Source: a virus
Taxonomy: Duplodnaviria > Caudoviricetes
Length of the DNA: 59,588 nucleotides
Direction: 5' to 3' (one strand)
Virus record (IMG/VR): IMGVR_UViG_3300021403_000011
Location: 1 to 59,588 of that record
Shown here one piece after another: positions 1 to 59,588 of this stretch (within the stretch, counting starts at the first letter, position 1; each line of letters starts with the position of its first letter). The notes below the pieces were generated by a model. The model saw only the letters and a program-made list of their open reading frames with translations, had not been told where the DNA came from and ran no database searches. Made by a program: the position numbers and the translations under genes.

Positions 1-226
1 CCGCGAGTGGGACGCGGCCGAGGCGTGCTGGACGGGCGACACCTGCAGCGCGACAGTCACGATGCTGGGCCGGTACCCGCTCGACGGGCTAGAGCGCGGC
101 CAGGTCCGCCTCTCGGTGATCCTGATCCGGAAGCCCATCCTCGTGCCGGGGGACCTCGCCGAGGAGCGTCGGCGACGGGATGCCCAGGGGACGGATGACC
201 TCTAGTCGATCTATGCTCGCCGCGCT

Positions 227-508
227 GTGCGCGACGAAGACGACACCGACGTCGAGACCCTGGACGGCGACCAAGTAGTCGAGGTAACCGACGCCGAGAT
301 CGCGGCCGAGACGAGGATCGGGGACGGGGACATAGCTGCCGAAGTGACCAAGCCGCACGACGGGGGCGAGTGGCTGACCGGCTTCAACAAGGGGGTCCTG
401 GCGGGGCGGAACGACTACGAGCAGGCCCTCAAGGCCGTCCTGGGAGACGGCCCGTTCTTCGATGACATCGCGCAGAAGGTGCGGCTGGTCCTGGCGGGCG
501 GTACTTGA
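227..508 (+). CDS. hypothetical protein
   Basis: ORF with GC3-rich codons in the + strand gene run; start uncertain. Confidence 0.5.
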   Translation: MRDEDDTDVETLDGDQVVEVTDAEIAAETRIGDGDIAAEVTKPHDGGEWLTGFNKGVLAGRNDYEQALKAVLGDGPFFDDIAQKVRLVLAGGT

Positions 509-532
509 CCGCCTGCTAGGCGTACCCCCAAC

Positions 533-982
533 ATGGGGGACATGCTCCAGACGGACTTCGACACCCACGACTCCGACGTCCACCAGGAGGCGTCGACGTT
601 CCCCGCGATCCCCGGCGCGACCACCGAGGTGACGATCTACGACACCACCAGGGTCGAGGCGGGGCGGTACCAGATGGAGCCGCTGGCCGCCAGTGGCGCG
701 AAGTCCCGCTCGTGCTCGCACATCAAGGGCGCGCTGCTGTCTCTGTTCGGCGACCAGATCGTGACCGTGAAGGTCTACTACATGATCGCCGGGCAGTGGC
801 GCGCCGTGAACGGCGCCGCCGGCGCCGGCAACGCGACGACCGCGAACCAGGCGTTCGCGAAGTTCTACCCGTTCGGGGGGGACGACACGAAGATCACCTA
901 CACCACGGGCGGCACGCCGCCGACCACGCTGGGGATCTCGAACCGGCTGTCGAAGTACCCGACGGCCAACGCGATGCCGTAG
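533..982 (+). CDS. hypothetical protein, possibly virion-associated
   Basis: 149 aa, Thr/Ala/Gly-rich, typical codon usage. Confidence 0.6.
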   Translation: MGDMLQTDFDTHDSDVHQEASTFPAIPGATTEVTIYDTTRVEAGRYQMEPLAASGAKSRSCSHIKGALLSLFGDQIVTVKVYYMIAGQWRAVNGAAGAGNATTANQAFAKFYPFGGDDTKITYTTGGTPPTTLGISNRLSKYPTANAMP

Positions 983-992
983 GAGAGGAACG

Positions 993-1304
993 ATGCCCCA
1001 CCCGCAGCCGCGCCTCCGCCTCCTGCCGACACCGACGGCGTTCGACTACGTCGAGGAGGCGCTGGCCGAGCAGCACCGGGTAAACGGCCAGCTCGCGGGC
1101 GAGCTGCGCGGTATCCGCGAGGAGCTGCACGCCATGAACGGTAAGCTCGGCGAGCTCGACGGCCTGAAGAAGCGCTGGGACAGGGTGTTCCAGGCGATCC
1201 TCATCGCGGCGGCGCTCGCGGCGGTCGGCGCGGTCGCGAAGTCCTGGGCGAGGGGCGAGGAGGCGAGGGCGCAACCCCCAATGATCGAGAGGCAAACCCG
1301 ATGA
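993..1304 (+). CDS. coiled-coil protein with C-terminal TM helix (possible lysis accessory)
   Basis: AGGAGAGG SD; hydrophobic VFQAILIAAALAAVGAVA. Confidence 0.6.
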   Translation: MPHPQPRLRLLPTPTAFDYVEEALAEQHRVNGQLAGELRGIREELHAMNGKLGELDGLKKRWDRVFQAILIAAALAAVGAVAKSWARGEEARAQPPMIERQTR

Positions 1305-1573
1305 GTGATAACGGCAGGGACGACGACCAGAGCTTCAACGACACGCCGCCCCAGCTCCCGCAGGTCACGCTGAAGGAGCACCGACCGTACGTCCTGGCGC
1401 TGATCTCGATCGTCGCGCCGTTGCAGGAGGCGGTACACAGACTCACGAGCATCTGCCACGAGATCCGCGTCGCCCGCGACCCGATCGGCGCGCGGACCGT
1501 CGAGGAGATCGGGAAGGCCGGCGCTCAGATCGAGCTGGTCGGCAAGTCGATCCGCACCGCATTCGGAGGTTGA
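1301..1573 (+). CDS. hypothetical protein
   Basis: ATGA-coupled to upstream ORF. Confidence 0.55.
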   Translation: MSDNGRDDDQSFNDTPPQLPQVTLKEHRPYVLALISIVAPLQEAVHRLTSICHEIRVARDPIGARTVEEIGKAGAQIELVGKSIRTAFGG

Positions 1574-1576
1574 ACC

Positions 1577-1846
1577 ATGGACAAGAACCTGCAGCTCATC
1601 TGGACGAACCGCGTCCTCCGAGTGTTCTCGGTCATCACCGGGATCGTCGGCGGCCTGGTGGCCGTCGTCGCGATGGTCGGCGACGTCGTGAAGACCATCC
1701 AGGGTCTGGGTCTCGTGCCGAACAAGTGGCTCGGGATCGCCGGCGGCCTGGTAACCCTCGGCACGATCGCGGCGACCTACTCGAAGACGCCGTCGCAGGC
1801 GATCGCCGCCGCGGTGCCGCCGGGGAAGACGCCGCCGCCCGGGTAA
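1577..1846 (+). CDS. putative holin-like membrane protein
   Basis: 89 aa, two hydrophobic segments, GGAGG SD. Confidence 0.5.
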   Translation: MDKNLQLIWTNRVLRVFSVITGIVGGLVAVVAMVGDVVKTIQGLGLVPNKWLGIAGGLVTLGTIAATYSKTPSQAIAAAVPPGKTPPPG

Positions 1847-1849
1847 TAT
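1844..1849 (+). promoter_or_regulatory. TAATAT -10-like box overlapping upstream TAA stop, 8 nt before ATG 1858
   Basis: GGGTAATATCCCCGGGTATG; member of a recurrent motif family. Confidence 0.6.
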
Positions 1850-1857
1850 CCCCGGGT

Positions 1858-2271
1858 ATGAGCACAGCCGAGGAGCAGGAGAAGGAACGCGCCACCTACG
1901 CCCGGGGGCTCGCCCAGGGCGCGCTCGGCGGGCGCGATGGTGAGCAGGCAGTCGAGGACGCCGTGACCGAGTTGGTCATCAACCTCCTCACCATCCACGA
2001 GAGGACCATCGCGGCGAAGAACGCCTTACTGAAGGAGAATGCCCAGCTGCGCGACCAGCTCGCCGGGAACACGCGCGAGCTGCCGCCGGGCTCGACCCTG
2101 GATGACCAGCTCGAGCAGGTGGCGGCGATGGCGCGCGAGGTCTTGAAGCGCTCGGGATCGGGCGGCCGCCTGCGCTCCCTGGCCTTCCTGTGGGAGGAGG
2201 GGCGGGCCATCGTCCTGCACGCTCAGGAAGCACCGGCGCCCCTGATCCAGGTCGCGACCAGCTTCTCGTAG
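1858..2271 (+). CDS. hypothetical coiled-coil protein
   Basis: Start re-called to MSTAEEQ after the TAATAT box. Confidence 0.6.
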   Translation: MSTAEEQEKERATYARGLAQGALGGRDGEQAVEDAVTELVINLLTIHERTIAAKNALLKENAQLRDQLAGNTRELPPGSTLDDQLEQVAAMAREVLKRSGSGGRLRSLAFLWEEGRAIVLHAQEAPAPLIQVATSFS

Positions 2272-2355
2272 CCCCCCCCATCTTGACGGCCAAGTAACGC
2301 ACTGAGATTCTTTGGTCTGGGCCCCGCGGGGGTCCTCAAACCAAGGAGATCGACG

Positions 2356-2814
2356 ATGCCCAGCTTTTCCGTTTCCGGTTCCATCGCAGTGGCGGCCACC
2401 AAGACGCCGCTGATCATTGGCAGCGGTGGCACCTCGAGCCCCCGTACCCGCATCACGCAGTTCGTGCTGTCGGCCTCGGGCACGCCGTCCTCGGACGCCG
2501 GCTACGAGATGCAGGTCAAGCGCGCCACCGCGCTCGGTACCTCGACCGCGTTCACGCCGAACCCGGTGGACCCGGCCGAGACGGCCTGCGAGACCACGGC
2601 CGGCGTCAACTGTTCGGTCGAGCCGACCTACACGGCCAGCTCGCAGCTGAAGGACATCCTCTGCAACCCGCGCGCGACGTGGACCTGGATGCCCTACCAG
2701 ACCGAGGGCGAACTGGTGATCCCGGCGACCACGGCGAACGGCATCGGCTGGCAGCTTCAGTCGGCCGGCGGCGTCGGCACGAACGTCTTTGTCGACGCGA
2801 CCTTCCGCGAGTAA
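2356..2814 (+). CDS. putative virion structural protein
   Basis: AAGGAG SD, TTGACG at 2283, Ser/Thr/Gly-rich beta-type composition. Confidence 0.65.
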   Translation: MPSFSVSGSIAVAATKTPLIIGSGGTSSPRTRITQFVLSASGTPSSDAGYEMQVKRATALGTSTAFTPNPVDPAETACETTAGVNCSVEPTYTASSQLKDILCNPRATWTWMPYQTEGELVIPATTANGIGWQLQSAGGVGTNVFVDATFRE

Positions 2815-2823
2815 CATCGCGGG

Positions 2824-3048
2824 ATGATCGCGGACCCGAACAACGCGGGCGCCACAGACGTGACCGCACCGGCGCTCCCAGGACAGGGCGGCCTGGAGGA
2901 CATCCGGTGCGGTGACTGCGGCGGGCTCGTGAAGCAGGAGCGGAGCCGGTGGCGCAACCCGCCGCCGCGCTTCATCCCCGGCCCGTGCGCCGCCTGCAAG
3001 CGCGTCGAGGTGGGCGCGCCCGGCGGCCTTCCACCGCTGGTGACCTGA
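2824..3048 (+). CDS. small Zn-ribbon protein
   Basis: CGDC...CAAC; TAACAT box 6 nt upstream. Confidence 0.5.
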   Translation: MIADPNNAGATDVTAPALPGQGGLEDIRCGDCGGLVKQERSRWRNPPPRFIPGPCAACKRVEVGAPGGLPPLVT

Positions 3049-3326
3049 TGGCGGCGGGGCAGCACAGGGCGCTCGGTGCCATCCTGATCTCGATGCCGGG
3101 TCAGGCCCAGGTAGAGATCGAGACCCACACATGTCAGCACTGCAACGGCATCGTCGAGACGAAGGGTCCCGGGGTGGACCCGGGGAAGACGTCGGGCTGG
3201 TGCGGGAACTGCTTCGCGATCATCTGCATCCGCTGCGCAACGAACGGACGCTGCACGCCGTTCGAGAGGAAGCTGGAGAGGGTCGAGAGCCGCGCTCGCT
3301 TCCTGGAGTCTATCGGGCTGGGCTGA
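3048..3326 (+). CDS. Cys-rich hypothetical protein
   Basis: TGATG overlap; CQHC, CGNC, CIRC motifs. Confidence 0.6.
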   Translation: MAAGQHRALGAILISMPGQAQVEIETHTCQHCNGIVETKGPGVDPGKTSGWCGNCFAIICIRCATNGRCTPFERKLERVESRARFLESIGLG

Positions 3327-3360
3327 CCGGTGGGCCAGCGGCGGCCGAGGAGGTGAACCC

Positions 3361-3735
3361 GTGCCGCTGATCGGGAAGAGGATGGCCTCAGACGAGGCCG
3401 CGAAGCTGCCCCTGGCCCACGAGGTGCCGCCGCACCCAGACCGGGCCGCGCTCGACCGCGCGGGGACGACCGCGCGGCTGACCGCGTATGAGAAGGCCCG
3501 GGCGTATGCCCGGCCGCACTGGCACAGCTACCAGCACGCGGCGTGCGGCGAGGTCACGCATCTGCGCTATGACGACGAGGTCGTGGGCCTGGCGCAGAAC
3601 CCGCGGCGCCCCGCGCGCGCCCGCAAGGGCCTGTGGTGCGCCAGCTGCAAGGCCATGTTCCCCGTCGGGAACAACGGGGAGTTCTACTGGGTCAACACCG
3701 CCGGCACCGTCACGCAGGTGAAGGTCGGGACCTAG
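3361..3735 (+). CDS. hypothetical Zn-binding protein
   Basis: GGAGG SD; HxxCG...WCxxC...GEFYW. Confidence 0.6.
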   Translation: MPLIGKRMASDEAAKLPLAHEVPPHPDRAALDRAGTTARLTAYEKARAYARPHWHSYQHAACGEVTHLRYDDEVVGLAQNPRRPARARKGLWCASCKAMFPVGNNGEFYWVNTAGTVTQVKVGT

Positions 3736-3738
3736 CCG

Positions 3739-6294
3739 ATGGCCGGCGCGTTCAAGCAAGACCCGCTGATCCTGACCGTGTCGGGGTCCGGGACCTCGAC
3801 GACGTCGAACCCGCCCGGGTTCCCCGCGGTGACGGCCGGCAGCTCGATCCTCGCCATCGGCACCAACGACACCGGCGGCGCCGGCGACCCGAGCGTGGCC
3901 GACGATGACCCGACCAACCTCGCGGCGTACACCAAGCTCGAGGACGTCACCGACACCACGGACGGCCAGCGCTTCTACGTCTTCTGCAAGGAGAACACGA
4001 GCGCTAGCGCGGTCCGCGTCATCACCATGACCTGGACGGCCGCCGTCGCCGCGCGCGGCTTCGGCATGGCGGAGATCTCGGGCTCGATCGCGCCGGGGGG
4101 CATCGACAAGCACGTCAGTAACTTGCAGACCGCCCCCACGACGGGGACCGACGCCGTCACCAGCGGCAGCTCCGGCACGCTGTCGAAGTCCCCCAACTTC
4201 GCCGTCGCGATCTCGATGGACATGTCGGGCTCGACGGCGCCGGCGACGGGCACCGGATGGACGAGCCCGAACGCAAACTATACCGGCTGGGCGACCTACG
4301 GCGGCGTGCGCATGGAGGGCAAGAACACCTCCGCCACCACGCCGATCGCGGGCACGTTCACCGCGATCGCGAACACGATCCACATCACCGCCCTGGTCGT
4401 GTTCGACGACATCGGCTCATCGGGTGGGGCCGTGACCACGATCTCCGACGAGGCGCCGCCCCGCCGACCACCGTTCCAGTCGACCGGCGATCGCCAGGCC
4501 GAGCAGTGGACGCTCCAGCCGCTGGGGGCCTCGCAGCCGATCAAGTCCTTCCTGGCGACCGAGGGGATGGACCGGCGCCCGTCGTCCGTGCCGCGCCACA
4601 CGTCCGTGCCGTGGACGCTGACCGCCCTGGCCACGCCGACGATCAAGCCGTGGTGCGACCTCGCGCCGCCGGCGCGCGTCCCGCCCTGGGCGCGGCCGCG
4701 CGTGCTCCAGCCGGACGTCTCGATGCAGCCGCTCGGGCAGTCCTCACCCGTGCGGAACTTCCTGCACCAGCACCCGGCGATCGCGCCGCCCTGGCGCGGG
4801 CCGCGCCCCCAGCAGCAGCCCTGGGTCGGCGCGCCGATCGTGGCCTCGCTGCCCGCGCTGCTGGTCAACGACGAGGCGCAGGTCGTGCGCCCGCGCCGCA
4901 TCCGGCGCTGGGCCCCCATGGGAGCGTTGGCGCGCGCGGCGCCCAGCACCGAGAGCTTCCCGTTCGCGCCCGACGCCACGGGGCGCTTCCTCGTGGACTC
5001 CCACGGCGCGCCGGTGCCGATCATCGCGCGCACCGCCTGGGGCATCCAGAGCCTCGGCAGCTCGGACTTGGCGGAGTTCCTCGACGACACCGTGGCGCGC
5101 GGCTACACCGGGATCGAGTGCCAGATACCGTGCAACCTGGCGGCCATCCACAACAACCCGTTCGACTGCAACGGCAACCTCCCCTTCAACAAGCTGCTCG
5201 ACACGTCCACCTGGACCACCGGCTCCTTCTCCGGCAGCAAGCCCGACCTGTCCACGCCGAACGCGGCGTTCTGGGCGAACGTCGACAACATCGTCGCGGC
5301 CTGCCGCACGCGCAAGCTGTGGATGGTCTGGTTCTCCGCCTACCTCGGCATCGACAGCAGCGAGGGCTGGGAGACGACCATGACGGCCAACGGCGACCCC
5401 GCGACGATCGCGTACGGCGCGTTCGTGGCGAACCGCTATAAGCCCCAGCCCAACATCGTGTGGGGGACCGCGGGAGACACCGCCTCGGGGTTCGACGAGG
5501 AGGACGACCACATCACCGGGCTGCAGTCGGTGTCGGGCCAGCGCTCGGGGCCCCAGTTCACGGCGGAGCGCAACGGCGGGTCGATCTCGAGCGACGGCAC
5601 CGGTCCGCTCGGCGCGGCCATGACCATCAATGGTGGCTACGACTGGCCGACGGTGATCGCGCAGTGCCGGCGCGCCTACGCCTTCGGCACCACGACGCGC
5701 GCCATCCCCTCCTTCATGATCGAGGGCCCCTACGACGAGGAGGGGCCAGACGGCAACAACATCAATACCATCGCGACGCAGCCCGTCCGGCGCTGGCCCT
5801 GGTGGGCCATCATCGAGACGATCGGCGGGTTCATCCAGGGCAACGGCTACATCTGGCCGTTCAACCCGACGGGGACGCCGCCCGCGACCGACAACTGGAA
5901 ACTCCACAAGAACACGCAGACCACCCAGGACATCACGCGCCTCGCTGCCCTCTGGAAGTCCATCGCGTGGTGGACGCTGATCCCGTCTGGCCAGAGCACG
6001 ATGGGCACGCTCATCACGTCCGGGGCGGGGACCCCCGACAACGCCAACTACGTCGCGTCCGCCTGCAACCCGGCCGGGTCGCTCTGGATCGCCTACGCCG
6101 GCCCGAGCCGCGCGAGCACGTTCACCGTCGACATGACCGTGATGCGCGGGACGGCGACGGCGCAGTGGTGGAACCCGTCGACCGCCGCGTTTACCTCGGC
6201 CGGGTCGATCGCCAACACGGGCACCCACACGTTCACGGTCCCCGGCGACAATGGGACGGGGTTCTCCGACTGGGTCCTGGTGATGACGGCGTGA
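3739..6294 (+). CDS. multidomain protein: N-terminal virion-like domain, Pro-rich linker, DUF4038/GH140 (apiosidase)-like domain, C-terminal collagen-binding-like domain
   Basis: GRFLVDSHGAP..TAW, FVANRYK..PNIVW..AGD, FMIEGPYD, WWNPST...DWVLV motifs. Confidence 0.7.
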   Translation: MAGAFKQDPLILTVSGSGTSTTSNPPGFPAVTAGSSILAIGTNDTGGAGDPSVADDDPTNLAAYTKLEDVTDTTDGQRFYVFCKENTSASAVRVITMTWTAAVAARGFGMAEISGSIAPGGIDKHVSNLQTAPTTGTDAVTSGSSGTLSKSPNFAVAISMDMSGSTAPATGTGWTSPNANYTGWATYGGVRMEGKNTSATTPIAGTFTAIANTIHITALVVFDDIGSSGGAVTTISDEAPPRRPPFQSTGDRQAEQWTLQPLGASQPIKSFLATEGMDRRPSSVPRHTSVPWTLTALATPTIKPWCDLAPPARVPPWARPRVLQPDVSMQPLGQSSPVRNFLHQHPAIAPPWRGPRPQQQPWVGAPIVASLPALLVNDEAQVVRPRRIRRWAPMGALARAAPSTESFPFAPDATGRFLVDSHGAPVPIIARTAWGIQSLGSSDLAEFLDDTVARGYTGIECQIPCNLAAIHNNPFDCNGNLPFNKLLDTSTWTTGSFSGSKPDLSTPNAAFWANVDNIVAACRTRKLWMVWFSAYLGIDSSEGWETTMTANGDPATIAYGAFVANRYKPQPNIVWGTAGDTASGFDEEDDHITGLQSVSGQRSGPQFTAERNGGSISSDGTGPLGAAMTINGGYDWPTVIAQCRRAYAFGTTTRAIPSFMIEGPYDEEGPDGNNINTIATQPVRRWPWWAIIETIGGFIQGNGYIWPFNPTGTPPATDNWKLHKNTQTTQDITRLAALWKSIAWWTLIPSGQSTMGTLITSGAGTPDNANYVASACNPAGSLWIAYAGPSRASTFTVDMTVMRGTATAQWWNPSTAAFTSAGSIANTGTHTFTVPGDNGTGFSDWVLVMTA

Positions 6295-6298
6295 TGCC

Positions 6299-8134
6299 AT
6301 GCCAGAAATCGTAGAGACAGCGCAGTACCAGCAGTCGACGGACGCGCTCGCGCCCCTGGTCGCGGACCAGGGCACGTGGTTCGACCAGTCGCCGCTGCCG
6401 CCGCGCCCGCCCGTCCCGCCGGCGGTCGAGCGCGGCGCGGACGCCTGGTTCCTGTCGCCGCTGGTGGCGGCGCTGCCGTCGGTCCTGCAGCAGCTGCTGG
6501 CGACGCCCCCGCGCGCGCCCGCGGCCCGGGCCCCGATCCCCGCCCTGGAGCTGCGCCCGCTGGGGCAGTCGTCACCGGTCGGCGTCCTCGGGTGGGAGCT
6601 ACCCGGCGCGCGCCCGCCGCCGCCGGTGCCGCGCAACGCCGCCGGCGCCGACTGGCCGCTGCGCGCCTTCACCGCGTCGACGCCGCTGCTCTCGACGCTG
6701 GACCAGCCCCCGAACCGACCGCCGCCCGGCACCCCGCCGCGCATCGGCGCGCCCGCGCTCGAGCTCCGGCCCTTCACGTCGTCGACGCCGTTGCTGCCGG
6801 GCCTGGACCAGCCGACCGCGCGCGGGCCGGCGCCGGTCCCGCCGCCGCGCCCGATGGAGCAGGCGCAGCCCCTCGGCCCCGGGATCATCCTGCCCACCGG
6901 CTGGGAGGTCGCCGTCATCCTGGCCCCGCCGGTGGCGCGCGCGCGGATGGTCGCGGACGCCTTCGCGCTGGCGCCGCTCGCCCCGCAGCTCGGCGTCACC
7001 GGCTGGGAGGTGCCGCCGCTGCCGCCGCGCGCGCCGGCGCCGATCCCGCGCCCGTCCCCGCTGGCCGTGCCGCCGGGCACCATCATCCCTCAGCTGGTCA
7101 ACTCGAGCTGGGGCTGGGAGCCGCCCGGCCGTGTGCCGCCGCGCGTGCCCTGGATCCCGCGCGTCGAGCAGGCCGACCCGCCCGGCAACTTCCTGTTCCC
7201 GCCCGCCGCCTCGACCGGCTGGGAACCCCAGGGGGCGCAGCCGCGCTCGGTGCCGCGCGTCGCGCGCTTCGAGGTCGCCGGCCCGGTCGGTTCCCCCGTC
7301 GTAGTCCTGGCCCCCTCGGGCTGGGAGCCGGCCTTCCTGCGCCCGCCGGCGGCGCCGCGCCTCCCCATCCCCGGGTCATCCCTGCCCCCGGGGGCCCTGA
7401 TCCTGCCCTGGGGCTGGGACTCCGGGCCCGCCCAGGGAAGGCCGCCCGGCGCGCGCCAGATCGCCCAGGACGCCGTCCTGCCGCCCCTGGCCGTCCTGCT
7501 ACCCTACTTCGCGCCGGACGCCGGCGGGCGCGTGCTGCTGGCCCGGGCGCCCCAGCGCGTCGAGCAGGTCCCTGGGACCCAGCTCGTGGTCCTCGGCCCG
7601 ACCGGCTGGGAACCGGCCAGCCCACCGCCGCGCCGACCGTACCCGACCATGCCGGCGGCTCGTTTCCACGGCGGTGCGGACTTCGGCCTGCTGATGCCGC
7701 CGCCGGTGCTGGCAGTCTTCCTGGACGTAGAGCCCACGCTCTACCGCCAGCGGGTCCGGTACCCGGTCGAGCTGCTGATCGTCCCGCCGTCCTACCCGGT
7801 GCTGCCCGCCCCGGCCCTGCCGAAGTTCCCCCTGCCCCCGCCGTTCGTCGTCCAACTCCAGGACGAGGACGGGCCCGCGGACCTGACCGGCCTGACCGTC
7901 GTGTGCAGGACGATGCCGGCCGACCACGCGCGCGCGGTGCGCGTCGAATCCGCCGACGTGGTCGACGCCCTCCGCGGGATCGTCCAGAAGGCGTGGACCG
8001 AGCAGGACCTACGCGGGATCCCGACGGGGGACATGCTGGTGCAGTTCGTGACGATCGACGGCGCGGGTCGACCGCGGACCTACCCTGGGGGCGGGCGCTA
8101 CTACCACGTCGAGATCACGGGGAGGACCAGGTGA
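6299..8134 (+). CDS. Pro-rich repeat protein with C-terminal BppU-like domain
   Basis: Repeated xGWE-PxxPPR units; C-terminal VQLQDEDGPADLTG..VDALRGIV..W..TYP. Confidence 0.6.
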   Translation: MPEIVETAQYQQSTDALAPLVADQGTWFDQSPLPPRPPVPPAVERGADAWFLSPLVAALPSVLQQLLATPPRAPAARAPIPALELRPLGQSSPVGVLGWELPGARPPPPVPRNAAGADWPLRAFTASTPLLSTLDQPPNRPPPGTPPRIGAPALELRPFTSSTPLLPGLDQPTARGPAPVPPPRPMEQAQPLGPGIILPTGWEVAVILAPPVARARMVADAFALAPLAPQLGVTGWEVPPLPPRAPAPIPRPSPLAVPPGTIIPQLVNSSWGWEPPGRVPPRVPWIPRVEQADPPGNFLFPPAASTGWEPQGAQPRSVPRVARFEVAGPVGSPVVVLAPSGWEPAFLRPPAAPRLPIPGSSLPPGALILPWGWDSGPAQGRPPGARQIAQDAVLPPLAVLLPYFAPDAGGRVLLARAPQRVEQVPGTQLVVLGPTGWEPASPPPRRPYPTMPAARFHGGADFGLLMPPPVLAVFLDVEPTLYRQRVRYPVELLIVPPSYPVLPAPALPKFPLPPPFVVQLQDEDGPADLTGLTVVCRTMPADHARAVRVESADVVDALRGIVQKAWTEQDLRGIPTGDMLVQFVTIDGAGRPRTYPGGGRYYHVEITGRTR

Positions 8135-8466
8135 CGCCAGACTTCGAGATCGGGCAGGGGGACCTGCTGCCTCCCTTCCAGCGCCAGCTCCTGAACGCGG
8201 ACGGCACGGCGGAGGACCTCACGGGGAAGACGGTCATCTGGCGGGTCAGGACGCCGGGCTGCTGCGCGCGGGAGCTCGAGTCGACCGGGACGATCGTCGA
8301 CGCCCGGGGCGGGTACGTCTCGCACGACTGGCAGGCAGCGGAGACCCTGACCCCGGGCATCGTCTACGTCTATGCGGTGGCGACCGCGGCTGGATCGGAG
8401 CCGCGCGCCTACCCGCCGCCGCCCCTCGGGTGCTGGACGGTGCGGGTGCTGCCTCAGCTCCGGTAG
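8131..8466 (+). CDS. BppU-like domain protein
   Basis: GTGA overlap, GGAGG SD; FEIGQGDLLP..DLTG..VDARGGYV..W; resembles the upstream C-terminus. Confidence 0.6.
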   Translation: MTPDFEIGQGDLLPPFQRQLLNADGTAEDLTGKTVIWRVRTPGCCARELESTGTIVDARGGYVSHDWQAAETLTPGIVYVYAVATAAGSEPRAYPPPPLGCWTVRVLPQLR

Positions 8467-9203
8467 GGGATCACCGCCAGGACGGTCCGCACGTTCGTCC
8501 CCGACTCGCGGAACGCGCCATCCGGGAGGTCCTCGATGTACCCGCCGCCCGAGTCGACGACGGCGCGAAACTCCTGCGCGATCCGGTCCTGCCGGAAGCG
8601 CGCGCCAGCCGACATCACCGCCGCGAGCACGCCGCCGCGCTTCAGGAACTTCAGCGCGTGGAGCACGTGGGCGACATCCTGTCGCTTCGCGAACGGCGGG
8701 TTCATGATGACGCGGTCGTAGAGCGGGATCGGCGTGACCGCGAGGAAGTCAGCCTCCTCGGTCACCACCGGCAACCCGGCGAACACAGCGCGCAGGTAGG
8801 CGCAGTGCTTCGCCTGGACCTCGTAGCAGTCGACGACCTCCGCGAGGTCGGCGACCCGCCGGACGAGCGCGCCGCGCCCGGCGCTCGGCTCGAGGATCTT
8901 GTGCCCCGGCTTCACGTCCGCCTCGTCGACCAGCAGGCCGGCGACCACCTCGGGGGTCTCGAAGAAGCCGAAGTCCTGGGGTCGAGCCACCTCTCCCGTC
9001 AGGACGATCTGGTCGAGCGCGTCGGCCGCGCCGCCGTCAGATAGATGGGCCTTGTCCTTCCGCGACCACTTCCAGCCGGCCGCCTCCAGGACCTTGTTCA
9101 CCTTCTCGTAGGTCTTCCTCTCGAGCTGCTCGGGCAGGTACAGCTTGTCCGCCTCGGTGCGGCAGTTCGCCAGGATGAGCATCACGTCGTCAGTCACTCG
9201 CAT
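8454..9203 (-). CDS. class I SAM-dependent (probably adenine DNA) methyltransferase
   Basis: FFETP, LEPSAGRG (motif I), MNPPF (motif IV), FRESGTNV; GAGGAG SD. Confidence 0.85.
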   Translation of the reverse strand: MRVTDDVMLILANCRTEADKLYLPEQLERKTYEKVNKVLEAAGWKWSRKDKAHLSDGGAADALDQIVLTGEVARPQDFGFFETPEVVAGLLVDEADVKPGHKILEPSAGRGALVRRVADLAEVVDCYEVQAKHCAYLRAVFAGLPVVTEEADFLAVTPIPLYDRVIMNPPFAKRQDVAHVLHALKFLKRGGVLAAVMSAGARFRQDRIAQEFRAVVDSGGGYIEDLPDGAFRESGTNVRTVLAVIPYRS

Positions 9204-9260
9204 GGGGTCTCCTCTCTGCGCTTGTTATTACCCCGCGTCGATCGCGTAACATCGGGCGAC

Positions 9261-10067
9261 GTGGGTGCGCTCGCATACAACCCAGACGTCGCCATAGCCC
9301 GCGCGAAGTACCAGCAGCGGGTCATCGACGCGCGCACCAGCCTCCAGAACTTCATCGAGTTCGCCGGCCGCTCCGAGGAGGGCGCCGGCATCGAGCTGGA
9401 CCACATCCACAAGATGTGGTGCCACCACCTGACCTACTGCTGGTCGCGCGGCCTGCACGCGGGCATCCTGGCGCCGTTCGGGTCCGGCAAGTCGTCGACC
9501 CTGGCGGTGCCCCTGTCGTGCTACCTGATCGGGCGCAACCCGCAGATCCGGATCAAGTTGGTGGCCAACCACGACGACTACGCCAAGCGCCGGGTCGGCG
9601 CCGCGAAGGCGATCATGGAGACCGTCGAGTACCAGCAGGTCTTCCCGCACATCGTGCCAGGTGAGAAGTGGACCGACCACGAGCTCGAGGTGGCGCGCAT
9701 GCGCGGCCCGATCGATCCCACGCTCCACGCGCGCGGCGTCCTGACTGCCGGCGTCGGCACGCGCGCTGACGTCGAGATCTTCGACGACGTCTGCGACCAG
9801 CTCAACAGTGAGGAGCCCGGCAGCCGGCGCAAGGTGAAGGAGTTCGTGCGCCGCACGTGGCTCTCCCGCCTCGACCAGAAGGCCGGGCGCGCGCTCTGGA
9901 TAGCGACGCCCTGGGACCCGGACGACGCGACCTACGACTTGATGCACGACCAGAAGTGGGCGTTTCTTGTCCAAAGGGTCGCTAAGAGCCACACCGAATA
10001 CGACCAGGAAGTCTTCAATGTCGGCGACGACTATACGGTCGGGTTGGAGGCAATATTGAAGAGATGA
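9261..10067 (+). CDS. terL: terminase large subunit, ATPase half only
   Basis: Walker A APFGSGKS, G.RAD, Walker B IFDD, coupling ATPW; GTG 8 nt after TAACAT. Confidence 0.85.
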   Translation: MGALAYNPDVAIARAKYQQRVIDARTSLQNFIEFAGRSEEGAGIELDHIHKMWCHHLTYCWSRGLHAGILAPFGSGKSSTLAVPLSCYLIGRNPQIRIKLVANHDDYAKRRVGAAKAIMETVEYQQVFPHIVPGEKWTDHELEVARMRGPIDPTLHARGVLTAGVGTRADVEIFDDVCDQLNSEEPGSRRKVKEFVRRTWLSRLDQKAGRALWIATPWDPDDATYDLMHDQKWAFLVQRVAKSHTEYDQEVFNVGDDYTVGLEAILKR

Positions 10068-10597
10068 CCCACGGAAATGCTCGCCTGCGCCGCCCGCTGC
10101 GCATCTTCGAGGACCGAGTGGAGATCCCGCTGACGCGCGGCAAGGTCGCGATCGTCGACCTGATCGATGCGGACCTCGCGTACTTCAATTGGACGACGGA
10201 GGCCAGTCAGGACGGACTGCGGTGGTACGCGCATCGCAATGGCCCGCGTCCCCGTCGGGAATGCATAAAGCTCCACCGCGAGATCGCGAAACGGATGGGG
10301 CTCAAGTTGAACGGGCGGGAAGTCGATCACCACGATGGCGATGGACTCAACTGCCGGCGGGTCAACCTGAGGCGCGCGTCCAGCGGTCAGAACAAGCACA
10401 ACGCGAGGAAGCCGCGCAACAACAAGAGCGGGTTCAAAGGGATCTCATGGAGGCAGGACAGCCAGAAATGGCAGGTCCACATCCAGGCCAATAAGAAAGC
10501 CCACTACCTGGGATTGTTCGCTGACCTGTCAACCGCGGTCGCCGCGCGGTCTGAGGCCGCGCAGCGTCTCCACGGGGAGTACGCCCGGGCCGTGTAA
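10064..10597 (+). CDS. HNH-AP2 homing endonuclease
   Basis: VDHHDGDGLNCRRVNLR..QN; AP2 SGFKGISW..KW..I..YLGLF..AAQRLHGEYA. Confidence 0.9.
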   Translation: MTHGNARLRRPLRIFEDRVEIPLTRGKVAIVDLIDADLAYFNWTTEASQDGLRWYAHRNGPRPRRECIKLHREIAKRMGLKLNGREVDHHDGDGLNCRRVNLRRASSGQNKHNARKPRNNKSGFKGISWRQDSQKWQVHIQANKKAHYLGLFADLSTAVAARSEAAQRLHGEYARAV

Positions 10598-10607
10598 TAT
10601 CCCCCGC

Positions 10608-10964
10608 ATGAGCATCAACGCCAAGGAAGCCAAGGAACTGGGCGACCTCGTGGTCGAGGCGGCGCCGGGCCTCGGGGAGACGCCGCTGGCCAAGCTCCAG
10701 GAGCTCCTGGCCATCGTCATCGCCGAGACCACCAAGACGAACAACGGGGTCGAGGAGCGGGTGCGCGAGGCCGGCAGCATCCCCCCCGACATCACCATCG
10801 TGCTCATGCACTACGGCGCGCTGACGGCGATCTACCGCGACCTCCCGTCCGGCGACAGCCGGCGCGCTCTCATCCTCGCCGGCGAGCAGGTCGGCGCGTT
10901 CATCGCGAAGAAGTACGGCGAGAAGCTCCGAAGTGAGCTCACCGCCAAAACCACCACGCACTGA
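10608..10964 (+). CDS. hypothetical protein
   Basis: ATG 7 nt after TAATAT at 10595. Confidence 0.65.
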   Translation: MSINAKEAKELGDLVVEAAPGLGETPLAKLQELLAIVIAETTKTNNGVEERVREAGSIPPDITIVLMHYGALTAIYRDLPSGDSRRALILAGEQVGAFIAKKYGEKLRSELTAKTTTH

Positions 10965-10981
10965 GAGGAGCCGAACCCGCC

Positions 10982-11482
10982 ATGGCCAAGCCCAGGAACC
11001 CACGCACACCCAAGCAGAAGGACGAGATCGTCAGCCGCGTGAAGCGGATGCTGCCCTGCGCCATCGACGAGAAGGTCACCAAGAAGAAGGAGAAGCGCAT
11101 CGTCCACGCGCTGACCGAGAAGAAGGACGAGCAGGAGAAGATGAACGCGGAGATCCTGCCCCGTCGGAAGAAGATCAAGGAGCTCGAGGGGGAGATCGAG
11201 ACCCTCCGCGCGCAGATCGAGAACGGCACCGAGGACCGCGAGGTGCTGTGCGACGTCGTCAAGGACTTCATCCACCACAAGGTGCTGGTCCGCCGCCGCG
11301 ATACCGGCGACGTCGTCGAGGACCGGACGATGACCGAGGAGGACCGCCAGGAGGACCTGCTCAAGGCCAGGGGTAAGAAGGCCAAGGCCGGCGAGGCGGA
11401 TACCGATGACAATGACCACGGCGACGTCGACGACGAGGGCGAGATCCCACCCGACGGTGACGGTGAGCCCGAGGTCCACTAG
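10982..11482 (+). CDS. hypothetical coiled-coil protein with acidic tail
   Basis: GAGGAG SD, strong codon bias. Confidence 0.7.
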   Translation: MAKPRNPRTPKQKDEIVSRVKRMLPCAIDEKVTKKKEKRIVHALTEKKDEQEKMNAEILPRRKKIKELEGEIETLRAQIENGTEDREVLCDVVKDFIHHKVLVRRRDTGDVVEDRTMTEEDRQEDLLKARGKKAKAGEADTDDNDHGDVDDEGEIPPDGDGEPEVH

Positions 11483-11484
11483 CC

Positions 11485-11586
11485 GTGACGGGCGCCGGCG
11501 AGTACCTGGCCGACCTGGGGTGGCGTGTCGCCACCGCGGCGGTGGTGCTGCTCGGCGCGCTGCTCCTGTTCGGCCCCTGGCCCTAG
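11485..11586 (+). CDS. 33-aa single-TM peptide
   Basis: MTGAGEYLADLGWRVATAAVVLLGALLLFGPWP fills the intergenic gap. Confidence 0.4.
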   Translation: MTGAGEYLADLGWRVATAAVVLLGALLLFGPWP

Positions 11587-11620
11587 ACGGCCGGGGGCCG
11601 AGCGTGGCAGCATCGGTCCC

Positions 11621-12055
11621 ATGAGCACCGTCTGCCGCTACATCTTCCTGCTAGCTCTCGGTGGTTGGCTGTCGTCCCAGGTCGCGAGCTGCGCCACCAC
11701 CACGGCTGTCGTCGCGACGGTCAAGGACTGCGGGAACCAGGTCACGAATACCGTGGCCCGCGGCATCTTGAACGACGTCTCGACGGCGGTCGTGTGCGAC
11801 GGCGGCAGCGTCAGCGCGCTCCCCGCGTGCGTCCTGGCCGGCCTGGCGTCGATCGCCAAGCAGGCGGGCTGGGCGGCGGTCGACTGCGCCCTGGCCGAGG
11901 TCCAGAAGGACGCGGCGAGCAACGTGAACAACCTCCCCGCGGCCTCCGCCCCCGACGAGCAGGAGCTGCTCAGGTGGCGGCGCGCGAGCGCGGCGATCGC
12001 CTGGAGGTCCGGGCCGGACGGGGGATCCGGCACCGCGCCCCCAGGGGCGCCATGA
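11621..12055 (+). CDS. putative lipoprotein
   Basis: Signal-like N-terminus with VASC lipobox-like motif. Confidence 0.6.
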   Translation: MSTVCRYIFLLALGGWLSSQVASCATTTAVVATVKDCGNQVTNTVARGILNDVSTAVVCDGGSVSALPACVLAGLASIAKQAGWAAVDCALAEVQKDAASNVNNLPAASAPDEQELLRWRRASAAIAWRSGPDGGSGTAPPGAP

Positions 12056-12780
12056 GCTGCATCGCCGTCGTCAACCGCGTCCCCGGGCTCGACGACGGGG
12101 ACGCGGCATTCTGGGCCGAAGCCTGGAACCAACAGGCGCGCGAGGTCGCGGACGTGCATGGGGTCCAGTACACCCCGGTGGTCTTCTACGGCACGGCCGA
12201 GGGACTGCCGATCGACTGCCGCATCCTGCAGGTCCTGCCCCAGATCGACGTGCCGGGCGCTTCCGGGTTCCACGACGACGACCTCGGGGTGGTGTTCGCC
12301 GAGATAAAGGTGACGGCCGAGACGTCGGTCACCGGGTCGCACGAGGTCGCCGAGGAGATGGCCGACCCGACGGTCAACCTCTGGGACCCGTTCGACGACG
12401 ACCACGAGCAGGCGCACGAGCTCTGCGACCGCGTCGAGGGCGACTTCTACGTCCAGCAGGCGACGGTGCTCGGCAAGACGCGTTCGGTGCAGGTGTCGAA
12501 CTACCTGCTGCCGTCCGCCTTCGACCCGGGCGGCAAGGCGCCGTTCGACCGGATGGGCAGGCTCACGTCCTGGAACGGGATGACGGCCGGTGGCTACGTG
12601 ATCGTCAGGGACATCGGCACAGGCAAGGTCAGCGACGTCTTCAAGGACGACGGCGTCGGCAGCGGGCACGTCGCCGCGCGCCGCGCCCCCCGCGTCATCC
12701 CGGGGCCTGCCGCCGCCGCCGCTATCACCGAGAAGCTCGGCAGGTCCGGCTCCCGCCTCGCCCGCCGCCTCCGCGGCTAG
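12052..12780 (+). CDS. putative zincin-like metallopeptidase
   Basis: GFH, SHEVAEEMADP, ELCDRV, VSNY motifs; ATGA overlap. Confidence 0.6.
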   Translation: MSCIAVVNRVPGLDDGDAAFWAEAWNQQAREVADVHGVQYTPVVFYGTAEGLPIDCRILQVLPQIDVPGASGFHDDDLGVVFAEIKVTAETSVTGSHEVAEEMADPTVNLWDPFDDDHEQAHELCDRVEGDFYVQQATVLGKTRSVQVSNYLLPSAFDPGGKAPFDRMGRLTSWNGMTAGGYVIVRDIGTGKVSDVFKDDGVGSGHVAARRAPRVIPGPAAAAAITEKLGRSGSRLARRLRG

Positions 12781-12811
12781 GTCAACTGACCGGGCGGGTA
12801 ATATCCCGTCC

Positions 12812-13273
12812 ATGGGTAGCCGCGTCGGCGTCCTGAAGATAGCCGCCAAAAAGCTCGGCCTGGAGTTCGGCTGCGACACATGGCACCCGCGGTCAGCGTT
12901 CGGCGCGGATAAGAGCCGCAATGACGGGTTAGCTGCGGCGTGCACAAAGGCCAGGGCGGCGACGCATCCTCCAGGGTGGGAACCCGCGCCAAAGACGAAC
13001 CCTCTTACGGGTAAGCCGGGGCCGGCTCCGGCCCTTGGCCGCGATGGCGACAAGATCCAAGCCAGGTCGCGGATCAATCGTGAGGTCAAGAACGGTTCAA
13101 GGCCGAACCCAAACACGGTCCCGTGCACCGACTGCGGGCACTTGGGCAAGGATCGGCGACATGAACACGACCACTATCGTGGCTACGCTGCTGAACATCA
13201 TGGGGATGTCCAGGTGGTCTGTAGTCGGTGCCACCACGAGAGGGAGATGAAGCGTGGGCGAAACGTCCATTGA
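12812..13273 (+). CDS. HNH-like endonuclease
   Basis: CTDCG..HEHDH...VVCSRCHH; lower GC; TAATAT 7 nt upstream. Confidence 0.65.
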   Translation: MGSRVGVLKIAAKKLGLEFGCDTWHPRSAFGADKSRNDGLAAACTKARAATHPPGWEPAPKTNPLTGKPGPAPALGRDGDKIQARSRINREVKNGSRPNPNTVPCTDCGHLGKDRRHEHDHYRGYAAEHHGDVQVVCSRCHHEREMKRGRNVH

Positions 13274-14282
13274 ATGGAGCCAATTTACGGTCAACCCCAT
13301 CCGCGCGCGGCCGAAGAACAAGCCGGGCGCGCGCTCGGGGCACTACTGCGAGAAGGTCAGCCCCGGCTGCAAGAACTGCTACAGCTCGAGCTTCCAGCCG
13401 CGATTCGGCATGCCGCGGTTCGAGGACGCGGAGATCGACGACCTGGAGGTCTACCTGGACCCCGAGGTCCTGAGGCAGGTACTGCGCCGCCGGCAGCCGA
13501 CGAAGTTCTTCTGGTGCTCGATGACGGACGTGTTCGGGCGCTGGGTTCCGGACGAGTGGATCGCGGCCTGCTTCGGGGTGATGGCGGCGACGCCCCACCA
13601 CACCCACCAGGTGCTGACGAAACGCGCGGAGCGCCTGCCCCAATGGTTCGAGTGGATCAAGGGCCAGTGTTTTACCGGTAATCCGTTTCTGCAGGATTCG
13701 TATGCCCTGTGTTCCACGTGCGCATTCCTTACGCAGGACGTCGCCGGGATCGATGTCCAGAAAGAATCAAGGTCTCCGATAGCAGGCCGAGCTGCTTGGC
13801 CGCTATCCAACGTCCACGTCGGGGTCAGCGTCGAGACCCAGGAGTACGCCGACCTGCGGATCCCGCTGCTGCGCAAGGTGCCGGCGGCAGTGAAGTTCGT
13901 CAGCGCCGAGCCGCTGCTGGGCCCGGTCAACATCTTCGACGTCGACCAGGAGGACGGCGACTACGGTCCCGGATGGGACCTCAAGCACGTCGAGCACCGG
14001 ACCGACTATGGGACTGGCGTCGAGCACGACGTCGACGCGCAGACGGGCATTGATTGGGTCATCGTGGGCGGCGAGAGCGGGAACCGCGCGCGCGATTGCG
14101 ACCTGGCCTGGATGCGCTCCCTGGTCCGGCAATGCCAGCGCGCCCAGGTCCCGGTCCTGGTCAAGCAGCTCGGCGCGCGGCCGGTCGACGGCGGCCAACT
14201 CATCCAGCTGCGCGGCAGCAAGAAGGGCGGGGACATAGAAGAATTTCCGAACGAGTTGCGGGTCCGGGAGTTCCCGCTGTGA
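13254..14282 (+). CDS. DUF5131 / phage Gp37-Gp68 family protein
   Basis: TSIEW, CEKVSPGCKNCY, SMTDVF, QVLTKR, SAEPLLG, WVIVGGESG, KQLG. Confidence 0.9.
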   Translation: MGETSIEWSQFTVNPIRARPKNKPGARSGHYCEKVSPGCKNCYSSSFQPRFGMPRFEDAEIDDLEVYLDPEVLRQVLRRRQPTKFFWCSMTDVFGRWVPDEWIAACFGVMAATPHHTHQVLTKRAERLPQWFEWIKGQCFTGNPFLQDSYALCSTCAFLTQDVAGIDVQKESRSPIAGRAAWPLSNVHVGVSVETQEYADLRIPLLRKVPAAVKFVSAEPLLGPVNIFDVDQEDGDYGPGWDLKHVEHRTDYGTGVEHDVDAQTGIDWVIVGGESGNRARDCDLAWMRSLVRQCQRAQVPVLVKQLGARPVDGGQLIQLRGSKKGGDIEEFPNELRVREFPL

Positions 14283-14425
14283 AACGCATCTGGCGCTGGC
14301 TGCGCGCGCGCTGGCGGGGAGAGCTGACAGACGAGGAGCTAGGACAAGTTCAGGTGGCGGTGCGCCTGGGGATCCGAGACGCATTTAGGGATCTCGGTTT
14401 TAAGGTCGACGAAAGGGAGCAATGA
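14279..14425 (+). CDS. small hypothetical protein
   Basis: GTGA/ATGA-coupled on both sides. Confidence 0.45.
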   Translation: MKRIWRWLRARWRGELTDEELGQVQVAVRLGIRDAFRDLGFKVDEREQ

Positions 14426-14865
14426 AAGTTCTGTCGGCCTGGCAGCCCTACGCGCAGCTGATGGTGCTGGGCAGCAAGGGCATCGAGACGCGCGGCTGGC
14501 CCCTCGGCGTCGTGCCGCAGCGGATCGCGATCCACGCCGCGAAGTCCGTCAGGGCGCTGCGTGAGGTGTTCACGCAGCCGCACTTCTACGAGGCGCTCGA
14601 AGCGGCCGGCTTCACCCACTCGGAGGCGCTTCCGCTCGGCGCGCTGGTCGGGACCGTCGAGGTCTACGGCTGCACCCCGACGGAGGAGGTCGACCCGGCG
14701 GTGATCGGGATGCGTGAGTACGCATTCGGTGACTACGGCCCCAAGCGCTTCGCGTGGCACCTGCGCAACCAGGTGAGCTTCCCGCCGATCCCGATGGTCG
14801 GGCACCAGGGGCTGCGCGAGCTCCCGCCGGACATCCTGGCGTTCATCCCGGAGCGCGCGCTGTGA
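14422..14865 (+). CDS. ASCH domain protein
   Basis: MKVLS..QPYA..GxKxIETR.W..IAIHA..G.QGL. Confidence 0.85.
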   Translation: MKVLSAWQPYAQLMVLGSKGIETRGWPLGVVPQRIAIHAAKSVRALREVFTQPHFYEALEAAGFTHSEALPLGALVGTVEVYGCTPTEEVDPAVIGMREYAFGDYGPKRFAWHLRNQVSFPPIPMVGHQGLRELPPDILAFIPERAL

Positions 14866-15326
14866 GCGTCGCGATCGTCGGGGAGCTGAACCCATACGGC
14901 GCCAACCCGCGCTATGCGCTTTACCACGAGCCGCGCAACGCGAGCGGCGACCGTCTCCGGCGCATCCTGGGGCTCACGGTGCGCAGCTACGTGCCGTTGC
15001 CGAAGTACAATCTCTGCGTCGGGGACTGGTCGATGAAGGCGGCGCGCGCGCGGGCGCAAGAAATCTGGGACGCGCACGACCTGATCGTCACGCTGGGAGT
15101 CCGGGTGCGCAGCGCCTTCAACCAGCTGATCGGCACGCCGGGTTGTTCTGGGGTCGGCTTGGACATGATCCACGGGCACACGGTGGTCACTCTGCCGCAC
15201 CCGTCAGGGCTGTGCCGCGCGTGGAACATCACGGAGAACGTGGCCGACGCGCGCGAGCTGGTGCAGCGGTACACGGGCCTGCCGTGTGGCGAGGTCGAGG
15301 AGTTCCTCCGCGGGGCCGGGACGTGA
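14862..15326 (+). CDS. uracil-DNA glycosylase superfamily-like protein
   Basis: IVGExNP, SG.RL, IVTLG, LPHPSG motifs. Confidence 0.6.
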   Translation: MSVAIVGELNPYGANPRYALYHEPRNASGDRLRRILGLTVRSYVPLPKYNLCVGDWSMKAARARAQEIWDAHDLIVTLGVRVRSAFNQLIGTPGCSGVGLDMIHGHTVVTLPHPSGLCRAWNITENVADARELVQRYTGLPCGEVEEFLRGAGT

Positions 15327-15556
15327 TCCCCTGCGATGCCGATAGACCCCTGTACCTGGGGGCGTGGCGCAAGAAGGACCGGGTCCGGGATCGGTTCCGC
15401 GGGTGGGCGGACGAGACGCGCGTGACGTCGTGCCGAACGGTCACCGGCGGCCGGTTGGTCACGATCGAGACCCCCGGGTGCCCACCCGCCGAGATCTGGG
15501 CCTGGGAGCTGCTGGAGATCTACGAGGAGGCGCGCGGTGAACCCGACCTTCTGTAA
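15323..15556 (+). CDS. hypothetical protein
   Basis: GTGA-coupled. Confidence 0.5.
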   Translation: MIPCDADRPLYLGAWRKKDRVRDRFRGWADETRVTSCRTVTGGRLVTIETPGCPPAEIWAWELLEIYEEARGEPDLL

Positions 15557-15761
15557 GGGGTGCGGCAAGCCGATCCGGTGGTACCAGGACGACCGCAGCG
15601 GCAAGCGGTTGCCGCTCGACCCTGACCCGCACCCCGACGGGGACATGCGCGTCAACGTCGTGCGAAACGACGTCGCGCGCGTGAAGAAGGGGTCCCACGC
15701 CCCCCTCTACCGCCTGCACTTTGACACCTGCGCCAAACCCTGGAGCGGTCCACGAAAATAG
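15537..15761 (+). CDS. small Zn-binding protein
   Basis: CKGCG.PIRW...PLDPDP...HFDTC. Confidence 0.65.
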   Translation: MNPTFCKGCGKPIRWYQDDRSGKRLPLDPDPHPDGDMRVNVVRNDVARVKKGSHAPLYRLHFDTCAKPWSGPRK

Positions 15762-15764
15762 TTG

Positions 15765-15793
15765 TGGACAACCGTTACGATATTTACTAACGT
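15765..15793 (+). promoter_or_regulatory. sigma70-like promoter with conserved spacer (copy 1)
   Basis: TGGACA-ACCGTTACGATATTTAC(17)-TAACGT. Confidence 0.75.
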
Positions 15794-15851
15794 GGTCTGC
15801 GTAGGACGGGACGGCGATGAGCCGGGCCGAAACGAACCGAGGAGGTTCCCG

Positions 15852-16100
15852 ATGAGCGAGCGTGAGACGAGGTACTTCGAGAGGGTGGGCGCCGCGAAGA
15901 CTCCGGTGGCCCTGGCAGGCGCCTTCCGCCGCGGGCGTCGCAAGGTCGGCGATCGAGTCATGTTCCGCAATGGTTCGGCCCCTGGCGGCTGGCGCGCCGG
16001 TCGCGTGGTTGCCTGCGGGACCCACCGCGCTCGGGTGGCGTTCACGTTCTTCAACGGCCGCACCTCCGAGCGCAGCGTCCCATACGCGGACCTGCAGTAG
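15852..16100 (+). CDS. hypothetical protein
   Basis: GAGGAGG SD downstream of the promoter. Confidence 0.6.
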   Translation: MSERETRYFERVGAAKTPVALAGAFRRGRRKVGDRVMFRNGSAPGGWRAGRVVACGTHRARVAFTFFNGRTSERSVPYADLQ

Positions 16101-16189
16101 CTGCAGCCTTGCCCGCCCGGCCTCACGGGGCCCGGCGGGGAGGGCGCGAGCCACTCCGAACGGACAACCAACGCACCGAGGAGACCACC

Positions 16190-17371
16190 ATGCAGAACGG
16201 ACAAGTCATCGACGTGAAAGAGATCAAGCCCCAGCGCCGCACCCTGGACGCGCACCATTCGGAGTACGCCAAGTTCTCCCCGGCGGAGCGCGAGGCGAAG
16301 GCGCGCGCGAAGCTGCGCGAGCGCATCAACGTGGGCCAGAAGGCGGCGATGGTCGCGCTGGAGCGCATCCAGCGCGAGGTGCCGGCGGACCGGATTGTCC
16401 GGGCTCGGGCGCTGGACTTCGTCGCCCGCGGTGACGGGTCGATCGCGGCCGTCCTTCCCCAGGGCGAGCGCGGCGGCCGCCTGGCGCTCGGCCTGCACAA
16501 GCACGCGCGCTCGCAGTTGGCCCAGCGGGTCGGCCTGCCGATCAAGTTCATGAACGAGATGCTCGCCGAGGGCGCTTGGGGCCAGGACCTGGTCGCGCAC
16601 AACCTGGCGAAGCTGGCCGGCAACGGCACCGATGAGAAACTGCTGGTGCGCGCGGTGGGCGACGAGGTGCGCGGCGTCCTCTCGTCCAGCTATCGCACGG
16701 ACGACAGCCGCCCCGCGCTGGACTCCCTCCTCGAGTTCGCCCGCGAGGTCAACGCGGTGGTGGTGCAGGGCCACGCGCTCGACACCCGGGTCAGCTTCAA
16801 GATCATGAAGGGCGAGCCGGTCGAGATCTTCCCGGGCGAGTGGGCGATCATCGGGCTCGACTACCGCACCAGCGACTACGGCAACGGCGCCCGCGAGCTC
16901 CTCGGTTGGATCGAGCGGCTGCTCTGCCTCAACGGCTGCGTGGTCACGACCAACTTCCGCCGCGTCCACCTTGGTGGCCGCATCGAGAGCGACGTCGACT
17001 TCTCGTCGCGGACCAAGAAGCTGAACGAGCAGTACACGCGCAGCGCGACCCGCGACATGGCGAAGGCCCTGCTGGGCGACGGCGCGATCGAGAAGATGGT
17101 CACCCTGGTCCGCAGTGCCAACGAGGCCGCGCTCGACCCCGACGCGGCCCTCGCGACCCTCAAGAAGAGCGTGAACAAGGAGGAGGAGAAGCTCATCGTC
17201 GAGAAGTACAACTCGCCCGACGTCGAGCTGCTCCCCGCCGGCAACACCGCCTGGCGCTTCAGCAACGCGATCAGCTGGCTCGCCGGCCAGGTCGAGGACC
17301 AGGACCGCCGGCTCGACCTCGAGCGCCTGGCCGGCCAGGTGGTGGAGGACGCGGCCAAGAAGGCGGCCTAG
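16190..17371 (+). CDS. DUF932-like protein
   Basis: LLVR..RGVLSSSY, SDYG.G, RLLCLNG, RRVHLG, T.W...NAIS; GAGGAG SD. Confidence 0.7.
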   Translation: MQNGQVIDVKEIKPQRRTLDAHHSEYAKFSPAEREAKARAKLRERINVGQKAAMVALERIQREVPADRIVRARALDFVARGDGSIAAVLPQGERGGRLALGLHKHARSQLAQRVGLPIKFMNEMLAEGAWGQDLVAHNLAKLAGNGTDEKLLVRAVGDEVRGVLSSSYRTDDSRPALDSLLEFAREVNAVVVQGHALDTRVSFKIMKGEPVEIFPGEWAIIGLDYRTSDYGNGARELLGWIERLLCLNGCVVTTNFRRVHLGGRIESDVDFSSRTKKLNEQYTRSATRDMAKALLGDGAIEKMVTLVRSANEAALDPDAALATLKKSVNKEEEKLIVEKYNSPDVELLPAGNTAWRFSNAISWLAGQVEDQDRRLDLERLAGQVVEDAAKKAA

Positions 17372-17385
17372 CTCGCGCCCTGCTC

Positions 17386-17409
17386 CGGCCCCCGGTGCGA
17401 CGGGGGCCG
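17386..17409 (+). terminator. GC-rich hairpin after DUF932-like gene
   Basis: CGGCCCCCG-GTGCGA-CGGGGGCCG; no U-tract. Confidence 0.35.
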
Positions 17410-17410
17410 C

Positions 17411-17635
17411 ATGGAGGGACACGAGATGAAAGTTGAAGACGTCAGGAAACGGGTCGCCGCGATCGAGGCGGTGGCGGCCGAGGGGGACGATGAGAAGGCC
17501 CACAGCATGGAGGACGAGCTCTGGTACGACGTCCTGCTGGCGATCTCTCGGTACCACCAAACTAGCTACACCCCCGCAATGGCGCGCGAGGCGATCAAGA
17601 CCAAGGACATCGACTTCCAGAGGAACTGCGCATGA
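17411..17635 (+). CDS. hypothetical protein
   Basis: GDDEKAHSMEDEL; start may be the second Met. Confidence 0.65.
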   Translation: MEGHEMKVEDVRKRVAAIEAVAAEGDDEKAHSMEDELWYDVLLAISRYHQTSYTPAMAREAIKTKDIDFQRNCA

Positions 17636-17847
17636 GCACCCAGGTCATCGACCTCTGCCAGCAGGACCTGTGCATGGCCCCAGCTGTCTCGACGGTCACC
17701 ATCACCAACGGTGACCAGTCGGTCGACGTCAAGGTCTGCGGCAAGCACGAGCAGGAGCTGCAGGACAAGGTGCGCGCCGCCAACGAGGAGCCCGGCGCGC
17801 AGCTGGGGCTGACGGTCGTTCCGCTGCCGGCGAGGGCTGGGGCGTGA
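17632..17847 (+). CDS. hypothetical protein
   Basis: ATGA-coupled. Confidence 0.55.
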   Translation: MSTQVIDLCQQDLCMAPAVSTVTITNGDQSVDVKVCGKHEQELQDKVRAANEEPGAQLGLTVVPLPARAGA

Positions 17848-18089
17848 GCGCCGCCGGCCTCGCCAACCCGGCGCCGGCGGCGCGCTCCCTGTCCCGGGAG
17901 ATCGAGCGCGTCGACCAGGACATGTGGGCGGTGCTCCAGCGCCACCTGAAGCACTGCCAGCTCTGCGCCGGCAAGAAGGCGGGCGAGGACCTGTGCACGC
18001 TCGGCGGCATGCTGCGCAACGCCTGGTGCGAGGTCCGGCAGCTCCAGCGCGAGCCGTCACGGTGGTCCCTCATCGAGGTCATCGCGTGA
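17844..18089 (+). CDS. hypothetical protein
   Basis: GTGA-coupled; HxxxCxxC. Confidence 0.55.
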   Translation: MSAAGLANPAPAARSLSREIERVDQDMWAVLQRHLKHCQLCAGKKAGEDLCTLGGMLRNAWCEVRQLQREPSRWSLIEVIA

Positions 18090-18592
18090 CCCGATCCCAC
18101 TACGAGGACGAGCCCAGCGTCATCGCCGCGCTCGAGCAGGCCGAGGACGCGGACCGGCGCGCGGACGGCCTGGTACCCTGCGCCGGCCCTGCCTGCGCAG
18201 AGTGGCTCCACCCCGGTCACGTGGTCATCCGCGACGGCGCGGATGCCTACGGCTCCTGCTGCGCGGTCCTGGGCGCGCGCGTCGACGCTGACATGGTCGA
18301 GGCGGTGTGCAGGACGATCTTCGCCAACACCGCCAACGGCGACGGCTTGGGCGTGGTCGGGAGACGGGTCTCCGTCCTGCGCCACGTCGGCAAGACCTGG
18401 GCGGTCGTCTACAAGGACGGGACGGTTCTGTTCGTCGCGCACGATGTATTCGAGGTCGCGCGCTGGTACTGCTTCGCGGAGTCAGGCGAGATGGAAGTCG
18501 GGCCAGACACGCCGCCGTACTGGCTGCCGACCGACGCCAAGCAGGCCGCGCGGATGTTTGAGGAGCGCACCATGTACATGAGGAGGGACTAG
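18086..18592 (+). CDS. hypothetical protein
   Basis: GTGA-coupled. Confidence 0.55.
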   Translation: MTRSHYEDEPSVIAALEQAEDADRRADGLVPCAGPACAEWLHPGHVVIRDGADAYGSCCAVLGARVDADMVEAVCRTIFANTANGDGLGVVGRRVSVLRHVGKTWAVVYKDGTVLFVAHDVFEVARWYCFAESGEMEVGPDTPPYWLPTDAKQAARMFEERTMYMRRD

Positions 18593-18595
18593 ACC

Positions 18596-19141
18596 ATGAG
18601 CACGAACTGGATCCTGAGCCAGCTGAAGCACCAGGCGCGCGGCGTGGCCGACGCGACTGACGCGAACGCGGCCGCCGCCGCCGACAAGAAGACCGTGTCG
18701 GTCGAGCTGCTGGACGCGGTCGTGGAGGCCGTGCGGCCGGCGCTCCGCGCGCTGGCGAGCCGGATCGTCATCGCGCGCGCCGTGAGCGGTGCGGGCACGA
18801 CGGAGAAGACCCTCGACGAGCCGGGCCTCTTCCTGGCGTCGACGGGCCCGGCGCCGGCGACCCCGGGTAAGGCGGACCTGTTCCTCTGCCGCGAGGGATC
18901 GTTCGTGCTGCTCGGCTACGACGAGGCCGTCGACGTCGGCGGCGTGAGGCAGTGGAAGGCCGCCGTCGTCGAGCTGGCCACCCGCGACGTGGTCGACATG
19001 TTCCCGCTGGCGGTGGTCCTCGACTCGATCGCGCGCGCGCTGGTCGAGCAGGCGAAGAGCAACACCACGAAGCGGACGCAGGAGATGGTGAACCAGGCGG
19101 CGCGGCTGCGCGCGCTGGTGACGCTGGTCCGGTCGATCTGA
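18596..19141 (+). CDS. hypothetical protein
   Basis: GGAGG SD, codon bias. Confidence 0.65.
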   Translation: MSTNWILSQLKHQARGVADATDANAAAAADKKTVSVELLDAVVEAVRPALRALASRIVIARAVSGAGTTEKTLDEPGLFLASTGPAPATPGKADLFLCREGSFVLLGYDEAVDVGGVRQWKAAVVELATRDVVDMFPLAVVLDSIARALVEQAKSNTTKRTQEMVNQAARLRALVTLVRSI

Positions 19142-19186
19142 CCGTGCCGGGTAATATCAGAACGACCGATGAGAGGAGGGAGCGAC

Positions 19187-19525
19187 ATGGGGGCAGCAGC
19201 GAGGATGATCGAGGACGACCACCGGTGGTTCGCGCCGTCTGACCGGGAGGCGCCGCGGGAGGCGTTCGATGACGTCACCATGGTCACGGAGGTGTCGGCG
19301 GCGGACATCGAGATCGTCGAGGAGGAGGACCTGCCGCCGGTCCTGCCGACGCCCGCGCAGCGGAGCGCGACCCCGCTCCCGACCGGGGAGCGGCGAGACA
19401 CCCGCTTCGCGGAGCTGAGCACGATGGTCGACGAGATGCGCGTCGTCCTGCGCGAGCACAACATGGTGGACCAGGAGATCGACTCGGTCGAGTGGGCCCT
19501 GCGAGAGAGGATCGCCAAGCTATGA
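19187..19525 (+). CDS. hypothetical protein
   Basis: TAATAT at 19152, GAGGAGG SD. Confidence 0.6.
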   Translation: MGAAARMIEDDHRWFAPSDREAPREAFDDVTMVTEVSAADIEIVEEEDLPPVLPTPAQRSATPLPTGERRDTRFAELSTMVDEMRVVLREHNMVDQEIDSVEWALRERIAKL

Positions 19526-19764
19526 GACCGCCATTCGTGACCGTGAACAGACCAGAGCGGGGGGGGGCGCACCACGTCGAGGCGCTGGCCATGGACGTGG
19601 TCAACAAGCTGTATGAGGAGGCGCCGGACCGGTGGGCCCAGCTGTGCCACGAGGCCGTCAAGAGGGGGCTCAAGCCGCTGAAGTACGCCGAGAACCTAAT
19701 CCGCGACCTCCTGCAGACCGCGGTGCTGACCAAGCCCAGAAACGAGAACGGGGCCCAGAGCTGA
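19522..19764 (+). CDS. hypothetical protein
   Basis: ATGA-coupled. Confidence 0.55.
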   Translation: MRPPFVTVNRPERGGAHHVEALAMDVVNKLYEEAPDRWAQLCHEAVKRGLKPLKYAENLIRDLLQTAVLTKPRNENGAQS

Positions 19765-20318
19765 TGCGGTTCGCCACCATGGCGTCCGACCCGGCCTGGA
19801 AGTTCGGCGACAGACTTCCTGGCGCCGGGCGCGGTGCTGCTAAGAACTACCGCGTGATGTCCATCGAGGACATCATGCAGTACCCGATCCCGCCCATGCT
19901 CGACGACTCCTACCTGTTCCTGTGGCGGGTCTCGGCGATGGTCGAGGAGGCATACCGGGTCGTCCGCGCGTGGGACTTCAACCCGAAATCCGAGGTGGTC
20001 TGGGAGAAGCTCACGAAGGAGGGCAAGCCCTGGTTCGGTATGGGGCACCACGTGAGGGCCGCGCACGAGACCTGCATCATCGCTACGCGCGGGAGACCGA
20101 AGCGACTCGCGGCCAACGTCCGCAGCCGGTTCGCAGCGCCGGTACCGCGCGACGCCGATGGCAGGTACATCCACTCGGCCAAGCCCGAGGAGTTCTACAG
20201 GGACGTAGTGATGAGGCTCGCCGGCGGTCCCTACGTCGGGCTGTTCGAGCGCCGGCACCGCCCGGGGTGGGTGACGATCGGCGACCAGGCATGGGGACCA
20301 CCGGAGGTAGGAATATGA
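19764..20318 (+). CDS. MT-A70 family adenine methyltransferase
   Basis: DPAW, Y..MS, LFLW, W.K, GMG...R..HE, HSAKP, LF.R..R.GW. Confidence 0.85.
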   Translation: MRFATMASDPAWKFGDRLPGAGRGAAKNYRVMSIEDIMQYPIPPMLDDSYLFLWRVSAMVEEAYRVVRAWDFNPKSEVVWEKLTKEGKPWFGMGHHVRAAHETCIIATRGRPKRLAANVRSRFAAPVPRDADGRYIHSAKPEEFYRDVVMRLAGGPYVGLFERRHRPGWVTIGDQAWGPPEVGI

Positions 20319-20587
20319 ACACGAGGTCGCAACGGATCGCGAAGGCGCGAGAGTACCTGACGATGGCGCAGCTGAACGACGCCGAGCAGCTCCTCCTGGC
20401 CGAGAGGTTGATCGACGAGGTGTTCGCCCGCGTGTGCCCGATGACGGACCCGCAGATATGCATCGCCGAGGGCTACCTGGCGTCCGCGTCGCACGCCGTC
20501 GAGCAGGCCAGATTGCTGGTCGAGTCGTGGCCGCATGACAGCCTCCCGGCCGACCCGGACCTCGAACCGGAGAACGTCCGTGGATGA
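20315..20587 (+). CDS. hypothetical protein
   Basis: GGAGG SD, ATGA overlap. Confidence 0.55.
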   Translation: MNTRSQRIAKAREYLTMAQLNDAEQLLLAERLIDEVFARVCPMTDPQICIAEGYLASASHAVEQARLLVESWPHDSLPADPDLEPENVRG

Positions 20588-20921
20588 CGACAGGCACCTG
20601 TTCTCCCGCGGGTTCTTGGGGCAACCGGCCCCGGTGCCGAAGATGAGCCCGCTCCCGTGGACGCTCAAGGAGCACTTCAACCACGGTCCTGGCGGTCATG
20701 TCGACCGAGTCTGGGTCGTCCTGGACGCGGACAGCAAGGCGGTCGCGGAAGTCGACCGCTGGCAGGACGCTGACCTGATCGTCAGGTCGGTGGGCACCAG
20801 GGTCGAGCCGGGCACGATCGAGGAGCTGGTCTCGACCGCGAACCAGGCCATCGCCCGGGGGATCGCGCCGCACCTCGTGCTCGCGGCGCTGGAGACCCAC
20901 CTCGTGAGGAAGCTCTCGTGA
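20580..20921 (+). CDS. hypothetical protein
   Basis: SPLPW..DADLIV; overlapping gene chain. Confidence 0.55.
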   Translation: MDDDRHLFSRGFLGQPAPVPKMSPLPWTLKEHFNHGPGGHVDRVWVVLDADSKAVAEVDRWQDADLIVRSVGTRVEPGTIEELVSTANQAIARGIAPHLVLAALETHLVRKLS

Positions 20922-21163
20922 TCCGCAGGTTCTTCCGGTGGCTGCGCCGCCTCCTCCCCTACCCCGGACCCCGGGGGGCGGCGCAGCCTGCAGTGCCGAG
21001 GCGGGTCCTGCACTTGATGGACCCGGGGATGCGCAGCGCCTGCGACGGCGCTGCGGCATCCGCGAAGAACTGGGTGACGGTCCAGCTCGAGCACGTCAAC
21101 TGCAAGGAGTGCCTGCGGATCGGCCGCCGCCGCCGCGTGCGCCGAGTGACGAGGGTGCGGTGA
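20918..21163 (+). CDS. small Cys/His protein
   Basis: GTGA-coupled; H..AC...VNCKEC. Confidence 0.5.
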   Translation: MIRRFFRWLRRLLPYPGPRGAAQPAVPRRVLHLMDPGMRSACDGAAASAKNWVTVQLEHVNCKECLRIGRRRRVRRVTRVR

Positions 21164-21384
21164 TGGGGACGATCGAGACGACCTGCGCCATCCTGGGCGG
21201 CCTGCTCCGCGGCGCGACCCACGACCGGCGTTCGCTGGCGCACGTCCACGGCATGACCGTCGCCTCCGCCGACCGCTACATCCGCCACCTGTCGACGGTC
21301 CCAGGCGTCGTGATCGTCAAGAAGGGGCGGCGGCTGCTGGTGTCCTTCTCATTCGGCGTAGCGCTGAAGGGCCTGGGGATATGA
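21163..21384 (+). CDS. small HTH-like protein
   Basis: TGATG overlap; LA..HGMTVASADRYI. Confidence 0.5.
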   Translation: MGTIETTCAILGGLLRGATHDRRSLAHVHGMTVASADRYIRHLSTVPGVVIVKKGRRLLVSFSFGVALKGLGI

Positions 21385-21710
21385 ACCGCAAGGCCTTCCT
21401 TGAGCGCTACGGTCGCAGCCAGCGCGCCCCAGCGGTCATCCGGGTCCTGGAGGACGCCTTCAAGCTGGAGGCATACCTGCGCCGCAACTCGATCTTCATC
21501 GTGAAGCACGTCCCGGTCGACGGGTTCGTGACCGAGCTCCGCTGGGACCGCCGCACGAAAAGGAGCGAGTTACAGCTGCTGGTGGCGACGCTCCGCCAGA
21601 GCGGGACCGTCCACGTCCGCCCGATCAAACAGTGCAACTCCAGCCTTATCAAGGAACTGGGCCCGGCGCTGGCCACCCTCATACGCCGACTGACCGAGGT
21701 GGCACCGTGA
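21381..21710 (+). CDS. hypothetical protein
   Basis: ATGA-coupled. Confidence 0.55.
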   Translation: MNRKAFLERYGRSQRAPAVIRVLEDAFKLEAYLRRNSIFIVKHVPVDGFVTELRWDRRTKRSELQLLVATLRQSGTVHVRPIKQCNSSLIKELGPALATLIRRLTEVAP

Positions 21711-22009
21711 GCGACCTGGTCCGCTGCAGCTGCGGTTGGTCCGTACCGGAGGGCAGCGTCGTCGGCGTCCCGATGCTCGTGGTCCTGGCGCCGCACGTGA
21801 CCGACATGCTCCAGCACTGGCGCGACGGCCACCAGGTACAGTGCCGGTCCGAGCTGCGCCACCCGATCCGCTCCCTACTCAAGCGCTATCGCCAGCTCCA
21901 GCGCGAGAAGCACCACTCCGGCGACGACGCCGAGAACCTGCGCGAGGAGTTCCGCAGGCGCGGCCTCCGCTTCGAGGCATACGACCCCTTCACCGACGAG
22001 TGGAACTAG
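21707..22009 (+). CDS. hypothetical protein
   Basis: GTGA-coupled, GAGG SD. Confidence 0.55.
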   Translation: MSDLVRCSCGWSVPEGSVVGVPMLVVLAPHVTDMLQHWRDGHQVQCRSELRHPIRSLLKRYRQLQREKHHSGDDAENLREEFRRRGLRFEAYDPFTDEWN

Positions 22010-22011
22010 GC

Positions 22012-22428
22012 GTGCCCGAGGAGACCACCATCAACGGCGAGCGCTGCGAGCTCATCACCGACTTCGAGCAGCTGCGCGAGGCGGACGTCGTCTACGTCGT
22101 CCGCTGCATGTTCTGCGGCGCGGCCCGCCACCGCGCGCTGCTCGGCCGCCGGTACCCGGCCGTGCCGTCCCGCGACCATCTGGGCACCGTCATGGTCTCC
22201 CCGGCCTTCTCGATGCTGCCCAACCCGCACGCGCGCCACAGCGAGGCCGTCCTGGTCCCGGCGAACGTCGACCAGCGGATGATCTGGCGGGTCATCGACC
22301 CCCAGAAGGCGACCGGCGAGGACATGAAGCGGGGCCAGCTGGACGCGCGGCCCCGGCAGAAGACGGACCTCGAGACGCTGGGCCAGGACCTGAAGCAGCA
22401 CCGCAAGCACGACAGGGAACGGTCGTGA
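22012..22428 (+). CDS. hypothetical protein
   Basis: Codon bias; CxxC. Confidence 0.55.
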   Translation: MPEETTINGERCELITDFEQLREADVVYVVRCMFCGAARHRALLGRRYPAVPSRDHLGTVMVSPAFSMLPNPHARHSEAVLVPANVDQRMIWRVIDPQKATGEDMKRGQLDARPRQKTDLETLGQDLKQHRKHDRERS

Positions 22429-22526
22429 GCTGGTGGGACGCCCCGCGCTTCAGCGCGCAGCACGTCGTGGCCTTCGTCATCGCGGTCAGCATCGTCGAGG
22501 TCCTCGTGATCCTGGCCCTGAGATAG
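22425..22526 (+). CDS. 33-aa single-TM peptide
   Basis: MSWWDAPRFSAQHVVAFVIAVSIVEVLVILALR, GTGA-coupled. Confidence 0.5.
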   Translation: MSWWDAPRFSAQHVVAFVIAVSIVEVLVILALR

Positions 22527-22535
22527 GAGGAACCC

Positions 22536-22802
22536 ATGGGAAGTGACAGGCAGAGGTTCAGCACGGTCGCGTGCCCGTTCGGTTGCGACTGGTCGTGGGT
22601 CATCGTTGATTTCGCACCACCGCACTCGGTGCAGCACTACGTCGTCCCGGCGACCGGCGAGGACTCGATCGTCGTGATGGGCGAGGTCAACGGCCTCATC
22701 CCCCAGGTGACCGTCAGCATCCTCCGCCGCCACGCTGGCCAACTGAGCCCCAACTTCCTGTTCAAAAAGTCCCACACCTGCCCGAAGATCACCCGAGGTT
22801 GA
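22536..22802 (+). CDS. hypothetical protein
   Basis: AGGAGG SD. Confidence 0.55.
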   Translation: MGSDRQRFSTVACPFGCDWSWVIVDFAPPHSVQHYVVPATGEDSIVVMGEVNGLIPQVTVSILRRHAGQLSPNFLFKKSHTCPKITRG

Positions 22803-22805
22803 ACA

Positions 22806-22958
22806 TTGGCGAACAACGACCGCCCCGTGACCTGGTGGAACTGCCCGCGCATCAGCATCAAAGACGTGGTCTTGGTGACCGTCGGGTACCAGTTCGGGAG
22901 CTTCATCGGCCAGATCATCGTCGAACTGCTTCGCCGCGCGCTCGGGCTGGTATCCTGA
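22806..22958 (+). CDS. 50-aa hydrophobic peptide
   Basis: GAGG SD, TTG start, fills gap. Confidence 0.35.
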   Translation: MANNDRPVTWWNCPRISIKDVVLVTVGYQFGSFIGQIIVELLRRALGLVS

Positions 22959-22963
22959 CCGCC

Positions 22964-24475
22964 ATGCCTTATGCGAGTAACCGTCAGCGGCGCTTCCTCC
23001 ACGCGGTCAAGCCCGAGGTCGCGGCGGTCTACGACCGGCACGAGCGCCAGGCCCCGGCGATCGGCTCCGCGGTCGACTTCTCGACCCTGCGCCAGCGCGG
23101 CCTGGTCGGCATCTCGGACCGCGTCATCGCCGACCACCTGGCGATGTACGAGCGGTGGTGCGCGGAGCTGCGGCTGCTGGACGCTGCGATCGCCTCGCGC
23201 CCGCTGACCGCGCCGGCGGCGATGCCGAGCGCGGCGGTGGAGGACCTGCTGCGCCGGCGGGTGCGCGACCTGCCGCTCCAGGAGATCAGCGGCCGGCTCG
23301 AGGAGGTGATCGACCAGCTCAAGGGCGAGTTCGTGGCGAGGGGGATCACGTGGTTCCCGACGTTCTACCTGGGCGAGGCGGACTTCTGGACGGCCGATCG
23401 GGCGACGTCGATCAACGTGCCGTGGTACCTGGGCGACGACGTGCTGTGGTCGTTCGTGAACGGGCAGGACGCGCGTTACACGCCTGAGGAGGTACTGGGG
23501 ATCCTGCGGCACGAGGCTGGGCACGCGCTCGGCTACGCGTTCGAGCTCTATCGGCGACAGGACTGGAAGCGCACCTTCGGCAACTTCGGCGCGTCCTACC
23601 GCGACGAGTTCCCGATCGACGCGCAGTCGACGGACTACGTGCGCCACCTCCACGTCATGGACGCCGGCGCCAACGCGCACTACGCCCAGAAGCACCCGGA
23701 CGAGGACTGGGCCGAGACCTTCGCCGTATGGCTCGACCCCGGCAGCCGCTGGCGCGAGGCCTACGCCGCGTGGCCCGGCGCGCTGGCGAAGCTCGAGGCA
23801 GTCGAGCTGATGCTGGTGGGTGAGGGCGCGGCTTACGGCCTGCCGTCGGACACCAGGATCGGCCGGCGGGTCCCGTACGCGACGCTCGACTACACCGTGG
23901 GCGAGTACCTGGGGCAGGCCGAGCAGGACCGGCCAGACCCGCGCGCGGCGGCGCTGCGGCGGCGGCCGGAGGTGTACAGCGCGGTGGTGCTGCACGAGCT
24001 GTACTTCGGTGGGCTTGAGCGCGGCGCCAACGGTCTCGGCCTGGCGCTGACCGGCCGCTTCGCCGAGCTGGCGGGCCCGGACTGGGCAGCTGACTTCCGC
24101 GTGGCGGCGGAGGCGTCCGGCGTCGGCTGGGTGCTCGCTGTCTGGGACCGGCGCGACAACCGGGTGCGCAACGTCCTGGTGAGGGGGCACGACCAGGGCG
24201 TGCCCCCGGGGTGCGAGGTCCTGCTGGCGCTGGACATGCACGAGCACAGCTACGCGGCCGACGTCGGCGCGCGCCGGGACGCGTACGTCGCGGCCTGGTT
24301 CCGCAACGTCTCGTGGTCGGTGGTGAACGGCCGGCTCGACCGCGCGTACCCGCCGCGCGTGGGGGCATTCACGATCGAGAACCCTAACGCGATGTTCGTC
24401 GGGGACCTCGCCGAGCGCAGTGATGCCGTCTTCGTGCGCCGCGACGTCGTCATCAAGCCGCCCGGGGACATATGA
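22964..24475 (+). CDS. Fe/Mn superoxide dismutase-fold protein with inserted Zn-metallopeptidase (Peptidase_Mx-like) domain
   Basis: SOD: ISDRVIADHL.MY, VLHELYF, GW...WD, LLALDMHEHSY; peptidase: RHEAGH, YAQKHPDEDWAETFAVWL. Confidence 0.8.
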   Translation: MPYASNRQRRFLHAVKPEVAAVYDRHERQAPAIGSAVDFSTLRQRGLVGISDRVIADHLAMYERWCAELRLLDAAIASRPLTAPAAMPSAAVEDLLRRRVRDLPLQEISGRLEEVIDQLKGEFVARGITWFPTFYLGEADFWTADRATSINVPWYLGDDVLWSFVNGQDARYTPEEVLGILRHEAGHALGYAFELYRRQDWKRTFGNFGASYRDEFPIDAQSTDYVRHLHVMDAGANAHYAQKHPDEDWAETFAVWLDPGSRWREAYAAWPGALAKLEAVELMLVGEGAAYGLPSDTRIGRRVPYATLDYTVGEYLGQAEQDRPDPRAAALRRRPEVYSAVVLHELYFGGLERGANGLGLALTGRFAELAGPDWAADFRVAAEASGVGWVLAVWDRRDNRVRNVLVRGHDQGVPPGCEVLLALDMHEHSYAADVGARRDAYVAAWFRNVSWSVVNGRLDRAYPPRVGAFTIENPNAMFVGDLAERSDAVFVRRDVVIKPPGDI

Positions 24476-24687
24476 GCCGCCGTCGGATCCCCGAGGCCGC
24501 TAATCACGCCGCGAAAGACCCGCGCGGAATCTGGGGCGAGCTGCATTTCGTCCCTGACGGCAGACGATCGGTCTACTGGGTCTCGCGGCGCTACAGGGGC
24601 GGTTGGGTCATCAACGTCTGGCATCGCTGGGTCCCGAGGACGCACCATCAGGTCAGGCCCGCGGGGATGTTCGACCGTCGCGGGTAA
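24472..24687 (+). CDS. hypothetical protein
   Basis: ATGA-coupled; TAA stop forms the next TAATAT. Confidence 0.5.
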   Translation: MSRRRIPEAANHAAKDPRGIWGELHFVPDGRRSVYWVSRRYRGGWVINVWHRWVPRTHHQVRPAGMFDRRG

Positions 24688-24698
24688 TATCCCCATCG

Positions 24699-24962
24699 AT
24701 GGTCAGCGAGTATGTCGTCGGGCAGTGGCTGTTCGTCCGTTTTTGCGGGATGGACTGCTTCGGGAAGTTCGTCCATGCCAAGGAGCACCAGGTCGTGGTC
24801 GACGTCTTTTATGCCGAGTCAAAACCGGCTAACTATTTACCGACGAGAGCGGTCGATTACTTCGGTCAAAACGGATTGAGGAATCCGCCGTCACGGGTCG
24901 ATTTCGGGCGCGCCGCGTGCTTGATCGCCCCGGTCGAACCGCCATTGGTCCTGCCGGCCTGA
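24699..24962 (+). CDS. hypothetical protein (lower GC)
   Basis: ATG 8 nt after TAATAT. Confidence 0.5.
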   Translation: MVSEYVVGQWLFVRFCGMDCFGKFVHAKEHQVVVDVFYAESKPANYLPTRAVDYFGQNGLRNPPSRVDFGRAACLIAPVEPPLVLPA

Positions 24963-25009
24963 CACCGCGCTGGTGCGCGCGGTCTACCCGGACCTGGTAC
25001 CCTGATCGC

Positions 25010-25276
25010 GTGGTCAAGAAGGCCGCCGCCGCCCGGAAGTCCCGCCGCCAGCTCGCCACGGTGCACGCGCTCCCGGGCGCCGACCGCCCCGAGGACTCGC
25101 TCAAGCGCCTGCACGAGGTGCTTGCCAATGAGGCCCCGAGCGCGGTCATCATCATCAGCGTGGACGCCGGCGGGAAGATCGACGTCAGCAGCTTCGGCAA
25201 GCACGACGACGAGCAGCTGATGGTGGCGGCCGCGCGCATCATGCTGGTCGTGGCGCAGGGCCAGGCCGGCGAGTGA
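25010..25276 (+). CDS. hypothetical protein
   Basis: GTG 6 nt after TACCCT. Confidence 0.55.
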   Translation: MVKKAAAARKSRRQLATVHALPGADRPEDSLKRLHEVLANEAPSAVIIISVDAGGKIDVSSFGKHDDEQLMVAAARIMLVVAQGQAGE

Positions 25277-25305
25277 ACCGCGGCCAGCAGCTCCCGTCGA
25301 TCCCG
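25273..25305 (+). pseudogene. stranded original 5' end of the terminase nuclease gene (MNRGQQLPSIP)
   Basis: Encodes the same 11 aa as 25869-25901; GTGA-coupled to upstream stop; frame stops at 25320. Confidence 0.8.
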
Positions 25306-25323
25306 ACGGTAATATCCTAAGCC

Positions 25324-25872
25324 ATGCGCTTTATCGACCTGACCGGCGACATCTTCGGTCGCTTGGTCGTAATGGAACGAGCGCCGAGTCGCGCGCGGAA
25401 CGTCTACTGGTGGTGCCAATGCTCGTGTGGTCAGCGCTGTGCTGTGATGGGTGAGCTGCTGCGCCTGGGGAAGACGAGTTCATGCGGGTGCCTCAAGGCG
25501 GAGACGTACTACCAGATCGACGTGAAGCGCCCGGCAGTCATCGACGGGGACATTGTCCGCATCCAGCTGACCAAGGGCCTGGTGGCGATCGTCGACCTGG
25601 TCGACGCTGACCTGGCACTGTTCAACTGGTGCGCGCTCAAAGGTCGTGACACCTGGTACGCGGCTAGGAACAAGACCGTACCGGAACGCGAGACCATTCT
25701 CCTGCACCGCGAGGTGGCGAAGCGGGCCGGCCAGGCGATCGATGGGTTGGAAGTGGACCACAAGAACGGCGACGGCTTGGACTGCCGGCGGGACAACCTC
25801 AAGCCCGCCAGCCGTTCCCAGAACGCGATCAACACCCGCCGGTATCGCGAGAAACTGGCTACTCTCGGATGA
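25324..25872 (+). CDS. HNH homing endonuclease with N-terminal Zn domain
   Basis: DLTG..FGRL.V..W.CQCSCG..SSCGC; EVDHKNGDGLDCRRDNL..SQN. Confidence 0.9.
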   Translation: MRFIDLTGDIFGRLVVMERAPSRARNVYWWCQCSCGQRCAVMGELLRLGKTSSCGCLKAETYYQIDVKRPAVIDGDIVRIQLTKGLVAIVDLVDADLALFNWCALKGRDTWYAARNKTVPERETILLHREVAKRAGQAIDGLEVDHKNGDGLDCRRDNLKPASRSQNAINTRRYREKLATLG

Positions 25873-26627
25873 ATCGCGGGCAACAACTGCCGTCGATACC
25901 GTGCTGGTCCTTAAAGCACCCCAAGAAGGCCCTCGACGACCTGGCGCGCGACGAGGGGACGTGGAACCGCGGCTACGCGATGAACCCGATCTCCCCGGGC
26001 GAGCTGAAGTTCCCCAACTTTGAGAAGTGCCGGAAAACCGGGATCCTGCTGTCGGACCTGCACCAGCGCCAGCTGCCGGCCTACGTCGGGGTCGACCTGA
26101 GCTCCAAGAACCGCCCCGGCAACGCGATCGTGGTCGTGGGGCTCGAGCCACCGCTGATGCGCCGGTACCTGCTCGAAGTCCGGTTCGGCGCCTGGACCAG
26201 CCCGGACACCGCGTCGAACCTGGCCGAGGTCTGCTCCCACCACAACGTCCAGTGGATCCAGGTCGAGAACAACGCCTACCAGCAGGCCATCATCGACTGG
26301 GTCAAGAAGGAGAAGGCCAAATTCCCCTACTGGATGAAGATCATGCCGTTCACCACCGGCGCGGGGAAGGCAGACCCGCAGTACGGCCTGCCGGGCCTGG
26401 AGGTCGAGTTCAAGAACGACGGCTGGGTGATCCCCTACTCCGAGTACGAGAGCCACCCGACGACCTGCCTGTGCGACTGGTGCCACCTCGACAATGAGTT
26501 CCGGAACTACCCGCGCGCGGCGACGAGCGATGGCGTGATGGCGACCTGGTTCGCGAGGGACGCGGCGAACAAGTGGGCGCCCCGGACCGGCGGCGCCCGG
26601 GTGAAGGGGAACGTCCGGCGCAGGTAA
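25869..26627 (+). CDS. terL: terminase large subunit, RNase H-fold nuclease half
   Basis: Y.MNP, VGVDLS, IVVVG, VENNAYQ, YP..TSDGVMA. Confidence 0.8.
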   Translation: MNRGQQLPSIPCWSLKHPKKALDDLARDEGTWNRGYAMNPISPGELKFPNFEKCRKTGILLSDLHQRQLPAYVGVDLSSKNRPGNAIVVVGLEPPLMRRYLLEVRFGAWTSPDTASNLAEVCSHHNVQWIQVENNAYQQAIIDWVKKEKAKFPYWMKIMPFTTGAGKADPQYGLPGLEVEFKNDGWVIPYSEYESHPTTCLCDWCHLDNEFRNYPRAATSDGVMATWFARDAANKWAPRTGGARVKGNVRRR

Positions 26628-26637
26628 TATCCTGGGC

Positions 26638-27012
26638 ATGGGAGACAAGGCTGGCCAGGCACCGCTCCACGCGGTGGTCAAGGTCATGGAGGTGCGCGGC
26701 CCGCGCGGCGGGACGGTGCACGTGCTCGTCCTGTCCTGCGGGAGCTTCGTCACCCGGCGGCTGAAGGAGATACACGCGGCGCCCGAGAGCGTGCCGTGCA
26801 TCGCCTGCTTCGTCCGCGAGCAGATGACGCTGGAGCCGGTGGTACATGCCCGGATCACTGATGACCAACTCTACAAAGGCGTGGTGGCGACACGGTGCGG
26901 ACTGAACATCGACGTCGAGCAGGGCTGGGCATGGGGGCGCCATGACGTCACCTGCGGCCGCTGCGTCGCCGCGATGGACGCCGCGCCGAAGAAGAAGCGC
27001 CGCCGTGGGTAA
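26638..27012 (+). CDS. Cys-rich hypothetical protein
   Basis: ATG 7 nt after TAATAT. Confidence 0.55.
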   Translation: MGDKAGQAPLHAVVKVMEVRGPRGGTVHVLVLSCGSFVTRRLKEIHAAPESVPCIACFVREQMTLEPVVHARITDDQLYKGVVATRCGLNIDVEQGWAWGRHDVTCGRCVAAMDAAPKKKRRRG

Positions 27013-27223
27013 ACCGAACCTCAGGATAGCTTGCGTCGAGTTCTATGACGACGGCCCGGACGAGCAGGGGCGCCGCCACTACGCGCTGACGTGGTGGAGC
27101 GAGAGCGCGCCGATCCATTCGACGGTCCCCGGCCGCGAGCACATCTGTCTCGGGTACGGGCTCGGGATGCGGGGCCAGCACTTCCACGCGAACCCCGATC
27201 GGCTGGCGCCCCGGATCGTGTAG
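27005..27223 (+). CDS. hypothetical protein
   Basis: Overlapping chain; TAG stop forms TAGCAT box. Confidence 0.45.
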   Translation: MGKPNLRIACVEFYDDGPDEQGRRHYALTWWSESAPIHSTVPGREHICLGYGLGMRGQHFHANPDRLAPRIV

Positions 27224-27234
27224 CATCGGCCCCC

Positions 27235-27558
27235 GTGGCAGACATCATCGACGAACGCTCGGTCCTCACGCCGATCGCGGCCAAGGTGATCGAGGTCGCC
27301 GCGACGCCGCTGGACGCGCTGGGCTTCGCGGAGACGACGTCGATCAGCATCGGGCTGGGCGAGGACCGGAAGGCGTTCGTGTTCACGCTGTCGCAGAGTG
27401 CACGCGCCGCGATGAAGGACGACGCCGGCCGCGACCGCCTGGGGGACCTCGCGCTGCAGTTGGGCGCGTTGGTCAACCCGTCGAGCGCGGTGCTGGTGGT
27501 GCTGCCGGACGGGGAGCAGCTGTCCGCGTACCGCGTGGAGGTCGAGCCCCCGCGATGA
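27235..27558 (+). CDS. hypothetical protein
   Basis: GTG 8 nt after TAGCAT. Confidence 0.55.
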   Translation: MADIIDERSVLTPIAAKVIEVAATPLDALGFAETTSISIGLGEDRKAFVFTLSQSARAAMKDDAGRDRLGDLALQLGALVNPSSAVLVVLPDGEQLSAYRVEVEPPR

Positions 27559-27722
27559 GTCGCAAGACCAAGAAGAAGGTCCCGCTGCCGTATGACAGTC
27601 GCCTGTGGCCAGCTACGTATTGGAGGATCCCCAAGATGTCGTGGGCACCGCGCTGCCAGTGCGGTCGGCTAACCTGCAGCGAGTGCCACGCCGGCGCCGC
27701 CGCAAAGCTGGAGGCGCAGTGA
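27555..27722 (+). CDS. 55-aa Zn-binding peptide
   Basis: Coupled on both sides; CQCG..CSEC. Confidence 0.4.
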   Translation: MSRKTKKKVPLPYDSRLWPATYWRIPKMSWAPRCQCGRLTCSECHAGAAAKLEAQ

Positions 27723-29050
27723 AGAAGAAGCCCAGGGTCGACGTCCCGCCCGCGGCCGAGCAACGCCAGCGGATCGAGTACATGGAGCTCGGCGTCCTGC
27801 TCAAGTTCCCGAAGAACCCACGCGGGCACGACTTCGTCGCCCTGGGCGAGGCCTTCAAGGACCGGGGCTTCGTGACGCCGCTGTTGCTCGACGAGACCTC
27901 GGGGCTGCTGGTCGAGGGGCACGGGCGCCTCGAGAAGCTCGAGGAGATGCGCGCGGCCGGGGCGCCGCCGCCGGCGCGCATCGAGGACCGCGACGGCAAG
28001 TGGAGCGTGCCGGTGGTCCGCGGCGTCTACTTCGAGAACATGGACCAAGCCCGCCGCCACCTGCTGGGCGCGAACCGGATCGGCGAGGGGCTGTGGGACA
28101 ACCGCCTGACCGCGGACATGCTGGGCAAGCTCGGCGAGGGCAACCTGATCGGCAGCGGCTTCGGCGAGAAGGACCTCGTGACCTTCCTCGCGCGCGCCGG
28201 CGGCGCGCCGGGCGAGGGCGCGACCGACCCGAACGCGGTTCCCGAGCGCCCGAAGAAGGCGCGCAGCAAGACGGGCGACCTCTGGATCCTGGGCGAGCAC
28301 CGGCTGCTGTGCGGGGACTCGACCGTTGCTGCGGACGTGAAGCGGCTGATGGGATCGGATCGCGCGGCGATGATGGCGACCGACCCGCCGTACGGCGTCG
28401 ACTACACCGATGAGCAGCGCGTAGGCGCGGCGAAGCAGGTCGATGGTGGTAAGCGGAAGCAGATCTGGAAGGTGTCGATCGACAACGACGACAAGACCGG
28501 CGCCGACATCCAGCCCTTCCTCGAGGCCGTCTTCGCGGCGTCGCTGCAGCACGCGCTCGCGCCGAACGCCGCGTGGTACCTGTGGCACGCGCACATGACG
28601 CAGGGATTCTTTGCTGCTGCTGCTGCTGCTGCTGCAAACCTCGTGCTCCACCGGCAGATCATCTGGGTGAAACCTGGGATGCTGCTGGGGTTCGGCGACT
28701 ACCACTGGCGCCACGAGCTGTGCTTCTACGGGTGGGTCAAGGGCAGCCGGCCGCCGTTCTATGGGGACCGGAACCAGACGACCGTTTGGGAGGTGTCGAA
28801 CGAGACCGCGGCGGCGAAGCGCGTCCACCCGACCCAGAAGCCGGTGGAGATTTTCGAGCGCCCGATGAACAACCACGTCAAGCGCGGCGGCGTCTGCTAC
28901 GAGCCCTTCAGCGGGTCGGGCACCCAGATCATCGCGGGCGAGCGCCTGGGGCGCCGGGTGCTGGCGATGGAGAAGGATCCGGCCTACGTCGACGTCGCGG
29001 TCCAGCGCTGGGAAGAGTTCACCAAGCTGAAGGCCAAACTTCAGAAGTGA
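27719..29050 (+). CDS. ParB-like domain fused to N6/N4 DNA methyltransferase
   Basis: NPR.H, GF..P, GHGR; HRLLCGDS, DPPY, IIWVK, HPTQKP, EPFSGSG. Confidence 0.9.
   Translation: MKKKPRVDVPPAAEQRQRIEYMELGVLLKFPKNPRGHDFVALGEAFKDRGFVTPLLLDETSGLLVEGHGRLEKLEEMRAAGAPPPARIEDRDGKWSVPVVRGVYFENMDQARRHLLGANRIGEGLWDNRLTADMLGKLGEGNLIGSGFGEKDLVTFLARAGGAPGEGATDPNAVPERPKKARSKTGDLWILGEHRLLCGDSTVAADVKRLMGSDRAAMMATDPPYGVDYTDEQRVGAAKQVDGGKRKQIWKVSIDNDDKTGADIQPFLEAVFAASLQHALAPNAAWYLWHAHMTQGFFAAAAAAAANLVLHRQIIWVKPGMLLGFGDYHWRHELCFYGWVKGSRPPFYGDRNQTTVWEVSNETAAAKRVHPTQKPVEIFERPMNNHVKRGGVCYEPFSGSGTQIIAGERLGRRVLAMEKDPAYVDVAVQRWEEFTKLKAKLQK
28613..28636 (+). repeat. (GCT)7GCA triplet tract (poly-Ala8) inside the methyltransferase
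   Basis: Read directly from sequence. Confidence 0.9.
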
Positions 29051-29083
29051 CCGCCGGCCCGGATCGGGGTTAGGCTCTGGGGC

Positions 29084-29404
29084 ATGGCCAATGAGAACCC
29101 GCCGCCGCCGGACCCGAGGAGGATGGACTTCTACGCCCCGCGCGACGAGCGCTTCGACGTCGTCCTCTGCAAGGACGGCGTCGGCCACCACGCCGCCGCC
29201 GAGGGTGACTTCAAGCGGATCTCGGTCCAGACGGACCGGGGGGCCGCCGGCGCCCGCAACCTGCCCGAGGTCGAGGCCCTCGAGAAGGAGGGCTACAACA
29301 TCGTCAGCGTCGTCCCGCCGGGGTTGCTGACCGAGGGCGAGCGCATGGCGCGGCAGCGCGCGCACGACGACACCTACGGCGCCTTCGACCGGACCAAGGT
29401 CTAA
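29084..29404 (+). CDS. hypothetical protein
   Basis: ATG 7 nt after TAGGCT. Confidence 0.65.
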   Translation: MANENPPPPDPRRMDFYAPRDERFDVVLCKDGVGHHAAAEGDFKRISVQTDRGAAGARNLPEVEALEKEGYNIVSVVPPGLLTEGERMARQRAHDDTYGAFDRTKV

Positions 29405-29406
29405 CC

Positions 29407-29697
29407 ATGGGAGGTAACGGCATCGGCTGGGCGATCGACATGATGAAGGCTGGCGGGCGCGTAACGCGCGCGGGCTGGAACGGCAAGGGGATGTACCTGG
29501 CCTACCAGGCGGGCTACCCGGCCGGCATCCCCATCAACGCCAACACCGCACGCGCCACCGGGCTGCCAGAGGGGACGGTCTGCCGGTTCTTGCCGTACAT
29601 CATGATGCGCACGGCCGACGGGTCGTTCGTGCCGTGGCTGGCGAGCCAGACGGACCTGCTGTCGGACGATTGGGAAGCTTTGCCGCTGGGGACGTAA
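29407..29697 (+). CDS. DUF2829 / Tad2-like anti-defence sponge family protein
   Basis: A...MK.G.RV.R.GWNGKGM, PYI.M.T, VPWLASQTDLL.DDW. Confidence 0.85.
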   Translation: MGGNGIGWAIDMMKAGGRVTRAGWNGKGMYLAYQAGYPAGIPINANTARATGLPEGTVCRFLPYIMMRTADGSFVPWLASQTDLLSDDWEALPLGT

Positions 29698-29698
29698 C

Positions 29699-30124
29699 GT
29701 GAGCTTCATCGTCGACGCGGCGACCGGCGCCTTCGAGCAGACGGTCGACCGCATCCGGCGCAACGAGGATCACGGCGGCTTCAACCCGCGGCCCAAGCTG
29801 GACGAGAAGCAGCTCGCCGAGTTCCAGGCCGAGCAGCGCCAGGGCCGCACCGACGAGCCCTACCGCCAGTGCCTCACGTACCACGGCTTCGTCTGGCGCG
29901 AGGTCGAGCAGCTGCCGATGCTCGAGGGCGGCGTCTACCGCAGGGAGGGCGAATGGAGAAGCGCGAAGCTGCGCCTGGCGTTCACGCCGACGGACCTGGC
30001 CTCGAGCTTCCCGACGGGGCCAGAGAGCTTGGACCGGTACATCCGGGACGAGCTCCTGAAGCGCCAGGTGACGGCGGGGCGCGTGGCCAAGAAGGACCTG
30101 CGCCGCTCCCGCGACCGCAGGTGA
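29699..30124 (+). CDS. hypothetical protein
   Basis: Codon bias. Confidence 0.6.
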   Translation: MSFIVDAATGAFEQTVDRIRRNEDHGGFNPRPKLDEKQLAEFQAEQRQGRTDEPYRQCLTYHGFVWREVEQLPMLEGGVYRREGEWRSAKLRLAFTPTDLASSFPTGPESLDRYIRDELLKRQVTAGRVAKKDLRRSRDRR

Positions 30125-30274
30125 TCCTGCGGCCGACGACCACGCCGCGCCTGTCCCAGGACCTGCGGTTCCCGCCCGCCCCGACGACGAGGGCCCCGTG
30201 GTGGCGGCGCGCGGCGCGCCGGTGCTGGGCCCTAGCCTTGAAGTCCATGGGTCGCCCGTGAGACGCTCCGGGAC

Positions 30275-31972
30275 GTGAGCACCACGATCGAGGGCCGCCC
30301 GGCCGACACCGCGGTCCAGCCGAACGCCGACCAGCTCGTCCAGATGCTCCAGGACCGCGCCGTCTTCGGCGAGACCGAGCGCTACAGGCTGCTTGACCGG
30401 CGCGAGGCGTTCTTCCGCTGCCTCCAGTACCAGCACCAGGAGCGCGACTGGGAGGGGCGCAACGCGGACGCCTACGAGACGATCTCACCCGAGGTCACGT
30501 TCCCGAAGGCGATGGGGCCCACCGACGCCATCGACAACCTGCTGGCGCGCGACAAGCGCCCGACGGCGCCGACGAACCGGGTGCGCACGATCATCAAGCG
30601 CTACACCGGCCTGCTGTTCTCGGAGAAGCGCAGGCCCGCCGTCCAGGTCGCGAACGACCCAGACACCGAGGCCTTCCTGGAGGCGGTGCGGGAGGCGTCC
30701 GGGTTCTGGGCCGCGATGCGCACCGCGCGCGACAAGGGCGGGGCGATGGGATCGGTGGTGATGACGGTCGGCTGCCAGGACGGCAAGTTCAACTACGAGG
30801 TCCACAACTCGAAGAACGTCACGCCGGTCTGGGCCGACCGCCGCAAGCTGCAGCTCGCCGGCATCCTGGTCATGCAGCGCTACCTGCGCGAGGTCGACGT
30901 CGTCGCGGAGGACGGCAAGAACGAGGGGACCGAGGTGGTGGACTACCTGTCGCGGCGGATCATCACGACCGACGTCGACATCGTCTACGAGGACGTCCGC
31001 GCCGACATGGCGCGCGAGGCGCCGTGGACGGTGCAGTCGAGCGTCCAGCACGGGCTGGGGCAGTTCCCGGGCGTCTGGATCCAGAACAACGCCGAGAGCG
31101 ACGACCAGGACGGCGACGCCGACTGCGAGGGCGCGTGGCAGACCATCGACGCCGAGGACCGGATGATCGCGCAATGTCATTCGGGCACGCTCAACAACCT
31201 CGACCCGACCCTGGTCACGAAGACCGACCCGACCGAGGTGCAGCAGCTGACGGCTGGGCAGGACCTCCAGAAGGGGTCGCGGAACGCGATCGAGGTGGGC
31301 TCGAAGGGCGACGCGAAGTACCTGGAGATGACCGGCGCCGGGATCGAGGCAGGCCTCAAGCTGACGGCCGAGTACAAGCAGACCGTCTGCGACCTGACCG
31401 GGATCGTGCTGATCGACGACGCGGACCTGGCGGCCGCGCAGTCGGCCAAGGCGATCGAGTTCCGCTTCGCGCCGATGCTCGAGCGCGCCGACGATCTCCG
31501 GGCGCAGTACGGCCCGGCGGTCATCCTGCTGATGCGGCTGACCGAGGCGATCGCGCGGAAGTTCACGTCGACGACGGTCACGATGCGGACGCTGGACGGG
31601 CAACTCGTTGACGGCGTGTTCCGGTTCGACCTGCCGCCGCGCGAGCTCAACGGCGATCTGGTCGACCACAAGCTCGGGGCCGGCGGCTACATCTCGCTGA
31701 AGTGGGGACCGTACTTCGCCCCGACGGCGTTCGACGTGCAGCAGGACATCCGCAACAGCTCCAGCGCCGCCGCCGCGGGGTTCATCCGCAAGGTGACCGC
31801 GGCCCGCCCGATCGCAGCCGCGTTCGGCGTCCAGGACGTCGAGGGAGAGGTCGACACCGCCACGAAGGAAGCCGACCAGCAGTCAGAGCAGATGCTCGCG
31901 ACGGCTCTCGGCCGGCAGAGCCCGTTCGGGGGCGGCAGCAGCCCGCCGGCAGGTGCCGGCGGGCGACCGTGA
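30275..31972 (+). CDS. portal protein
   Basis: 565 aa; I...YTGLLF, HGLG..P..WIQN, DAKYLEM.G, S.KAIE..FAP (SPP1-like portal features). Confidence 0.8.
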   Translation: MSTTIEGRPADTAVQPNADQLVQMLQDRAVFGETERYRLLDRREAFFRCLQYQHQERDWEGRNADAYETISPEVTFPKAMGPTDAIDNLLARDKRPTAPTNRVRTIIKRYTGLLFSEKRRPAVQVANDPDTEAFLEAVREASGFWAAMRTARDKGGAMGSVVMTVGCQDGKFNYEVHNSKNVTPVWADRRKLQLAGILVMQRYLREVDVVAEDGKNEGTEVVDYLSRRIITTDVDIVYEDVRADMAREAPWTVQSSVQHGLGQFPGVWIQNNAESDDQDGDADCEGAWQTIDAEDRMIAQCHSGTLNNLDPTLVTKTDPTEVQQLTAGQDLQKGSRNAIEVGSKGDAKYLEMTGAGIEAGLKLTAEYKQTVCDLTGIVLIDDADLAAAQSAKAIEFRFAPMLERADDLRAQYGPAVILLMRLTEAIARKFTSTTVTMRTLDGQLVDGVFRFDLPPRELNGDLVDHKLGAGGYISLKWGPYFAPTAFDVQQDIRNSSSAAAAGFIRKVTAARPIAAAFGVQDVEGEVDTATKEADQQSEQMLATALGRQSPFGGGSSPPAGAGGRP

Positions 31973-31988
31973 CAAGAGGAGGGTACCG

Positions 31989-32804
31989 ATGCGCAATAGA
32001 ATCCTGATCGCCAGTGCACTGACCGTCCTGCTCGCCGCCGCCTGCGGAGGCTCGTCCCCCGCGACCACCGAGGAAGCTCTCGTCGGAACGTACAATCTCG
32101 GCACCGGGTGGATGGTCGACGGCACGCTGTCACAGCCGATCCAGACGATGTTCCAGGAGGTCGACCAGGTGCCGAACACGCCGCACAGCCCGTCGGCCGG
32201 CGCCGCGTGGTCGATGTCGTTCGCCGTGGGTAACGGCGGGAGCGGCGTCTTCGGGTCCGACGGGATCCACGGCACGGGGAACCTGAACCAGATCACCTTC
32301 CAGATGTACCTGGTCAAGGCGACGCCCGCCTACTTCGTCGCGACGACGAACATCGTCTTCACGGACGGCGCCGGCCACATCGCGGCCGAGAACGGCGTGA
32401 TCAGCGTGACGCTGTCCCCATACGACAAGCTCCAGATGAATTGGCAGAGCGGGTACCTGACCTTCGCGACGTTCGACCCGCAGTGGAACTACAAGCAGTA
32501 CCAGCAGGTCGCTTGGTCATTCCCAGCTGGCGTGCTGCCGACGATCGCGTACAGCCCGGCGCTGTTCTTCACGCTGCAAAACAGCCAGTTCTACGACGGC
32601 TGCAAGAACGACATCCTGAGCTACGACGACAACGTCAACGACACAGGGCACATCGAGGTGCGCACGCTCTACGGCACGACGGGGGCCGCCACGATCCCCG
32701 CGTACGTGACCATCCCGACGTCACAGTCGATGTGCCAGCTGCAGGCCATCCACCACCCGGAGCTCGGCTATGACATCGCCCAGTGGCACGTCGACGGGAT
32801 TTAG
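31989..32804 (+). CDS. lipoprotein
   Basis: MRNRILIASALTVLLAAAC lipobox; GAGGAGG SD. Confidence 0.75.
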   Translation: MRNRILIASALTVLLAAACGGSSPATTEEALVGTYNLGTGWMVDGTLSQPIQTMFQEVDQVPNTPHSPSAGAAWSMSFAVGNGGSGVFGSDGIHGTGNLNQITFQMYLVKATPAYFVATTNIVFTDGAGHIAAENGVISVTLSPYDKLQMNWQSGYLTFATFDPQWNYKQYQQVAWSFPAGVLPTIAYSPALFFTLQNSQFYDGCKNDILSYDDNVNDTGHIEVRTLYGTTGAATIPAYVTIPTSQSMCQLQAIHHPELGYDIAQWHVDGI

Positions 32805-33396
32805 GGACCACCCCACGCTGACCCTGGCGCTCGACTTCGACGGTTCGCTGGTCGAGTCGCACTCCAAGCCGCTGCGCTGGCGCCCGCGCGCGAAGGACTT
32901 CATCCTGGCCGCCAGCGCCAGCGGCGCGACGCTCTGGCTACATAGCTGCCGCTGCGCGAGCGCCGTCGCGCTGGACATGGAGATGCCCGGCGACCCCGAG
33001 GCCTTCTGGCGATTCGGGCGCGTCCCCGAGGACCTCGAGTATTCCTGGGGCCTCTTCGAGGAGATGCGCGCATTCCTTGAGGCCGAGGGGGTCTGGGGCC
33101 TGATGCAGCCGTGGACGCGTCCCGGCAAACCGATCGCGGACATGTACCCCGACGACCTCGGCGAACGCCCCGACTGGCTTGCCCTCGCTGGCGAGCTGGG
33201 CCTATCCTTGCCGTATGCCCAGCAGGGAGGAGATCGCCAGGTGGTCACGGAGGGGATCGCGGCACCCGTCGCCGTCGTCAGCCCCAGCCCCGTCCCAGCA
33301 GCCTCCCCAGGCCCTGACCCAGGCGCCGCCGGGGATGGCATGGATGCTCCACCAGACGGGGACCTACGTCCTGGTCCCGCTCCCGGCAGCGCCTGA
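32770..33396 (+). CDS. HAD-superfamily-like protein
   Basis: LALDFDGSL, KPIAD.Y.DD. Confidence 0.65.
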   Translation: MTSPSGTSTGFRDHPTLTLALDFDGSLVESHSKPLRWRPRAKDFILAASASGATLWLHSCRCASAVALDMEMPGDPEAFWRFGRVPEDLEYSWGLFEEMRAFLEAEGVWGLMQPWTRPGKPIADMYPDDLGERPDWLALAGELGLSLPYAQQGGDRQVVTEGIAAPVAVVSPSPVPAASPGPDPGAAGDGMDAPPDGDLRPGPAPGSA

Positions 33397-33820
33397 TCCG
33401 GTCCGCCAGCCCCAGGGCGTCCGCGCCTACGCGCCGAACCAGGCGAACGGCTACGGCCAACCGCCGTCGAACGTCATCCCGTTCCGGAAGGTCGAGGAGT
33501 GCCAGCTCGTCCCGCCGGGCGTCGACCGGTTCGGGAACCCGGTCAACCCGTGGGCGGACTTCCTGGCGCGGCAGCCGGACCTCGACCCCAACCAGCTCGC
33601 GGGCCGCGTCGGCTTCGACGTGATGGGCCTGGTCCCCGGCGAGGAGGACCAGCGCCGGCTCGAGCAGCTGCACCACCCGGCGACGGTCCAGGACCGCAAC
33701 CCGAATGCCTCCGCCAGCTCCGACCCGGGCGCCGACGCCCGCGGCGGGCGCGGGTTCGCCGTAGCGCGCGCGGCCCCGATGCTGGTCCCCGGCGGCGCCG
33801 GGCCCGAGCCCGCGGCCTAG
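33215..33820 (+). CDS. Pro-rich hypothetical protein
   Basis: ATG 6 nt after TATCCT; overlaps the low-complexity tail of the HAD ORF. Confidence 0.55.
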   Translation: MPSREEIARWSRRGSRHPSPSSAPAPSQQPPQALTQAPPGMAWMLHQTGTYVLVPLPAAPDPVRQPQGVRAYAPNQANGYGQPPSNVIPFRKVEECQLVPPGVDRFGNPVNPWADFLARQPDLDPNQLAGRVGFDVMGLVPGEEDQRRLEQLHHPATVQDRNPNASASSDPGADARGGRGFAVARAAPMLVPGGAGPEPAA

Positions 33821-33823
33821 CCG

Positions 33824-34273
33824 GTGGCGAAGCCGGCTGCCGTCCGCGCCTGGGCGACCCGCATCAAGAAGCGCGCGGGCGCGTCCTCCGACGACCGGGT
33901 CGTCCGCCGCATCCAGCGCGAGGCCAAGCGCGCGGGCGCTACCCTGGCGCACGGCGGGAAGGGCGGCTTGGACCCTAGGCTGGCGCTCAAGGTGTTCCGG
34001 CGGGACCACTGGCGCTGCTCGAACCCGAAGTGCCCGACCCCCAAGAAGGACCTCGACCTGGACCACCAGAGCGGTCATCCGGAGGAGATCCTGCAGGACC
34101 CGAAGGCCCGGAAGGACCCCGGGGACCGGGCGGCCGCGCGCGCGGGGGATGACCCCAAGGACGACCGCTACTTACATACGTTGTGCGTCAAATGCCACGA
34201 CCGGGTCCACGACCGGGAACGGGCCATCGAGCAGGGGAAGCGTCCTAAACCGATGCGCGGCGCGGCCGGGTAA
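33824..34273 (+). CDS. HNH endonuclease
   Basis: VFRRD.WRC..C...LDLDH...LHTLC..CH..VH. Confidence 0.75.
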   Translation: MAKPAAVRAWATRIKKRAGASSDDRVVRRIQREAKRAGATLAHGGKGGLDPRLALKVFRRDHWRCSNPKCPTPKKDLDLDHQSGHPEEILQDPKARKDPGDRAAARAGDDPKDDRYLHTLCVKCHDRVHDRERAIEQGKRPKPMRGAAG

Positions 34274-34386
34274 TATCCCCCGTAGCGGCCAGGTATCGTA
34301 CCGCTGGGCAGGGCAAGGTTTGGATCGGATCGGCTTGGCGGGACATGGCGCGGGATTCCCCGTCCTCCAGTTGGAGGGGACGGGGA
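34271..34386 (+). repeat. TAATAT + (GGNNN) period-5 array + hairpin element (copy 1)
   Basis: 14 pentamers 34287-34356 (11 start GG); hairpin 34357-34386. Confidence 0.75.
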
Positions 34387-34398
34387 TCATTATTCCAA

Positions 34399-34427
34399 TG
34401 GACATCCGTTACGATATTTACTAGGAT
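34399..34427 (+). promoter_or_regulatory. sigma70-like promoter with conserved spacer (copy 2)
   Basis: TGGACA-TCCGTTACGATATTTAC-TAGGAT. Confidence 0.75.
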
Positions 34428-34469
34428 GGTCCTCAACGGCGATGAGCCGCAGAAACCGAGGAGGTTCCG

Positions 34470-34580
34470 ATGTCCCTGACCCTGCCGACCCTGATCCAAG
34501 TCGCCGCCCTGATGGGCGGCACCGGCGCCTGCAGCGCCAACGCGGTCCTGTTCCCACGCCGCCCGGTGGTGCGCTGGTGA
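34470..34580 (+). CDS. 36-aa peptide
   Basis: GAGGAGG SD; MSLTLPTLIQVAALMGGTGACSANAVLFPRRPVVRW; coupled to next gene. Confidence 0.5.
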   Translation: MSLTLPTLIQVAALMGGTGACSANAVLFPRRPVVRW

Positions 34581-35062
34581 CTAAGCTGGTCGTCATCCAG
34601 GACTCGTTCGTCCAGCCGGACCTGTGTGGTCCGTGCGGCGGGAAGTGCTGCCGCAACATGCCGGGGGCGGCGATGCCGTCCGACTTCGGCACGACCCCCG
34701 ATGAGATCCGCGCGCGCCTCATCGAGCGGCTCCGCACGGGACGCTGGGCGATCGACTGGTGGGAAGGGGACCCGCGACCGGACCAGGACGAGGTGAGTCG
34801 CGGGTATTTCGTGCGCCCCGCGACCAAGGACAGCCTCGGTGAGCTGCTCGACCCGTCTTGGGGCGGCGACTGCACGTTCCGCGGCGAGGGCGGATGTGAC
34901 ATCTTCGACGAGCGCCCGTCCGGATGCCGCGGACTGAAGCCGGCCCAGGACTCGAAGGGGTGCGAGGATGTCCACAGCGGGAAGCGAGACTGCGCGATCG
35001 CGTGGGTGCCGTACCGCCTGCTCATCGAGCAGGTCATCGCAGAACTTGGGGTGCGCCGGTGA
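34577..35062 (+). CDS. YkgJ-like Cys-cluster protein
   Basis: CGPCGGKCC...CTF..GC.I..RP..CR. Confidence 0.7.
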   Translation: MTKLVVIQDSFVQPDLCGPCGGKCCRNMPGAAMPSDFGTTPDEIRARLIERLRTGRWAIDWWEGDPRPDQDEVSRGYFVRPATKDSLGELLDPSWGGDCTFRGEGGCDIFDERPSGCRGLKPAQDSKGCEDVHSGKRDCAIAWVPYRLLIEQVIAELGVRR

Positions 35063-35385
35063 TCGCCCCGGGCACGGCCCCCGAGGCGGCGCGCGCGTTC
35101 CGCCGCGACGTCCTGGCGGTGGTGGTGTTCACCGTGGGGTGGATCGTCTTCGTGCTGCTGCTCGGGAGCTCATGCGGCGGCGTCCCGCTGGTCCCGCCCT
35201 GCGTCGAGCAGCTCGCGCCCGGCGACAACGCGGAGCTGAGCTCGCCGTGCCCCACCGCGCCCGGCTACAGCTTCGGCTGCGCCGGGTCGCCGAGCCAGAA
35301 GCCGCTGGTCGAGTGCGAGATCGACGATGGCCGGATCCAGCACTTCCGCACGGTCTGCGTCGACGCCTGCCCGGGGGCACGGTGA
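35059..35385 (+). CDS. Cys-rich membrane protein or lipoprotein
   Basis: TM segment then LGSSCGG. Confidence 0.55.
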   Translation: MIAPGTAPEAARAFRRDVLAVVVFTVGWIVFVLLLGSSCGGVPLVPPCVEQLAPGDNAELSSPCPTAPGYSFGCAGSPSQKPLVECEIDDGRIQHFRTVCVDACPGAR

Positions 35386-35618
35386 TGGCCGTCTACGCCG
35401 TCCGCCGCGCCGAGTTCGCGATCGAGGACCAGCAGCTGGTCGCGGTCGAGGTCTCGGACGGGAAGATCGAGCTGTACCAGGTCGACCCGGCCGACGGGAT
35501 CGAGATATGGGCCGGCTACGTCAGCAACCCGTCGATCCCCGCGATCGCGCGTATCGGCGCCGTCGAGGCGCTGGCGCGCGTGCCTCGACGCGAGCCGGAC
35601 CGGGTGCACAGGTGGTGA
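35385..35618 (+). CDS. hypothetical protein
   Basis: TGATG overlap. Confidence 0.5.
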   Translation: MAVYAVRRAEFAIEDQQLVAVEVSDGKIELYQVDPADGIEIWAGYVSNPSIPAIARIGAVEALARVPRREPDRVHRW

Positions 35619-35823
35619 CCGCCGGGGTTTGGGACGCCGGTGGCTGACCAGCGGCCCCCGAGCCCGTTCGAGCGCGACCTGGTCGAGCGGTTCCGGACGG
35701 AGCCCGGGTTCAGGAAGGCGTACGAGACCGCGCGCGGCGTGGCTGGCGCGCAACCGGAGGATCCCCGGCGCCCTGTGGCTGCCGGTCCGGTGCGAGCACA
35801 ACGGGGGAGGGAACAAAATAATC

Positions 35824-36078
35824 ATGGCGAGACTCAGCTGTCCTTGTGGCGTCGCGATCCGGCTCCAGCAGTCGCCGGACCCGAACGCGGCCGTCCTGGT
35901 GACCGAACGCGACGACGACGAGGTGGAGCGGCGCAACGTCGTCGAGTGCCCGGCGTGCCTATCACTGCTGGTCGAGACGCGTCCCTGCTCGAACGAATAT
36001 GTCCGGTTCTCCCCTGACAGCGATCATCCCCGCGGGATCGATCTCGGGCGCGGCCGCGGATTCTTCAGCCGGGGATAG
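35824..36078 (+). CDS. small Zn-ribbon protein
   Basis: CPCG...ECPAC. Confidence 0.5.
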   Translation: MARLSCPCGVAIRLQQSPDPNAAVLVTERDDDEVERRNVVECPACLSLLVETRPCSNEYVRFSPDSDHPRGIDLGRGRGFFSRG

Positions 36079-36080
36079 CC

Positions 36081-36278
36081 GTGCTGTTCATGGTCCACGC
36101 CCTCTGCTGCGACGGCAAGCGCCTGGCGCTCCAGGTGGCCCCCGACATGATGCTGTTGAAGGTCGGCCGGATCACCGAGTGGTGCCGCTGCCCCCAGGTC
36201 GTGTGGAAGCAGATCGAGAACGGCCCGCCGTTCCTGACCGCCCATGACGTCAAGGAATGGGTCCCAGGGCGCCGGTAA
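36081..36278 (+). CDS. hypothetical protein
   Basis: Stop forms TAATAT. Confidence 0.5.
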   Translation: MLFMVHALCCDGKRLALQVAPDMMLLKVGRITEWCRCPQVVWKQIENGPPFLTAHDVKEWVPGRR

Positions 36279-36288
36279 TATCCAAGAG

Positions 36289-37455
36289 ATGATCAATCTT
36301 CTGGCTACTGGCGAGATCGTCGACGTCTATGAGGACGGTCTGTTCTGCAAGCTTTGCAACACCTTCTTGGAATGTGCCGGGACTCACTTCTCGCGAAGAC
36401 ACAACTTGCCCGTACACCGGGGGATGTCGACGATCGATCGCCTACGCGTGTATGGACTCCCCCTGGGGGCTCGCCTTTCATCCGCGAGGCTCAGGAAACA
36501 GTTCCATGACCAGGTCGACTCATCATTCACCAATGGCGGGCACCGGTTTAAAAAAGGCGACAGGACCCCGGGGAGGGTGGCGCAGATCGGGATGAAGTCA
36601 TCGACCGCGATGCTCCAGGCCAAGCGAGCGGCAGCGGTAGCGGCGGGCCGATCCAAGCATGAGAAGGCTATCGACGTCAGGACTTGTGCGCAGTGCGGGC
36701 AGAGCTTCACACGGTGTCGGGGAGAAGCCACCAAGCTCTGTAGCAGGCCGTGTTGGGAAGCGTATATCTGCGCGAAAAACAAAAGCAGAACAGGCAGGAC
36801 GTACACCCCGGAGCAGATCGCCAAGTTTACGGCAGCGGCCATTTTGCGCGAGCAACGGCGACCACCGCGCCCCCAGAGACTTTGTTCAGTGCCGGAATGC
36901 GGGTTGCCGTACCTCACCAACGGCTACTGCAATGGACACGTGGGTTGGGCCCGGAAACACAACTGGGCGGTCCCCACCCACATGCTCCGAAGAAATCACC
37001 TTGGATACAAGGGCGTGACCGAGGACCGGCGTCGAGGGACGTACGGCTATCGGGTTCGTATCGACAAAATCGACCACCATGGTTCTGGGTTTAAGTCAGC
37101 CTCCGAAGCCAATGATGCATTGGTCTTGCTCAGGGGCCGCCTGAAGGATCATCATCCGGAAGATGAAGTCCAAGCAGACCCGCAACGCGAAGACCAGGCA
37201 GGTGACCCGCCTTTACGGCCAGCGCCGCAGGGCGACGGCCGCAGGGAAGACGGGAGAGATCAAGCGCAACGAGACGGCGATCGCCCAGATCGAGTCGATG
37301 CTGCTCTACGGCGTCTCTCGGGAATCGATGGCGCGGAAGCTGAAGCGCCCGATGCGAGTCATCGACCAGCACATCGACCGGGTCAGGAAGCGCTGGGAGA
37401 AGGAGGTCGCGAATGCGCGGCAGATCTTGCGACTCCGCAAGTTGGACAGAAGTGA
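36289..37455 (+). CDS. multi-Zn-finger DNA-binding protein (MucR/Ros-like N-terminus, homing-endonuclease-type modules)
   Basis: CKLC..THF.RRH...YGLP; CAQC..CS..C; CSVPEC..GYCNGH; GYKGV AP2-like; lower GC. Confidence 0.6.
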   Translation: MINLLATGEIVDVYEDGLFCKLCNTFLECAGTHFSRRHNLPVHRGMSTIDRLRVYGLPLGARLSSARLRKQFHDQVDSSFTNGGHRFKKGDRTPGRVAQIGMKSSTAMLQAKRAAAVAAGRSKHEKAIDVRTCAQCGQSFTRCRGEATKLCSRPCWEAYICAKNKSRTGRTYTPEQIAKFTAAAILREQRRPPRPQRLCSVPECGLPYLTNGYCNGHVGWARKHNWAVPTHMLRRNHLGYKGVTEDRRRGTYGYRVRIDKIDHHGSGFKSASEANDALVLLRGRLKDHHPEDEVQADPQREDQAGDPPLRPAPQGDGRREDGRDQAQRDGDRPDRVDAALRRLSGIDGAEAEAPDASHRPAHRPGQEALGEGGRECAADLATPQVGQK

Positions 37456-37558
37456 ATTGTCCTGGGCATCCCTGACCGCAGCCGAGCTCAAGCACATCAT
37501 CGACAACGACGGTCGCCTCCCGCCCGGCGTATCCGCAGAGCTGCTCCTCCGGAAGTAG
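37163..37558 (+). CDS. HTH protein, possible terminase small subunit
   Basis: G.S...MARKL..PMRVI..HI..VRKRW; precedes MuF. Confidence 0.5.
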   Translation: MKSKQTRNAKTRQVTRLYGQRRRATAAGKTGEIKRNETAIAQIESMLLYGVSRESMARKLKRPMRVIDQHIDRVRKRWEKEVANARQILRLRKLDRSELSWASLTAAELKHIIDNDGRLPPGVSAELLLRK

Positions 37559-37567
37559 ATTGGGGGC

Positions 37568-38491
37568 ATGGCCTCCCTGATCCGCGAGATCGTCGACCTG
37601 CACCGCCGGCAGCTGTTCGGCGTCATCGAAGTTCGCGGGGTGGGACGAATGCGACGTCTTTACGCCGACGCGCGCGGCGAGCTCGAGGCCAAGCTGCGGC
37701 GCCTGACGCGGACCGGGCGGGGGGACACATTCGGGGCCCAGCACCTGCGCATGGTGCTGACCCAGGTCAGCGACACGGTCGCGACCTTCGAGAAGGACCT
37801 GGTCCACCACATGGACCAGACCGGGCGCATGGCCGGGAACCTGGCGCCGAAGCACCTGGTGTCGATGGTCGGGAAAATGGAGGAGAAGTTCGGGCACATG
37901 ACCCCGGTCATCCAGGTGGCCCAGGCCGCGGTCGTGCGCGGGGCCTACCCCGAGGTCGCGCGCACGCTGCTGGACAAGTACCGCGAGAGCGCCGCGTTCT
38001 ACGGCCCGGAGACGATGCGCGCGATCCGGACGGGGCTCTCACACTCGATCATCCAGGAGGAGACGGTCGACGAGGCGGTGGGCCGCGTGGTGGAGACCGA
38101 CGGCCTGTTCGACGCCCAGCGCTGGCGGGCGGAGCGGATCGTGCGCACCGAGATGTCGTACTCGTACCACGTGACGAACCAGCGCGGCCTCGAGCAGCTG
38201 GCGCCGTCGGTCCCGAAGCTGATGAAGCGGCTGGTGACGACCCACGATGACCGGACCGGCGAGGACTCGATCGAGCTGGACGGGCAGACGGTTCCCGTCG
38301 ATCAACCGTTCGTATGGGTCGTCAAGGACGCGCGGGGGACGCCCACCGGGAAAGTCGTCAGGTACATGAGCCCGCCGAACAGGCCGAACGATCGAGAGAC
38401 GGTCATCCCGTGGGTCCAGGGCTGGGCCGAGCCGAGCCAGGTGACCGACCTCGGCGGCGTCCGGCCGTCGGTACCGTCGGACCTCGGGTAA
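37568..38491 (+). CDS. MuF / SPP1 gp7-like minor head protein
   Basis: RAERIVRTE, DDRT, LDGQ, PF, PPNRPNDR. Confidence 0.85.
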   Translation: MASLIREIVDLHRRQLFGVIEVRGVGRMRRLYADARGELEAKLRRLTRTGRGDTFGAQHLRMVLTQVSDTVATFEKDLVHHMDQTGRMAGNLAPKHLVSMVGKMEEKFGHMTPVIQVAQAAVVRGAYPEVARTLLDKYRESAAFYGPETMRAIRTGLSHSIIQEETVDEAVGRVVETDGLFDAQRWRAERIVRTEMSYSYHVTNQRGLEQLAPSVPKLMKRLVTTHDDRTGEDSIELDGQTVPVDQPFVWVVKDARGTPTGKVVRYMSPPNRPNDRETVIPWVQGWAEPSQVTDLGGVRPSVPSDLG

Positions 38492-38578
38492 TATCCCGGG
38501 TGTCATGGCAAGGCAGGGCGGGGTTAGGAGAGGTAAGGCAAGGCGGTGGGATCTCACTCCTCTAAAAGGAGCGAGATC
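38489..38578 (+). repeat. TAATAT + (GGNNN)8 array + hairpin element (copy 2)
   Basis: GGCAA GGCAG GGCGG GGTTA GGAGA GGTAA GGCAA GGCGG 38507-38546; hairpin 38550-38578. Confidence 0.75.
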
Positions 38579-38593
38579 AGTTTCCGTGCCCCG

Positions 38594-38623
38594 TTGACAG
38601 CGCGCGGGCGGCGGCCTCATCCT
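38594..38623 (+). promoter_or_regulatory. sigma70-like leaderless promoter
   Basis: TTGACA-18-CATCCT-7-ATG. Confidence 0.6.
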
Positions 38624-38630
38624 CGGGGTC

Positions 38631-39080
38631 ATGAACTCCGGCTATGACAAGGGCGACCTCAAGAGTTGGGCCGGCGCTGGTGACGGTGCGGCTGACCAGA
38701 GCCAGCAGAACGGTGCGGCCGACGACGGCACTGAAGGCCAGGACGGTGACCAGGACGAGGACGACGAGGGCGGCGGCCCGACCGACTGCTGCCAGATCCT
38801 GAAGGAGCTGAGCACCGACCTCGACGACAAGCTGAAGGCCCTCAAGGGCCTGACCCTCCCCGACGAGACCCCGAAGGCGTTCAAGAAGAAGTACGAGAAG
38901 TTCCAGGACGCCGTCGAGGAGCTCAAGACCGAGGCGGATGACCTCGCCGACGAGCACGAGGAGGAGCACGAGGAAGATGAGGAGTCCGACGAGGACGACG
39001 ACGAGTCGGACGACGAGGACGACGGCGGCAAGGACGACGACGGCGACGATGAGGCGGACGACGAGTCCGACGACGAGTAG
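38631..39080 (+). CDS. highly acidic protein
   Basis: Asp/Glu-rich tail, central helical hairpin. Confidence 0.7.
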   Translation: MNSGYDKGDLKSWAGAGDGAADQSQQNGAADDGTEGQDGDQDEDDEGGGPTDCCQILKELSTDLDDKLKALKGLTLPDETPKAFKKKYEKFQDAVEELKTEADDLADEHEEEHEEDEESDEDDDESDDEDDGGKDDDGDDEADDESDDE

Positions 39081-39256
39081 TGCCGCGCCCGAGTGCCATC
39101 CAGGACCCGCCCGAGCCGAGCATCCCGTTCGCTGACGAGGCGAACCCGGGGCTCGGCCGGCGCAGCGGACTGATCGAGCAGCAGCGCCGAGACAGCGGCG
39201 GGCTCGACGACAGCTCGCCCGAGAACCCGGTGCGGGACGACAACCCGATCAAGTAG
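39080..39256 (+). CDS. 58-aa acidic Pro-rich peptide 1
   Basis: Ends ENPVRDDNPIK; start overlaps upstream TAG. Confidence 0.55.
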   Translation: MPRPSAIQDPPEPSIPFADEANPGLGRRSGLIEQQRRDSGGLDDSSPENPVRDDNPIK

Positions 39257-39265
39257 GAGGCCGCC

Positions 39266-39421
39266 GTGCCCAGCCCACGAGAGATCGCGCTCCAGCAGAA
39301 CAACAAGGGGTCGTTCGAGCCCGAGCCGGACGACGACGAGCAGAACCCCAAGGCGAAGGAGCCGGACTACACCGGCAACCCGGGCGCGGCTCCCCCCGAA
39401 GAGAAGGCACCGTTCAAGTAG
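39266..39421 (+). CDS. 51-aa acidic peptide 2
   Basis: AGGAGG SD; QNNKGS..KEPD..APFK. Confidence 0.65.
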   Translation: MPSPREIALQQNNKGSFEPEPDDDEQNPKAKEPDYTGNPGAAPPEEKAPFK

Positions 39422-39433
39422 GAGGACCGTCCC

Positions 39434-39595
39434 ATGGCCGAGCAGAACGACAAGGGCAGCGACCCCAACGACGAGACCCTCCGCAAGTTCGGGGACCCGT
39501 CGAAGTCCGAGGACCACAAGGCGTTCGACCCGACGCAGATCCCGAAGGAGCCGGACCCGGTGCCCTTCAGGATCACCACCAGCGGCAACAAGTAG
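39434..39595 (+). CDS. 53-aa acidic peptide 3
   Basis: AGGAGG SD; QNDKGS..KEPDPVPF. Confidence 0.65.
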   Translation: MAEQNDKGSDPNDETLRKFGDPSKSEDHKAFDPTQIPKEPDPVPFRITTSGNK

Positions 39596-39632
39596 CCGCT
39601 CCCTCCCCAGTATCCACACGAAAGGCCGCACC

Positions 39633-39803
39633 ATGAGCACCGAAGCGAACTACGACCCGAACGAGGAGCACGAGAAGAAGGTCGGCCCCGACCACCCGAA
39701 CGTCTCGCCCGCCGACGCGTGGGGCGAGAAGCAGAACCCCGTCCGCGACACCGACGTGCCGTTCACGGGCGTCCGCGACGGCGGCACCAGCTCCGGCGGG
39801 TAA
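39633..39803 (+). CDS. 56-aa acidic peptide 4
   Basis: GAAAGG SD; QNPVRDTDVPF. Confidence 0.65.
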   Translation: MSTEANYDPNEEHEKKVGPDHPNVSPADAWGEKQNPVRDTDVPFTGVRDGGTSSGG

Positions 39804-39813
39804 CCGGACCCGC

Positions 39814-40206
39814 GTGGCGCAGTCGTCGCGGATCAAGGTCACCGGGATGGTCGCGGCGTCGCCCGCGACCTCCTCGGCGTACTCCTGCACGCTGCAGGCG
39901 CTGATGGACCTCAGCCTCTGCGCGGTCTACCAGGCCGCGAAGGGGGCCGAGCTGTCGATCGCGTCGACCGACCTCGCGCCCTACTCGGTCCCGTTCGAGA
40001 GCATCACGAAGGGCAGGTTCTTCTGCGCGCGCGTCCTCAGCGGCGCGTCGATGAAGCTGCTGATCACCACCGGGCTCGGCGTCGCGACGCTGCCGCTCTC
40101 GGACCGGTACATGATCCACAACCCGAGCGACGGGGACGAGATCACCGCGATCCAGATCGTCGGCACGGGAGACCTCGCGTACGTGCTCTCCGGCGACGTC
40201 CTGTGA
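39814..40206 (+). CDS. putative virion protein
   Basis: Head-module position, beta-rich. Confidence 0.6.
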   Translation: MAQSSRIKVTGMVAASPATSSAYSCTLQALMDLSLCAVYQAAKGAELSIASTDLAPYSVPFESITKGRFFCARVLSGASMKLLITTGLGVATLPLSDRYMIHNPSDGDEITAIQIVGTGDLAYVLSGDVL

Positions 40207-40287
40207 GCGGCCCCCTATCTTGACGGCGCTCCGCGCGCGGCGTTTCATCGTGATCGAGCGGAACGCAAACCCGACCAGGAGATCACC

Positions 40288-40689
40288 ATGAGCATCCGGA
40301 TTGAAGCGAACACCGGCCCCGAGAACCGCGCGATGGACATCTTCCGGGAGATCGGGCTCGGCGATCTCTTTGCCAAGCTGATCCTCGGTCTCACCGCGAC
40401 CGAGGCGGGCGCGACCATCACGTCGAACGTCTGCACGATGGCCAACCAGCCGGCCTACCTGTGGTCGGTGCAGGGCATCGGCGGCACCGCCGGCGAGCGG
40501 ACGATCCTGAAGGGTCCCATCACCGGCTCGCAGAAGATCACCCCGGCCCCCGGCCAGGTGGTCTGGGACGGCGGCAAGAAGCTGCTGTTCAACGTCGCGG
40601 ACGCGAACACCACGTGCGCGCTCCGCTACTCGACCGCCGCGGACACCACGCCCGGCGTCCTGGCTCGCGAGATCGGGCAGAACCCGTAA
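40288..40689 (+). CDS. putative head decoration/virion protein
   Basis: AGGAG SD; TTGACG at 40220. Confidence 0.6.
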   Translation: MSIRIEANTGPENRAMDIFREIGLGDLFAKLILGLTATEAGATITSNVCTMANQPAYLWSVQGIGGTAGERTILKGPITGSQKITPAPGQVVWDGGKKLLFNVADANTTCALRYSTAADTTPGVLAREIGQNP

Positions 40690-40778
40690 CGCCTGAACAT
40701 CCGCGCGCGCGGCGGGAATCCGCGCGCGCAGGCCGCCACCGGGGCCTTGTACTGGCGGGTACGAAAGGACCGTGACCC

Positions 40779-41597
40779 ATGGCCGACCCAGCAGCCCCCG
40801 CCCCGCAGAATCCTCCCGCCCCAGGCGCTCCCCCGGTAGCCCCAGCGGCCGCCCCACCGGCAGCGCCCGCTGCCCCCGCGCCGCGAGCGGCGGCCCCGCC
40901 GGCGCCCGCTCCCAAGAAGCCGAAGCCCGGGAACGTCGATGACATCCAGCTCGACAAGCACCCGAAGCTGCTCAAGCGGCTACGCCAGGAGGCCGCCCGC
41001 CAGGCCGCCCGCCTGGTCCAGGACAAGCTCGGCGTCTCCCTCGACGAGGCAGTGGAGCTGGTCAAGAAGGCCGGTACCGCGATCGACGCCGCGCCCGGCG
41101 GCGCTCCGCCGGCGGCGGCTCCCGCACCCGGGTCGGACCGCGAGAAGCGCTTGCTGGAGAGGCGCGTCGCCAAGCTGACCGCGCGCGTCGAGCAGTCGAA
41201 GCGCAAGGTGGTCTCGACCAAGCGCCGCGCGCGCGACGAGGTCGTCGAGCTCGAGCTGAGGCTGGAGACCCTGCGCGCCGGCATCAAGGACGACCAGGCG
41301 GACTTCGCGCTCTGGCAGTACCGCAAGGCAGTCGCTGCCGCGCCGGACGAGGCGGCGATCCCCGAGGCCTCCGCGTTCTTCGCCGGGATGAAGGCGTCGC
41401 ACCCGCAGATCTTCGCGGGCGCCGCGCCGTTGCCGCCGGTCACGCTGCGGCCGACGATGACGCCGCCCCTCAGCCTGCAGCCCGGCGAGGAGACGCCGGC
41501 GAACCGGAAGCCTGGCGACGAGCCGCCGCAGGTCGACGCGTTCAAGATGTCCGACGAGCAGTTCCGGAGGCACAAGGCGAGCTACGGCGTCCGCTAG
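40779..41597 (+). CDS. putative capsid scaffolding protein
   Basis: Pro/Ala-rich, coiled coil, directly before the capsid gene. Confidence 0.7.
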   Translation: MADPAAPAPQNPPAPGAPPVAPAAAPPAAPAAPAPRAAAPPAPAPKKPKPGNVDDIQLDKHPKLLKRLRQEAARQAARLVQDKLGVSLDEAVELVKKAGTAIDAAPGGAPPAAAPAPGSDREKRLLERRVAKLTARVEQSKRKVVSTKRRARDEVVELELRLETLRAGIKDDQADFALWQYRKAVAAAPDEAAIPEASAFFAGMKASHPQIFAGAAPLPPVTLRPTMTPPLSLQPGEETPANRKPGDEPPQVDAFKMSDEQFRRHKASYGVR

Positions 41598-41708
41598 GGG
41601 CCTTGACGGCGACGGCCGGAGTCCTGCACAGTTTTCGTCAGTACCAAGAACCCCATACCCGCCAAGAAGGAGAGCCGATCGATGAACTGACCCAACCACG
41701 AGGACCAC

Positions 41709-43094
41709 ATGGCGAACTTCCCCGACGGCTCCCTGCAGGTAACGTTCAACCCGACCGTTGCCGCGACGATCCAGGATCGCACTCTCCAGCGCGTCTACCG
41801 AGACGCCCTCTTCCCGAACCTGCTGTACCGGATGGAGGCCCAGGCGGAGATGTGGGGCGTCCACCTCGGCAGCTCCCAGACGTTCACGCGCACGGGCCTG
41901 ATGGAGGTCATCACCCGGCCGATCACGCCGAACACGGACCCGGTGCCGCTGACCTACTCGATGGAACAGTGGGACGCGACCGCGCAGCAGTGGTCCTCGG
42001 CCATCGACACGTCGATGCCGACGAGCTACCTGGCGCTGGCGTCGCAGTACCTGCGCAACGTCCACCAGCTCGGCATGCAGTCGGGCCAGTCGATCAACCG
42101 CATCGTCCGCGACAAGGGCTACAACGCCTACGTCGCCGGCAACTCGGTGGTCGACGCCGCCGCGGTCTCGACTGCGACCACGGTCCACGTCGCGAACCTG
42201 ACCGGGTTCACGTCGCAGCTGCTGAACGGCCGCCAGTCGGCGGTCAGCGCGTCGAACCCGATCGGGATCACCATCCCGGCCCAGGCCGGCGGCGCGTACG
42301 TCGGCCAGGTCACCGCGTTCACCCCGGATACGGTCGGCGACCCGATCCACGGCGGGACGCTGACCATCACCCCGGCGCTCACGGGCAACGTCGCGGCGCG
42401 CTCGGCGATCTTCACCGACAAGCACTCGGAGATCGTCTACTCCGGCGGCGGCGTCTCCATCGACGACATCGACGCGAGCGACCAGTTCGCGGTGCGCGAC
42501 ATCCGCACGGCGATCGCGAAGCTGCGGTTCAACAACGTGCCGCCGCACGACGACAGCCTGTACCACTGGCACCTCGACCCGCAGTCGGAGATGCAGATCT
42601 TCGCGGACAACGAGTTCCAGCGCCTGAACCAGTCGCTGCCGGACTACGTCCACTACCGCCGGTTCGCCATGGGCATTTTCGGCCAGGGCGTGTTCTACCG
42701 GAACAACGAGGCGCCCAACTCGCAGACCTGCAACCCGAACGTCGTGCGGGGCAACACGCACGGCTTCGAGCTGACCAACGGCGCGAGCATCGACATCCGC
42801 CGACCGATGTGCACGGGCATGGGCTGGATCGAGGAGAAGTACCTCGACGAGTCGCAGTTCATCTCGCAGGCCGGCGTGATGGGGAAGATCGGCGAGTTCG
42901 CGATCACCAACACCGGCGTGCAGGTGGTGACCGAGCGCATCCGCCTCATCATGCGGGCGCCGATGGACGCGCTCCAGCAGGTCACGACCGCGACCTGGTC
43001 GTTCAGCGGCGACTTTCCGGTCCCGTCGGACGAGCTCGGCCCGGGGTCGAAGGCGACCTTCAAGCGCGCCGTCATCGTCGCGCACGCGGCATAA
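41709..43094 (+). CDS. major capsid protein
   Basis: 461 aa, strong codon bias, own TTGACG-type promoter (41603), followed by terminator, between scaffold and neck genes. Confidence 0.8.
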   Translation: MANFPDGSLQVTFNPTVAATIQDRTLQRVYRDALFPNLLYRMEAQAEMWGVHLGSSQTFTRTGLMEVITRPITPNTDPVPLTYSMEQWDATAQQWSSAIDTSMPTSYLALASQYLRNVHQLGMQSGQSINRIVRDKGYNAYVAGNSVVDAAAVSTATTVHVANLTGFTSQLLNGRQSAVSASNPIGITIPAQAGGAYVGQVTAFTPDTVGDPIHGGTLTITPALTGNVAARSAIFTDKHSEIVYSGGGVSIDDIDASDQFAVRDIRTAIAKLRFNNVPPHDDSLYHWHLDPQSEMQIFADNEFQRLNQSLPDYVHYRRFAMGIFGQGVFYRNNEAPNSQTCNPNVVRGNTHGFELTNGASIDIRRPMCTGMGWIEEKYLDESQFISQAGVMGKIGEFAITNTGVQVVTERIRLIMRAPMDALQQVTTATWSFSGDFPVPSDELGPGSKATFKRAVIVAHAA

Positions 43095-43112
43095 GCCGCC
43101 GAAGGGCTACTA

Positions 43113-43156
43113 ATTAAAAAGGGCCGGTCCGGGGAAACCCGGGCCGGCCCTTTAAT
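43113..43156. terminator. bidirectional intrinsic terminator
   Basis: ATTAAAAAGGGCCGGTCCGGG-GAAA-CCCGGGCCGGCCCTTTAAT between convergent genes. Confidence 0.85.
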
Positions 43157-43171
43157 CGTGCCCCGTGAGCG

Positions 43172-43543
43172 CTAGGTGGCGGGCGTGGTCGCCGGGTCAG
43201 TCGTCGCCGGCGGCGTGGCGGGAGCGCCCGGGTCGGTCGCGGTCGGCGCCGCCGGGGTATTCGCGACGACCGCGGCCTGCAGCTCGGCGTTCGAGGCGCC
43301 GACCTGGGCGGCCAGGTCGTCGAGCGCGGCCTGGGTCGCCGGGTCGGCGCCGGGGACGGCCGCCTTGATCAGGTCGGGGATGCTGTTCAACAGCTTGACT
43401 GCGCCGTCGACGACGGTCTTCTCGGCGGCGACGGCGTCGATGATCTTCTGGAGCTGTACGGTTGCCATGCGGGTCTCCTGGATGAGGGTTTGCACCTGGA
43501 TGGTGAGTCCGTCCAGGGCCTGTCGGGTCTTGCGTCCGAACAT
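43172..43543 (-). CDS. coiled-coil hypothetical protein
   Basis: ATG 6 nt after TACCTT on - strand; L..AV.ANTP. Confidence 0.65.
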   Translation of the reverse strand: MFGRKTRQALDGLTIQVQTLIQETRMATVQLQKIIDAVAAEKTVVDGAVKLLNSIPDLIKAAVPGADPATQAALDDLAAQVGASNAELQAAVVANTPAAPTATDPGAPATPPATTDPATTPAT

Positions 43544-43560
43544 GCCGCCAAGGTAGTGGC

Positions 43561-43932
43561 TTGACGGCAGCGAGCGCAAGCGCCAACCTGGCGACAGATG
43601 GACTTCGTCACCGAGCTGCGCGTTTCAGGACGCGCCGGCGCGCGCCGGGCCGAGAGCCCGCGCACAGGTGGTCCTGGTCCGTCGATCTCTTTGGACACTT
43701 CGGTGTCCACTGGACCACTTCGGTGGTCTCGAGACGCTTCGGCGTCTCAAATTCCCGGTTTGCTACATGCGCCCGGCTTCGTGCCGCAAGCGCTGCGCTC
43801 GCTGGGGCCCGAGGATACGATTCGCGCTACCGCTACGGATCAGCGTCCGGCTCGTCCGGAAGAGATCTGAGACGTCGCTTGGCTCCGGCCGGGTTTCGTC
43901 TACTTGCGCGAATCAGCCCACGGGTTTGTCTT
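43561..43932 (+). ncRNA. candidate structured non-coding RNA
   Basis: Three tandem C(UUCG)G hairpins, several long-range complements, no convincing ORF. Confidence 0.5.
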
Positions 43933-43961
43933 CTGGTAGCATGACCGTGGAGGATCACCCC

Positions 43962-44246
43962 ATGGCAAACGTCCCATCCCTGAGCCCAGAGACCCCCGCC
44001 GCCCCGCAGAAGGCCAAGCCGAAAGCCCCGGCCGCGGAGATGAAGTGGTACCGCGTGATGTCGGCCAGCCAGCGCATCCCGCGCGCGCAGGGCGACTACC
44101 AGCTCAATCGAGGTAAGGTCATCAACTCGGCGAACTTCGACATCCAGTTGATCCAGAACCTGGGCGTCGAGCTCAAGGAGGTCGAGGAGCCCGGCTGGCA
44201 CAGGGCGAAGCAGGGCGCGCCAACCGACGGCGCCGACGCGGCGTAG
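43962..44246 (+). CDS. hypothetical protein
   Basis: GGAGG SD; TAGCAT at 43937. Confidence 0.65.
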   Translation: MANVPSLSPETPAAPQKAKPKAPAAEMKWYRVMSASQRIPRAQGDYQLNRGKVINSANFDIQLIQNLGVELKEVEEPGWHRAKQGAPTDGADAA

Positions 44247-44290
44247 CCCCCCATCTTGCGCGGGGCCCGCGCGGCGGGCATCCTCGATCC

Positions 44291-44713
44291 GTGGCCGAGA
44301 ACAACGCCGTCCTGTCCGAGGAGGAGAAGGGCCGCATCCTCTACCACATGGGTTATGGGCTGGTTAACGTCGCCAGCCTGTTCACCCTCGGCGTCCCGGC
44401 GATCAGCCAGCCGCTCTACATCGCGGCGTCGGCGATCGAGCACATCCCGGTCTCGCGCATCCAGCTCGTGCGCGAGATCGTGGCGGTGCTGGACCGCATC
44501 GACCAGGCGGACATCGAGGACATCGACTACATCCCGGCCGAGTCTCTCGGCGAGCTGACGCTGGCGGCTGACCGGCAGGACCGGATCAAGAACAAGCGGC
44601 GCGACTGGGCGAACCGCCTCTCGGACGTCCTGACCGCCCCGCTCAACCCGTACAGCGACCGCTTCGGCGGCGGCGGGCGGCCGATGAACTTCCGCGTCGC
44701 GACCGTCCGGTAG
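44291..44713 (+). CDS. putative head-tail adaptor
   Basis: Position; LSEEEK.RI.YHMGY. Confidence 0.55.
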   Translation: MAENNAVLSEEEKGRILYHMGYGLVNVASLFTLGVPAISQPLYIAASAIEHIPVSRIQLVREIVAVLDRIDQADIEDIDYIPAESLGELTLAADRQDRIKNKRRDWANRLSDVLTAPLNPYSDRFGGGGRPMNFRVATVR

Positions 44714-44782
44714 GGGCAGGCCCACTAGGCGGCGGGATCGCGTCGGCGTAGAGTCGGAGCAACCCTACCAGGAGAACGGACC

Positions 44783-45316
44783 ATGGCACGGAACACCTCG
44801 AACCGCCTGATCGAGCAGCTCGACCCCGGATCGCATCGCGACGTCCCGAACAACGCGCCCGCGGTCGAGACCGCGAACGCGCGCGTCGACATCATCGGGC
44901 CGTTCCGACAGGTCCAGGTGGCGGCCAACCAGTCGGCCGTGGCGCTCAGCACGGGCATCTCTGGCACGGACGGTCAGCCGGGGATCATCGCGCACAGCGC
45001 GGGCAAGATCTTGGGCATGACCTACAGCTTCAACGCTGCGGTGACCGCGGGCGGCGCCACGGCAGCGCAGCTCCAAGCGACGGTCGCACCCGCCGCGACG
45101 CTGACCGCGGCAGCCCAGGGCGACGTGGTCGCCGTGGCATCACAGGCATCACCGCGCCAGGCGGCCACGATCGACCAGTCGGCAGACATCTTGTTCAACA
45201 AGGGTGATGCCATCGGCGTCAACCTCTCGACCAGCGGCACCTTCGCGCCGACCACCGTGGACGTGGACGTCTTCCTGATCGTCCGCTGGGCCGCGAGCCC
45301 CGGCGTCCCGGCCTAA
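44783..45316 (+). CDS. putative virion protein
   Basis: AGGAG SD; beta-rich. Confidence 0.6.
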   Translation: MARNTSNRLIEQLDPGSHRDVPNNAPAVETANARVDIIGPFRQVQVAANQSAVALSTGISGTDGQPGIIAHSAGKILGMTYSFNAAVTAGGATAAQLQATVAPAATLTAAAQGDVVAVASQASPRQAATIDQSADILFNKGDAIGVNLSTSGTFAPTTVDVDVFLIVRWAASPGVPA

Positions 45317-45359
45317 ACCGCGCGCGTGGCGCGCTGGGCGCGCGCCAGGGAGGCGATCG

Positions 45360-45974
45360 ATGGGGTCCGACAGGGTTCCGACTGGGGACGTGGCGGCCGA
45401 GCTCCCGGAGTTGTCCGGGCGCCTCCGGCCGCCCGAGCCCCAGGCGATGCCGCAGACCCTGGCCGGCCGGCTGGTCCCCCTGGCCGACCGGCTGCGCGGG
45501 CTCAAGGCTAGGTTCGGGATCCGGCCTTACCGGGTCTTCCTGGTCCACGCGGTCTGGACCGGCGGTAAGCGCGGCATCGGCCACCAGCAGCTGACGAGCC
45601 GCTTCGAGATCATCCCGCCGCCGCGGGTGCGGGACCTGTCGGGCGTCAATCGGCGCCTGCGGGCCGCGGGGCTGACCGAGGAGGGGGACGTCACGATCGA
45701 TGAGATCTCGGCCAAGTACGCCGAGGACGACCTGATGGGCCGGACGCCCGACCTGCAGAACCCGGAGCTGCGGCGGACGCTGCGCCAGGACGTCGAGTTC
45801 TGGTGGGAGGTCCACGAGGCGCGCGCCGTCGGGGTACCGACCGTCATCCGCCGGTACAGCCCGCCGACCAGCGTGCCGACGCTGTCGCGCGACAACATGC
45901 AGTGGAAGGTGACCCTGACCAAGCAGGGCGAGGACCGCGGGCGTAACGGCGGGACCGACCGCAACGAACCGTGA
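45360..45974 (+). CDS. putative head closure protein
   Basis: GGAGG SD; neck-region position. Confidence 0.55.
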   Translation: MGSDRVPTGDVAAELPELSGRLRPPEPQAMPQTLAGRLVPLADRLRGLKARFGIRPYRVFLVHAVWTGGKRGIGHQQLTSRFEIIPPPRVRDLSGVNRRLRAAGLTEEGDVTIDEISAKYAEDDLMGRTPDLQNPELRRTLRQDVEFWWEVHEARAVGVPTVIRRYSPPTSVPTLSRDNMQWKVTLTKQGEDRGRNGGTDRNEP

Positions 45975-46537
45975 AGTTCACCTTCGATCAGTACGCCGAG
46001 CAGCTCCGCAAGGACGGCCACCTGGTGGAGGACGCCGTGGGCTTCATCCGCAAGACGGTGAAGCTCTACGGCCCGCGCTACGTCCAGGAAGAGATCCAGT
46101 CGGCGACGCCGCGCCAACCGGTGGACCGCGCCACCTACAAGCGGTCATTCCGGTTCGATGACATCCCCGGCGGCGCCGTCGCCTACAACTTCGCGCCCTA
46201 TGCGTCCGTCATCGAGCTCGGGCGTCGGCCGGGCGCGCGCATGCCGCCGCTCGAGCTCATCCTCGCCTGGGTAAAACGCAAGGGGATCGGCAGGGCGATC
46301 CACGGCCCCGTGCAGCCGCAATACGGCCCGCAACAGCGCGGCGCCAGGCGCAAGAGCGACCGGGCGCACGCAGTCGAGAACCAGCAGCACTGGATCGCGC
46401 TGCAGATCGCCCGGAAGATCCGCGCGCGCGGCCTGCCCGCGCACCACATCCTGAAGCTCGCGGGCGAGCGCATCGCGAAGCGGATCGCTGAGGACCTGGT
46501 CAAGGCCCTGGCGGAGGGGAGAGAATCGAGGGAATGA
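45971..46537 (+). CDS. HK97 gp10-like neck/tail completion protein
   Basis: PVD...Y.RS, APYA..IE.GRRPG..PP...I..W..RKG, IARKI..RG. Confidence 0.7.
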   Translation: MKFTFDQYAEQLRKDGHLVEDAVGFIRKTVKLYGPRYVQEEIQSATPRQPVDRATYKRSFRFDDIPGGAVAYNFAPYASVIELGRRPGARMPPLELILAWVKRKGIGRAIHGPVQPQYGPQQRGARRKSDRAHAVENQQHWIALQIARKIRARGLPAHHILKLAGERIAKRIAEDLVKALAEGRESRE

Positions 46538-47187
46538 TCACCCCTGAGCAATTCTCCCGCCACGCGATGACGGACCTCGAGACGGCGATCTCCCTGGCGG
46601 TCGCGCGCACCCTGAGCGTCCCGTTCCCCGGGCCCGGCGGCGTGGGGAAGATCGCCTTCACCCAGATCTTCGAGGACTGGCCGTCCTTCGAGAGCGAGTA
46701 CACGGACCCCTCCGGGGTCATCCTGCCCGATGAGCCGCTGGTGTACGGGCCGAGCCACCTGGTGCCGCACCTGCTCGAAGACACCTGGGAACCGGTCGGC
46801 GAGCCGGGGCTTGGTCTCTATGAGCTGTGCGAAGCGAGCCGCGACCTCGGGTTCCAGTATCGCTCAGGTAGCGCCGCCGAGCGCAACGCGCTGAAGGCCG
46901 GCATCGAGACCGCATTCGTGGTCCCCGAGGTGACGCTGGCGCCGGTGGCGGGCGAGCGCTACGGGATCCTGGCGACGATGCCGGAGTACTGGGGCCTGAC
47001 CGTGCGCCTGGCGATCGCCGATAGCATCAAGCTCGACGACGCCGACAGCGCGGCGAAGAACATCTGGGAGGGGCGCGCGACGATCCGCGCCCAAGCCAAG
47101 CTGGTGAAGTTGGCCGTCGTCCAGCCCTTCCGCGTGCGCATCAAGGAAGTCATCAGCGCCGCGCCGATCCCCCGGCCGGTGCCTTGA
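46534..47187 (+). CDS. putative tail terminator
   Basis: Directly before the sheath. Confidence 0.55.
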   Translation: MITPEQFSRHAMTDLETAISLAVARTLSVPFPGPGGVGKIAFTQIFEDWPSFESEYTDPSGVILPDEPLVYGPSHLVPHLLEDTWEPVGEPGLGLYELCEASRDLGFQYRSGSAAERNALKAGIETAFVVPEVTLAPVAGERYGILATMPEYWGLTVRLAIADSIKLDDADSAAKNIWEGRATIRAQAKLVKLAVVQPFRVRIKEVISAAPIPRPVP

Positions 47188-47218
47188 CAGGCTCCGCGCG
47201 CCGTCCGAGCATCGGGAC

Positions 47219-48904
47219 ATGGCGTTCTTCCTGCGCGTCCTGTCCTTCCCGCCGCTGACCCAGATCACCGCGATCCCGCAGATCGTCGTCATCGACCGGA
47301 CGGGCCCGACGATTTCGTTCGGGACGCAGCCCGGCGCCGCCTGCCTCGTGGGCGAATTCACCGCCGGCCTGTTCGTCCCGACGGAGGTCTTCAGCCAGCA
47401 GGACGTCACCAGCCAGTACACGGGCGACGGCAAAGTCTACCCGTACTTCTCGCAGGACGGGTCGGCCACCCCGATCCAGAACGGCACCCAGGTCGGCTAC
47501 AACGGCAACGGGATGCTGCAGCTGCTGAGCAAGACGTTCCAGCGCCTGATCCTCCAGCGCGTCGACCATGAGGCAGTCACCCTCGACCAGGGCACCGCGA
47601 AGGCGACCCTGTCCGTGACGGTGACGGTCGCCGTGTCCGACCAGGACGGCAGCGGCAACACCAACAAGGACATCGTCATCCCGGCCGGCGCGCGCTTCGG
47701 CGACGCAGTCTTCGGGTCCGCGACGCGCGTCTTCGGCGCCTCGGGCAACACCATCATCCCGGCGGGTACGGCGCTCACGTCGAACCAGGTCACGGTGCAG
47801 GTCCCCTGCTTCCCGATCCGCGTCGTCGAGCCGGTGGTGGCGACGGCGATCGCCGCGGTCGCCACGGTGATCGACCCCGTGCTGCAGAACGTCGCCGCGA
47901 CGACGCTGATCAGCGGCGTGAACAACTCGACGGCGCTCTGGCCCCAGGGTGTCGGCACCACGCTGGCGCTCCGCCTCGAGAGCCAGTACGCGCCGGCGAT
48001 CGCGAAGACGCTCCCGACGAACGCGCCCATGGACGCGATCACCATCATCTGGGCCGCGCGTCGCTCGTCGATCATCCGCCAGGCCCTGGCGCAGAACGCG
48101 AACGACTCGTCTGCCAACAGCCCGACCGGGCGCATCGCGATCGTCGCGGCGGACCCGGCTGCCAACGCCACCAGCGGCGCGGCCTCGGCCGCGGTCACCG
48201 CAGCGATCGGGCTCGCCAGCTCGGACAACTACGTCCAGCCGGCCGACCGCGTGGTCATCTGCTTCCCGATGACGAAGATCTTCGTCCCCGACTTCGGGGT
48301 CAAGGTCGTCACCAACAGCGACGGCTGGATGGCCACGACGCTGTCGAACTTCGCCGAGGAGGTGAACCCCGGCGCGCAGAACGCGTACATCCAGTCGATC
48401 GTCGAGCTGGAGGACGCGTTCATCGCGAACCCGCTGCTCAAGCCCGCGCACACCGCGCTCATCGCCGGCGGCGTCGCGGCGATCCGCCACGACACGAACG
48501 TCGGCTGGGAATTCGTCCAGGGCGTCACCGCGGCGAACAAGGTAACCTGGCCCACGCGCGTGCGCATCCAGCGGCGCCGCATGGCCGACCTGATCGAGGG
48601 GACCCTGGCCCAGCTCGCGGCCCCGTACCTCAAGGGGCCGGCGACCGTCGAGAACGTCGACGCGTTCGTAGGAGCGATCCACTCCTTCATGGACAGCCTC
48701 AAGAGCCCTGACCTCCCCGCGGCGCAGCGGATCGTCGACTACTTCATCGACGAGAAGTCGGAGAACACCCAAGTGCTCAACAGCCAGGGCGTGTTCGTCT
48801 ACAAGGTCTATGCCCAGACCCTGCCGTCGCAGGACTACATCGTGTTCGACACCCAGATCGGCGAGACCGTCGTCATCCCGAACCCCGTCGCCGCTGCGGC
48901 CTAA
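47219..48904 (+). CDS. tail sheath protein
   Basis: 561 aa; C-terminal RIQRRRM.D.I..., NT....GVF...; TTGACA-17-GAGCAT-6-ATG. Confidence 0.8.
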   Translation: MAFFLRVLSFPPLTQITAIPQIVVIDRTGPTISFGTQPGAACLVGEFTAGLFVPTEVFSQQDVTSQYTGDGKVYPYFSQDGSATPIQNGTQVGYNGNGMLQLLSKTFQRLILQRVDHEAVTLDQGTAKATLSVTVTVAVSDQDGSGNTNKDIVIPAGARFGDAVFGSATRVFGASGNTIIPAGTALTSNQVTVQVPCFPIRVVEPVVATAIAAVATVIDPVLQNVAATTLISGVNNSTALWPQGVGTTLALRLESQYAPAIAKTLPTNAPMDAITIIWAARRSSIIRQALAQNANDSSANSPTGRIAIVAADPAANATSGAASAAVTAAIGLASSDNYVQPADRVVICFPMTKIFVPDFGVKVVTNSDGWMATTLSNFAEEVNPGAQNAYIQSIVELEDAFIANPLLKPAHTALIAGGVAAIRHDTNVGWEFVQGVTAANKVTWPTRVRIQRRRMADLIEGTLAQLAAPYLKGPATVENVDAFVGAIHSFMDSLKSPDLPAAQRIVDYFIDEKSENTQVLNSQGVFVYKVYAQTLPSQDYIVFDTQIGETVVIPNPVAAAA

Positions 48905-48916
48905 AGGAGCTGACCG

Positions 48917-49366
48917 ATGCCTGATTCACTTCGCGCCCGCGGCCAGGAGACCCAGCTGCGGATCACCTTGAACGGCCAGATCCTGCGGACGTTCACGTCG
49001 ATCGAGAACTTCACGATCACGTACAACGTGACCATCCTCGAGAAGAACTACATCGGGCAGACGGCGCCGAACTTCGACGAGATCTTCATGGGCAGCGACT
49101 TCGAGTTCTCGCTGGACCCCGAGTCCAGCGAGGCTTTCAAGCTGGCCGACACGATCACCGAGCGCGCCAGCCGGCGCACGGCGCTGTCTGCGGCCATCGT
49201 CAACGTCGTCTCGATCTACAACTTCCCGAATGGCCAGCGCATCCGCGGGACGCTGCCGAACGTCAAGTTCGGGAACATCCCGATCGGCAACGGCGGGCGC
49301 GACCAGTACGTCAACTTCAAGTTCAGCGGGAAGTGCGAGTCGAAGCTCCTGCTCGCCGGGGTGTAG
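48917..49366 (+). CDS. tail tube protein
   Basis: 149 aa beta-rich protein after the sheath; AAGGAG SD. Confidence 0.75.
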   Translation: MPDSLRARGQETQLRITLNGQILRTFTSIENFTITYNVTILEKNYIGQTAPNFDEIFMGSDFEFSLDPESSEAFKLADTITERASRRTALSAAIVNVVSIYNFPNGQRIRGTLPNVKFGNIPIGNGGRDQYVNFKFSGKCESKLLLAGV

Positions 49367-49401
49367 ACTCCTCGGGGTAGGCCAACCCCAAGGAGATCCG
49401 C

Positions 49402-49767
49402 ATGACCATCGCACCCGCCGCCCTCACCCCGCCGACCCTCGCGCTCCCGGAGTACACGTACAAGATCCCCGAGTCCGCGCGCGAGTGGACCACCGACCCC
49501 ACGTCAGTGACCATCCGCAGCTTCACTGTCGGCCTCGAGCTCGACGCGATCGCCGCCGCCGTCGGGGAGCGCGTCCTGGCCTACGAGATCCTCCAGCGCT
49601 GCGTCATCAGGATGAACGGCAAGCCGGTCGACCAGGGCTTCGACCTGATGACCGAGTGCTCCCCCAAGGTCCGTTCCCTGCTAACCACCGCGGTCAATAA
49701 GCTGTTCCTGCCGAGCGCCGACGAGACGAAGGATTTTCTCGGCAGCGTGGAGGTAAAGGTGCCGTAG
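49402..49767 (+). CDS. tail assembly chaperone; predicted -1 frameshift product extends to 49943
   Basis: Between tube and TMP; G GTA AAG at 49752-49758; -1 frame open to TGA 49941-49943. Confidence 0.7.
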   Translation: MTIAPAALTPPTLALPEYTYKIPESAREWTTDPTSVTIRSFTVGLELDAIAAAVGERVLAYEILQRCVIRMNGKPVDQGFDLMTECSPKVRSLLTTAVNKLFLPSADETKDFLGSVEVKVP

Positions 49768-49947
49768 ACCCCGCAGCAGAGCTGCGGAAGGCCAGGGCCG
49801 TCCTGTGGCGCCAGGTGGCCTACGCCTGCAGGTACGGGAAGCAGCCGATGTCGGAGGTCTTCTCCCTGACCCCCGACAACCTCTGCCAGTTCACGGCGGC
49901 CCTGAGCGCCATCGTCGGGGACGAGAGCGACAAGAAAGGCTGACGAC

Positions 49948-51678
49948 GTGAGTGACGAGCACCGGAAGGTAGAGACAGAGTTCACCGCGAAGGACGCCGG
50001 CTACGGGGCCGGGCTCGCGAAGATCTCTCGCGCCTTCTCGGAAGTCCACCACAAGCTCGAGGGGATGCGGGAGAAGATCGGGGAGTTCCGGCGCGAGCAG
50101 GGGCTCACCACCGTCGCGGCTCTCGGGCTCGGGTACGGCATCGGTTCCTGGGTCGAGAAGATCAAGGAGGCGAACGCCGAGTTCTCGTCGACCCAAAAGC
50201 AGATCGCCGGCGTGCTCTCCGGCGCCCTCAACTTCGCCAAGGGGACCGACGAGCTCGAGCGCTACCAGCGCTCGCTGAAGCTCTCGACGGATATCACCAA
50301 GGAGCTGAACGAGACCGCGGGGCGCTTCACGCAGCCGCTCACCGACGTCGCCACGGCGTACAAGAGCATCGCGATCGCGGCCGGCGGCCTGGGCCTCAGC
50401 CAGAAGCAGGTCATGGACCTGACGGTCGCGGCGACGGCGACGGCCAAGCGCTTCGGCGTCAGCGGTGAGCAGGCGGCGACGGCGATCTCCCGCGCGCTGC
50501 AGACCGGCGCGGTCCGCGGCTTCGACCCGTTCGACAGCCGGCTCCGCCAGACCCTGGGCAACATGAAAAAACTGACCCAGGCGCAGCGCTTCGACCACAT
50601 CGAGAAGGCTCTCCGCGGGTCGATGGCGATCGCGGACGCGATGTCGGGCGGCATCGGCGGCGCGCTCTCCCAGGCGCGCCACGCGGTCGAGGGCCTACTC
50701 CGCGACGCGACCGGCCCGCTGTTCAAGGAGATCGCGGTCTCCCTCCAGGCGTGGAGCAAGCACATCCACGAGATGACCAAGGAGGGCAAGCCGATGGTCG
50801 ACATGTTCGCCGACAAGCTGGTCAAGGCCTTCCACGTCCTGCAGGACGTCAGCAAGTTCATCCGCGAGCACTGGGTGGCGATCGGCGCGGTGTTCGCCGG
50901 CATCAAGGCCGGCGGGATGCTGACCAGCGCCGCGGGCGCCCTCGGCGGGCTCGGTGAGACGCTCGGCGGTATGCGCGCCCTGTCTGGCCTGGGAGGCGCG
51001 GCCAGCGGGCTCGGCGGGATGCTCGGCACGCTCGGCGCCGTCGCGCCGGCCCTGGGCGGGATCGTCACCGCGGCCGGCCTCGCGGCGATCGCGCTCCACG
51101 GGGTCTACGAGGAGTGGCAGGGCCGGAAGAAGCAGGCGGCCGACCTCGGCGGGTTCTTCGACGAGATGGGCAAGGTAGCCCAGACGCGGCAGTACCTGAG
51201 GGCCCACGAGGCGGGGCTGACGCCGGACCAGATTGAGGCGGGCAAGGCCTACGCGCAGGCCCACGCGGCGGCGGCGATGGAGGTCCTTAAGCAGAAGAAC
51301 ATGCTCGAGGACGGGGTCCTGGCGATGCAGAAGTTCAACGGCGTCATGGACGCCATGTCCGACGACGTCCGGCAGAACTTCGCGAAGAAGCTCGGCATGG
51401 GCGGCCTCGGCGACGTGTCGAGCAGCATGCTCGGCGCTGCGGCGGCCGAGCTCCTGAACCACACCCAGCAGGCGGTCACGCGTGCGGCGACGCCGGTCAC
51501 CGACGACAAGTCGCTGAAGTTCGCGAAGCAGATAAACAACTTCTACGGCGGCGTCCACGTCGCGATGAAGTTCGAGGACACCGACCTGGACCGGGTCTTC
51601 CCGCGGTTCGTCTCGGCCTTGCAAAACGAGGTATCGAGCCGCACGCAGGCCCTCACCGCCGAGCCACAGGGGGACTAG
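49948..51678 (+). CDS. tape measure protein
   Basis: Helical, Ala/Gly-rich with hydrophobic stretch; position. Confidence 0.8.
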   Translation: MSDEHRKVETEFTAKDAGYGAGLAKISRAFSEVHHKLEGMREKIGEFRREQGLTTVAALGLGYGIGSWVEKIKEANAEFSSTQKQIAGVLSGALNFAKGTDELERYQRSLKLSTDITKELNETAGRFTQPLTDVATAYKSIAIAAGGLGLSQKQVMDLTVAATATAKRFGVSGEQAATAISRALQTGAVRGFDPFDSRLRQTLGNMKKLTQAQRFDHIEKALRGSMAIADAMSGGIGGALSQARHAVEGLLRDATGPLFKEIAVSLQAWSKHIHEMTKEGKPMVDMFADKLVKAFHVLQDVSKFIREHWVAIGAVFAGIKAGGMLTSAAGALGGLGETLGGMRALSGLGGAASGLGGMLGTLGAVAPALGGIVTAAGLAAIALHGVYEEWQGRKKQAADLGGFFDEMGKVAQTRQYLRAHEAGLTPDQIEAGKAYAQAHAAAAMEVLKQKNMLEDGVLAMQKFNGVMDAMSDDVRQNFAKKLGMGGLGDVSSSMLGAAAAELLNHTQQAVTRAATPVTDDKSLKFAKQINNFYGGVHVAMKFEDTDLDRVFPRFVSALQNEVSSRTQALTAEPQGD

Positions 51679-51679
51679 C

Positions 51680-52864
51680 ATGCCGTTCGACTCGCAGGAG
51701 CTCGGGCTCCAGATCAAGCTGCTCGAGGGGTCGATCTCGACGGAGACCCTGCAGACCGGCCAGCCTCCCGGGACGGTGCTGCTCGTCGGCCGCGCGGCGC
51801 ACTTCAAGGGCACCAAGTGGGGCCGCAAGATGCGGGTGCAGACCACCTTCAGCCCGGGCAACCCGAACGGGACCCAGCAGGTCATCGGCCGGACGCTGGA
51901 GCCGACGACGTTCACCGGCGAGTGGAACGACCGCTTCCTGGGCGACGGGCAGGCCCAGGCGCTGCGCGTCCTGTTCGAGCGCATCCACGACGCCGGCGTC
52001 TCGGTGCAGGTCACCTGGGGCGGCGCGCTCGGCGGCGAACCAGGCGCGCCGGTGCTGTCGGGTGAGGCCTACGTCCGGGTCGGGATCATGAGCGCATTCA
52101 CGCCGACGACCGACCGCGTGCAGGACGTCCCATGGGAGGCGACGTTCGACTGGCGCTCGGCGGGCGAACCGGCGGCGCCGCCGATCGCCGCCACCGGCAA
52201 GCTCAACCCGTCGGAGGGGTTCGGCGCGCTGACTGACCAACTCGACCTCGCGACCGCGACCTGGACCGCCGTCAGCCAGGGCCCGCAATTCGCCGCGGGG
52301 ATCTCCCAGGCCGCCGAGAACGCGATGGCCCAGGCGTTCGCCGCGGTGCAGTCGGCGAGCGACACGATCGCGAACGCGACCGCCCAGGTGACGTCGACGG
52401 TCGTCATCCCGACCCAGGCGGCGCTCCAGCTCATCGGCGCGGCGCAGACGGGCCTCCAGTCGATCGCGACCATGGAGTCGACGCTCCTCAACGTCAACCA
52501 GCTGCTGCTCGAGGTGCAGGACAGCGCGCTCGACCTGCTGCGCCTAAAGGACCAGGTCCTGACCACGCTGCAGGTCTGGCTGGGGGCGAAGGGCGCATGC
52601 GTCGACGCGAGCGAGGGGATGCAGCAGTACGTCGAGAGCGACGTCATCGCGGAGGTCCGCGCGCCGGCGGGAACGGACCTCCGCGACCTGGCCATTCGAT
52701 ACTACGGCGACGCCGACCTCTGGTTCGCGATCGCGCGCGCCAACGGGATCGACGGGTCCGCCGTGCCGTCGCCGCCCGGCGGCCCGAGCGACGACCCGGC
52801 GCGGCCGATCAGGATCCCACGCCCGCAGCCGGGGTCCTCGTCTGACATCCGGCAGCAGTGCTAG
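51680..52864 (+). CDS. tail tube initiator with C-terminal LysM/Tail X-like domain
   Basis: DLRDLAIRYYGDADLW.AIARAN. Confidence 0.75.
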   Translation: MPFDSQELGLQIKLLEGSISTETLQTGQPPGTVLLVGRAAHFKGTKWGRKMRVQTTFSPGNPNGTQQVIGRTLEPTTFTGEWNDRFLGDGQAQALRVLFERIHDAGVSVQVTWGGALGGEPGAPVLSGEAYVRVGIMSAFTPTTDRVQDVPWEATFDWRSAGEPAAPPIAATGKLNPSEGFGALTDQLDLATATWTAVSQGPQFAAGISQAAENAMAQAFAAVQSASDTIANATAQVTSTVVIPTQAALQLIGAAQTGLQSIATMESTLLNVNQLLLEVQDSALDLLRLKDQVLTTLQVWLGAKGACVDASEGMQQYVESDVIAEVRAPAGTDLRDLAIRYYGDADLWFAIARANGIDGSAVPSPPGGPSDDPARPIRIPRPQPGSSSDIRQQC

Positions 52865-53027
52865 CGCGTTTGTTCCAGAGCACGGCTTTCTGATCTCCGA
52901 ATGCATTGCCGCGGTAGTTCCTGGGGATAGCAGGCCCCTCGGCGCCGCATTCGAAGCACAGGATCTGATTCCCGTGTGAGCGACATAGGTTCGATGAACC
53001 GCAGAACGGGCAGGGGAGTAGGTCCAT
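52809..53027 (-). CDS. Lar-family restriction alleviation-like protein
   Basis: LLPCPFCG...C.ECGAEGP...A...WNKR; TAATAT 7 nt upstream. Confidence 0.7.
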   Translation of the reverse strand: MDLLPCPFCGSSNLCRSHGNQILCFECGAEGPAIPRNYRGNAFGDQKAVLWNKRASTAAGCQTRTPAAGVGS

Positions 53028-53065
53028 GCCTGGGATATTACCTGCCGGTCCGGTAGCATCGTCCC

Positions 53066-55279
53066 GTGGCCCTGACTGACCTCGCTGTCCTGGCCGGCGC
53101 GCAAGCCCCGGTCGGCGTCTCCCCGGCGCAGACGTCGAAGCCGATCGGCGGCAGCGTCAAGTACGTCTACCGCCCCGGGGTCATCGTCCGCCTGACCATC
53201 CGCCTGGATGACTGGTCGAACGCGGACGGTCCGCAGGCCCAGTCCGAGACCGTGCCCGCCAAGAACCCCGGCGCGCGCGTGATCCAGGAGGCCGCGTCCC
53301 TGCAGGCCCTCCAGGCGGTCCGGCGCGCGTCTGGTGAGTTCGACCCCGCGGCCGACGCCCAGGTCATCACCGCGCAGAAGAAGGTCGCGCGCGTGAAGGC
53401 CGGGAAGACCGCGGGCACGGGCGCGGCGGCGCCGGTTACGGCCACGCCGGACGACCGCACCATCCAGCTCGGCGTCGTGCCGCTCGATATCAGCGTCGAC
53501 CACAACGGCTTCCGGACCGCCGACAAGGTCTCGTTCGAAATCTCCCTGGGCGACCTGCCGCTGCCGCCCGATCTGATCCGGTCGCTGCTGGTCGAGGTCT
53601 TCGTCGGGACCGTCCCGGCGGACGACTTCGGCGACCCCGCGCGCTGGGTGCCGAACATCCTCGGCAACCCGCCCGACTTCCGGGGCTATGCCGAGCAGGA
53701 GAGCATCCAGGCGGACTACCAGACGCTGAAGGTCAGCGTTGACGCGCTCTCACTCGAGCAGCGCCTGATGGTGCTCAAGATCAACCCGTTCACCAAGGAC
53801 CGCGCGATCGCGAAGGGCGGCGAGCCGGTCACCGACTACATCCGCCGGTTGATCGCGACGATCCCCGAATTCAACGGCTCCCTGGGCGACGCCATCGGCG
53901 TCCGGATGTTCCCGAACGTCGCGCCCGACCAGGTTCCGCGCCTGGACGCGGCGCTGTTCAAGCGCAGCCTCCAGTCGGCGCAGTCGCGCGCGCAGGCCGG
54001 CGGCCCCGTGCAGGGCGGCCCACCGCCGGGGATCGACCCGTCCCAGGACCCGTCGGTCGGACAGCCCGGCGGTGTGGGGTTCCCGACGCCATCGCCGGCG
54101 GTCGCGGACGTATCGGTCTGGGACCTGGTCACGAGGGCGGCCGAGCTCGCCGGCGTCCTCCCGGTCTACGACCCGTCGATCGTCGCGCGCGACCTAGGCG
54201 GCAACGTCACTATGCTGGGCGCGAACAACATCCTGCTCGTGCCGCCGCAGACCATCAAGGAGACCCCCCAGGACGGCATCACGATCCCGGGTGGCCCGAC
54301 CGACGGCTTCTCGCGGGACCTGACCGTAGGCGGGACCAGCACCATCCACACCCAGGTCCGCTTCCTGGTGTGGGGCAACAACATCAAGTCGTACAAGATG
54401 ACCCGCAAGTACGGGCGCGAGAAGGCGCCGCGCGTGCGGGTGATGTGCCACAACCCGGACGCGCCGGCAGGCAAGCGCACCATGACGTCGGTGTTCCCCA
54501 CGACGGTCCGGGGAACGTCGGTATCGGCGATCGGGTCGGGGACCGGTAAGGGGCACGCGCCAATCGAGGAGGAGGTCGTCCGCGTGGTGCGCGAGATCCG
54601 GAGCCAGGCGCAGCTCGACGCGATCGCCGTCGCGCTCTACCACGCCATCGGCCGGCGCGAGGTGAGCTGCACCATCGAGACCGACGAGCTTGCGAGCTAC
54701 ATCGACCCGACGCGGCCGGAGACCCACAACGAGAACCCCGACCTCCTGCGGCTTCGCCCGGGGACCCCGTGCCGCGTGCTCGTCGCGCGCCGCGTGGCAG
54801 ACCCGGCGTCCGAGGGCTTCGAGGTAAACGGGCTCTCCGAGCTGATGGACCGGCGCTCGAACCCGGCGTTCCTGCGCAAGGCGCTGATGGACGGGACGAA
54901 CCTGATCGCGCCCGGCCTCGCGCGCGCCAAGCTCGAGGACGCATTGAACAAGCTGGAGAACGCCTTCCAGTCGTCCCGCCTCACCGACTGGTTCTACTGC
55001 CGGAACATGTCCTGGCACTGGTCGTCATCGGACGGCTGGTCGGCGACGATCGAGCTCGCGAACTACGTCGAGGCGCGGAACAGCCCGGCCAACCTGTCGC
55101 CGGCAGACGCCGCGCGCAACAACGCGATCAAGGCGGTGAAGCCGGTATCCAAGCCGGACCTGGCCGCGGCGGCGGCGCTGAGTGCCCAGAACGCGAACCT
55201 GGACGCCCTGATCGCGAAGGCGACGGCGACCCAGACGCCGACGGACCCCGCGCTGGCGGCGGCGCTGAGGGGTGAGTGA
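53066..55279 (+). CDS. baseplate hub protein
   Basis: 737 aa between tube initiator and spike. Confidence 0.6.
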   Translation: MALTDLAVLAGAQAPVGVSPAQTSKPIGGSVKYVYRPGVIVRLTIRLDDWSNADGPQAQSETVPAKNPGARVIQEAASLQALQAVRRASGEFDPAADAQVITAQKKVARVKAGKTAGTGAAAPVTATPDDRTIQLGVVPLDISVDHNGFRTADKVSFEISLGDLPLPPDLIRSLLVEVFVGTVPADDFGDPARWVPNILGNPPDFRGYAEQESIQADYQTLKVSVDALSLEQRLMVLKINPFTKDRAIAKGGEPVTDYIRRLIATIPEFNGSLGDAIGVRMFPNVAPDQVPRLDAALFKRSLQSAQSRAQAGGPVQGGPPPGIDPSQDPSVGQPGGVGFPTPSPAVADVSVWDLVTRAAELAGVLPVYDPSIVARDLGGNVTMLGANNILLVPPQTIKETPQDGITIPGGPTDGFSRDLTVGGTSTIHTQVRFLVWGNNIKSYKMTRKYGREKAPRVRVMCHNPDAPAGKRTMTSVFPTTVRGTSVSAIGSGTGKGHAPIEEEVVRVVREIRSQAQLDAIAVALYHAIGRREVSCTIETDELASYIDPTRPETHNENPDLLRLRPGTPCRVLVARRVADPASEGFEVNGLSELMDRRSNPAFLRKALMDGTNLIAPGLARAKLEDALNKLENAFQSSRLTDWFYCRNMSWHWSSSDGWSATIELANYVEARNSPANLSPADAARNNAIKAVKPVSKPDLAAAAALSAQNANLDALIAKATATQTPTDPALAAALRGE

Positions 55280-56013
55280 TGCCACCACGTAAGTCCAGGC
55301 TCGGGCCGATCGACTTCCGCCGGATGGCGCGCGGCATGGCGCAGCAGGGTAACGACCTCCGGCACTGGGTCTCCTACGCCACCGTCGCCACGGCGAACGG
55401 GGACGACGGGACCATGGACCCAACCGACCCGGACGCCATCCTGGTGACCCCGGCGGGCGTCGAGGTCGACGTCGTGCTCGAGCCGAGCGGCTACCCGTGC
55501 TCCGCGCGGTTCGGCGTCGCGGCCGGCAGCTGCAGCATCAACACCCCGATCCGCCCGGGTGACCAGGTGATCGTCGGGATCCCGGACGGCGACGTCTCCA
55601 TGGTCCCGCAGATCCTGTGCGTCATCACCGGCAGCTCGGACCCGATGCCGGTGGGGGATGACGGGCTTCCGATCTTCCGGAACGACCGGCTGATGATCTA
55701 CGCCGGCGCCGGCCTGCCCATCGAGATCCGTACGTCGAACGGGACGATGGTCCGGATCACCGACGACCTGGTGGAGGTCGGCGGGCAGGGCGTGACCGAG
55801 CAGGCGGTGCTGGGGACCACCCAGCGCCAGGCGGAGGCCACGCTCAACGCTACGACGCCGGAGGGGCTCCAGGGCATCTGGAACGCGGCGCAGGCCGCCT
55901 GCGTCGGTCCACTGGCGCCGCTCAAGCCGATGTTCGTCGCGGCGGCCCTGGCGATCGAGACGTACGAGGCCCAGGCGGACGGGTTCCTATCCGACGTCGT
56001 GAAGCTCCGGTAA
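55276..56013 (+). CDS. baseplate spike (gpV-like)
   Basis: P..PGDQV.V.IPDGD OB-fold signature. Confidence 0.7.
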   Translation: MMPPRKSRLGPIDFRRMARGMAQQGNDLRHWVSYATVATANGDDGTMDPTDPDAILVTPAGVEVDVVLEPSGYPCSARFGVAAGSCSINTPIRPGDQVIVGIPDGDVSMVPQILCVITGSSDPMPVGDDGLPIFRNDRLMIYAGAGLPIEIRTSNGTMVRITDDLVEVGGQGVTEQAVLGTTQRQAEATLNATTPEGLQGIWNAAQAACVGPLAPLKPMFVAAALAIETYEAQADGFLSDVVKLR

Positions 56014-56023
56014 CATCAGGGGC

Positions 56024-56860
56024 ATGGCAGGCGGATTCGGCGGCTCTGGCTTCGGTGGCTTCCCGCTCGGCGTCGGGGGGCCGCTCTCGGTCGTGCGCGC
56101 GCTGGCGGTCGCCGGCCAGGTGGTGCGCGTGGTGTTCAGCGAGGAACCGCTCCACCGCAGCGCGGCCGGCGCGATGGATGCCCTCAACCCGGCGAACTAC
56201 ATCTTCTCGGTCATCGGCGGCGCCGCGACGGCCCCGAGTCCCGTCGGCGTGAACCCAGCGATGGTCGTCGGCCCGACCTACGGCGTCCAGGGTAGCGCGC
56301 CCGAGCGCGGCTTCGACGTCGCGGTCGACCGCCAGCTCATCGTGGGGATCCACTACGTCGTCACGGTGCGCGACGTCGCCGCGCTGTCGGGGAGCGCCCT
56401 GGGCTCACCCGACTCGGGCGATTTCTTCGGCGTGACCCGGCTCGAAGAGACGCGCCTGCCAGTCCGTAACCAGGACCTGGTCGACTTCGCGTGCCCGCCG
56501 TCGCTCGGCCACTACGTCATCGACGACACGGGCGACATCGCCGTCGGGACCCCGGCGGACGGTACGGTCTGCCGGATCTTCCGCCGGCTCACCACCAAGA
56601 AGGACGCCTTCCGATGGCTGCGCGGCTACGGTGTCGGCATCGACCTCAAGGGCGTGGCCAGCACCGCTAGCCTGTCGGGCATGAAGAACGACGGCACGTC
56701 CCAGGTGAAGCTGGAGCCCGACGTCGCCGCCGCGTCGGTTGCAGTCACGACTCAGCCGGTCGGGATCGTCCTGGTACAGGTGCGCGCGCAGACCCGGCGC
56801 GGCGCCTTCGTCGACGTCGGCGCCAAGGTCTCCCCGACCGGCGTCTCCTTCTCCTCGTGA
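56024..56860 (+). CDS. baseplate wedge protein, gp25-like C-terminus
   Basis: RI.RRLTT...F.WL..YG.G. Confidence 0.6.
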   Translation: MAGGFGGSGFGGFPLGVGGPLSVVRALAVAGQVVRVVFSEEPLHRSAAGAMDALNPANYIFSVIGGAATAPSPVGVNPAMVVGPTYGVQGSAPERGFDVAVDRQLIVGIHYVVTVRDVAALSGSALGSPDSGDFFGVTRLEETRLPVRNQDLVDFACPPSLGHYVIDDTGDIAVGTPADGTVCRIFRRLTTKKDAFRWLRGYGVGIDLKGVASTASLSGMKNDGTSQVKLEPDVAAASVAVTTQPVGIVLVQVRAQTRRGAFVDVGAKVSPTGVSFSS

Positions 56861-56868
56861 GGTGACCC

Positions 56869-57987
56869 GTGGACCTACCCGACCGCTCAGACCTCGTCGT
56901 CGTCGCCCGCGAGTACATCCGCGGCCAGGCGATGCTGAACCCCGGCCTCCGCGTCAACCCCGCGTTGGTCGACGTCGACGGCAGCAACCTGAATCTCGAC
57001 GTCGGGTCCTCCGCGGTCATGGGCGAGGCCCTCACCGCCTCGTGGGCGGCGTGCGCGCGCGACCTCTTCCTGGGGACGGCGGAAGGCCCCGGGCTCGACC
57101 GGTACGTCTTCGAGCGCATGGGCGGGATGACCCGAAAATCATCGGCGCCGGCGTCGGTCGCGCTGACGCTGGCGCGGCCGACGTTCACTGCGGGCGGCGG
57201 GGTCGTCAATGCCAGCGCGCGCGTCACCACGCCGGGCGGGTCGATCTTCGCGCTCCAGACCGACGTCACGTTCGGCGCCACCGACCTCACCCAGCCCGCG
57301 GTGGGGATCGCCCAGGTCGTCGGCCCCACGCAGAACGTTCCGGTCAACACCCTGACCGCGTGGCTCGACCAGCCGTTCGACTCGACGATCACGGTCACGA
57401 ACCCCCAGGCCGCCGCGGGCGGTACGAACAATGAGAACGACGCGCAGCTGCGGGCGCGCGCGGCGGTCTTCTTCCTGACGATCCGGCGCGCCATCATCCA
57501 GGCGATCCAGTTCGCGGCGACCACCGTCCCCGGCGTCACCGTCGCGACGGCCTTCGAGATCCTCAACCCGGGCAGCGGCTACCCGGCCGCCGCCGTCGAG
57601 CTCATCATCGCGGACGACACCGGCGGCGCGTCGCCGACGATGATCCAGGGCGTGGTCGACGCGCTCCTGCAGTTCCGCGCGGCGGGGATCCCCGTCTTTG
57701 TATCCGGCGGCGACGTGGTGTTCGAGCCGGTCACCTACCACCTGTCCTTCGCGTCCGGCATCGACACCGTCGCGGCGACCGCCCAGGTGCGCGCCGTCGC
57801 GTCGGCGTTCTCCCAGTTCCTGCGCCCCGGGCAGGCCCTGCTGCGCTCCAACCTCCTCGCGGCGGCGAGCGCGGTCCCGGGCACGATCGTCGGCGACGAC
57901 GCGCTCCCGGTCCCCGTCGGCGACATCGTGCCCGTCACGAACAGCACGATCATCCGCGTCCGCCCGCAGGACGTGAGCTTCGTCTGA
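56869..57987 (+). CDS. baseplate J-like protein
   Basis: FL.TAEG..LD, VTNP..A.GG...E.D.QLR.R. Confidence 0.85.
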   Translation: MDLPDRSDLVVVAREYIRGQAMLNPGLRVNPALVDVDGSNLNLDVGSSAVMGEALTASWAACARDLFLGTAEGPGLDRYVFERMGGMTRKSSAPASVALTLARPTFTAGGGVVNASARVTTPGGSIFALQTDVTFGATDLTQPAVGIAQVVGPTQNVPVNTLTAWLDQPFDSTITVTNPQAAAGGTNNENDAQLRARAAVFFLTIRRAIIQAIQFAATTVPGVTVATAFEILNPGSGYPAAAVELIIADDTGGASPTMIQGVVDALLQFRAAGIPVFVSGGDVVFEPVTYHLSFASGIDTVAATAQVRAVASAFSQFLRPGQALLRSNLLAAASAVPGTIVGDDALPVPVGDIVPVTNSTIIRVRPQDVSFV

Positions 57988-59375
57988 TGGTCGACCCGGA
58001 GACGCCCGACACGCTGCTGGCCCTGCTGCAGCGGACCAGCGACGGCCAGGGCTGGCTGCAGCCCCAGCTCGACGACCCGGACGCGGCGACGCTGCTGATG
58101 GCGCGGGTCGCGATCTTCGCGCGGCTCGGCGTCGCCGCGATCCACAACGCCGCGCAGGCGACGATCTCCGGCGCGTCGGGCGGCAGCCCGGGGACGAGCG
58201 CGGTCACGATCTCGCGCGCGTCGGGGACGACCACGGGCACGATCCCCAAGGGGTTCGCGTTCGTCGACCCGCGCGGCGTGCGCGCCGTCCTGCAGGTCGA
58301 CGTCCCAGTCACGACCCAGACGGTGCTGGTCCTACCGGTCCAGACGCTGCGCCAGACGGAGCTCGTCAACACCGAGGCCGACCCGGAGTTCGAGGTCGAC
58401 CCGCAGAGCCCCGTCGTACCAGCGAGCTCGGGCATCCTGATCGCGCCCCCGGGGACCGGCGGCGTCGGCGCGAGCACGTTCCAGGCGGTCGGCCCGTCGA
58501 CGAAGATCGACGGCGGCGCGGCTGACTACCTGTCAGTCCAGGGCGAGGAGCGCGGGATCTTCCGCCAGCCCGGCGAGACGACCGCGGCCTACCGCCAGCG
58601 CGTGCTCAACATCCCCGACGCGGTCAGCCCGATCGCGATCGCCGACGTCGTGCAGGCGGCGGCGCAGCAGCCGGGGATCCCGCCGCTGCTCACTCTCGAG
58701 CCGTTCGAGGACGGGGCGACCCCGGCGCTGAAGGCGCTCCATGGGCTGGGGAGCTTCTCGGGGTTCGCGTGGGACGTGGACTTCTGGGACGACCCGCTCA
58801 GCGGGTTCACGCTCCTGGACCGGCGCATGGGGCGCGCGTACTTCCTCATCCAGGCCCAGGACTACGTCGTCGACACGCAAAACTTCGGCGTGTTCTGGGA
58901 CGACATGTTCTTCGACGACGGCGTCCTGGGGTTCCCCGCGGACGTCGACCTGTTCCCACCGGCGCAGTCCGCCGCGCTCCTGGCGATCGCTGCCAGCGTC
59001 GACCCCAAGCGCGCCGGCGGCGTGCAGTTCGACATCCAGCTCAAGAGCGGCGATCTGCTCGAGGGGCGCGGTACGCGCAGCGCCAACAGCTTCGGTGAGG
59101 TCGTCACGCTGACGCCCGCGGCGGGCGCCATCTGGTACTTGTCGCAGGTCCTCGCCGGCCACGACTCGCCGACGCCGAGCACGTCGATCGCCCACCACCT
59201 GACCTTCGACCTCGAGGACGGCTCCAGCTTCACCACCGCCGACTTCTCGCAGACCTGGACGGAGATCATCCCCCCGCCCGGCGCGCGTGTTACCGCGATC
59301 CATGGATTCTTACGGTCAGACGGAACGATCGTGGCCGATCTGGTCATCTACGTCAGAGCCGTTGCCGTGGGTTAA
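57987..59375 (+). CDS. baseplate wedge protein
   Basis: RGI.R.PGET..AYR.R; follows J-like gene. Confidence 0.65.
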   Translation: MVDPETPDTLLALLQRTSDGQGWLQPQLDDPDAATLLMARVAIFARLGVAAIHNAAQATISGASGGSPGTSAVTISRASGTTTGTIPKGFAFVDPRGVRAVLQVDVPVTTQTVLVLPVQTLRQTELVNTEADPEFEVDPQSPVVPASSGILIAPPGTGGVGASTFQAVGPSTKIDGGAADYLSVQGEERGIFRQPGETTAAYRQRVLNIPDAVSPIAIADVVQAAAQQPGIPPLLTLEPFEDGATPALKALHGLGSFSGFAWDVDFWDDPLSGFTLLDRRMGRAYFLIQAQDYVVDTQNFGVFWDDMFFDDGVLGFPADVDLFPPAQSAALLAIAASVDPKRAGGVQFDIQLKSGDLLEGRGTRSANSFGEVVTLTPAAGAIWYLSQVLAGHDSPTPSTSIAHHLTFDLEDGSSFTTADFSQTWTEIIPPPGARVTAIHGFLRSDGTIVADLVIYVRAVAVG

Positions 59376-59476
59376 TATCCAGCCTGCGGGGGGTCGCCAG
59401 GCGCGGTTTTGCCTGGCAAGGCTCGGCGAGGCATGGCAGGGAGGGGCTTCAACTTGTTTCTAAAGTTGAAGCCCCT
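59373..59476 (+). repeat. TAATAT + (GGNNN) array + 14-bp hairpin element (copy 3)
   Basis: GGCGC GGTTT TGCCT GGCAA GGCTC GGCGA GGCAT GGCAG GGAGG 59400-59444; stem 59442-59476. Confidence 0.75.
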
Positions 59477-59530
59477 ATCCTTTGTAAGTCCGCGCGGGAC
59501 GCGGACTTAGGCGTGACCGCACTTCTAGCA

Positions 59531-59559
59531 TGGACAAGCGTTACGATATTTACTAACGT
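59531..59559 (+). promoter_or_regulatory. sigma70-like promoter with conserved spacer (copy 3)
   Basis: TGGACA-AGCGTTACGATATTTAC-TAACGT; ATG 7 nt later. Confidence 0.75.
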
Positions 59560-59588
59560 TGTTCACATGAGGACAAACTGGGGATTCG

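Follow-up and report, generated by a model that had tools for sequence, protein, structure and literature searches.

The large terminase subunit (TerL) is a hallmark gene of tailed phages and serves as a one-piece marker for their detection, completeness, and phylogeny. To our knowledge, the ATPase and the nuclease of TerL are coupled within one chain in all solved systems. The locus analyzed here raises the question of whether this enzyme can be supplied by two distant genes and, if so, how such an arrangement came about. It lies in a stretch of 59,588 nucleotides (the window), which is a record of an uncultured, myovirus-like soil phage with a completeness of 68% (CheckV). The window contains one copy of an ATPase half and one of a nuclease half, with 15,801 nt from the stop of the former to the start of the latter, and neither here nor in 12 relatives is TerL encoded as one polypeptide. 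We consider it likely that two genes together encode the large terminase of this phage, the two chains forming one TerL protomer.

Two genes match consecutive parts of one TerL profile

The ATPase half (268 aa, positions 9261 to 10067, plus strand) was assigned by its match to PHROG 38, its motifs, and the alignment of its homologues. The open reading frame spans 9045-10067 and encodes an ASCE ATPase with Walker A (GSGKS), Walker B (VEIFDD), and coupling (ATPW) motifs, as expected for a TerL; the respective residues (K77, D175/D176, and T216) are conserved across 36 ATPase sequences. The stop lies 50 residues past ATPW, with a variable tail after GDDY. The GTG at 9261 is likely the real start, since a DNA methyltransferase gene with a coding-type GC pattern fills 8454 to 9203 on the minus strand, and since the alignment to the nearest homologue (P0065, 279 aa, 58% identity) begins by pairing residue 3 with residue 3. 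As the methyltransferase gene runs divergently, the ATPase half is the first gene of the plus-strand block, and it sits outside the morphogenesis module. Within the TerL profile PHROG 38 (760 positions), it aligned to positions 258-471 (E 1.9e-27), and its best PDB sequence matches were T7 gp19 (4bij, E 1e-3) and 8dgc_E (E 2e-3).

The nuclease half (252 aa, 25869 to 26627, plus strand) was assigned by PHROG 38, a fold model, and Foldseek. It aligned to positions 484-697 of PHROG 38 (E 1.1e-12), so the two halves cover consecutive stretches of one profile and the split reported in the preliminary description is real; the coordinates given there, as well as the ATGA overlaps at both halves, can be read in the sequence. 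The AF2 model of the nuclease half (pLDDT 77.9) had terminase nuclease domains as top Foldseek matches (probability 1.00), namely those of G20c (5m1f), SPP1 (2wc9), T4 (3ezk), and PhiV-1 (8dgc_E), and 4iox, which we take to be the pUL15 nuclease domain, was also among the matches. The protein has the C-terminal RNase H-like nuclease of a TerL, and D76, E133, and D221, invariant in 24 nuclease sequences, are in our reading the putative acidic catalytic triad. The N-terminal 45 residues are conserved (L7, W13, L22, and G35 nearly invariant) and are poorly ordered when the chain is folded alone (pLDDT 43-60). Only the nuclease half holds the canonical TerL place at the head of the morphogenesis module, by the portal gene (30275 to 31972, plus strand; PHROG 64 and synteny with G001), which opens the head and tail module after it. 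The gene order downstream of the nuclease half is collinear with relatives (G001).

The split across relatives

Sixteen related viral records were searched whole. In 12 of them, the ATPase half precedes the nuclease half by 10.5-18.0 kb; one (G016) has the reversed order, with the nuclease gene before the ATPase gene and a gap of 1.05 kb; and three, all fragments (27-67% complete), have no ATPase half. Both halves are present in all seven records that are at least 90% complete. Stand-alone nuclease halves (216-277 aa) formed 58 clusters at 90% identity, the only longer relatives being an intein-bearing one and a fused TerL at 33% identity, and stand-alone ATPase halves of ~250-320 aa were numerous among the best 150 representatives. 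The 87 loci surveyed comprise 49 with a fused TerL (L048 was reclassified by us as fused), 13 split with both halves in the locus, 24 without an ATPase half (for 16 of them the locus extends at least 9.4 kb upstream), and one with no match. The closest relatives (P0005-P0007) have 74-83% identity.

Far, mid-distance, and adjacent split forms are all cut at one alignment position, which corresponds to a variable loop of fused TerLs. The halves align end to end and collinearly with fused TerLs, without extra sequence of intein size. Far forms are grouped in one part of the nuclease tree, where the joining node has an SH-aLRT value of only 84%. Judging from the sequences compared, the split is old, ancestral to a large clade, conserved, and not a misassembly. 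Not every member of the clade need be functional, since in one subgroup (G016 and three other contigs) the nuclease half is frameshifted after about 37 codons. One subclade has a TerS-like gene that accompanies the ATPase half rather than the nuclease half; this gene matches no named PHROG and has no detectable homologue in the window, where no small terminase was identified.

Among 50,697 phage records, no match was obtained for either junction region at the DNA level or for the nuclease half at the protein level, and the ATPase half matched only full-length terminases, at about 26% identity. A first locus scan with the ATPase half alone found no relative.

HNH genes at the ends of the two halves

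Each half abuts a gene for an HNH endonuclease. HNH1 (10064 to 10597, plus strand), a free-standing HNH endonuclease gene whose start overlaps the ATPase stop codon as ATGA, matched Pfam HNH_3 (25.2 bits versus a cut-off of 24.8) and PHROG 99 (E 4.6e-35). HNH2 (25324 to 25872, plus strand), whose stop overlaps the nuclease start as ATGA, matched HNH_3 with 32.8 bits against the same cut-off, and also a PHROG HNH family. Their paralogy, noted earlier, was borne out (54% identity over 117 aa, E 1e-38), and both have the HNH catalytic motif. In our reading, HNH1 would consist of the HNH core and an AP2-like C-terminal module, without the N-terminal Zn-ribbon module, while HNH2 has the Zn-ribbon module and the core, without the AP2-like one. 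The HNH copy of a relative (G002) has both modules, and because each copy in the window is missing one of them, either may be impaired. The two genes were also considered as pieces of one broken gene; this was rejected, as the HNH core is complete in both and the absent modules are on the wrong sides for such a break.

The idea that free-standing endonucleases made this split is unsupported, since relatives share the cut without an HNH gene at those sites: 13 relative spans were examined, and neither half borders an HNH gene in any of them. The ATPase half of G002 is immediately succeeded by homologues of 10608-10964 and 10982-11482, without an HNH gene, and the HNH homologue of this relative is separated from its nuclease half by one gene, lying on the upstream side. 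In G016 the HNH homologue precedes the portal gene, and in G001 (5-85 kb) none was found. The gene after the ATPase half in G013 has only the Zn-ribbon module in common with HNH2 and no HNH domain. HNH genes are thus sporadically present among syntenic relatives, as is typical of homing endonucleases.

A footprint of insertion was found for HNH2. Positions 25273 to 25320 (plus strand) hold what is left of an earlier 5' end of the nuclease gene, recognized by its codon match to the present nuclease start. Its GTG overlaps the TGA stop of the open reading frame at 24917-25276, and 25273-25308 encodes (V/M)NRGQQLPSIPT before reading into a stop. Compared with 25869-25901, 11 of 11 codons match, with seven nucleotide differences (six synonymous third positions and the start codon), and codon 12 (T) agrees with the relative P0005; the first 12 codons are duplicated with synonymous changes only. 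This duplicated 5' end confirms the earlier proposal of an old start at 25273 and of a split older than HNH2. For HNH1, no footprint was found. Taken with the relatives, these observations indicate that the split is much older than either HNH gene and that the latter are later arrivals. HNH2 entered the nuclease gene behind its codon 12, bringing a recoded replacement of the 5' end, and both genes would be mobile, with a putative homing-type activity, having settled later at conserved gene ends. The footprint is a clean case of an endonuclease gene entering the start of an essential gene with a recoded replacement. HNH proteins of the HK97 gp74 type are packaging helpers; such a role was judged unlikely here, since relatives have no HNH genes at these sites.

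A proposed two-chain motor

Modelling of the two halves as a complex gave an ipSAE of 0.79 (0.79-0.80 in three runs) against 0.14 for the best control, a score that may reflect model memory of one-chain TerL and thus likeness, not binding. Of 80 solved complexes, 58 attained the ipSAE mark, as did 2 of 110 mismatched pairs. The runs share at least 75% of contacts, with partner pLDDT of at least 74. The modelled interface sets residues 237-266, 70-76, 216-222, and 45-52 of the N-half against residues 4-42 of the C-half, with the opening ~42 residues of the nuclease chain lying against the ATPase core. In the model, the ATPase domain is completed by a strand and two helices formed by residues 1-45.

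Under this proposal, gene 1 (9261-10067) would provide the RecA-like ATPase core. Gene 2 (25869-26627), which heads the structural module 15.8 kb further downstream, would supply the RNase H-like nuclease, preceded by a short N-terminal segment. This segment (~45 residues) would dock onto the ATPase core next to Walker A and the coupling motif, replacing the lid or linker of a one-chain TerL, and the two chains would make one functional protomer that assembles on the portal. Both the physical assembly in trans and the role of the N-terminal segment are inferences. After the split, the genes would have become separate units, with fast-changing accessory genes filling the gap. A more far-reaching version, which we put forward tentatively and regard as somewhat doubtful, is that the ATP site of the motor might become complete only once the nuclease chain docks with its initial ~45 residues. 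The packaging ATPase would in that case be licensed by the phage via a second chain from the late structural operon, and the genes would be independently movable (far, adjacent, or reversed), with their ends as landing sites for homing endonucleases and inteins.

Alternative explanations

The arrangement could be an assembly artefact in which two phages, or two parts of one genome, were wrongly joined. The window is indeed a metagenome contig, and the sole run found to hold it (listed as DNA) is probably its own source sample, so that its Logan assembly is not independent data. However, this assembly tiles 8500-27500 at an even depth of 8-11, and single contigs of this second assembler span the ATPase/HNH1 junction (8500-11732) and the HNH2/nuclease junction (23698-27500) with 0 differences each. 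In addition, far-apart halves recur in 12 other viral records from other assemblies, and an artefact is hardly credible. Some joints in the Logan contig layout are short, with only 21 letters on one side, and were treated as chance matches in GC-rich DNA; no layout joint connects 10067 to 25869. The halves might instead be decaying remnants, packaging being carried out by another terminase in the missing third of the genome, which would fit the completeness of the window and the frameshifted nuclease half in one relative subgroup. Against this, the catalytic residues do not vary among the 24 nuclease and 36 ATPase sequences, the nuclease gene still occupies the canonical TerL place ahead of the portal, and both halves have a dN/dS below 1 (10 pair comparisons were estimable and gave 0.23-0.54, which is not very low, GC3 bias probably depressing dS), with similar dN in both. 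Moreover, five 100%-complete relatives contain no other TerL by Pfam Terminase_6N, TerL_ATPase, and Terminase_3, which detected only the ATPase half, weakly; an intact terL, raised earlier as an objection, was found neither there nor in the window. As the window is only 68% complete, the exclusion of a second TerL rests on these relatives, by analogy with which the missing part would probably hold none. We consider decay very unlikely.

A further alternative is that one chain is restored through a split intein or through RNA splicing, in trans or in cis, across the block. Group I introns in terL of Jug phages do splice (PMC12880540), and clade relatives carry true inteins in both halves (P0063, P0067, and P0071), located at conserved motifs (Walker A, before Walker B, and the nuclease Asp). 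In the window, by contrast, no Rfam family reached its gathering score, a permissive intron scan of both junctions found none, and no Hint/intein domain was detected in either half at E<=0.1, in contrast to P0063, which was flagged for PF13403. The earlier observation that intein and complete intron motifs are absent is thereby upheld by the Rfam scans and the domain search, and no element for rejoining was identified. The halves also lack intein-sized extra sequence relative to fused TerLs, about 24 translated genes lie between them, and in G016 the nuclease precedes the ATPase gene; rejoining is accordingly a very remote prospect. Less remote, though still improbable, is that no stable protomer forms: the ATPase half would drive packaging at the portal by itself, as phi29 gp16 does without a nuclease, and the nuclease half would be a separately recruited end-cutting or headful nuclease. 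The labile gene positions (far, adjacent, and reversed orders are all seen) and the TerS-like gene accompanying the ATPase half would agree with this. Yet the cut lies inside a region that fused relatives keep as one domain, and the conserved N-terminal 45 residues, poorly ordered alone, pack on the ATPase core in the complex model. The halves also strongly co-diverge: their pairwise identities in 26 split genomes correlate with r=0.79 (Mantel, 0 of 2000 permutations as high), and an origin from different TerL clades, another earlier objection, did not occur. The two-chain protomer is the reading we prefer.

Comparison with known systems

One-chain T7-type TerLs (T7 gp19 "DNA maturase B," 4BIJ; PhiV-1, 8DGC chain E) have the same ATPase motifs and RNase H-like nuclease, whereas the window and its clade have two genes, presumably for two chains, cut inside the motor domain, with the clade's halves 10-18 kb apart and unrelated genes between them. 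The herpesvirus terminase subunit pUL15 is encoded in two exons flanking other genes; it resembles the present case in its homologous ATPase and nuclease architecture and in a coding sequence interrupted by other genes, but its mRNA is spliced and yields one chain. In phage Aeh1, an essential enzyme is made in two cooperating pieces (nrdA-a/nrdA-b) with a free-standing endonuclease gene (mobE) at the break. The window likewise has an enzyme in two pieces and endonuclease genes at the break, but its HNH genes did not make the break, and its pieces are far apart, not separated by the endonuclease gene alone. The interrupted terL of Jug phages (PMC12880540) and the intein-bearing relatives of the clade agree with the window in presenting TerL as a favoured target of mobile elements; those introns and inteins are spliced out to give one chain, unlike the window, which has no detectable splicing element. 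In the Parabacteroides phage phiPDS1, the two TerL domains are likewise annotated as two coding sequences, but adjacent ones, for which the authors weighed a codon-table or assembly problem (PMC10773633); the split of our clade differs in being conserved, with distant pieces.

A literature search on distant or split TerL, within the main texts covered, returned no report of far-apart halves. A clade with distant halves cut inside the motor domain implies that coupling can be achieved between chains and provides a naturally split system in which the cross-talk of motor and nuclease can be dissected. The more far-reaching version, if confirmed, would amount to a natural two-component terminase and a ready system to ask why TerL is elsewhere always a single chain. 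Such genomes will be missed or mis-scored by annotation pipelines, since Pfam Terminase_6N scored 15.7 bits on the ATPase half, under the 22-bit cut-off, and no Pfam family matched the nuclease half.

Genes between the halves

The more than 30 intervening genes counted originally are reduced to about 24-28 by a crude GC-frame gene call, which places 24 non-overlapping plus-strand open reading frames, counting HNH1 and HNH2, between the halves and a few more in the gaps. The block proper (10598 to 25272, plus strand) holds about 22-26 genes, mostly of unknown function by gene call and PHROG. No tRNAs were found, and a scan for sigma-70 promoters and terminators gave nothing above shuffles. Excision of the block was also considered and has no att-like support, as no long direct repeats were found flanking it. 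Plus-strand genes in the block include a DUF5131 gene (13254-14282), an MT-A70 methyltransferase gene (19632-20318), and a gene for a 558-aa protein (22799-24475). Few of the intervening genes have homologues in relatives; the 558-aa protein is encoded upstream of the nuclease half, mostly near it, in 11 of the 13 relatives examined.

Two terminase genes in the window

The window carries one copy of each half of a large terminase (TerL). The enzyme is encoded by two genes in a conserved arrangement, with the break between them lying within the motor domain. The ATPase reading frame is open from 9045 and stops at 10067, 50 residues past ATPW, and its protein shows the motifs GSGKS, VEIFDD and ATPW. 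Judged from sequence, its true start is most likely the GTG at 9261, since 8454-9203 (-) is occupied by a DNA methyltransferase gene and residue 3 of the nearest homologue (P0065) aligns with residue 3 counted from this codon. The nuclease half lies at 25869-26627 (+). On the PHROG 38 terminase profile, the ATPase (N) half spans positions 258-471 and the nuclease (C) half positions 484-697; these coordinates and the complementary coverage bear out the claim of the preliminary description that TerL is split into distant ATPase and nuclease genes. Its count of more than 30 genes between the halves was too high, as a crude call gives 24 non-overlapping plus-strand ORFs and a few in gaps.

The C half, whose AlphaFold model has a pLDDT of 77.9, matches the terminase nuclease domains of G20c, SPP1, T4, PhiV-1, D6E and herpesviruses, and the PDB sequence matches of the N half are confined to T7 gp19 (4bij) and PhiV-1 TerL (8dgc_E), both at E values close to 1e-3. 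Among the fully or almost fully conserved positions are K77, D175, D176, T216, R203 and D222 in the ATPase half, and D76, E133 and D221 in the nuclease half.

Distribution of split and fused forms

A survey of relatives for the split or fused state found that the far-apart split recurs in other records. The IMG/VR record G001 (89 kb) has its ATPase half at 37227-37964 and its nuclease half at 52126-52884 on the same strand, 14.2 kb apart, with 38% and 46% identity, respectively, to those of the window; the two records are collinear 3' of the nuclease half through the portal, head and tail genes, and have almost nothing in common between the halves. A profile of 24 stand-alone nuclease halves retrieved 87 loci, 80 of them viral and 7 from genome collections, and beyond G001 the ATPase half was sought in 15 further whole records. 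The gap, taken from ATPase end to nuclease start on the reported coordinates, is 15.3 kb in G002 and, with the same arrangement, in G014, and 13.9 kb in G003, 15.7 kb in G004, 16.9 kb in G005, 18.0 kb in G006, 15.1 kb in G007, 10.5 kb in G009, 13.6 kb in G010, 13.0 kb in G012 and 13.2 kb in G013. The order is reversed in G016 (81.9 kb, 100% complete), where the nuclease half is followed by the ATPase half 1.05 kb downstream. The ATPase half was not matched in G008, G011 and G015, records that are 27-67% complete, and both halves are present in all seven records of at least 90% completeness.

Among the 87 loci, TerL is a fused single ORF in 49 (L048 among them), split with both halves in the locus in 13, and represented without an ATPase half in 24, 16 of which reach at least 9.4 kb upstream; one locus gave no match. 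The halves of eight of the 13 split loci are adjacent, with ORFs in different frames that overlap or nearly abut, four have gaps of 0.6, 1.8, 5.3 and 8.1 kb, and one is reversed. In the protein search, stand-alone nuclease halves formed 58 clusters (216-277 aa, 38-83% identity), the closest being P0005-P0007 at 74-83%, and only two longer nuclease relatives appeared, an intein-bearing nuclease half and a fused TerL at 33% identity. A search with the ATPase half gave, among its 150 best representatives, many stand-alone proteins of ~250-320 aa, along with fused forms of ~500-560 aa and intein-bearing ones of ~600-690 aa.

As far as our searches reach, a two-gene TerL with distant halves is unpublished: full-text searches covering the main text of freely readable papers returned no report of one. 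phiPDS1 is described with two adjacent TerL CDS, for which its authors considered a possible codon-table or assembly issue (PMC10773633), Streptomyces phage ter genes with short frame-disrupting inserts (PMC10732093), and the TerL of jumbo phages as a universal two-domain protein (PMC7824862).

Several variants were observed in relatives. The nuclease half is frameshifted after ~37 codons in the G016 locus (L032 9880-10675) and in L028, L029 and L030; in such contigs, a 37-aa ORF of its own would encode the N-terminal strand-and-helix segment, unless a programmed frameshift links it to the rest. The gene order of G016 is nuclease half, TerS-like gene, ATPase half. The 256-aa protein encoded between them (L032 10849-11619) has homologues in G007, L024, G006 and G010 and, in this one subclade, lies directly 5' of the ATPase half; it matches no named PHROG, and the window has nothing homologous. 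In our reading its N-terminal segment is HTH-like and its C-terminal part helical, and it may be a small terminase travelling with the ATPase gene. Inteins interrupt the TerL halves of relatives (P0063, P0067, P0071) at three conserved sites, namely within the nuclease motif (DGVMA|C...HN|C, PF13403), immediately ahead of Walker B, and within Walker A (GSGK|C...HN|SS), and the ATPase halves of G006 and G012 carry in-frame inserts of ~1.2 kb.

Alternatives to a two-gene terminase

An intact terL elsewhere in the genome, an alternative raised in the preliminary description, was found neither in the window nor in five 100%-complete relatives, where a search for a second TerL (Terminase_6N, TerL_ATPase, Terminase_3) returned only weak ATPase-half matches. 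Splicing into one chain is unlikely: the Rfam scan of the window gave no family reaching threshold, permissive scans of both junctions gave no intron, and no Hint domain was found in either half, in line with the absence of intein and complete intron motifs noted at the outset; the reversed gene order of G016 also argues against cis-splicing. Excision of the intervening block found no support, with no direct repeats found flanking the block and no contig of a second assembler joining across it. The sequencing run used by that assembler, which is probably that of the source sample, gave contigs spanning the junctions; together with even depth and the recurrence of the arrangement in other records, these speak against misassembly.

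The possibility that the halves stem from different TerL clades is countered by their co-divergence, as the pairwise identities of the two halves correlate (r = 0.79, 325 pairs from 26 split genomes) and none of 2,000 Mantel permutations was as high. Nei-Gojobori dN is similar in both halves, with dN/dS of 0.23-0.54 in 10 estimable comparisons, and 2 saturated.

Cut position and fit of the two chains

Split halves and fused TerLs were aligned jointly, and the cut falls at the same position in all split forms. Every N half ends after a conserved '...Q.V..D...I..EV...YP' stretch and every C half opens with '(L)P.W..W....L...R..G.R.F.RG(Y/F)'; in fused TerLs, the two stretches are connected by a loop that varies in length, with ~100 extra residues in the fused relative L093. 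A rapid maximum-likelihood tree of the nuclease portions (82 rows, unrooted) places all far-apart forms in one region, whose joining node has a weak 84% SH-aLRT. Nested in it, with 98% support, is a subgroup that includes the adjacent-split L024 and L027 and the reversed G016. Immediately outside this region are mid-distance and adjacent splits, with fused forms more distant, and any direction of change between split and fused states is our own reading of this unrooted tree.

The complex predictor scored the pair at 0.79 (runs 0.80, 0.79, 0.79) versus 0.14 for the best control; in calibration, 58 of 80 solved complexes and 2 of 110 mismatched pairs attained the mark. At least 75% of contacts are shared between runs, with partner pLDDT of at least 74. 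Confident contacts are predicted strand to strand between C-half residues 6-12 and N-half residues 244-251, and C-half residues 4-42 are placed against N-half residues 45-52, 70-76 (Walker A loop) and 216-222 (coupling motif). C-half residues 1-40 are poorly ordered when folded alone (pLDDT 43-60), consistent with a segment that acquires its fold on the partner chain. In our reading, the nuclease gene would supply the lid or linker of the motor domain. The score may reflect model memory, since one-chain TerL structures are known, and as a prediction it indicates that the pair resembles a cut TerL and is not evidence of binding. Overall, the findings support the earlier proposal of a two-chain packaging motor that would assemble in trans.

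HNH genes at both split ends

To the conserved split, the window adds HNH endonuclease genes occupying both gene ends. HNH1 (10064-10597) starts in the ATGA holding the ATPase stop and HNH2 (25324-25872) ends in the ATGA holding the nuclease-half start; both pass Pfam HNH_3 and share 54% identity across 117 residues (E 1e-38), confirming the paralogy and overlaps first described. G001 has no HNH homologue in 5-85 kb, G002 has one two genes upstream of the nuclease half, and G016 has one in front of the portal gene. In G002, the ATPase half is directly followed by homologues of the window genes 10608-10964 and 10982-11482, so HNH1 sits in what is intergenic spacer elsewhere. As relatives have no HNH gene at these two sites, the HNH genes are later arrivals and the split is older; we infer a homing activity for them. 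The G002 copy consists of a Zn-ribbon N-terminus, an HNH core and a C-terminus that we read as AP2-like; compared with it, HNH1 lacks the Zn-ribbon N-terminus and HNH2 the C-terminal module. The gene directly after the ATPase half of G013 (L104 14799-15149) shares with HNH2 only the N-terminal Zn-ribbon module, and no HNH domain is apparent in its remaining translation.

HNH2 is preceded by an old copy of the nuclease 5' end. Positions 25273-25308 read GTG AAC CGC GGC CAG CAG CTC CCG TCG ATC CCG ACG, or (V/M)NRGQQLPSIPT, with the GTG overlapping the TGA of ORF 24917-25276, and the live gene starts ATG AAT CGC GGG CAA CAA CTG CCG TCG ATA CCG. All 11 shared codons specify the same residues, the differences being six third positions and the start codon, and the old copy's twelfth codon (T) agrees with the relative P0005. 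This duplication implies that the nuclease gene was already free-standing and translationally coupled to the gene before it when HNH2 inserted; the cassette entered after codon 12 and brought a recoded 5' end. The old start at 25273 and a split older than HNH2, both proposed previously, thus stand. L024 and L027 have the same GTGAAC start overlapping an upstream stop, which there is that of the ATPase half.

The 5' edge of the HNH2 cassette is one of 13 copies of GTAATATCC in the window (at most 1 mismatch; 1.46 expected, 13 reached in 0 of 100 shuffles). Twelve, at 1843, 10594, 12798, 19151, 24684, 25309, 26624, 34270, 36275, 38488 and 59372 (+) and at 53033 (-), each lie just 5' of a likely gene start; most copies include the TAA stop of the preceding gene, and nine precede the next ATG by 6-9 nt. 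Upstream of the motif there is a loose GACCG-N5-6-GG, and the variant GTAACATCG is found 7 nt ahead of the ATPase-half GTG start. In 13 relative loci the motif does not occur; it may act as a -10-like promoter of leaderless mRNAs or signal re-initiation.

Gene content of the window

The window is a linear record of 59,588 bp with ~69% G+C, an estimated completeness of 68% (CheckV) and nearly all genes on the plus strand; the single sequencing run holding the region is labelled soil metagenome. The phage is contractile-tailed, with PHROG matches for portal (30275-31972, +), MuF-like head morphogenesis protein (37568-38491) and major head protein (41709-43094), and a weak one for tail sheath (47219-48904). 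There are three DNA methyltransferase genes, at 8454-9203 (-), at 19632-20318 and, as a ParB-methyltransferase fusion that directly follows the nuclease half, at 27605-29050; DUF5131 (13254-14282) and an 851-aa apiosidase-like protein (3739-6294) are also encoded. A third HNH-like gene (33824-34273; PHROG 589, E 6e-8), unrelated to HNH1 and HNH2, lies inside the head module between portal and MuF-like genes. L090, a contig of 87,962 bp from the bin of an uncultured Myxococcales MAG, encodes a nuclease half 53% identical to that of the window, with no ATPase half found within 10 kb upstream; this one contig is a weak lead to Myxococcales as hosts of the clade. The 558-aa protein encoded at 22799-24475 matches the Pfam Fe/Mn superoxide dismutase C-terminal domain (E 2.9e-13) and has a slightly sub-threshold match to a zinc metallopeptidase family, and its homologue lies upstream of the nuclease half, mostly near it, in 11 of 13 relative records examined.

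Follow-up and report, generated by a model that had tools for sequence, protein, structure and literature searches.

The window analysed here, the 59,588 nucleotides of IMG/VR virus record IMGVR_UViG_3300021403_000011, encodes a 503-residue protein in which a complete metallopeptidase domain appears to interrupt a superoxide dismutase (SOD) fold. On balance, we favor the interpretation that this is a phage protein with two metal centers, in which a bacterial Peptidase_Mx domain has been inserted into the hairpin turn of an Aquifex-type (SodFM4-like) Fe/Mn SOD, and that it acts as an effector. The domain order is a 33-residue basic leader, SOD helix 1 with His58, Peptidase_Mx at residues 80-320 and then SOD helix 2, followed by the C-terminal domain. 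A nested arrangement of this kind, with the two parts forming a bifunctional or redox-linked enzyme, had been suggested in a preliminary description of the window, and a nested insertion rather than an end-to-end fusion is supported by every sequence test that was run. Few metalloenzymes have been studied as much as the Fe/Mn SODs. Literature searches retrieved no description of an Fe/Mn SOD with a second metalloenzyme spliced into its helical hairpin, and searches on SOD/peptidase insertion in phages likewise found none, in agreement with the preliminary statement that no equivalent had been described. The features of the gene and its surroundings are as follows.

22806..22958, plus strand: small hydrophobic 50-residue ORF in another frame, directly upstream of the fusion gene (GC3 0.90, versus 0.45 for the same stretch in the fusion frame)
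22964..24475, plus strand: complete SOD-fold/peptidase coding sequence, 503 residues plus stop (translation, GC1/2/3, full-length homologues)
22964..23062, plus strand: basic N-terminal leader, residues 1-33, MPYASNRQRRFLHAVKPEVAAVYDRHERQAPAI, conserved within one clade
23069..23197, plus strand: helix 1 of the SOD alpha-hairpin, residues 36-78, with the GIS motif and His58 at 23135-23137 (ligand conservation, colinearity with 1coj, hhalign)
23201..23923, plus strand: Peptidase_Mx zincin insert, residues 80-320 (identity to stand-alone proteins, PF15887, invariant motifs)
23510-23524 and 23678-23716, plus strand: HEAGH, residues 183-187, and HYAQKHPDEDWAE, residues 239-251 (translation)
23924..24349, plus strand: helix 2 of the SOD hairpin and the alpha/beta C-terminal domain, residues 321-462 (Sod_Fe_C, 1coj matches, ligand conservation)
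23993-23995, 24233-24235 and 24245-24247, plus strand: ligands His344, Asp424 and His428, respectively, with the outer-sphere His409 at 24188-24190
24350..24472, plus strand: short C-terminal tail, residues 463-503, at the position where relatives bear long enzymatic tails
25324-25872: HNH endonuclease between the module and the terminase nuclease half
25869..26627, plus strand: ORF for the nuclease half of the terminase large subunit, downstream neighbor of the module (phrog_38 positions 484-697, E 1.1e-12)

The gene is real and is read in one uninterrupted frame on the plus strand from the ATG at 22964 to the stop codon at 24473-24475, with GC1/2/3 values of 0.74/0.48/0.94. The coordinates, the frame and the motifs given in the preliminary description (the leader motif MPYASNRQRRFL, HEAGH, LHELYF and DMHEH) were all recovered in the translation. 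The open frame extends in the 5' direction as far as a TTG at 22799, but GC3 drops to 0.45 in this extension, compared with 0.94 within the gene. Because of this low GC3, the overlapping ORF with a GC3 of 0.90 and the MPY or MPF with which homologues begin, the ATG at 22964 is taken as the true start. At the other end, the tail at residues 463-503 matched nothing beyond the protein itself among the proteins compared, and the window's copy is the bare, tail-less form of the SOD/peptidase module. The small downstream ORFs at 24472-24687 and 24917-25276 were considered as tail remnants and were ruled out by comparison.

The source record consists of one metagenomic contig (CheckV completeness 68), and the preliminary description had named an assembly artefact as a finding that would undo it. 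The probability that an assembly chimera or a frameshift joined two separate genes is practically nil, and nothing was found in its favor. The same architecture is found in proteins of four independent sources, the full module recurs on 16 contigs of IMG/VR, and at 50% identity there are about 28 full-length representatives out of 1.84 billion. In addition to the unbroken frame, GC3 is uniform over the three parts of the fusion gene (0.94, 0.95 and 0.93). Independent recurrence and uniform GC3 together exclude the artefact, and this explanation was rejected.

The SOD part carries all four metal-binding positions of the Fe/Mn family, whose ligands are three histidines and one aspartate; according to the preliminary description, phage SODs are usually of the Cu/Zn type. 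The motifs GISDRVIADH(58)LAMY, LH(344)ELYF and D(424)MHEH(428) are present in the translation, and in a sequence alignment, H58, H344, D424 and H428 coincide with the ligand motifs of the Fe-SOD structure 1coj as the four canonical positions. The C-terminal domain is recognized directly by Pfam Sod_Fe_C (PF02777) at residues 375-456 (E 2.4e-13, 50.4 bits, above the cut-off of 20.9), whereas Sod_Fe_N (PF00081) gave no match in this protein at E values up to 1; the hairpin helices, split by the insert, are picked up by profile methods only. The HMMER check proposed in the preliminary description stood for the C-terminal SOD half, failed for the N-terminal half and fell marginally short for the peptidase (26.7 bits, the cut-off being 27). 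The single sequence matches 1coj with an E value of 3.9e-13, and the family profile matches it with 5e-29. The ligands assigned in the preliminary description were borne out across 92 relatives: His58 is histidine in 85 (with five gaps in fragments, one L and one Q), H344 is retained in 90, D424 in 86 and H428 in 90. Each ligand position is thus conserved in 92% or more of the relatives, fragments counted, among clusters that are about 40% identical.

Is the N-terminal segment truly the first half of an SOD hairpin? An end-to-end fusion, in which the first 80 residues would be unrelated to SOD and the peptidase would be followed by an N-terminally truncated SOD, could account for the absence of a Sod_Fe_N match in Pfam. 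It could equally account for the result with an HMM of small SODs, which found no N-terminal match in the window's protein itself; this HMM was built from four small SODs, one of which (L108) is shortened, and its N-terminal part is weakened as a result. The comparison with 1coj argues otherwise. The family profile (A1) aligns with the chain in two stretches, profile positions 19-62 on residues 11-56, weak when taken alone (9.2 bits, i-E 4.4), and profile positions 295-441 on residues 57-203 (95 bits). These stretches abut exactly on the SOD side, whereas in the query they are separated by about 232 profile positions. Furthermore, hhalign places the N-terminal segment on the full sequences of small bacterial SODs with histidine over histidine (E 1e-4, probability 57%), and the small-SOD HMM finds a weak colinear N-terminal match in 33/92 relatives, with an i-E below 0.01 in only 5/92. 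The spacing between GIS and the histidine is preserved among relatives, in which His58 is nearly invariant, and stand-alone peptidases align solely with residues 80-316 and do not contain the helix-1 segment. In the ESM Atlas model (pTM 0.50), an SOD-family neighbor aligns 184 residues across 32-467, a larger number than the 142 residues that follow the insert. The end-to-end reading is accordingly very improbable and was rejected on the colinearity with 1coj, the hhalign result and the near-invariant His58, and the nested SOD/metallopeptidase order of the preliminary description is upheld.

The inserted domain resembles a complete zincin of the Peptidase_Mx family. Pfam PF15887 aligns with residues 177-258 at an E value of 4.6e-6, and its cut-off is passed by relatives and stand-alone proteins (30.2 bits for L002 and 38.2 bits for P0049). 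The zinc-binding and catalytic motif HExxH is present in 92/92 relatives, as are Y240, H244, D246, E247 and E251 of the downstream motif, which would contain the third ligand, and H239 is found in 91/92. A stand-alone Myxococcales protein shares 52% identity with residues 80-316 (E 5e-80), and region 80-320 of the Atlas model superimposes on Peptidase_Mx clusters with TM scores of 0.83-0.90 (0.83-0.86 for stand-alone ones). A PDB sequence search with the insert returned no solved relative and a chance-level match only (E 0.96), and no characterized member of Peptidase_Mx (PF15887) was found in literature or PDB searches, so the name "peptidase" is itself a prediction. In a phylogenetic tree, all 56 fusion rows group with two further viral rows, L098 and L099, in one split (SH-aLRT 99); the next split (SH-aLRT 99) holds ten loci of Myxococcota-type metagenome-assembled genomes (MAGs), which are sister to the phage inserts. 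This topology indicates that the insert was captured once and has a single origin. The genome neighbors of the stand-alone peptidases are mixed, with ATP-grasp ligases at 5/14 loci, Rce1-like proteins at 3/14 and ClpB at 2/14.

The module seems to belong to phages. In a scan of bacterial genomes, the best 80 of at least 584 confirmed loci contain the peptidase only and no fusion. A scan with the SOD part found one fusion, which is located on a phage-sized contig of 87,962 bp that also bears a terminase half, a Mom-like gene and ParB. The Atlas cluster of the module consists of 100% viruses. Judged by sequence, the module is therefore restricted to viral or phage-sized contigs among the bacterial matches listed. 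It is limited to a single group of high-GC, uncultured phages, whose hosts are probably Myxococcota, since both the sister peptidases and the MAG that contains contig L105 are Myxococcota. A tblastn search of phage GenBank records gave no match to the protein, PHROGs gave only a chance-level match (E 0.096) with no head or packaging family, and PADLOC gave no match for the window's protein, one stand-alone relative or five tail-bearing relatives.

The SOD part is also predicted to mediate dimerization. A two-copy model reached a homodimer score of 0.62, compared with 0.00 for the best of three controls (pLDDT at least 78, contact agreement at least 34%), and this mark is reached by 20/30 solved homo-pairs and by 1/23 proteins solved as single chains. 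The predicted interface lies only in the SOD part, at residues 325-346 and 380-422. As SOD dimers are among the solved structures, the result may reflect likeness to solved SODs. If two chains do pair in this manner, the peptidase domains would project from the hairpin tips.

Does the SOD center still catalyze dismutation? The second coordination sphere of SODs has been defined by a gateway pair of Tyr34 and His30 and by a water-coordinating Gln or His, the latter a C-terminal His in SodFM3/4, in the passages of PMC10172142 that treat these residues. The water-binding His409 is present in the window's protein, but this position is histidine in only 48/92 relatives. The Tyr34 position is occupied by Trp65, and the relatives have A in 40, Y in 22 and W in 6 of 92, as far as an uncertain loop alignment allows these residues to be placed. 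From the HxxxHH motif, H58 alone remains, and the His30 and His31 positions are not histidine in the 1coj alignment, in which the loops are uncertain. Because these second-sphere residues are not retained, SOD catalysis may be weak, or absent from some members of the family. Such a loss would suit an alternative in which the SOD fold is a scaffold only, binding a structural metal, dimerizing and displaying two peptidase domains, with the peptidase as the sole enzyme. The peptidase motifs are in fact kept more strictly (91-92/92) than the SOD ligands (85-90/92), and the predicted interface falls entirely within the SOD part, as a scaffold would have it. However, retention of all four ligands across such divergent clusters is more than a scaffold should need, the window's protein carries His409, as is typical of SodFM3/4, and its nearest solved relative, 1coj, was deposited as a superoxide dismutase. 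We regard the scaffold interpretation as unlikely, although it deserves serious consideration.

The genomic position of the module raises another possibility. The module is syntenic with the terminase nuclease-half gene: an ORF of about 250 residues for this half lies 0-4.1 kb downstream at 8/10 places examined (including L084, L086, L088, L093, L094, L096 and L105), and the portal gene follows a few genes beyond. The protein could then have a role in packaging or in the virion rather than in host takeover, either working with the split terminase or being carried inside the capsid, for example, among the internal proteins, and the conserved basic leader could be a targeting peptide. The leader follows the pattern MPxxSxxQRRxM..P..A.RW..E.K in the nearest relatives, of which 16/92 fit strictly and more do so by eye. 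A search with this pattern over the 1.1 Mb of loci examined located it only at the starts of fusion genes, no shorter protein with the leader was found, and it has no Pfam or PHROG match. The distribution of the leader does not favor a packaging role, because the more distantly related half of the family does not have it; the leader is specific to one clade. The neighborhood is equally at odds with that role: the upstream neighbors are DNA-modification genes and not structural genes, L091 and L092 do not have the terminase neighbor, and no PHROG head or packaging family matches. We therefore consider a packaging or virion role improbable. Among the genes near the module are DNA methyltransferases and one Tad2-like anti-defence gene, in keeping with an effector. 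The identity of a prohead protease was set aside because, to our knowledge, no known prohead protease is a zincin.

The relatives of the protein offer a further view of its function. The module starts at residue 26 or earlier in 27/28 full-length rows, and 14/28 of these rows have at least 560 residues. Tails in about half of the clusters resemble a DRAT-like ADP-ribosyltransferase (ART), a PI3/4 kinase (PI3_PI4_kinase) or topoisomerase IB (Topoisom_I), and these enzymatic tails sit where the window's protein has residues 463-503. Taken together, we propose that a complete Peptidase_Mx zincin, most like the stand-alone proteins of Myxococcota, was inserted into an SOD, at the turn of its N-terminal helical hairpin, and that the SOD halves would reassemble around an Fe or Mn ion. 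Two chains may pair via the SOD part, with the peptidase domains projecting outward. The protein would act during infection as an effector resembling the polyvalent proteins, in which the SOD center may remove superoxide, or at least bind metal, and the zincin domain may cleave a peptide or amide bond of the host or the phage. Where relatives bear an ART, kinase or topoisomerase tail, this tail is probably released by the zincin. That the window's copy offers no tail for processing was counted against the preferred interpretation.

A bolder proposal is that the module is the redox-gated delivery head of polymorphic phage toxins. The Fe/Mn center would sense the oxidation state, or superoxide, in the cytoplasm of a host that has just been entered and would activate the zincin through the hairpin that holds it; the zincin would then free the ART, kinase or topoisomerase tail. 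In tail-less forms, the window's copy among them, it would cleave a host target. This is a long shot, but if true, the module would represent a new, virus-only class of allosteric, metal-coupled effector-release device. As the head of variable ART-like, kinase-like and topoisomerase IB-like tails, the module is a candidate for a new component from which phage effector or counter-defence proteins are built. It also provides the first biological context for the uncharacterized Peptidase_Mx family and a natural test case for the effect of domain insertion on the assembly of the SodFM metal site.

Among known systems, the stand-alone Peptidase_Mx proteins (PF15887; about 365 residues, Myxococcota MAGs, P0105 and L002-L011) are the counterparts of the insert. 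They are 48-53% identical to it over its whole length, their domain borders are the same, and HExxH and HYAQKHPDEDWAE are invariant in both. They differ in being free-standing and chromosomal, with a short N-terminus and an unrelated C-terminal extension of about 110 residues.

For the SOD part, the best solved match is the Fe-SOD of Aquifex pyrophilus (1coj), which has an identical VVLHELYF helix, shares D..EH.Y and aligns at the four ligand positions. We infer that 1coj is the single SodFM4 structure. In tetrameric SOD forms, the helical hairpin forms the oligomer interface. In the parts of Sendra et al. 2023 (PMC10172142) that describe the tetrameric SodFM3 and SodFM4 groups, a C-terminal water-binding His is typical, to which His409 corresponds, and the last His of HxxxHH is missing in SodFM4, as it is in the window's protein. 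In contrast to 1coj, SodFM3 and SodFM4, the window's protein has a foreign domain of 240 residues in its hairpin turn, retains only the first His of HxxxHH and has Trp at the Tyr34 position, and its family is not recognized by Sod_Fe_N, is virus-only and is often long-tailed.

A parallel in overall design is provided by the polyvalent proteins of phages and plasmids, for which a role early in infection and self-processing have been proposed in the main text of Iyer, Burroughs, Anand, de Souza and Aravind 2017 (PMC5512222). The zincin peptidase, of which 12 MPTase clades are distinguished there, is described as their commonest hub and is proposed to process them. The word "superoxide" does not occur in that main text. 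Delivery into the host at DNA entry or soon afterwards is a further trait of the class, and the location of the module close to the terminase half and the portal is a hint in that direction. Polyvalent proteins are defined there by at least two effector-type domains, typically with a zincin MPTase, and the window's protein has two enzymatic folds, one of which is a zincin. Like the polyvalent proteins of that account, it is a multi-enzyme polypeptide of a phage with a zincin-like hub and with ADP-ribosyltransferase and other effector domains in its relatives. However, the domains of polyvalent proteins are strung in series in that account, whereas the peptidase of the present module appears to be nested within another fold.

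The fusion gene extends from an ATG at 22964 to the stop codon at 24473-24475 and encodes 503 residues, although its frame remains open upstream as far as a TTG at 22799. GC3 is 0.94 inside the gene versus 0.45 in the upstream extension, where a small ORF occupies another frame, and the closest homologues of the fusion protein start with MPY or MPF. Thus, the coordinates 22964..24475 assigned in the preliminary description are correct. No homologue of the small ORF was found among the sequences compared.

22806-22958, + strand: small hydrophobic ORF of 50 aa (GC3 0.90), directly upstream of the fusion gene and overlapping its upstream open extension

The window is an entire IMG/VR virus record (59,588 bases), which is linear, with a CheckV completeness of 68 and a G+C content of ~69%, and carries almost all of its genes on the + strand. 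PHROGs and Pfam matches identify a tailed phage with a terminase large subunit (in two pieces), SPP1-type portal, MuF-like head protein, major head protein, tape measure and baseplate wedge. The window also encodes a DUF5131 protein (13254-14282, + strand) and an 851-aa protein (3739-6294, + strand) with Apiosidase-like glycosidase and collagen-binding-type domains, which may be a depolymerase or tail-associated enzyme.

How are the SOD and peptidase domains arranged? The domains named in the preliminary description were recovered in part by Pfam: Sod_Fe_C matches residues 375-456 (E 2.4e-13), Peptidase_Mx reaches 26.7 bits on residues 177-258, slightly below its cut-off of 27, and Sod_Fe_N has no match on the fusion protein. 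Among PDB entries, Fe/Mn SODs align with the protein from the second-ligand helix onwards; in the best match, to the Aquifex pyrophilus Fe-SOD (1coj), query 337-462 pairs with chain 74-201. When a profile was built from 36 family members (A1), it aligned with 1coj in two colinear stretches, 19-62 on chain 11-56 and 295-441 on chain 57-203; the 1coj side is covered unbroken, and the interruption of ~232 positions on the query side falls exactly at the turn of the hairpin. Alone, the N-terminal stretch is weak (9.2 bits, i-E 4.4). As an independent N-terminal test, an HMM from four small bacterial SODs (one as a partial sequence) was run on 120 proteins; it matched the C-terminal part in 92, of which 33 also gave a colinear N-terminal match (i-E <0.01 in 5), and did not detect such a match in the window protein itself. 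Using hhalign, the family N-terminal segment aligned with the four SODs in full (E 1e-4, probability 57%), pairing GIS with G(I/L)S and His58 with the SOD ligand His. Stand-alone bacterial Peptidase_Mx proteins align to residues 80-316 only (52% identity, E 5e-80). The ESM Atlas model of the fusion protein (pTM 0.50, pLDDT 0.69) neighbours an SOD-family cluster, with 184 residues aligned between positions 32 and 467, and stand-alone Peptidase_Mx clusters over 80-320 (TM 0.83-0.90). Together, the profile, hhalign, stand-alone peptidase and Atlas results support the nested insertion first proposed in the preliminary description. An end-to-end fusion and an assembly artefact are both effectively excluded. 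The basic leader described at the same time is real (residues 1-33) and conserved in the nearest clade, and is not present in the distant half of the family.

Conservation at the SOD ligand and peptidase motif positions was counted over 92 relatives, fragments included.

His58: kept in 85/92, with 5 gaps
His344: kept in 90/92
Asp424: kept in 86/92
His428: kept in 90/92
HExxH: kept in 92/92
H239: kept in 91/92
Y240, H244, D246, E247 and E251: 92/92 each

The SOD part belongs with the SodFM3/4 subfamilies of Fe/Mn SODs, as defined by Sendra et al. (PMC10172142), in having a C-terminal water-binding His (His409) and in having lost the later His residues of HxxxHH. The second sphere is nevertheless loose: the His409 position is His in only 48/92 relatives, the Tyr34 position is Trp65 in the window protein and Ala in 40/92 relatives, and the residue two ahead of the Asp ligand is Ala in 78/92. 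Given near-invariant ligands and a loose second sphere, metal binding by the SOD part is well supported by residue conservation, but efficient dismutation is not assured.

Where does the module occur? A word-indexed protein search gave 1,410 matches, and among the 120 listed, the SOD part is present in P0001-P0092 and absent from the stand-alone peptidases P0093-P0120. Searched exhaustively with a profile, 1.84 billion representatives yielded 7,972 matches (537 at E 1e-30 or better), with only about 28 full-length module representatives. The module is N-terminal in all ~28 and starts at or before residue 26 in 27/28; half of them (14/28) have at least 560 aa. The full module is found at 16 loci in IMG/VR, and the Atlas cluster with the SOD/peptidase architecture is 100% viral. 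Among 185,579 prokaryote species, each represented by one genome, at least 584 loci were confirmed, and the best 80 of these contain the peptidase only. Only one fusion emerged when bacterial genomes were scanned for the SOD part; its 87,962-bp contig (L105), which was binned with a Myxococcales MAG, looks like phage DNA because it also carries the terminase half together with ParB and a Mom-like gene.

In a quick maximum-likelihood, unrooted tree of 138 peptidase domains, a branch with SH-aLRT 99 sets all 56 fusion rows, together with two further viral rows, apart from the rest, and the next split contains ten Myxococcota-type MAG proteins (SH-aLRT 99). This topology fits a single capture of the peptidase from a Myxococcota-like host, the direction of which we infer in an unrooted tree. 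GC3 is equal across all three fusion-gene segments, and the join is therefore old or fully ameliorated. An IMG/VR contig (L099, 3294-4571) encodes another viral protein, in which an N-terminal DxDGT segment (HAD-phosphatase-like, by eye only) is joined to Peptidase_Mx without the SOD part; its peptidase groups inside the phage fusion clade.

The surroundings of the module also recur. A ~250-aa ORF that matches the nuclease half only of the terminase large subunit lies 0-4.1 kb downstream in 8/10 places scanned for neighbours (the window and loci L084, L086, L088, L093, L094, L096 and L105, with L091 and L092 lacking it). The two terminase ORFs of the window are ~16 kb apart, and this split is a lineage feature, not an artefact, because seven related loci have the nuclease-half ORF as well.

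8454-9203, - strand: second DNA methyltransferase
9045-10067, + strand: terminase large subunit, ATPase part (phrog_38 positions 258-471)
10064-10597 and 25324-25872: HNH endonuclease genes, each abutting one terminase part
25869-26627, + strand: terminase large subunit, nuclease part (phrog_38 positions 484-697)
27605-29050, + strand: ParB-like domain fused to DNA methyltransferase (phrog_498, E 1.3e-102), between the terminase half and portal
29407-29697, + strand: 96-aa Tad2-like ORF (Thoeris anti-defence 2 domain; Pfam E 6.4e-24), between the terminase half and portal

In L084, too, the ParB-methyltransferase lies next to the terminase half. Upstream of the module lie DNA methyltransferases, ParB, and Mom-like or 7-deazaguanine genes. 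Directly upstream, L105 has the Mom-like gene, and three related phages (L086, L093 and L094) have 7-deazaguanine DNA-modification clusters (QueC-like, GTP cyclohydrolase, QueE-like radical SAM and queuine tRNA-ribosyltransferase-like).

Beyond the observed architecture, conservation, virus restriction and tail repertoire, we propose that a dimeric SOD-fold core would hold Fe or Mn, its presumed metal content, and that a zinc peptidase would project from each hairpin tip. The phage would use this module, with its putative SOD and peptidase activities, as an effector during infection, the target and timing of which we infer. When residues 36-470 were folded as two copies with A1 alongside three controls, the homodimer score was 0.62 (runs 0.64, 0.62 and 0.41) versus 0.00 for the best control, with pLDDT of at least 78 and contact agreement of at least 34%; the homodimer mark is reached by 20/30 solved homo-pairs and 1/23 proteins solved as single chains. 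Confident predicted contacts occur only in residues 325-346 and 380-422 of the SOD part, and the pass may reflect likeness to the SOD oligomers already solved. The chief rival explanation, in which the SOD fold does no more than dimerise the peptidase as a scaffold stabilised by metal, draws on the looseness of the second sphere and is opposed by the near-invariance of the SOD ligands. A packaging-linked role is suggested by synteny with the terminase nuclease half, its sole hint.

Among bacterial relatives, stand-alone Peptidase_Mx adjoins a D-Ala-D-Ala-ligase-type ATP-grasp ligase in 5/14 loci examined (L031, L041, L046, L067 and L077) and a divergent Rce1-like gene at three Myxococcota-type loci of the 14. 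The peptidase substrate may be the product of the ATP-grasp enzyme. A Candidatus Binatia MAG (L110, about 3600-4378) encodes an SOD-like protein of the VVLHELYF type that appears to begin with a twin-arginine-like signal, RRHVLAGFALGAGTLAL, which suggests that some SODs of the Aquifex type are exported.

Longer relatives of the fusion protein carry added tails, which differ. A DRAT-like ADP-ribosyltransferase tail is at or above the cut-off in proteins P0049, P0129, P0131 and P0134 and locus L095 and below it in P0087; a PI3/PI4-kinase-like tail is above the cut-off in P0125 and below it in P0126, P0133 and L096; and P0055 and P0072 have a Topoisom_I tail. The tails of P0123, P0124, P0050, P0052 and P0048 matched no known family. 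We found no description of an SOD-nested Peptidase_Mx in the published literature. Iyer et al. (PMC5512222) describe phage polyvalent proteins and propose that a zincin peptidase processes the polypeptide. The module family has the same pattern of a conserved N-terminal head, variable enzymatic tails and a zincin peptidase. The main text of that work does not mention superoxide dismutase. The fusion protein is related to known kinds, namely SodFM enzymes, Peptidase_Mx and phage polyvalent effectors.

Follow-up and report, generated by a model that had tools for sequence, protein, structure and literature searches.

Two differently spelled copies of a terminase nuclease gene start flank an HNH endonuclease gene in an uncultured soil phage

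The DNA examined here, which we call the window, is the 59,588-nt record IMGVR_UViG_3300021403_000011 of IMG/VR (positions 1 to 59,588), from an uncultured soil phage of the Caudoviricetes. On its plus strand, a small upstream gene is followed by a stub (25273 to 25320), the endonuclease gene HNH1 (25324 to 25872) and a nuclease gene (25869 to 26627). HNH1 is flanked by two copies of the 5' end of the nuclease gene: one is continuous with the gene, and the other is a truncated remnant. A 4350-nt Logan contig from run X1 spans positions 23698 to 28047 with 0 differences from the record. Run X1 is probably the source sample, so that the Logan assembly was built separately but is not fully independent. 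Its exact agreement indicates that neither assembly nor editing of this record created the structure.

The gene that carries the duplicated start encodes 252 amino acids, which match positions 484 to 697 of the 760 in the large terminase family phrog_38 (TerL; E 1.1e-12). A sequence search of the protein against the PDB found nothing below E 0.4. The AF2 model (pLDDT 77) gave top Foldseek matches in the PDB that are all TerL nuclease domains, with E values of 1e-5 to 2e-5 (5oe8, 3ezk, 2wbn and 5m1f; the TerL nucleases matched include those of D6E, T4 gp17 and SPP1 G2P). Residues D76, E133 and D221 are invariant across 31 nuclease sequences and are predicted to be catalytic. A second gene, 9252 to 10067 on the plus strand, encodes a stand-alone terminase ATPase domain that matches phrog_38 positions 264 to 471 (E 1.3e-27), columns complementary to those covered by the nuclease. 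The large terminase of this phage is split, and the 252-residue product is a stand-alone nuclease domain, for which we found 58 stand-alone homologs. The nuclease-domain gene is conserved and almost certainly essential.

Copy 1 of the gene start (25273-25305, GTGAACCGCGGCCAGCAGCTCCCGTCGATCCCG) and copy 2 (25869-25901, ATGAATCGCGGGCAACAACTGCCGTCGATACCG), both on the plus strand, each encode MNRGQQLPSIP. The first-pass annotation, made from the letters of the sequence, had described them as recoded copies differing at 7 of 33 nt, and direct comparison of both copies confirmed this. It had also called all seven differences silent, which is true of the six at third positions; the seventh is a change of start codon at position 1 (GTG/ATG). 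A repeat search of the window pairs the copies as family D2 with 81% identity. In a six-frame scan, NRGQQLPSIP is the sole duplicated peptide of at least 10 residues, and the remaining duplicated peptide words are 8 to 9 residues long and mostly rich in R, P, S and A. When six substitutions were placed at random in codons 2 to 11, an all-silent outcome arose in 25 of 200,000 trials (P = 1.25e-4). All four of the two- or threefold degenerate sites have changed, as have 2 of the 6 sites that are fourfold degenerate at the third position, and the longest identical run between the copies is 8 nt. No similarity extends beyond the 33 nt: the observed score is reached in 0.77 of shuffles for the 40-nt upstream flanks and in 0.38 for the downstream flanks.

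Copy 1 lies directly behind the small upstream gene (24917 to 25276, plus strand). The longest ORF of this gene has 119 codons for amino acids and no Pfam or PHROG match; we took position 25010 as its likely start (88 aa). It has a GC3 of 0.88 over the longest ORF, 2 rare codons out of 87 counted from 25013, and no homolog in the relative loci L004-L024. The GTG of copy 1 overlaps the TGA of ORF 24917-25276 (GTGA). The stub itself (25273 to 25320, plus strand) is a 15-codon mini-ORF made of 12 native codons, MNRGQQLPSIPT, followed by GTA ATA TCC TAA. It shares its reading frame with the HNH1 ORF and ends 3 nt before the HNH1 ATG. As native sequence, copy 1 is one codon longer than the shared peptide, the extra codon being ACG for Thr12, the commonest residue at that position in relatives (16/30). 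Measured against the codon table of the reference genes, the stub has 0 rare codons out of 11 and a typical logL of -3.85. The coupling of copy 1 to the upstream stop and its genome-typical codons had both been asserted in the first-pass annotation, and both hold.

The working start (25869 to 25913, plus strand) comprises codons 1 to 15 of the nuclease gene. Codons 2 to 11 are a synonymous respelling of the stub, and Cys12, Trp13, Ser14 and a TTA-encoded Leu15 follow. Its ATG overlaps the TGA of the HNH1 ORF (25324-25872) in an ATGA at 25869, an overlap with the HNH stop that had been reported before. Rare codons make up 5 of the 14 in codons 2 to 15 (AAT, CAA, CAA, ATA and TTA), and the window has no tRNA genes, so none for the rare TTA codon. 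Cys12 and Ser14 each occur in 0 of 30 relatives, most of which have Lys at position 14; Pro11 and Trp13, by contrast, hardly vary. From codon 16 on, the nuclease gene has normal codon usage (10 rare of 237).

Gene starts in this genome are often rich in rare codons, with a median logL over codons 2 to 11 of -10.1 versus -5.8 for all windows. Two of the 38 reference genes score as low as copy 2 over codons 2 to 11, and 4 of the 38 have at least 5 rare codons in codons 2 to 15. Against this background, copy 2 stands out only mildly among gene starts for its rare codons. The earlier view of copy 2 as recoded is borne out by its count of rare codons and its two unmatched residues, but weakened by the reference gene starts that match its codon rarity. 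Because rare codons are common at gene starts here, part of the respelling could reflect selection to keep the start unstructured. The related proteins P0001-P0004 each differ in 1 to 3 of the first 11 residues, whereas copies 1 and 2 agree at 11 of 11. Silent sites this diverged usually bring one to three residue changes, so the identity counts against a foreign donor. Copy 2 probably either arrived together with the endonuclease or evolved beside it.

Relatives indicate which copy is native. The only HNH-free relative with an NRGQ-type start, L005, begins its gene with TTG AAC CGG GGG CAG AAG CTC TTC TCG ATC CCC ACG TGG and has a TTGA overlap. This start is not written in the second codon set: of the 7 sites that differ, 4 match copy 1 and 1 matches copy 2 when compared by eye. 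L006 is comparable at two sites only, one of which agrees with copy 1 and one with copy 2. Since the stub has Thr12 and native codons and the working copy has odd residues and rare codons, we take copy 1 to be the native stub. The remnant appears to go with the host lineage, and the working copy appears to be the divergent or foreign one.

HNH1 is a free-standing HNH_3 endonuclease gene (25324 to 25872, plus strand) that encodes 182 amino acids. Residues 127-168 match Pfam PF13392 (E 5.3e-8; 32.8 bits against a cut-off of 24.8), the protein also matches phrog_374 and phrog_99 (HNH endonuclease), and the motif residues D145-H146, D157-N158-L159 and Q166-N167 are present. Rare codons account for 37 of 181 (20%), versus 5.9% in the genome, and GC3 is 0.82. 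In a second soil metagenome, X2, a 295-nt contig is approximately 97% identical to HNH1, with 7 of the 8 listed differences silent; it covers 25333-25627 alone, without the flanks of HNH1. The ORF is under purifying selection. Judged on these features, HNH1 looks both foreign and functional. No close homolog was found in viral contigs (11 loci, the best 44% identical over the C-terminal half) or in the protein collection (23 matches, the best of them partial at 45-58%), and a sequence search against the PDB gave nothing below E 0.4. The closest relative of full-length type is the phage's own paralog, HNH2 (54% identity over 117 aa).

The first-pass annotation had proposed that the endonuclease invaded an essential gene without splicing, and the locus agrees with this. 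An Rfam scan of 24400-27100 with E values up to 1 found no intron or other RNA family; its sole match, PtaRNA1, is by chance (20 bits versus 47). HNH1 has its own start and stop, with no in-frame fusion to a host protein, and forms a separate ORF in the start of the terminase nuclease gene. Neither an intron nor an intein encloses it.

The left junction of the insert is marked by a promoter-like motif, GGTAATATCC (25308 to 25317, plus strand), which includes a -10-like TAATAT and lies 6 nt before the HNH1 ATG. The next copy (26623 to 26632, plus strand) contains the TAA stop of the nuclease gene and precedes an ATG at 26638. Across the window, the motif has 13 matches with at most one mismatch, compared with 0.44 expected. 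We count 9 exact copies, or 11 including two one-mismatch forms, and in 10 of these 11 an ATG lies 5 to 9 nt downstream. The copy at 25308 is probably the promoter of a leaderless transcript, a call drawn solely from repetition and spacing; the motif has no -35 element, and a scan of 24400-27100 with the sigma-70 consensus found no promoter. Relatives L005 and L007 have a similar motif, GTAATATC, just after the stop of the nuclease gene. The first-pass annotation had taken the promoter as a hallmark of a mobile unit. This did not hold up, since the motif occurs throughout the phage and a similar one is present in L005 and L007. With GGTAATATCC among the phage's own motifs, the promoter can be taken only as putative cargo.

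HNH1 is sporadic. The same site lacks an HNH gene in the relative loci L004-L012, where a search of the nuclease-homolog loci gave no HNH match; L009 is on the same contig as L004, and L004, L005, L006, L010 and L011 include at least 460 nt of upstream sequence. In L005 and L006, the nuclease gene directly follows a SOD-like gene, and in L005 its start overlaps the upstream stop. These loci bear out the earlier claim that the HNH gene was inserted, and they support the view that this lineage specifically acquired HNH1 in the 5' end of the nuclease gene.

The check for an empty allele in relatives succeeded in part: HNH-free loci exist, but the closest relatives compared at the DNA level are only 61-63% identical in protein, and the immediate empty allele was therefore not seen. 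The closer relatives P0001, P0002 and P0003 (83, 79 and 74% identical) were compared as protein. A degenerate DNA pattern for NRGQQLPSIP, aimed at a second cassette or donor, had 0 matches in viral contigs. The pattern for IPCWSLKH had 29 matches (1 in a viral contig and 28 in genome contigs), of which 0 encode a nuclease homolog. Isolated phage genomes had no match to 24400-27100 (blastn, distant mode) or to the 252-aa protein (tblastn), and a search of genome contigs with the nuclease protein found no relative. None of the read-derived contigs joins the stub to the body of the nuclease gene. Joints within read contigs, such as one from 25227 to 27938, were considered as candidates for the empty allele and rejected: their sides are 21 to 22 letters long with a likeness of 80, and they carry extra letters. 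We therefore attribute them to other organisms with look-alike contigs.

The HNH_3 paralog HNH2 (10064 to 10597, plus strand; 177 aa) adjoins the other half of the terminase. Its ATG shares an ATGA with the TGA that ends the ATPase gene, and its TAA falls within the next promoter-like motif, TGTAATATCC at 10593. It has an additional C-terminal module, and its codon usage is foreign-looking. The last 34 codons of the ATPase gene (9963-10064), which lie beside HNH2, include 14 rare codons (binomial P 2.5e-9); the maximum in the tails of 38 reference genes is 11, and the rest of the ATPase gene has 13 in 237. The protein sequence of this tail is conserved in relatives. The rare-codon ATPase tail is a second instance of the flank signal seen beside HNH1. 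No stub lies beside HNH2, and the 10 nt between its stop and the next ATG leave no room for one. An HNH2 counterpart is absent beside the ATPase gene of relative G001.

We consider it probable that an HNH_3 homing-endonuclease gene entered the terminase nuclease gene just after codon 12 and brought a replacement start with it. The inserted block would consist of the GGTAATATCC leaderless-type promoter, the HNH ORF, and a new start with approximately 15 replacement codons. Because the new start overlaps the HNH stop, the host protein would stay whole with neither an intron nor an intein involved. What survives of the original start would be the 15-codon stub, which GTGA still couples to the upstream gene. 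Most likely, the replacement segment came from a related donor phage that already had the endonuclease directly upstream of the nuclease gene, and its codons may have been copied in with the endonuclease during break repair, that is, by co-conversion. Homology within the gene would have resolved one end near codon 16, whereas the other would have been joined without homology at codon 12, leaving the stub behind.

Several functional consequences would follow from this scheme. HNH1 is predicted to cleave a native-type site, and the divergent spelling of the resident allele (6 of 10 third positions, Thr12Cys and Ser14) may make it a poor substrate for the enzyme. The signs that point this way are indirect, namely the two unmatched residues and the rare codons in codons 2 to 15. 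The divergence from the stub may likewise leave recombination unable to delete the insert. A translational relay could run from the upstream gene through the stub into HNH1. In keeping with the first-pass annotation, we infer that promoter, HNH gene and recoded start may move as one unit, with the recoding destroying the target.

An ordinary mosaic junction is the first alternative to be weighed. Here the endonuclease is not causal: illegitimate recombination of two related phages, or unequal crossover at the 10-nt motif followed by loss of most of the first gene copy, joined one parent that gave everything up to nuclease codon 12 to another that gave the promoter, the HNH gene and a nuclease gene of its own; the silent differences would be parental divergence. 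The left junction falls exactly at the first base of GGTAATATCC, and several promoter-led ORFs resemble independently acquired cassettes in their low GC3 (0.64-0.82). Moreover, with the nuclease stop inside GGTAATATCC at 26623 and GTAATATC just after the stops in L005 and L007, a tandem nucA-P-HNH-nucB intermediate formed by motif exchange is conceivable. However, the junction sits in the most conserved N-terminal motif (LPxIPTW) and beside an endonuclease gene, which homing predicts and a random junction does not. The return to normal codons from codon 16 confines the aberrant tract to the side of the endonuclease, a local signal of the same kind is seen again next to HNH2, and two events would be needed. 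We regard such a junction as unlikely.

An in-place duplication would need no foreign donor. Insertion of the promoter and HNH gene would have duplicated the first 33-36 nt of the gene as a direct repeat, and the downstream copy would then have gained silent changes under selection against cleavage or repeat-mediated deletion. The full residue identity with 6 of 10 third positions different is easier to understand if copy 2 descends from copy 1, and both the pattern of changes by degeneracy class and the shortness of the remaining identical runs favor the same history. It accommodates codons 12 to 15 poorly: ACG to TGC at codon 12 takes three base changes, at codon 14 all three bases of TCC (Ser) differ from AAG (Lys) in L005 and L006, and TTA-Leu15 is two bases from their CTC or CTG. 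The stub also lacks any decay, from which it follows that little time has passed, and we know of no mechanism of HNH-gene insertion that gives a 33-36-nt target duplication. We find this history improbable.

HNH proteins are also said, in work attributed to Kala et al. in 2014, to partner HK97-like packaging (the HK97 gp74 type), and both HNH genes might accordingly be working partners of the split terminase rather than selfish elements, with the duplicated start a by-product of recruitment. Both adjoin a terminase gene and are ATGA-coupled to it, HNH2 after the ATPase and HNH1 before the nuclease. Conservation beside the terminase across relatives, the mark of an HK97 gp74-type packaging factor, does not appear to extend to these genes: among relatives whose terminase is split in the same way, G001 has no HNH beside either terminase gene, and L005 and L006 have none beside the nuclease gene. 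The codon usage of HNH1 and HNH2 looks foreign, and the HNH_3 (PF13392) type is common among free-standing phage endonucleases in the available part of PMC2248197. A packaging role is very improbable. Least probable of all, and scarcely credible, is that the assembly joined two strain variants into a chimera. The record does come from a metagenome assembly, soil holds strain variants, and partial look-alike contigs are many; but the X1 contig crosses the whole region unchanged, albeit probably from the same sample, and the junction shares the 10-nt motif only, which is below the usual assembly word size.

The closest known kind of arrangement to the one we favor, a homing endonuclease that brings a replacement start, appears to be the mORF gene hybrids of fungal mitochondria. 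Available sections of PMC3630166 and PMC6279837 describe these in atp6 of Allomyces macrogynus and in atp6, atp9, cox2 and nad3 of Glomus sp., along with partial C-terminal duplications of atp6 and cob in Endoconidiophora. As at the phage locus, the endonuclease ORF described in those sections invades a protein-coding gene intron-free; the gene is kept whole by a diverged version of the end that was displaced, the native end stays beside it as an unused remnant, and carried and native copies differ mostly at silent sites. The phage locus departs from them, as so described, in that its 5' end and start codon are replaced, whereas mORFs replace the 3' end. The enzyme is of the HNH_3 type rather than LAGLIDADG or GIY-YIG, the host gene is a terminase, and the carried piece is about 15 codons. 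Furthermore, the phage endonuclease is a separate ORF with a promoter-like motif and its host gene restarts by a stop-start overlap, whereas the mORF is often in phase with its host gene. With its 5' end replaced and its HNH ORF separate, the phage locus works like an mORF but is not a member of the group.

Free-standing endonucleases of phages offer a second comparison. The T4-type enzymes SegB and MobE carry out "intronless homing" with co-conversion of flanks (excerpts of PMC2330249 and PMC2790892; reviewed in PMC2988022). In those excerpts, as here, a free-standing HNH gene lies beside a conserved essential gene and is sporadic among relatives, and flanking host sequence is transferred with the endonuclease gene. 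Endonuclease genes also land inside ORFs, as with mobE in Aeh1 nrdA and mobA in T4 gene 60 (PMC2988022, in part). The cases in the available text of that review lie between genes or split the host into two polypeptides, whereas here the protein is unsplit, its start is replaced and a stub is kept; the word stem "duplicat" is absent from that text. Xanthomonas phages Xp10, OP1 and Xop411 have scattered free-standing HNN-AP2 / HNH_3 endonuclease genes (PMC2248197, in part), which resemble ours in general enzyme type, in having several paralogs per genome and in positions that vary between relatives. The same portion reports no conserved or duplicated host flank and suggests sequence-independent spread, whereas the flank here is a respelled gene start. 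Within the available portions of the phage homing-endonuclease literature on co-conversion, duplicated remnants and partial duplications, including the T4 review (PMC2988022), no carried replacement gene end is described.

More tentatively, and with a good deal of doubt, phage homing endonucleases in general might invade genes intron-free by means of a promoter, an endonuclease and a respelled, cleavage-immune start, with the stub perhaps relaying ribosomes; the two paralogs, one for each half of the split terminase, would then have driven the recoding of both the nuclease start and the ATPase tail. To our knowledge, homing endonuclease genes are thought to persist in essential genes only via introns or inteins, or by splitting the gene into two working pieces. 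The phage locus probably represents a third solution, in which the invader is followed by replacement first codons and the host protein keeps the same length and nearly the same sequence. If the respelling confers resistance, the locus would hold a natural pair of sensitive and immune targets only 600 nt apart, and endonuclease targets could be found by sequence alone. Resistance would also explain short peptide duplications and rare-codon patches beside phage HNH genes. For annotation, the locus carries a warning: it is the start of the stub, not the real start, that bears the stop-start coupling and typical codons.

The peptide MNRGQQLPSIP is encoded at both 25273-25305 (copy 1) and 25869-25901 (copy 2), bearing out the first-pass annotation. 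Seven positions separate the two 33-nt stretches: copy 1 starts with GTG and copy 2 with ATG, and the other six differences are at third codon positions. The peptide is the same in both. For six random substitutions in codons 2-11, the probability of an all-silent outcome is 1.25e-4. A six-frame scan of the window returned this as the sole duplicated peptide of at least 10 residues, the remaining duplicates being 8-9-mers that are mostly arginine-, proline- or serine-rich. A repeat search of the window also recovered the pair (family D2, 81% identity). The longest identical run is 8 nt, and in the 40 nt on each side no likeness between the copies exceeded that of shuffled sequence. The couplings described by the same annotation are likewise present: the GTG of copy 1 shares bases with the TGA of an upstream ORF (24917-25276), and the ATG of copy 2 shares bases with the TGA of HNH1, the endonuclease ORF between the copies (25324-25872). 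Copy 1 forms a stub that terminates at a TAA 3 nt 5' of the HNH1 ATG, both in one frame. We conclude that the duplicated start is real.

Copy 2 opens a gene (25869-26627, + strand) for a 252-aa protein that has no Pfam match. This protein matches columns 484-697 of phrog_38, a terminase large subunit profile (E 1.1e-12), and the best solved structures for its AlphaFold model (pLDDT 77) are the terminase nuclease domains of D6E, T4 gp17, SPP1 G2P and G20c (E ~1e-5). A gene of its own, located 15.8 kb upstream at 9252-10067 (+), accounts for the ATPase half of the profile (columns 264-471, E 1.3e-27). This split is old; a related virus, G001, has both halves approximately 14 kb apart (L024 1399-2292 and L004 3986-4795). 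In the protein collection, stand-alone proteins of the nuclease type number 58 (216-277 aa), and those of the ATPase type number 60 without counting the window's own (227-290 aa); for some nuclease-ATPase pairs the longest contig has the same length (83,410, 59,889, 85,454 and 96,393 nt). Our literature search, including the phrase 'split terminase', found no description of a large terminase as two separate genes. The window itself, a soil IMG/VR record with 69% G+C and an estimated completeness of 68%, carries portal (30.3 kb), major head (41.7 kb) and tape-measure (49.9 kb) genes downstream of the terminase genes. Near its N-terminus, the nuclease protein has a conserved motif, LPxIPTW, which is disordered in the model; our guess is that it docks the nuclease to the ATPase protein.

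The HNH1 gene is an insertion. Relatives of the nuclease protein are encoded in eight loci from metagenomes and in one viral locus, whose contig is also that of one metagenome locus; none of these loci contains an HNH match. In the metagenome locus L005 (62% identical), the nuclease gene directly follows a superoxide dismutase (SOD)-like gene, which the window has upstream at 22799-24475. The L005 gene begins TTG AAC CGG GGG CAG AAG CTC TTC TCG ATC CCC ACG TGG AAG CTC AAG CAC, with the TTG overlapping the TGA of the upstream gene; L006, which has the same neighbours, reads ... CCG ATC CCC ACG TGG AAG CTG AAA CAC. Of the seven sites that distinguish the two copies, L005 shares four with copy 1 (AAC, CAG, CTC, ATC) and one, GGG, with copy 2, so on the question of whether an HNH-free relative carries the copy 2 codons, this one sides with copy 1. 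Copy 1 also continues into ACG, encoding Thr12, a residue found at this position in 16 of 30 aligned relatives, all of them within the 20 closest. The Cys12 and Ser14 of the working copy each occur in 0 of the 30, and Pro11 and Trp13 are nearly invariant. The codon agreement with L005 and the Thr12 of copy 1 together identify the stub as 12 native codons. Copy 1 is therefore the native gene start, and the native gene is broken between Thr12 and Trp13, within the most conserved N-terminal motif of the protein. The left junction is the first G of a promoter-like motif (... CCG ACG|GTAATATCC) and has at most one or two bases in common with the native ACG TGG.

HNH1 encodes an HNH_3 endonuclease (PF13392, E 5.3e-8; phrog_374 and phrog_99) that retains the D-H, DNL and QN motif residues. 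The public gene call, P0059, begins inside the ORF and is 141 aa long. The ORF's first 62 residues match phrog_374 (E 1.9e-21), and variation at codons 14, 17 and 39 is silent or conservative, making the 182-aa ORF from the motif-led ATG the better model. A contig from a second soil metagenome is ~97% identical to HNH1 over 25333-25627, and its eight listed differences comprise seven silent changes and Met17Ile. The gene is probably active. A paralog, HNH2 (10064-10597), is 54% identical to HNH1 over 117 aa, has a different C-terminal module and is joined to the 3' end of the ATPase gene through an ATGA overlap. No HNH gene lies beside the ATPase gene of G001.

To describe codon usage at the borders between endonuclease and terminase genes, we built a codon table from 38 high-GC3 reference genes, in which 645 of 11,009 codons are rare (5.9%). 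Their starts are longest-ORF starts, some of which may be wrong. Copy 1 has genome-typical codons, as had been claimed, with 0/11 rare at codons 2-12 and a log-likelihood of -3.85 for codons 2-11. Copy 2 has five rare codons among codons 2-15 (AAT, CAA, CAA, ATA, TTA; 5/14) and a log-likelihood of -18.26, which falls in the bottom 0.35% of 10,870 windows of ten codons; the rest of the nuclease gene (codons 16-252) has 10/237. This evidence is weakened because gene starts in this genome are generally codon-poor (median log-likelihood -10.1 for codons 2-11): among the 38 reference genes, 2 score no better than copy 2, and 4 carry at least five rare codons between codons 2 and 15. HNH2 gives a stronger signal: the adjoining 34-codon tail of the ATPase gene (9963-10064) includes 14 rare codons (binomial P 2.5e-9), above the maximum of 11 in the 38 reference gene tails, compared to 13/237 in the rest of the gene. 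The protein sequence of this tail is conserved in relatives, with the window alone deviating at two positions that are nearly invariant (Cys237 and Ala257 in the window). Rare codons number 37/181 in HNH1 and 36/176 in HNH2. Taken together, the copy 2 and ATPase-tail figures indicate that each HNH gene has, only on the side facing the terminase gene, a short flanking tract in which conserved protein is encoded by odd codons.

The motif at the left junction recurs across the window. GGTAATATCC has nine exact copies, and 13 with at most one mismatch, compared to 0.44 expected. The form [GT]GTAATATC[CA] occurs at 1842, 10593, 12797, 19150, 24683, 25308, 26623, 34269, 36274 and 38487 on the + strand and at 53042 on the - strand. 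Ten of these 11 copies have an ATG 5-9 nt downstream, opening ORFs of 30-388 aa; the copy at 34269 has none within 12 nt. A scan for the sigma-70 consensus at the locus found nothing. The spacing suggests that the motif is probably a -10 element (TAATAT) with transcription from the ATG, giving leaderless messages. Several ORFs behind it have low GC3 (0.64-0.82) and resemble acquired cassettes; one (52812-53027, - strand, 72 aa) encodes a Lar-type restriction alleviation protein (PF14354, E 2.4e-8). A related motif, GTAATATCA, followed by 5 nt and ATG, lies 3' of the nuclease gene in L005 and another relative's locus, L007. The copies throughout the window and in these relatives mark the motif as the group's usual accessory-gene signal rather than a mark of the HNH1 element. 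The first-pass annotation had proposed a mobile unit of promoter, HNH gene and replacement start; HNH1 with its replacement start may form such a unit, but the promoter is group-wide and also precedes other accessory ORFs. It could have come from a donor belonging to the group. A separate AT-rich motif of ~30 nt, TGGACA..CGTTACGATATTTACTA.., has three copies in GC-rich surroundings (15765-15800, 34399-34434, 59531-59566) and may represent a second promoter or operator class.

The simplest account of the locus, and the most likely one, is homing in which the left end was joined untidily. A related donor would have carried the endonuclease gene between promoter and nuclease gene, the first nuclease codons having turned into a poor substrate for the enzyme. 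A break in the recipient's native site, around codons 10-15, would then have been repaired from this donor. On the right, repair would have used homology inside the gene, with usual codons resuming from codon 16 onwards; the left side, lacking any sequence in common between donor and recipient, would have been closed by an end join that kept the recipient's first 12 codons. With the upstream gene coupled to the stub by GTGA, the stub TAA 3 nt before the HNH1 ATG in frame, and HNH1 coupled to the nuclease gene by ATGA, every reading frame would stay usable. The respelling, leaving identical runs of at most 8 nt, should also guard the insert against deletion by repeat recombination.

Other explanations fare less well. 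An assembly chimera is unlikely: run X1, which is probably the source sample of the window, yields a Logan contig of 4350 nt that spans 23698-28047 with 0 differences, and the arrangement is thus present in public reads and is neither an edit nor a scaffold join of the record. We give a small but real chance to a plain mosaic junction in which the enzyme had no role, which would include an unequal exchange at the promoter motif and a subsequent deletion. That exchange is conceivable, as the stop of the nuclease gene sits within such a motif, at 26623. What speaks against a mosaic is that the break falls in a conserved motif and that local odd-codon tracts occur at two endonuclease-terminase borders. 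Duplication in place followed by silent divergence would account for the 11/11 identical residues. We regard it as improbable: it fails to account for codon 12, altered at all three bases, for Ser14 and TTA-Leu15, whose codons are three and two bases away from those of L005 and L006, or for a stub free of decay. Slighter still is the prospect, suggested by the double HNH-terminase adjacency, that the HNH proteins are working partners of the split terminase, as relatives with the same split lack both HNH genes.

The closest described design to which homing at this locus can be compared is the fungal mitochondrial 'mobile ORF': the incoming endonuclease carries with it a foreign C-terminal portion of atp6, atp9, cox2 or nad3, the native C-terminus persists downstream, and the copies differ largely at silent sites (PMC3630166). 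Partial C-terminal duplications beside endonuclease ORFs are also described for atp6 and cob (PMC6279837). The locus appears to work like a mobile ORF, but it replaces a 5' end with its start codon rather than a C-terminal part, and its endonuclease is a separate, separately signalled ORF. It lacks one usual mobile ORF feature. Phage endonucleases are described as converting flanking markers and splitting host genes (mobE, mobA and a seg gene; PMC2988022). A carried replacement gene end in phage was found neither in our literature search nor in that review, where 'duplicat' does not occur. The locus exemplifies what could be a widespread but so far undescribed strategy among phage homing endonucleases.

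The neighbourhood of the nuclease gene has further features. The SOD-like gene, kept 5' of it in L005 and L006, encodes a 558-aa protein with a putative zinc metallopeptidase region (Peptidase_Mx, just below cut-off) and a C-terminal Fe/Mn superoxide dismutase domain (E 2.9e-13). Three small ORFs nearby (24699-24962, 25010-25276 and 26638-27012) match no family, and the relatives' loci, where the gene order SOD-like gene, nuclease, ParB-methylase is maintained, contain no homolog of them. These ORFs look like lineage-specific additions, and the first and last of them lie directly behind the GGTAATATCC motif.
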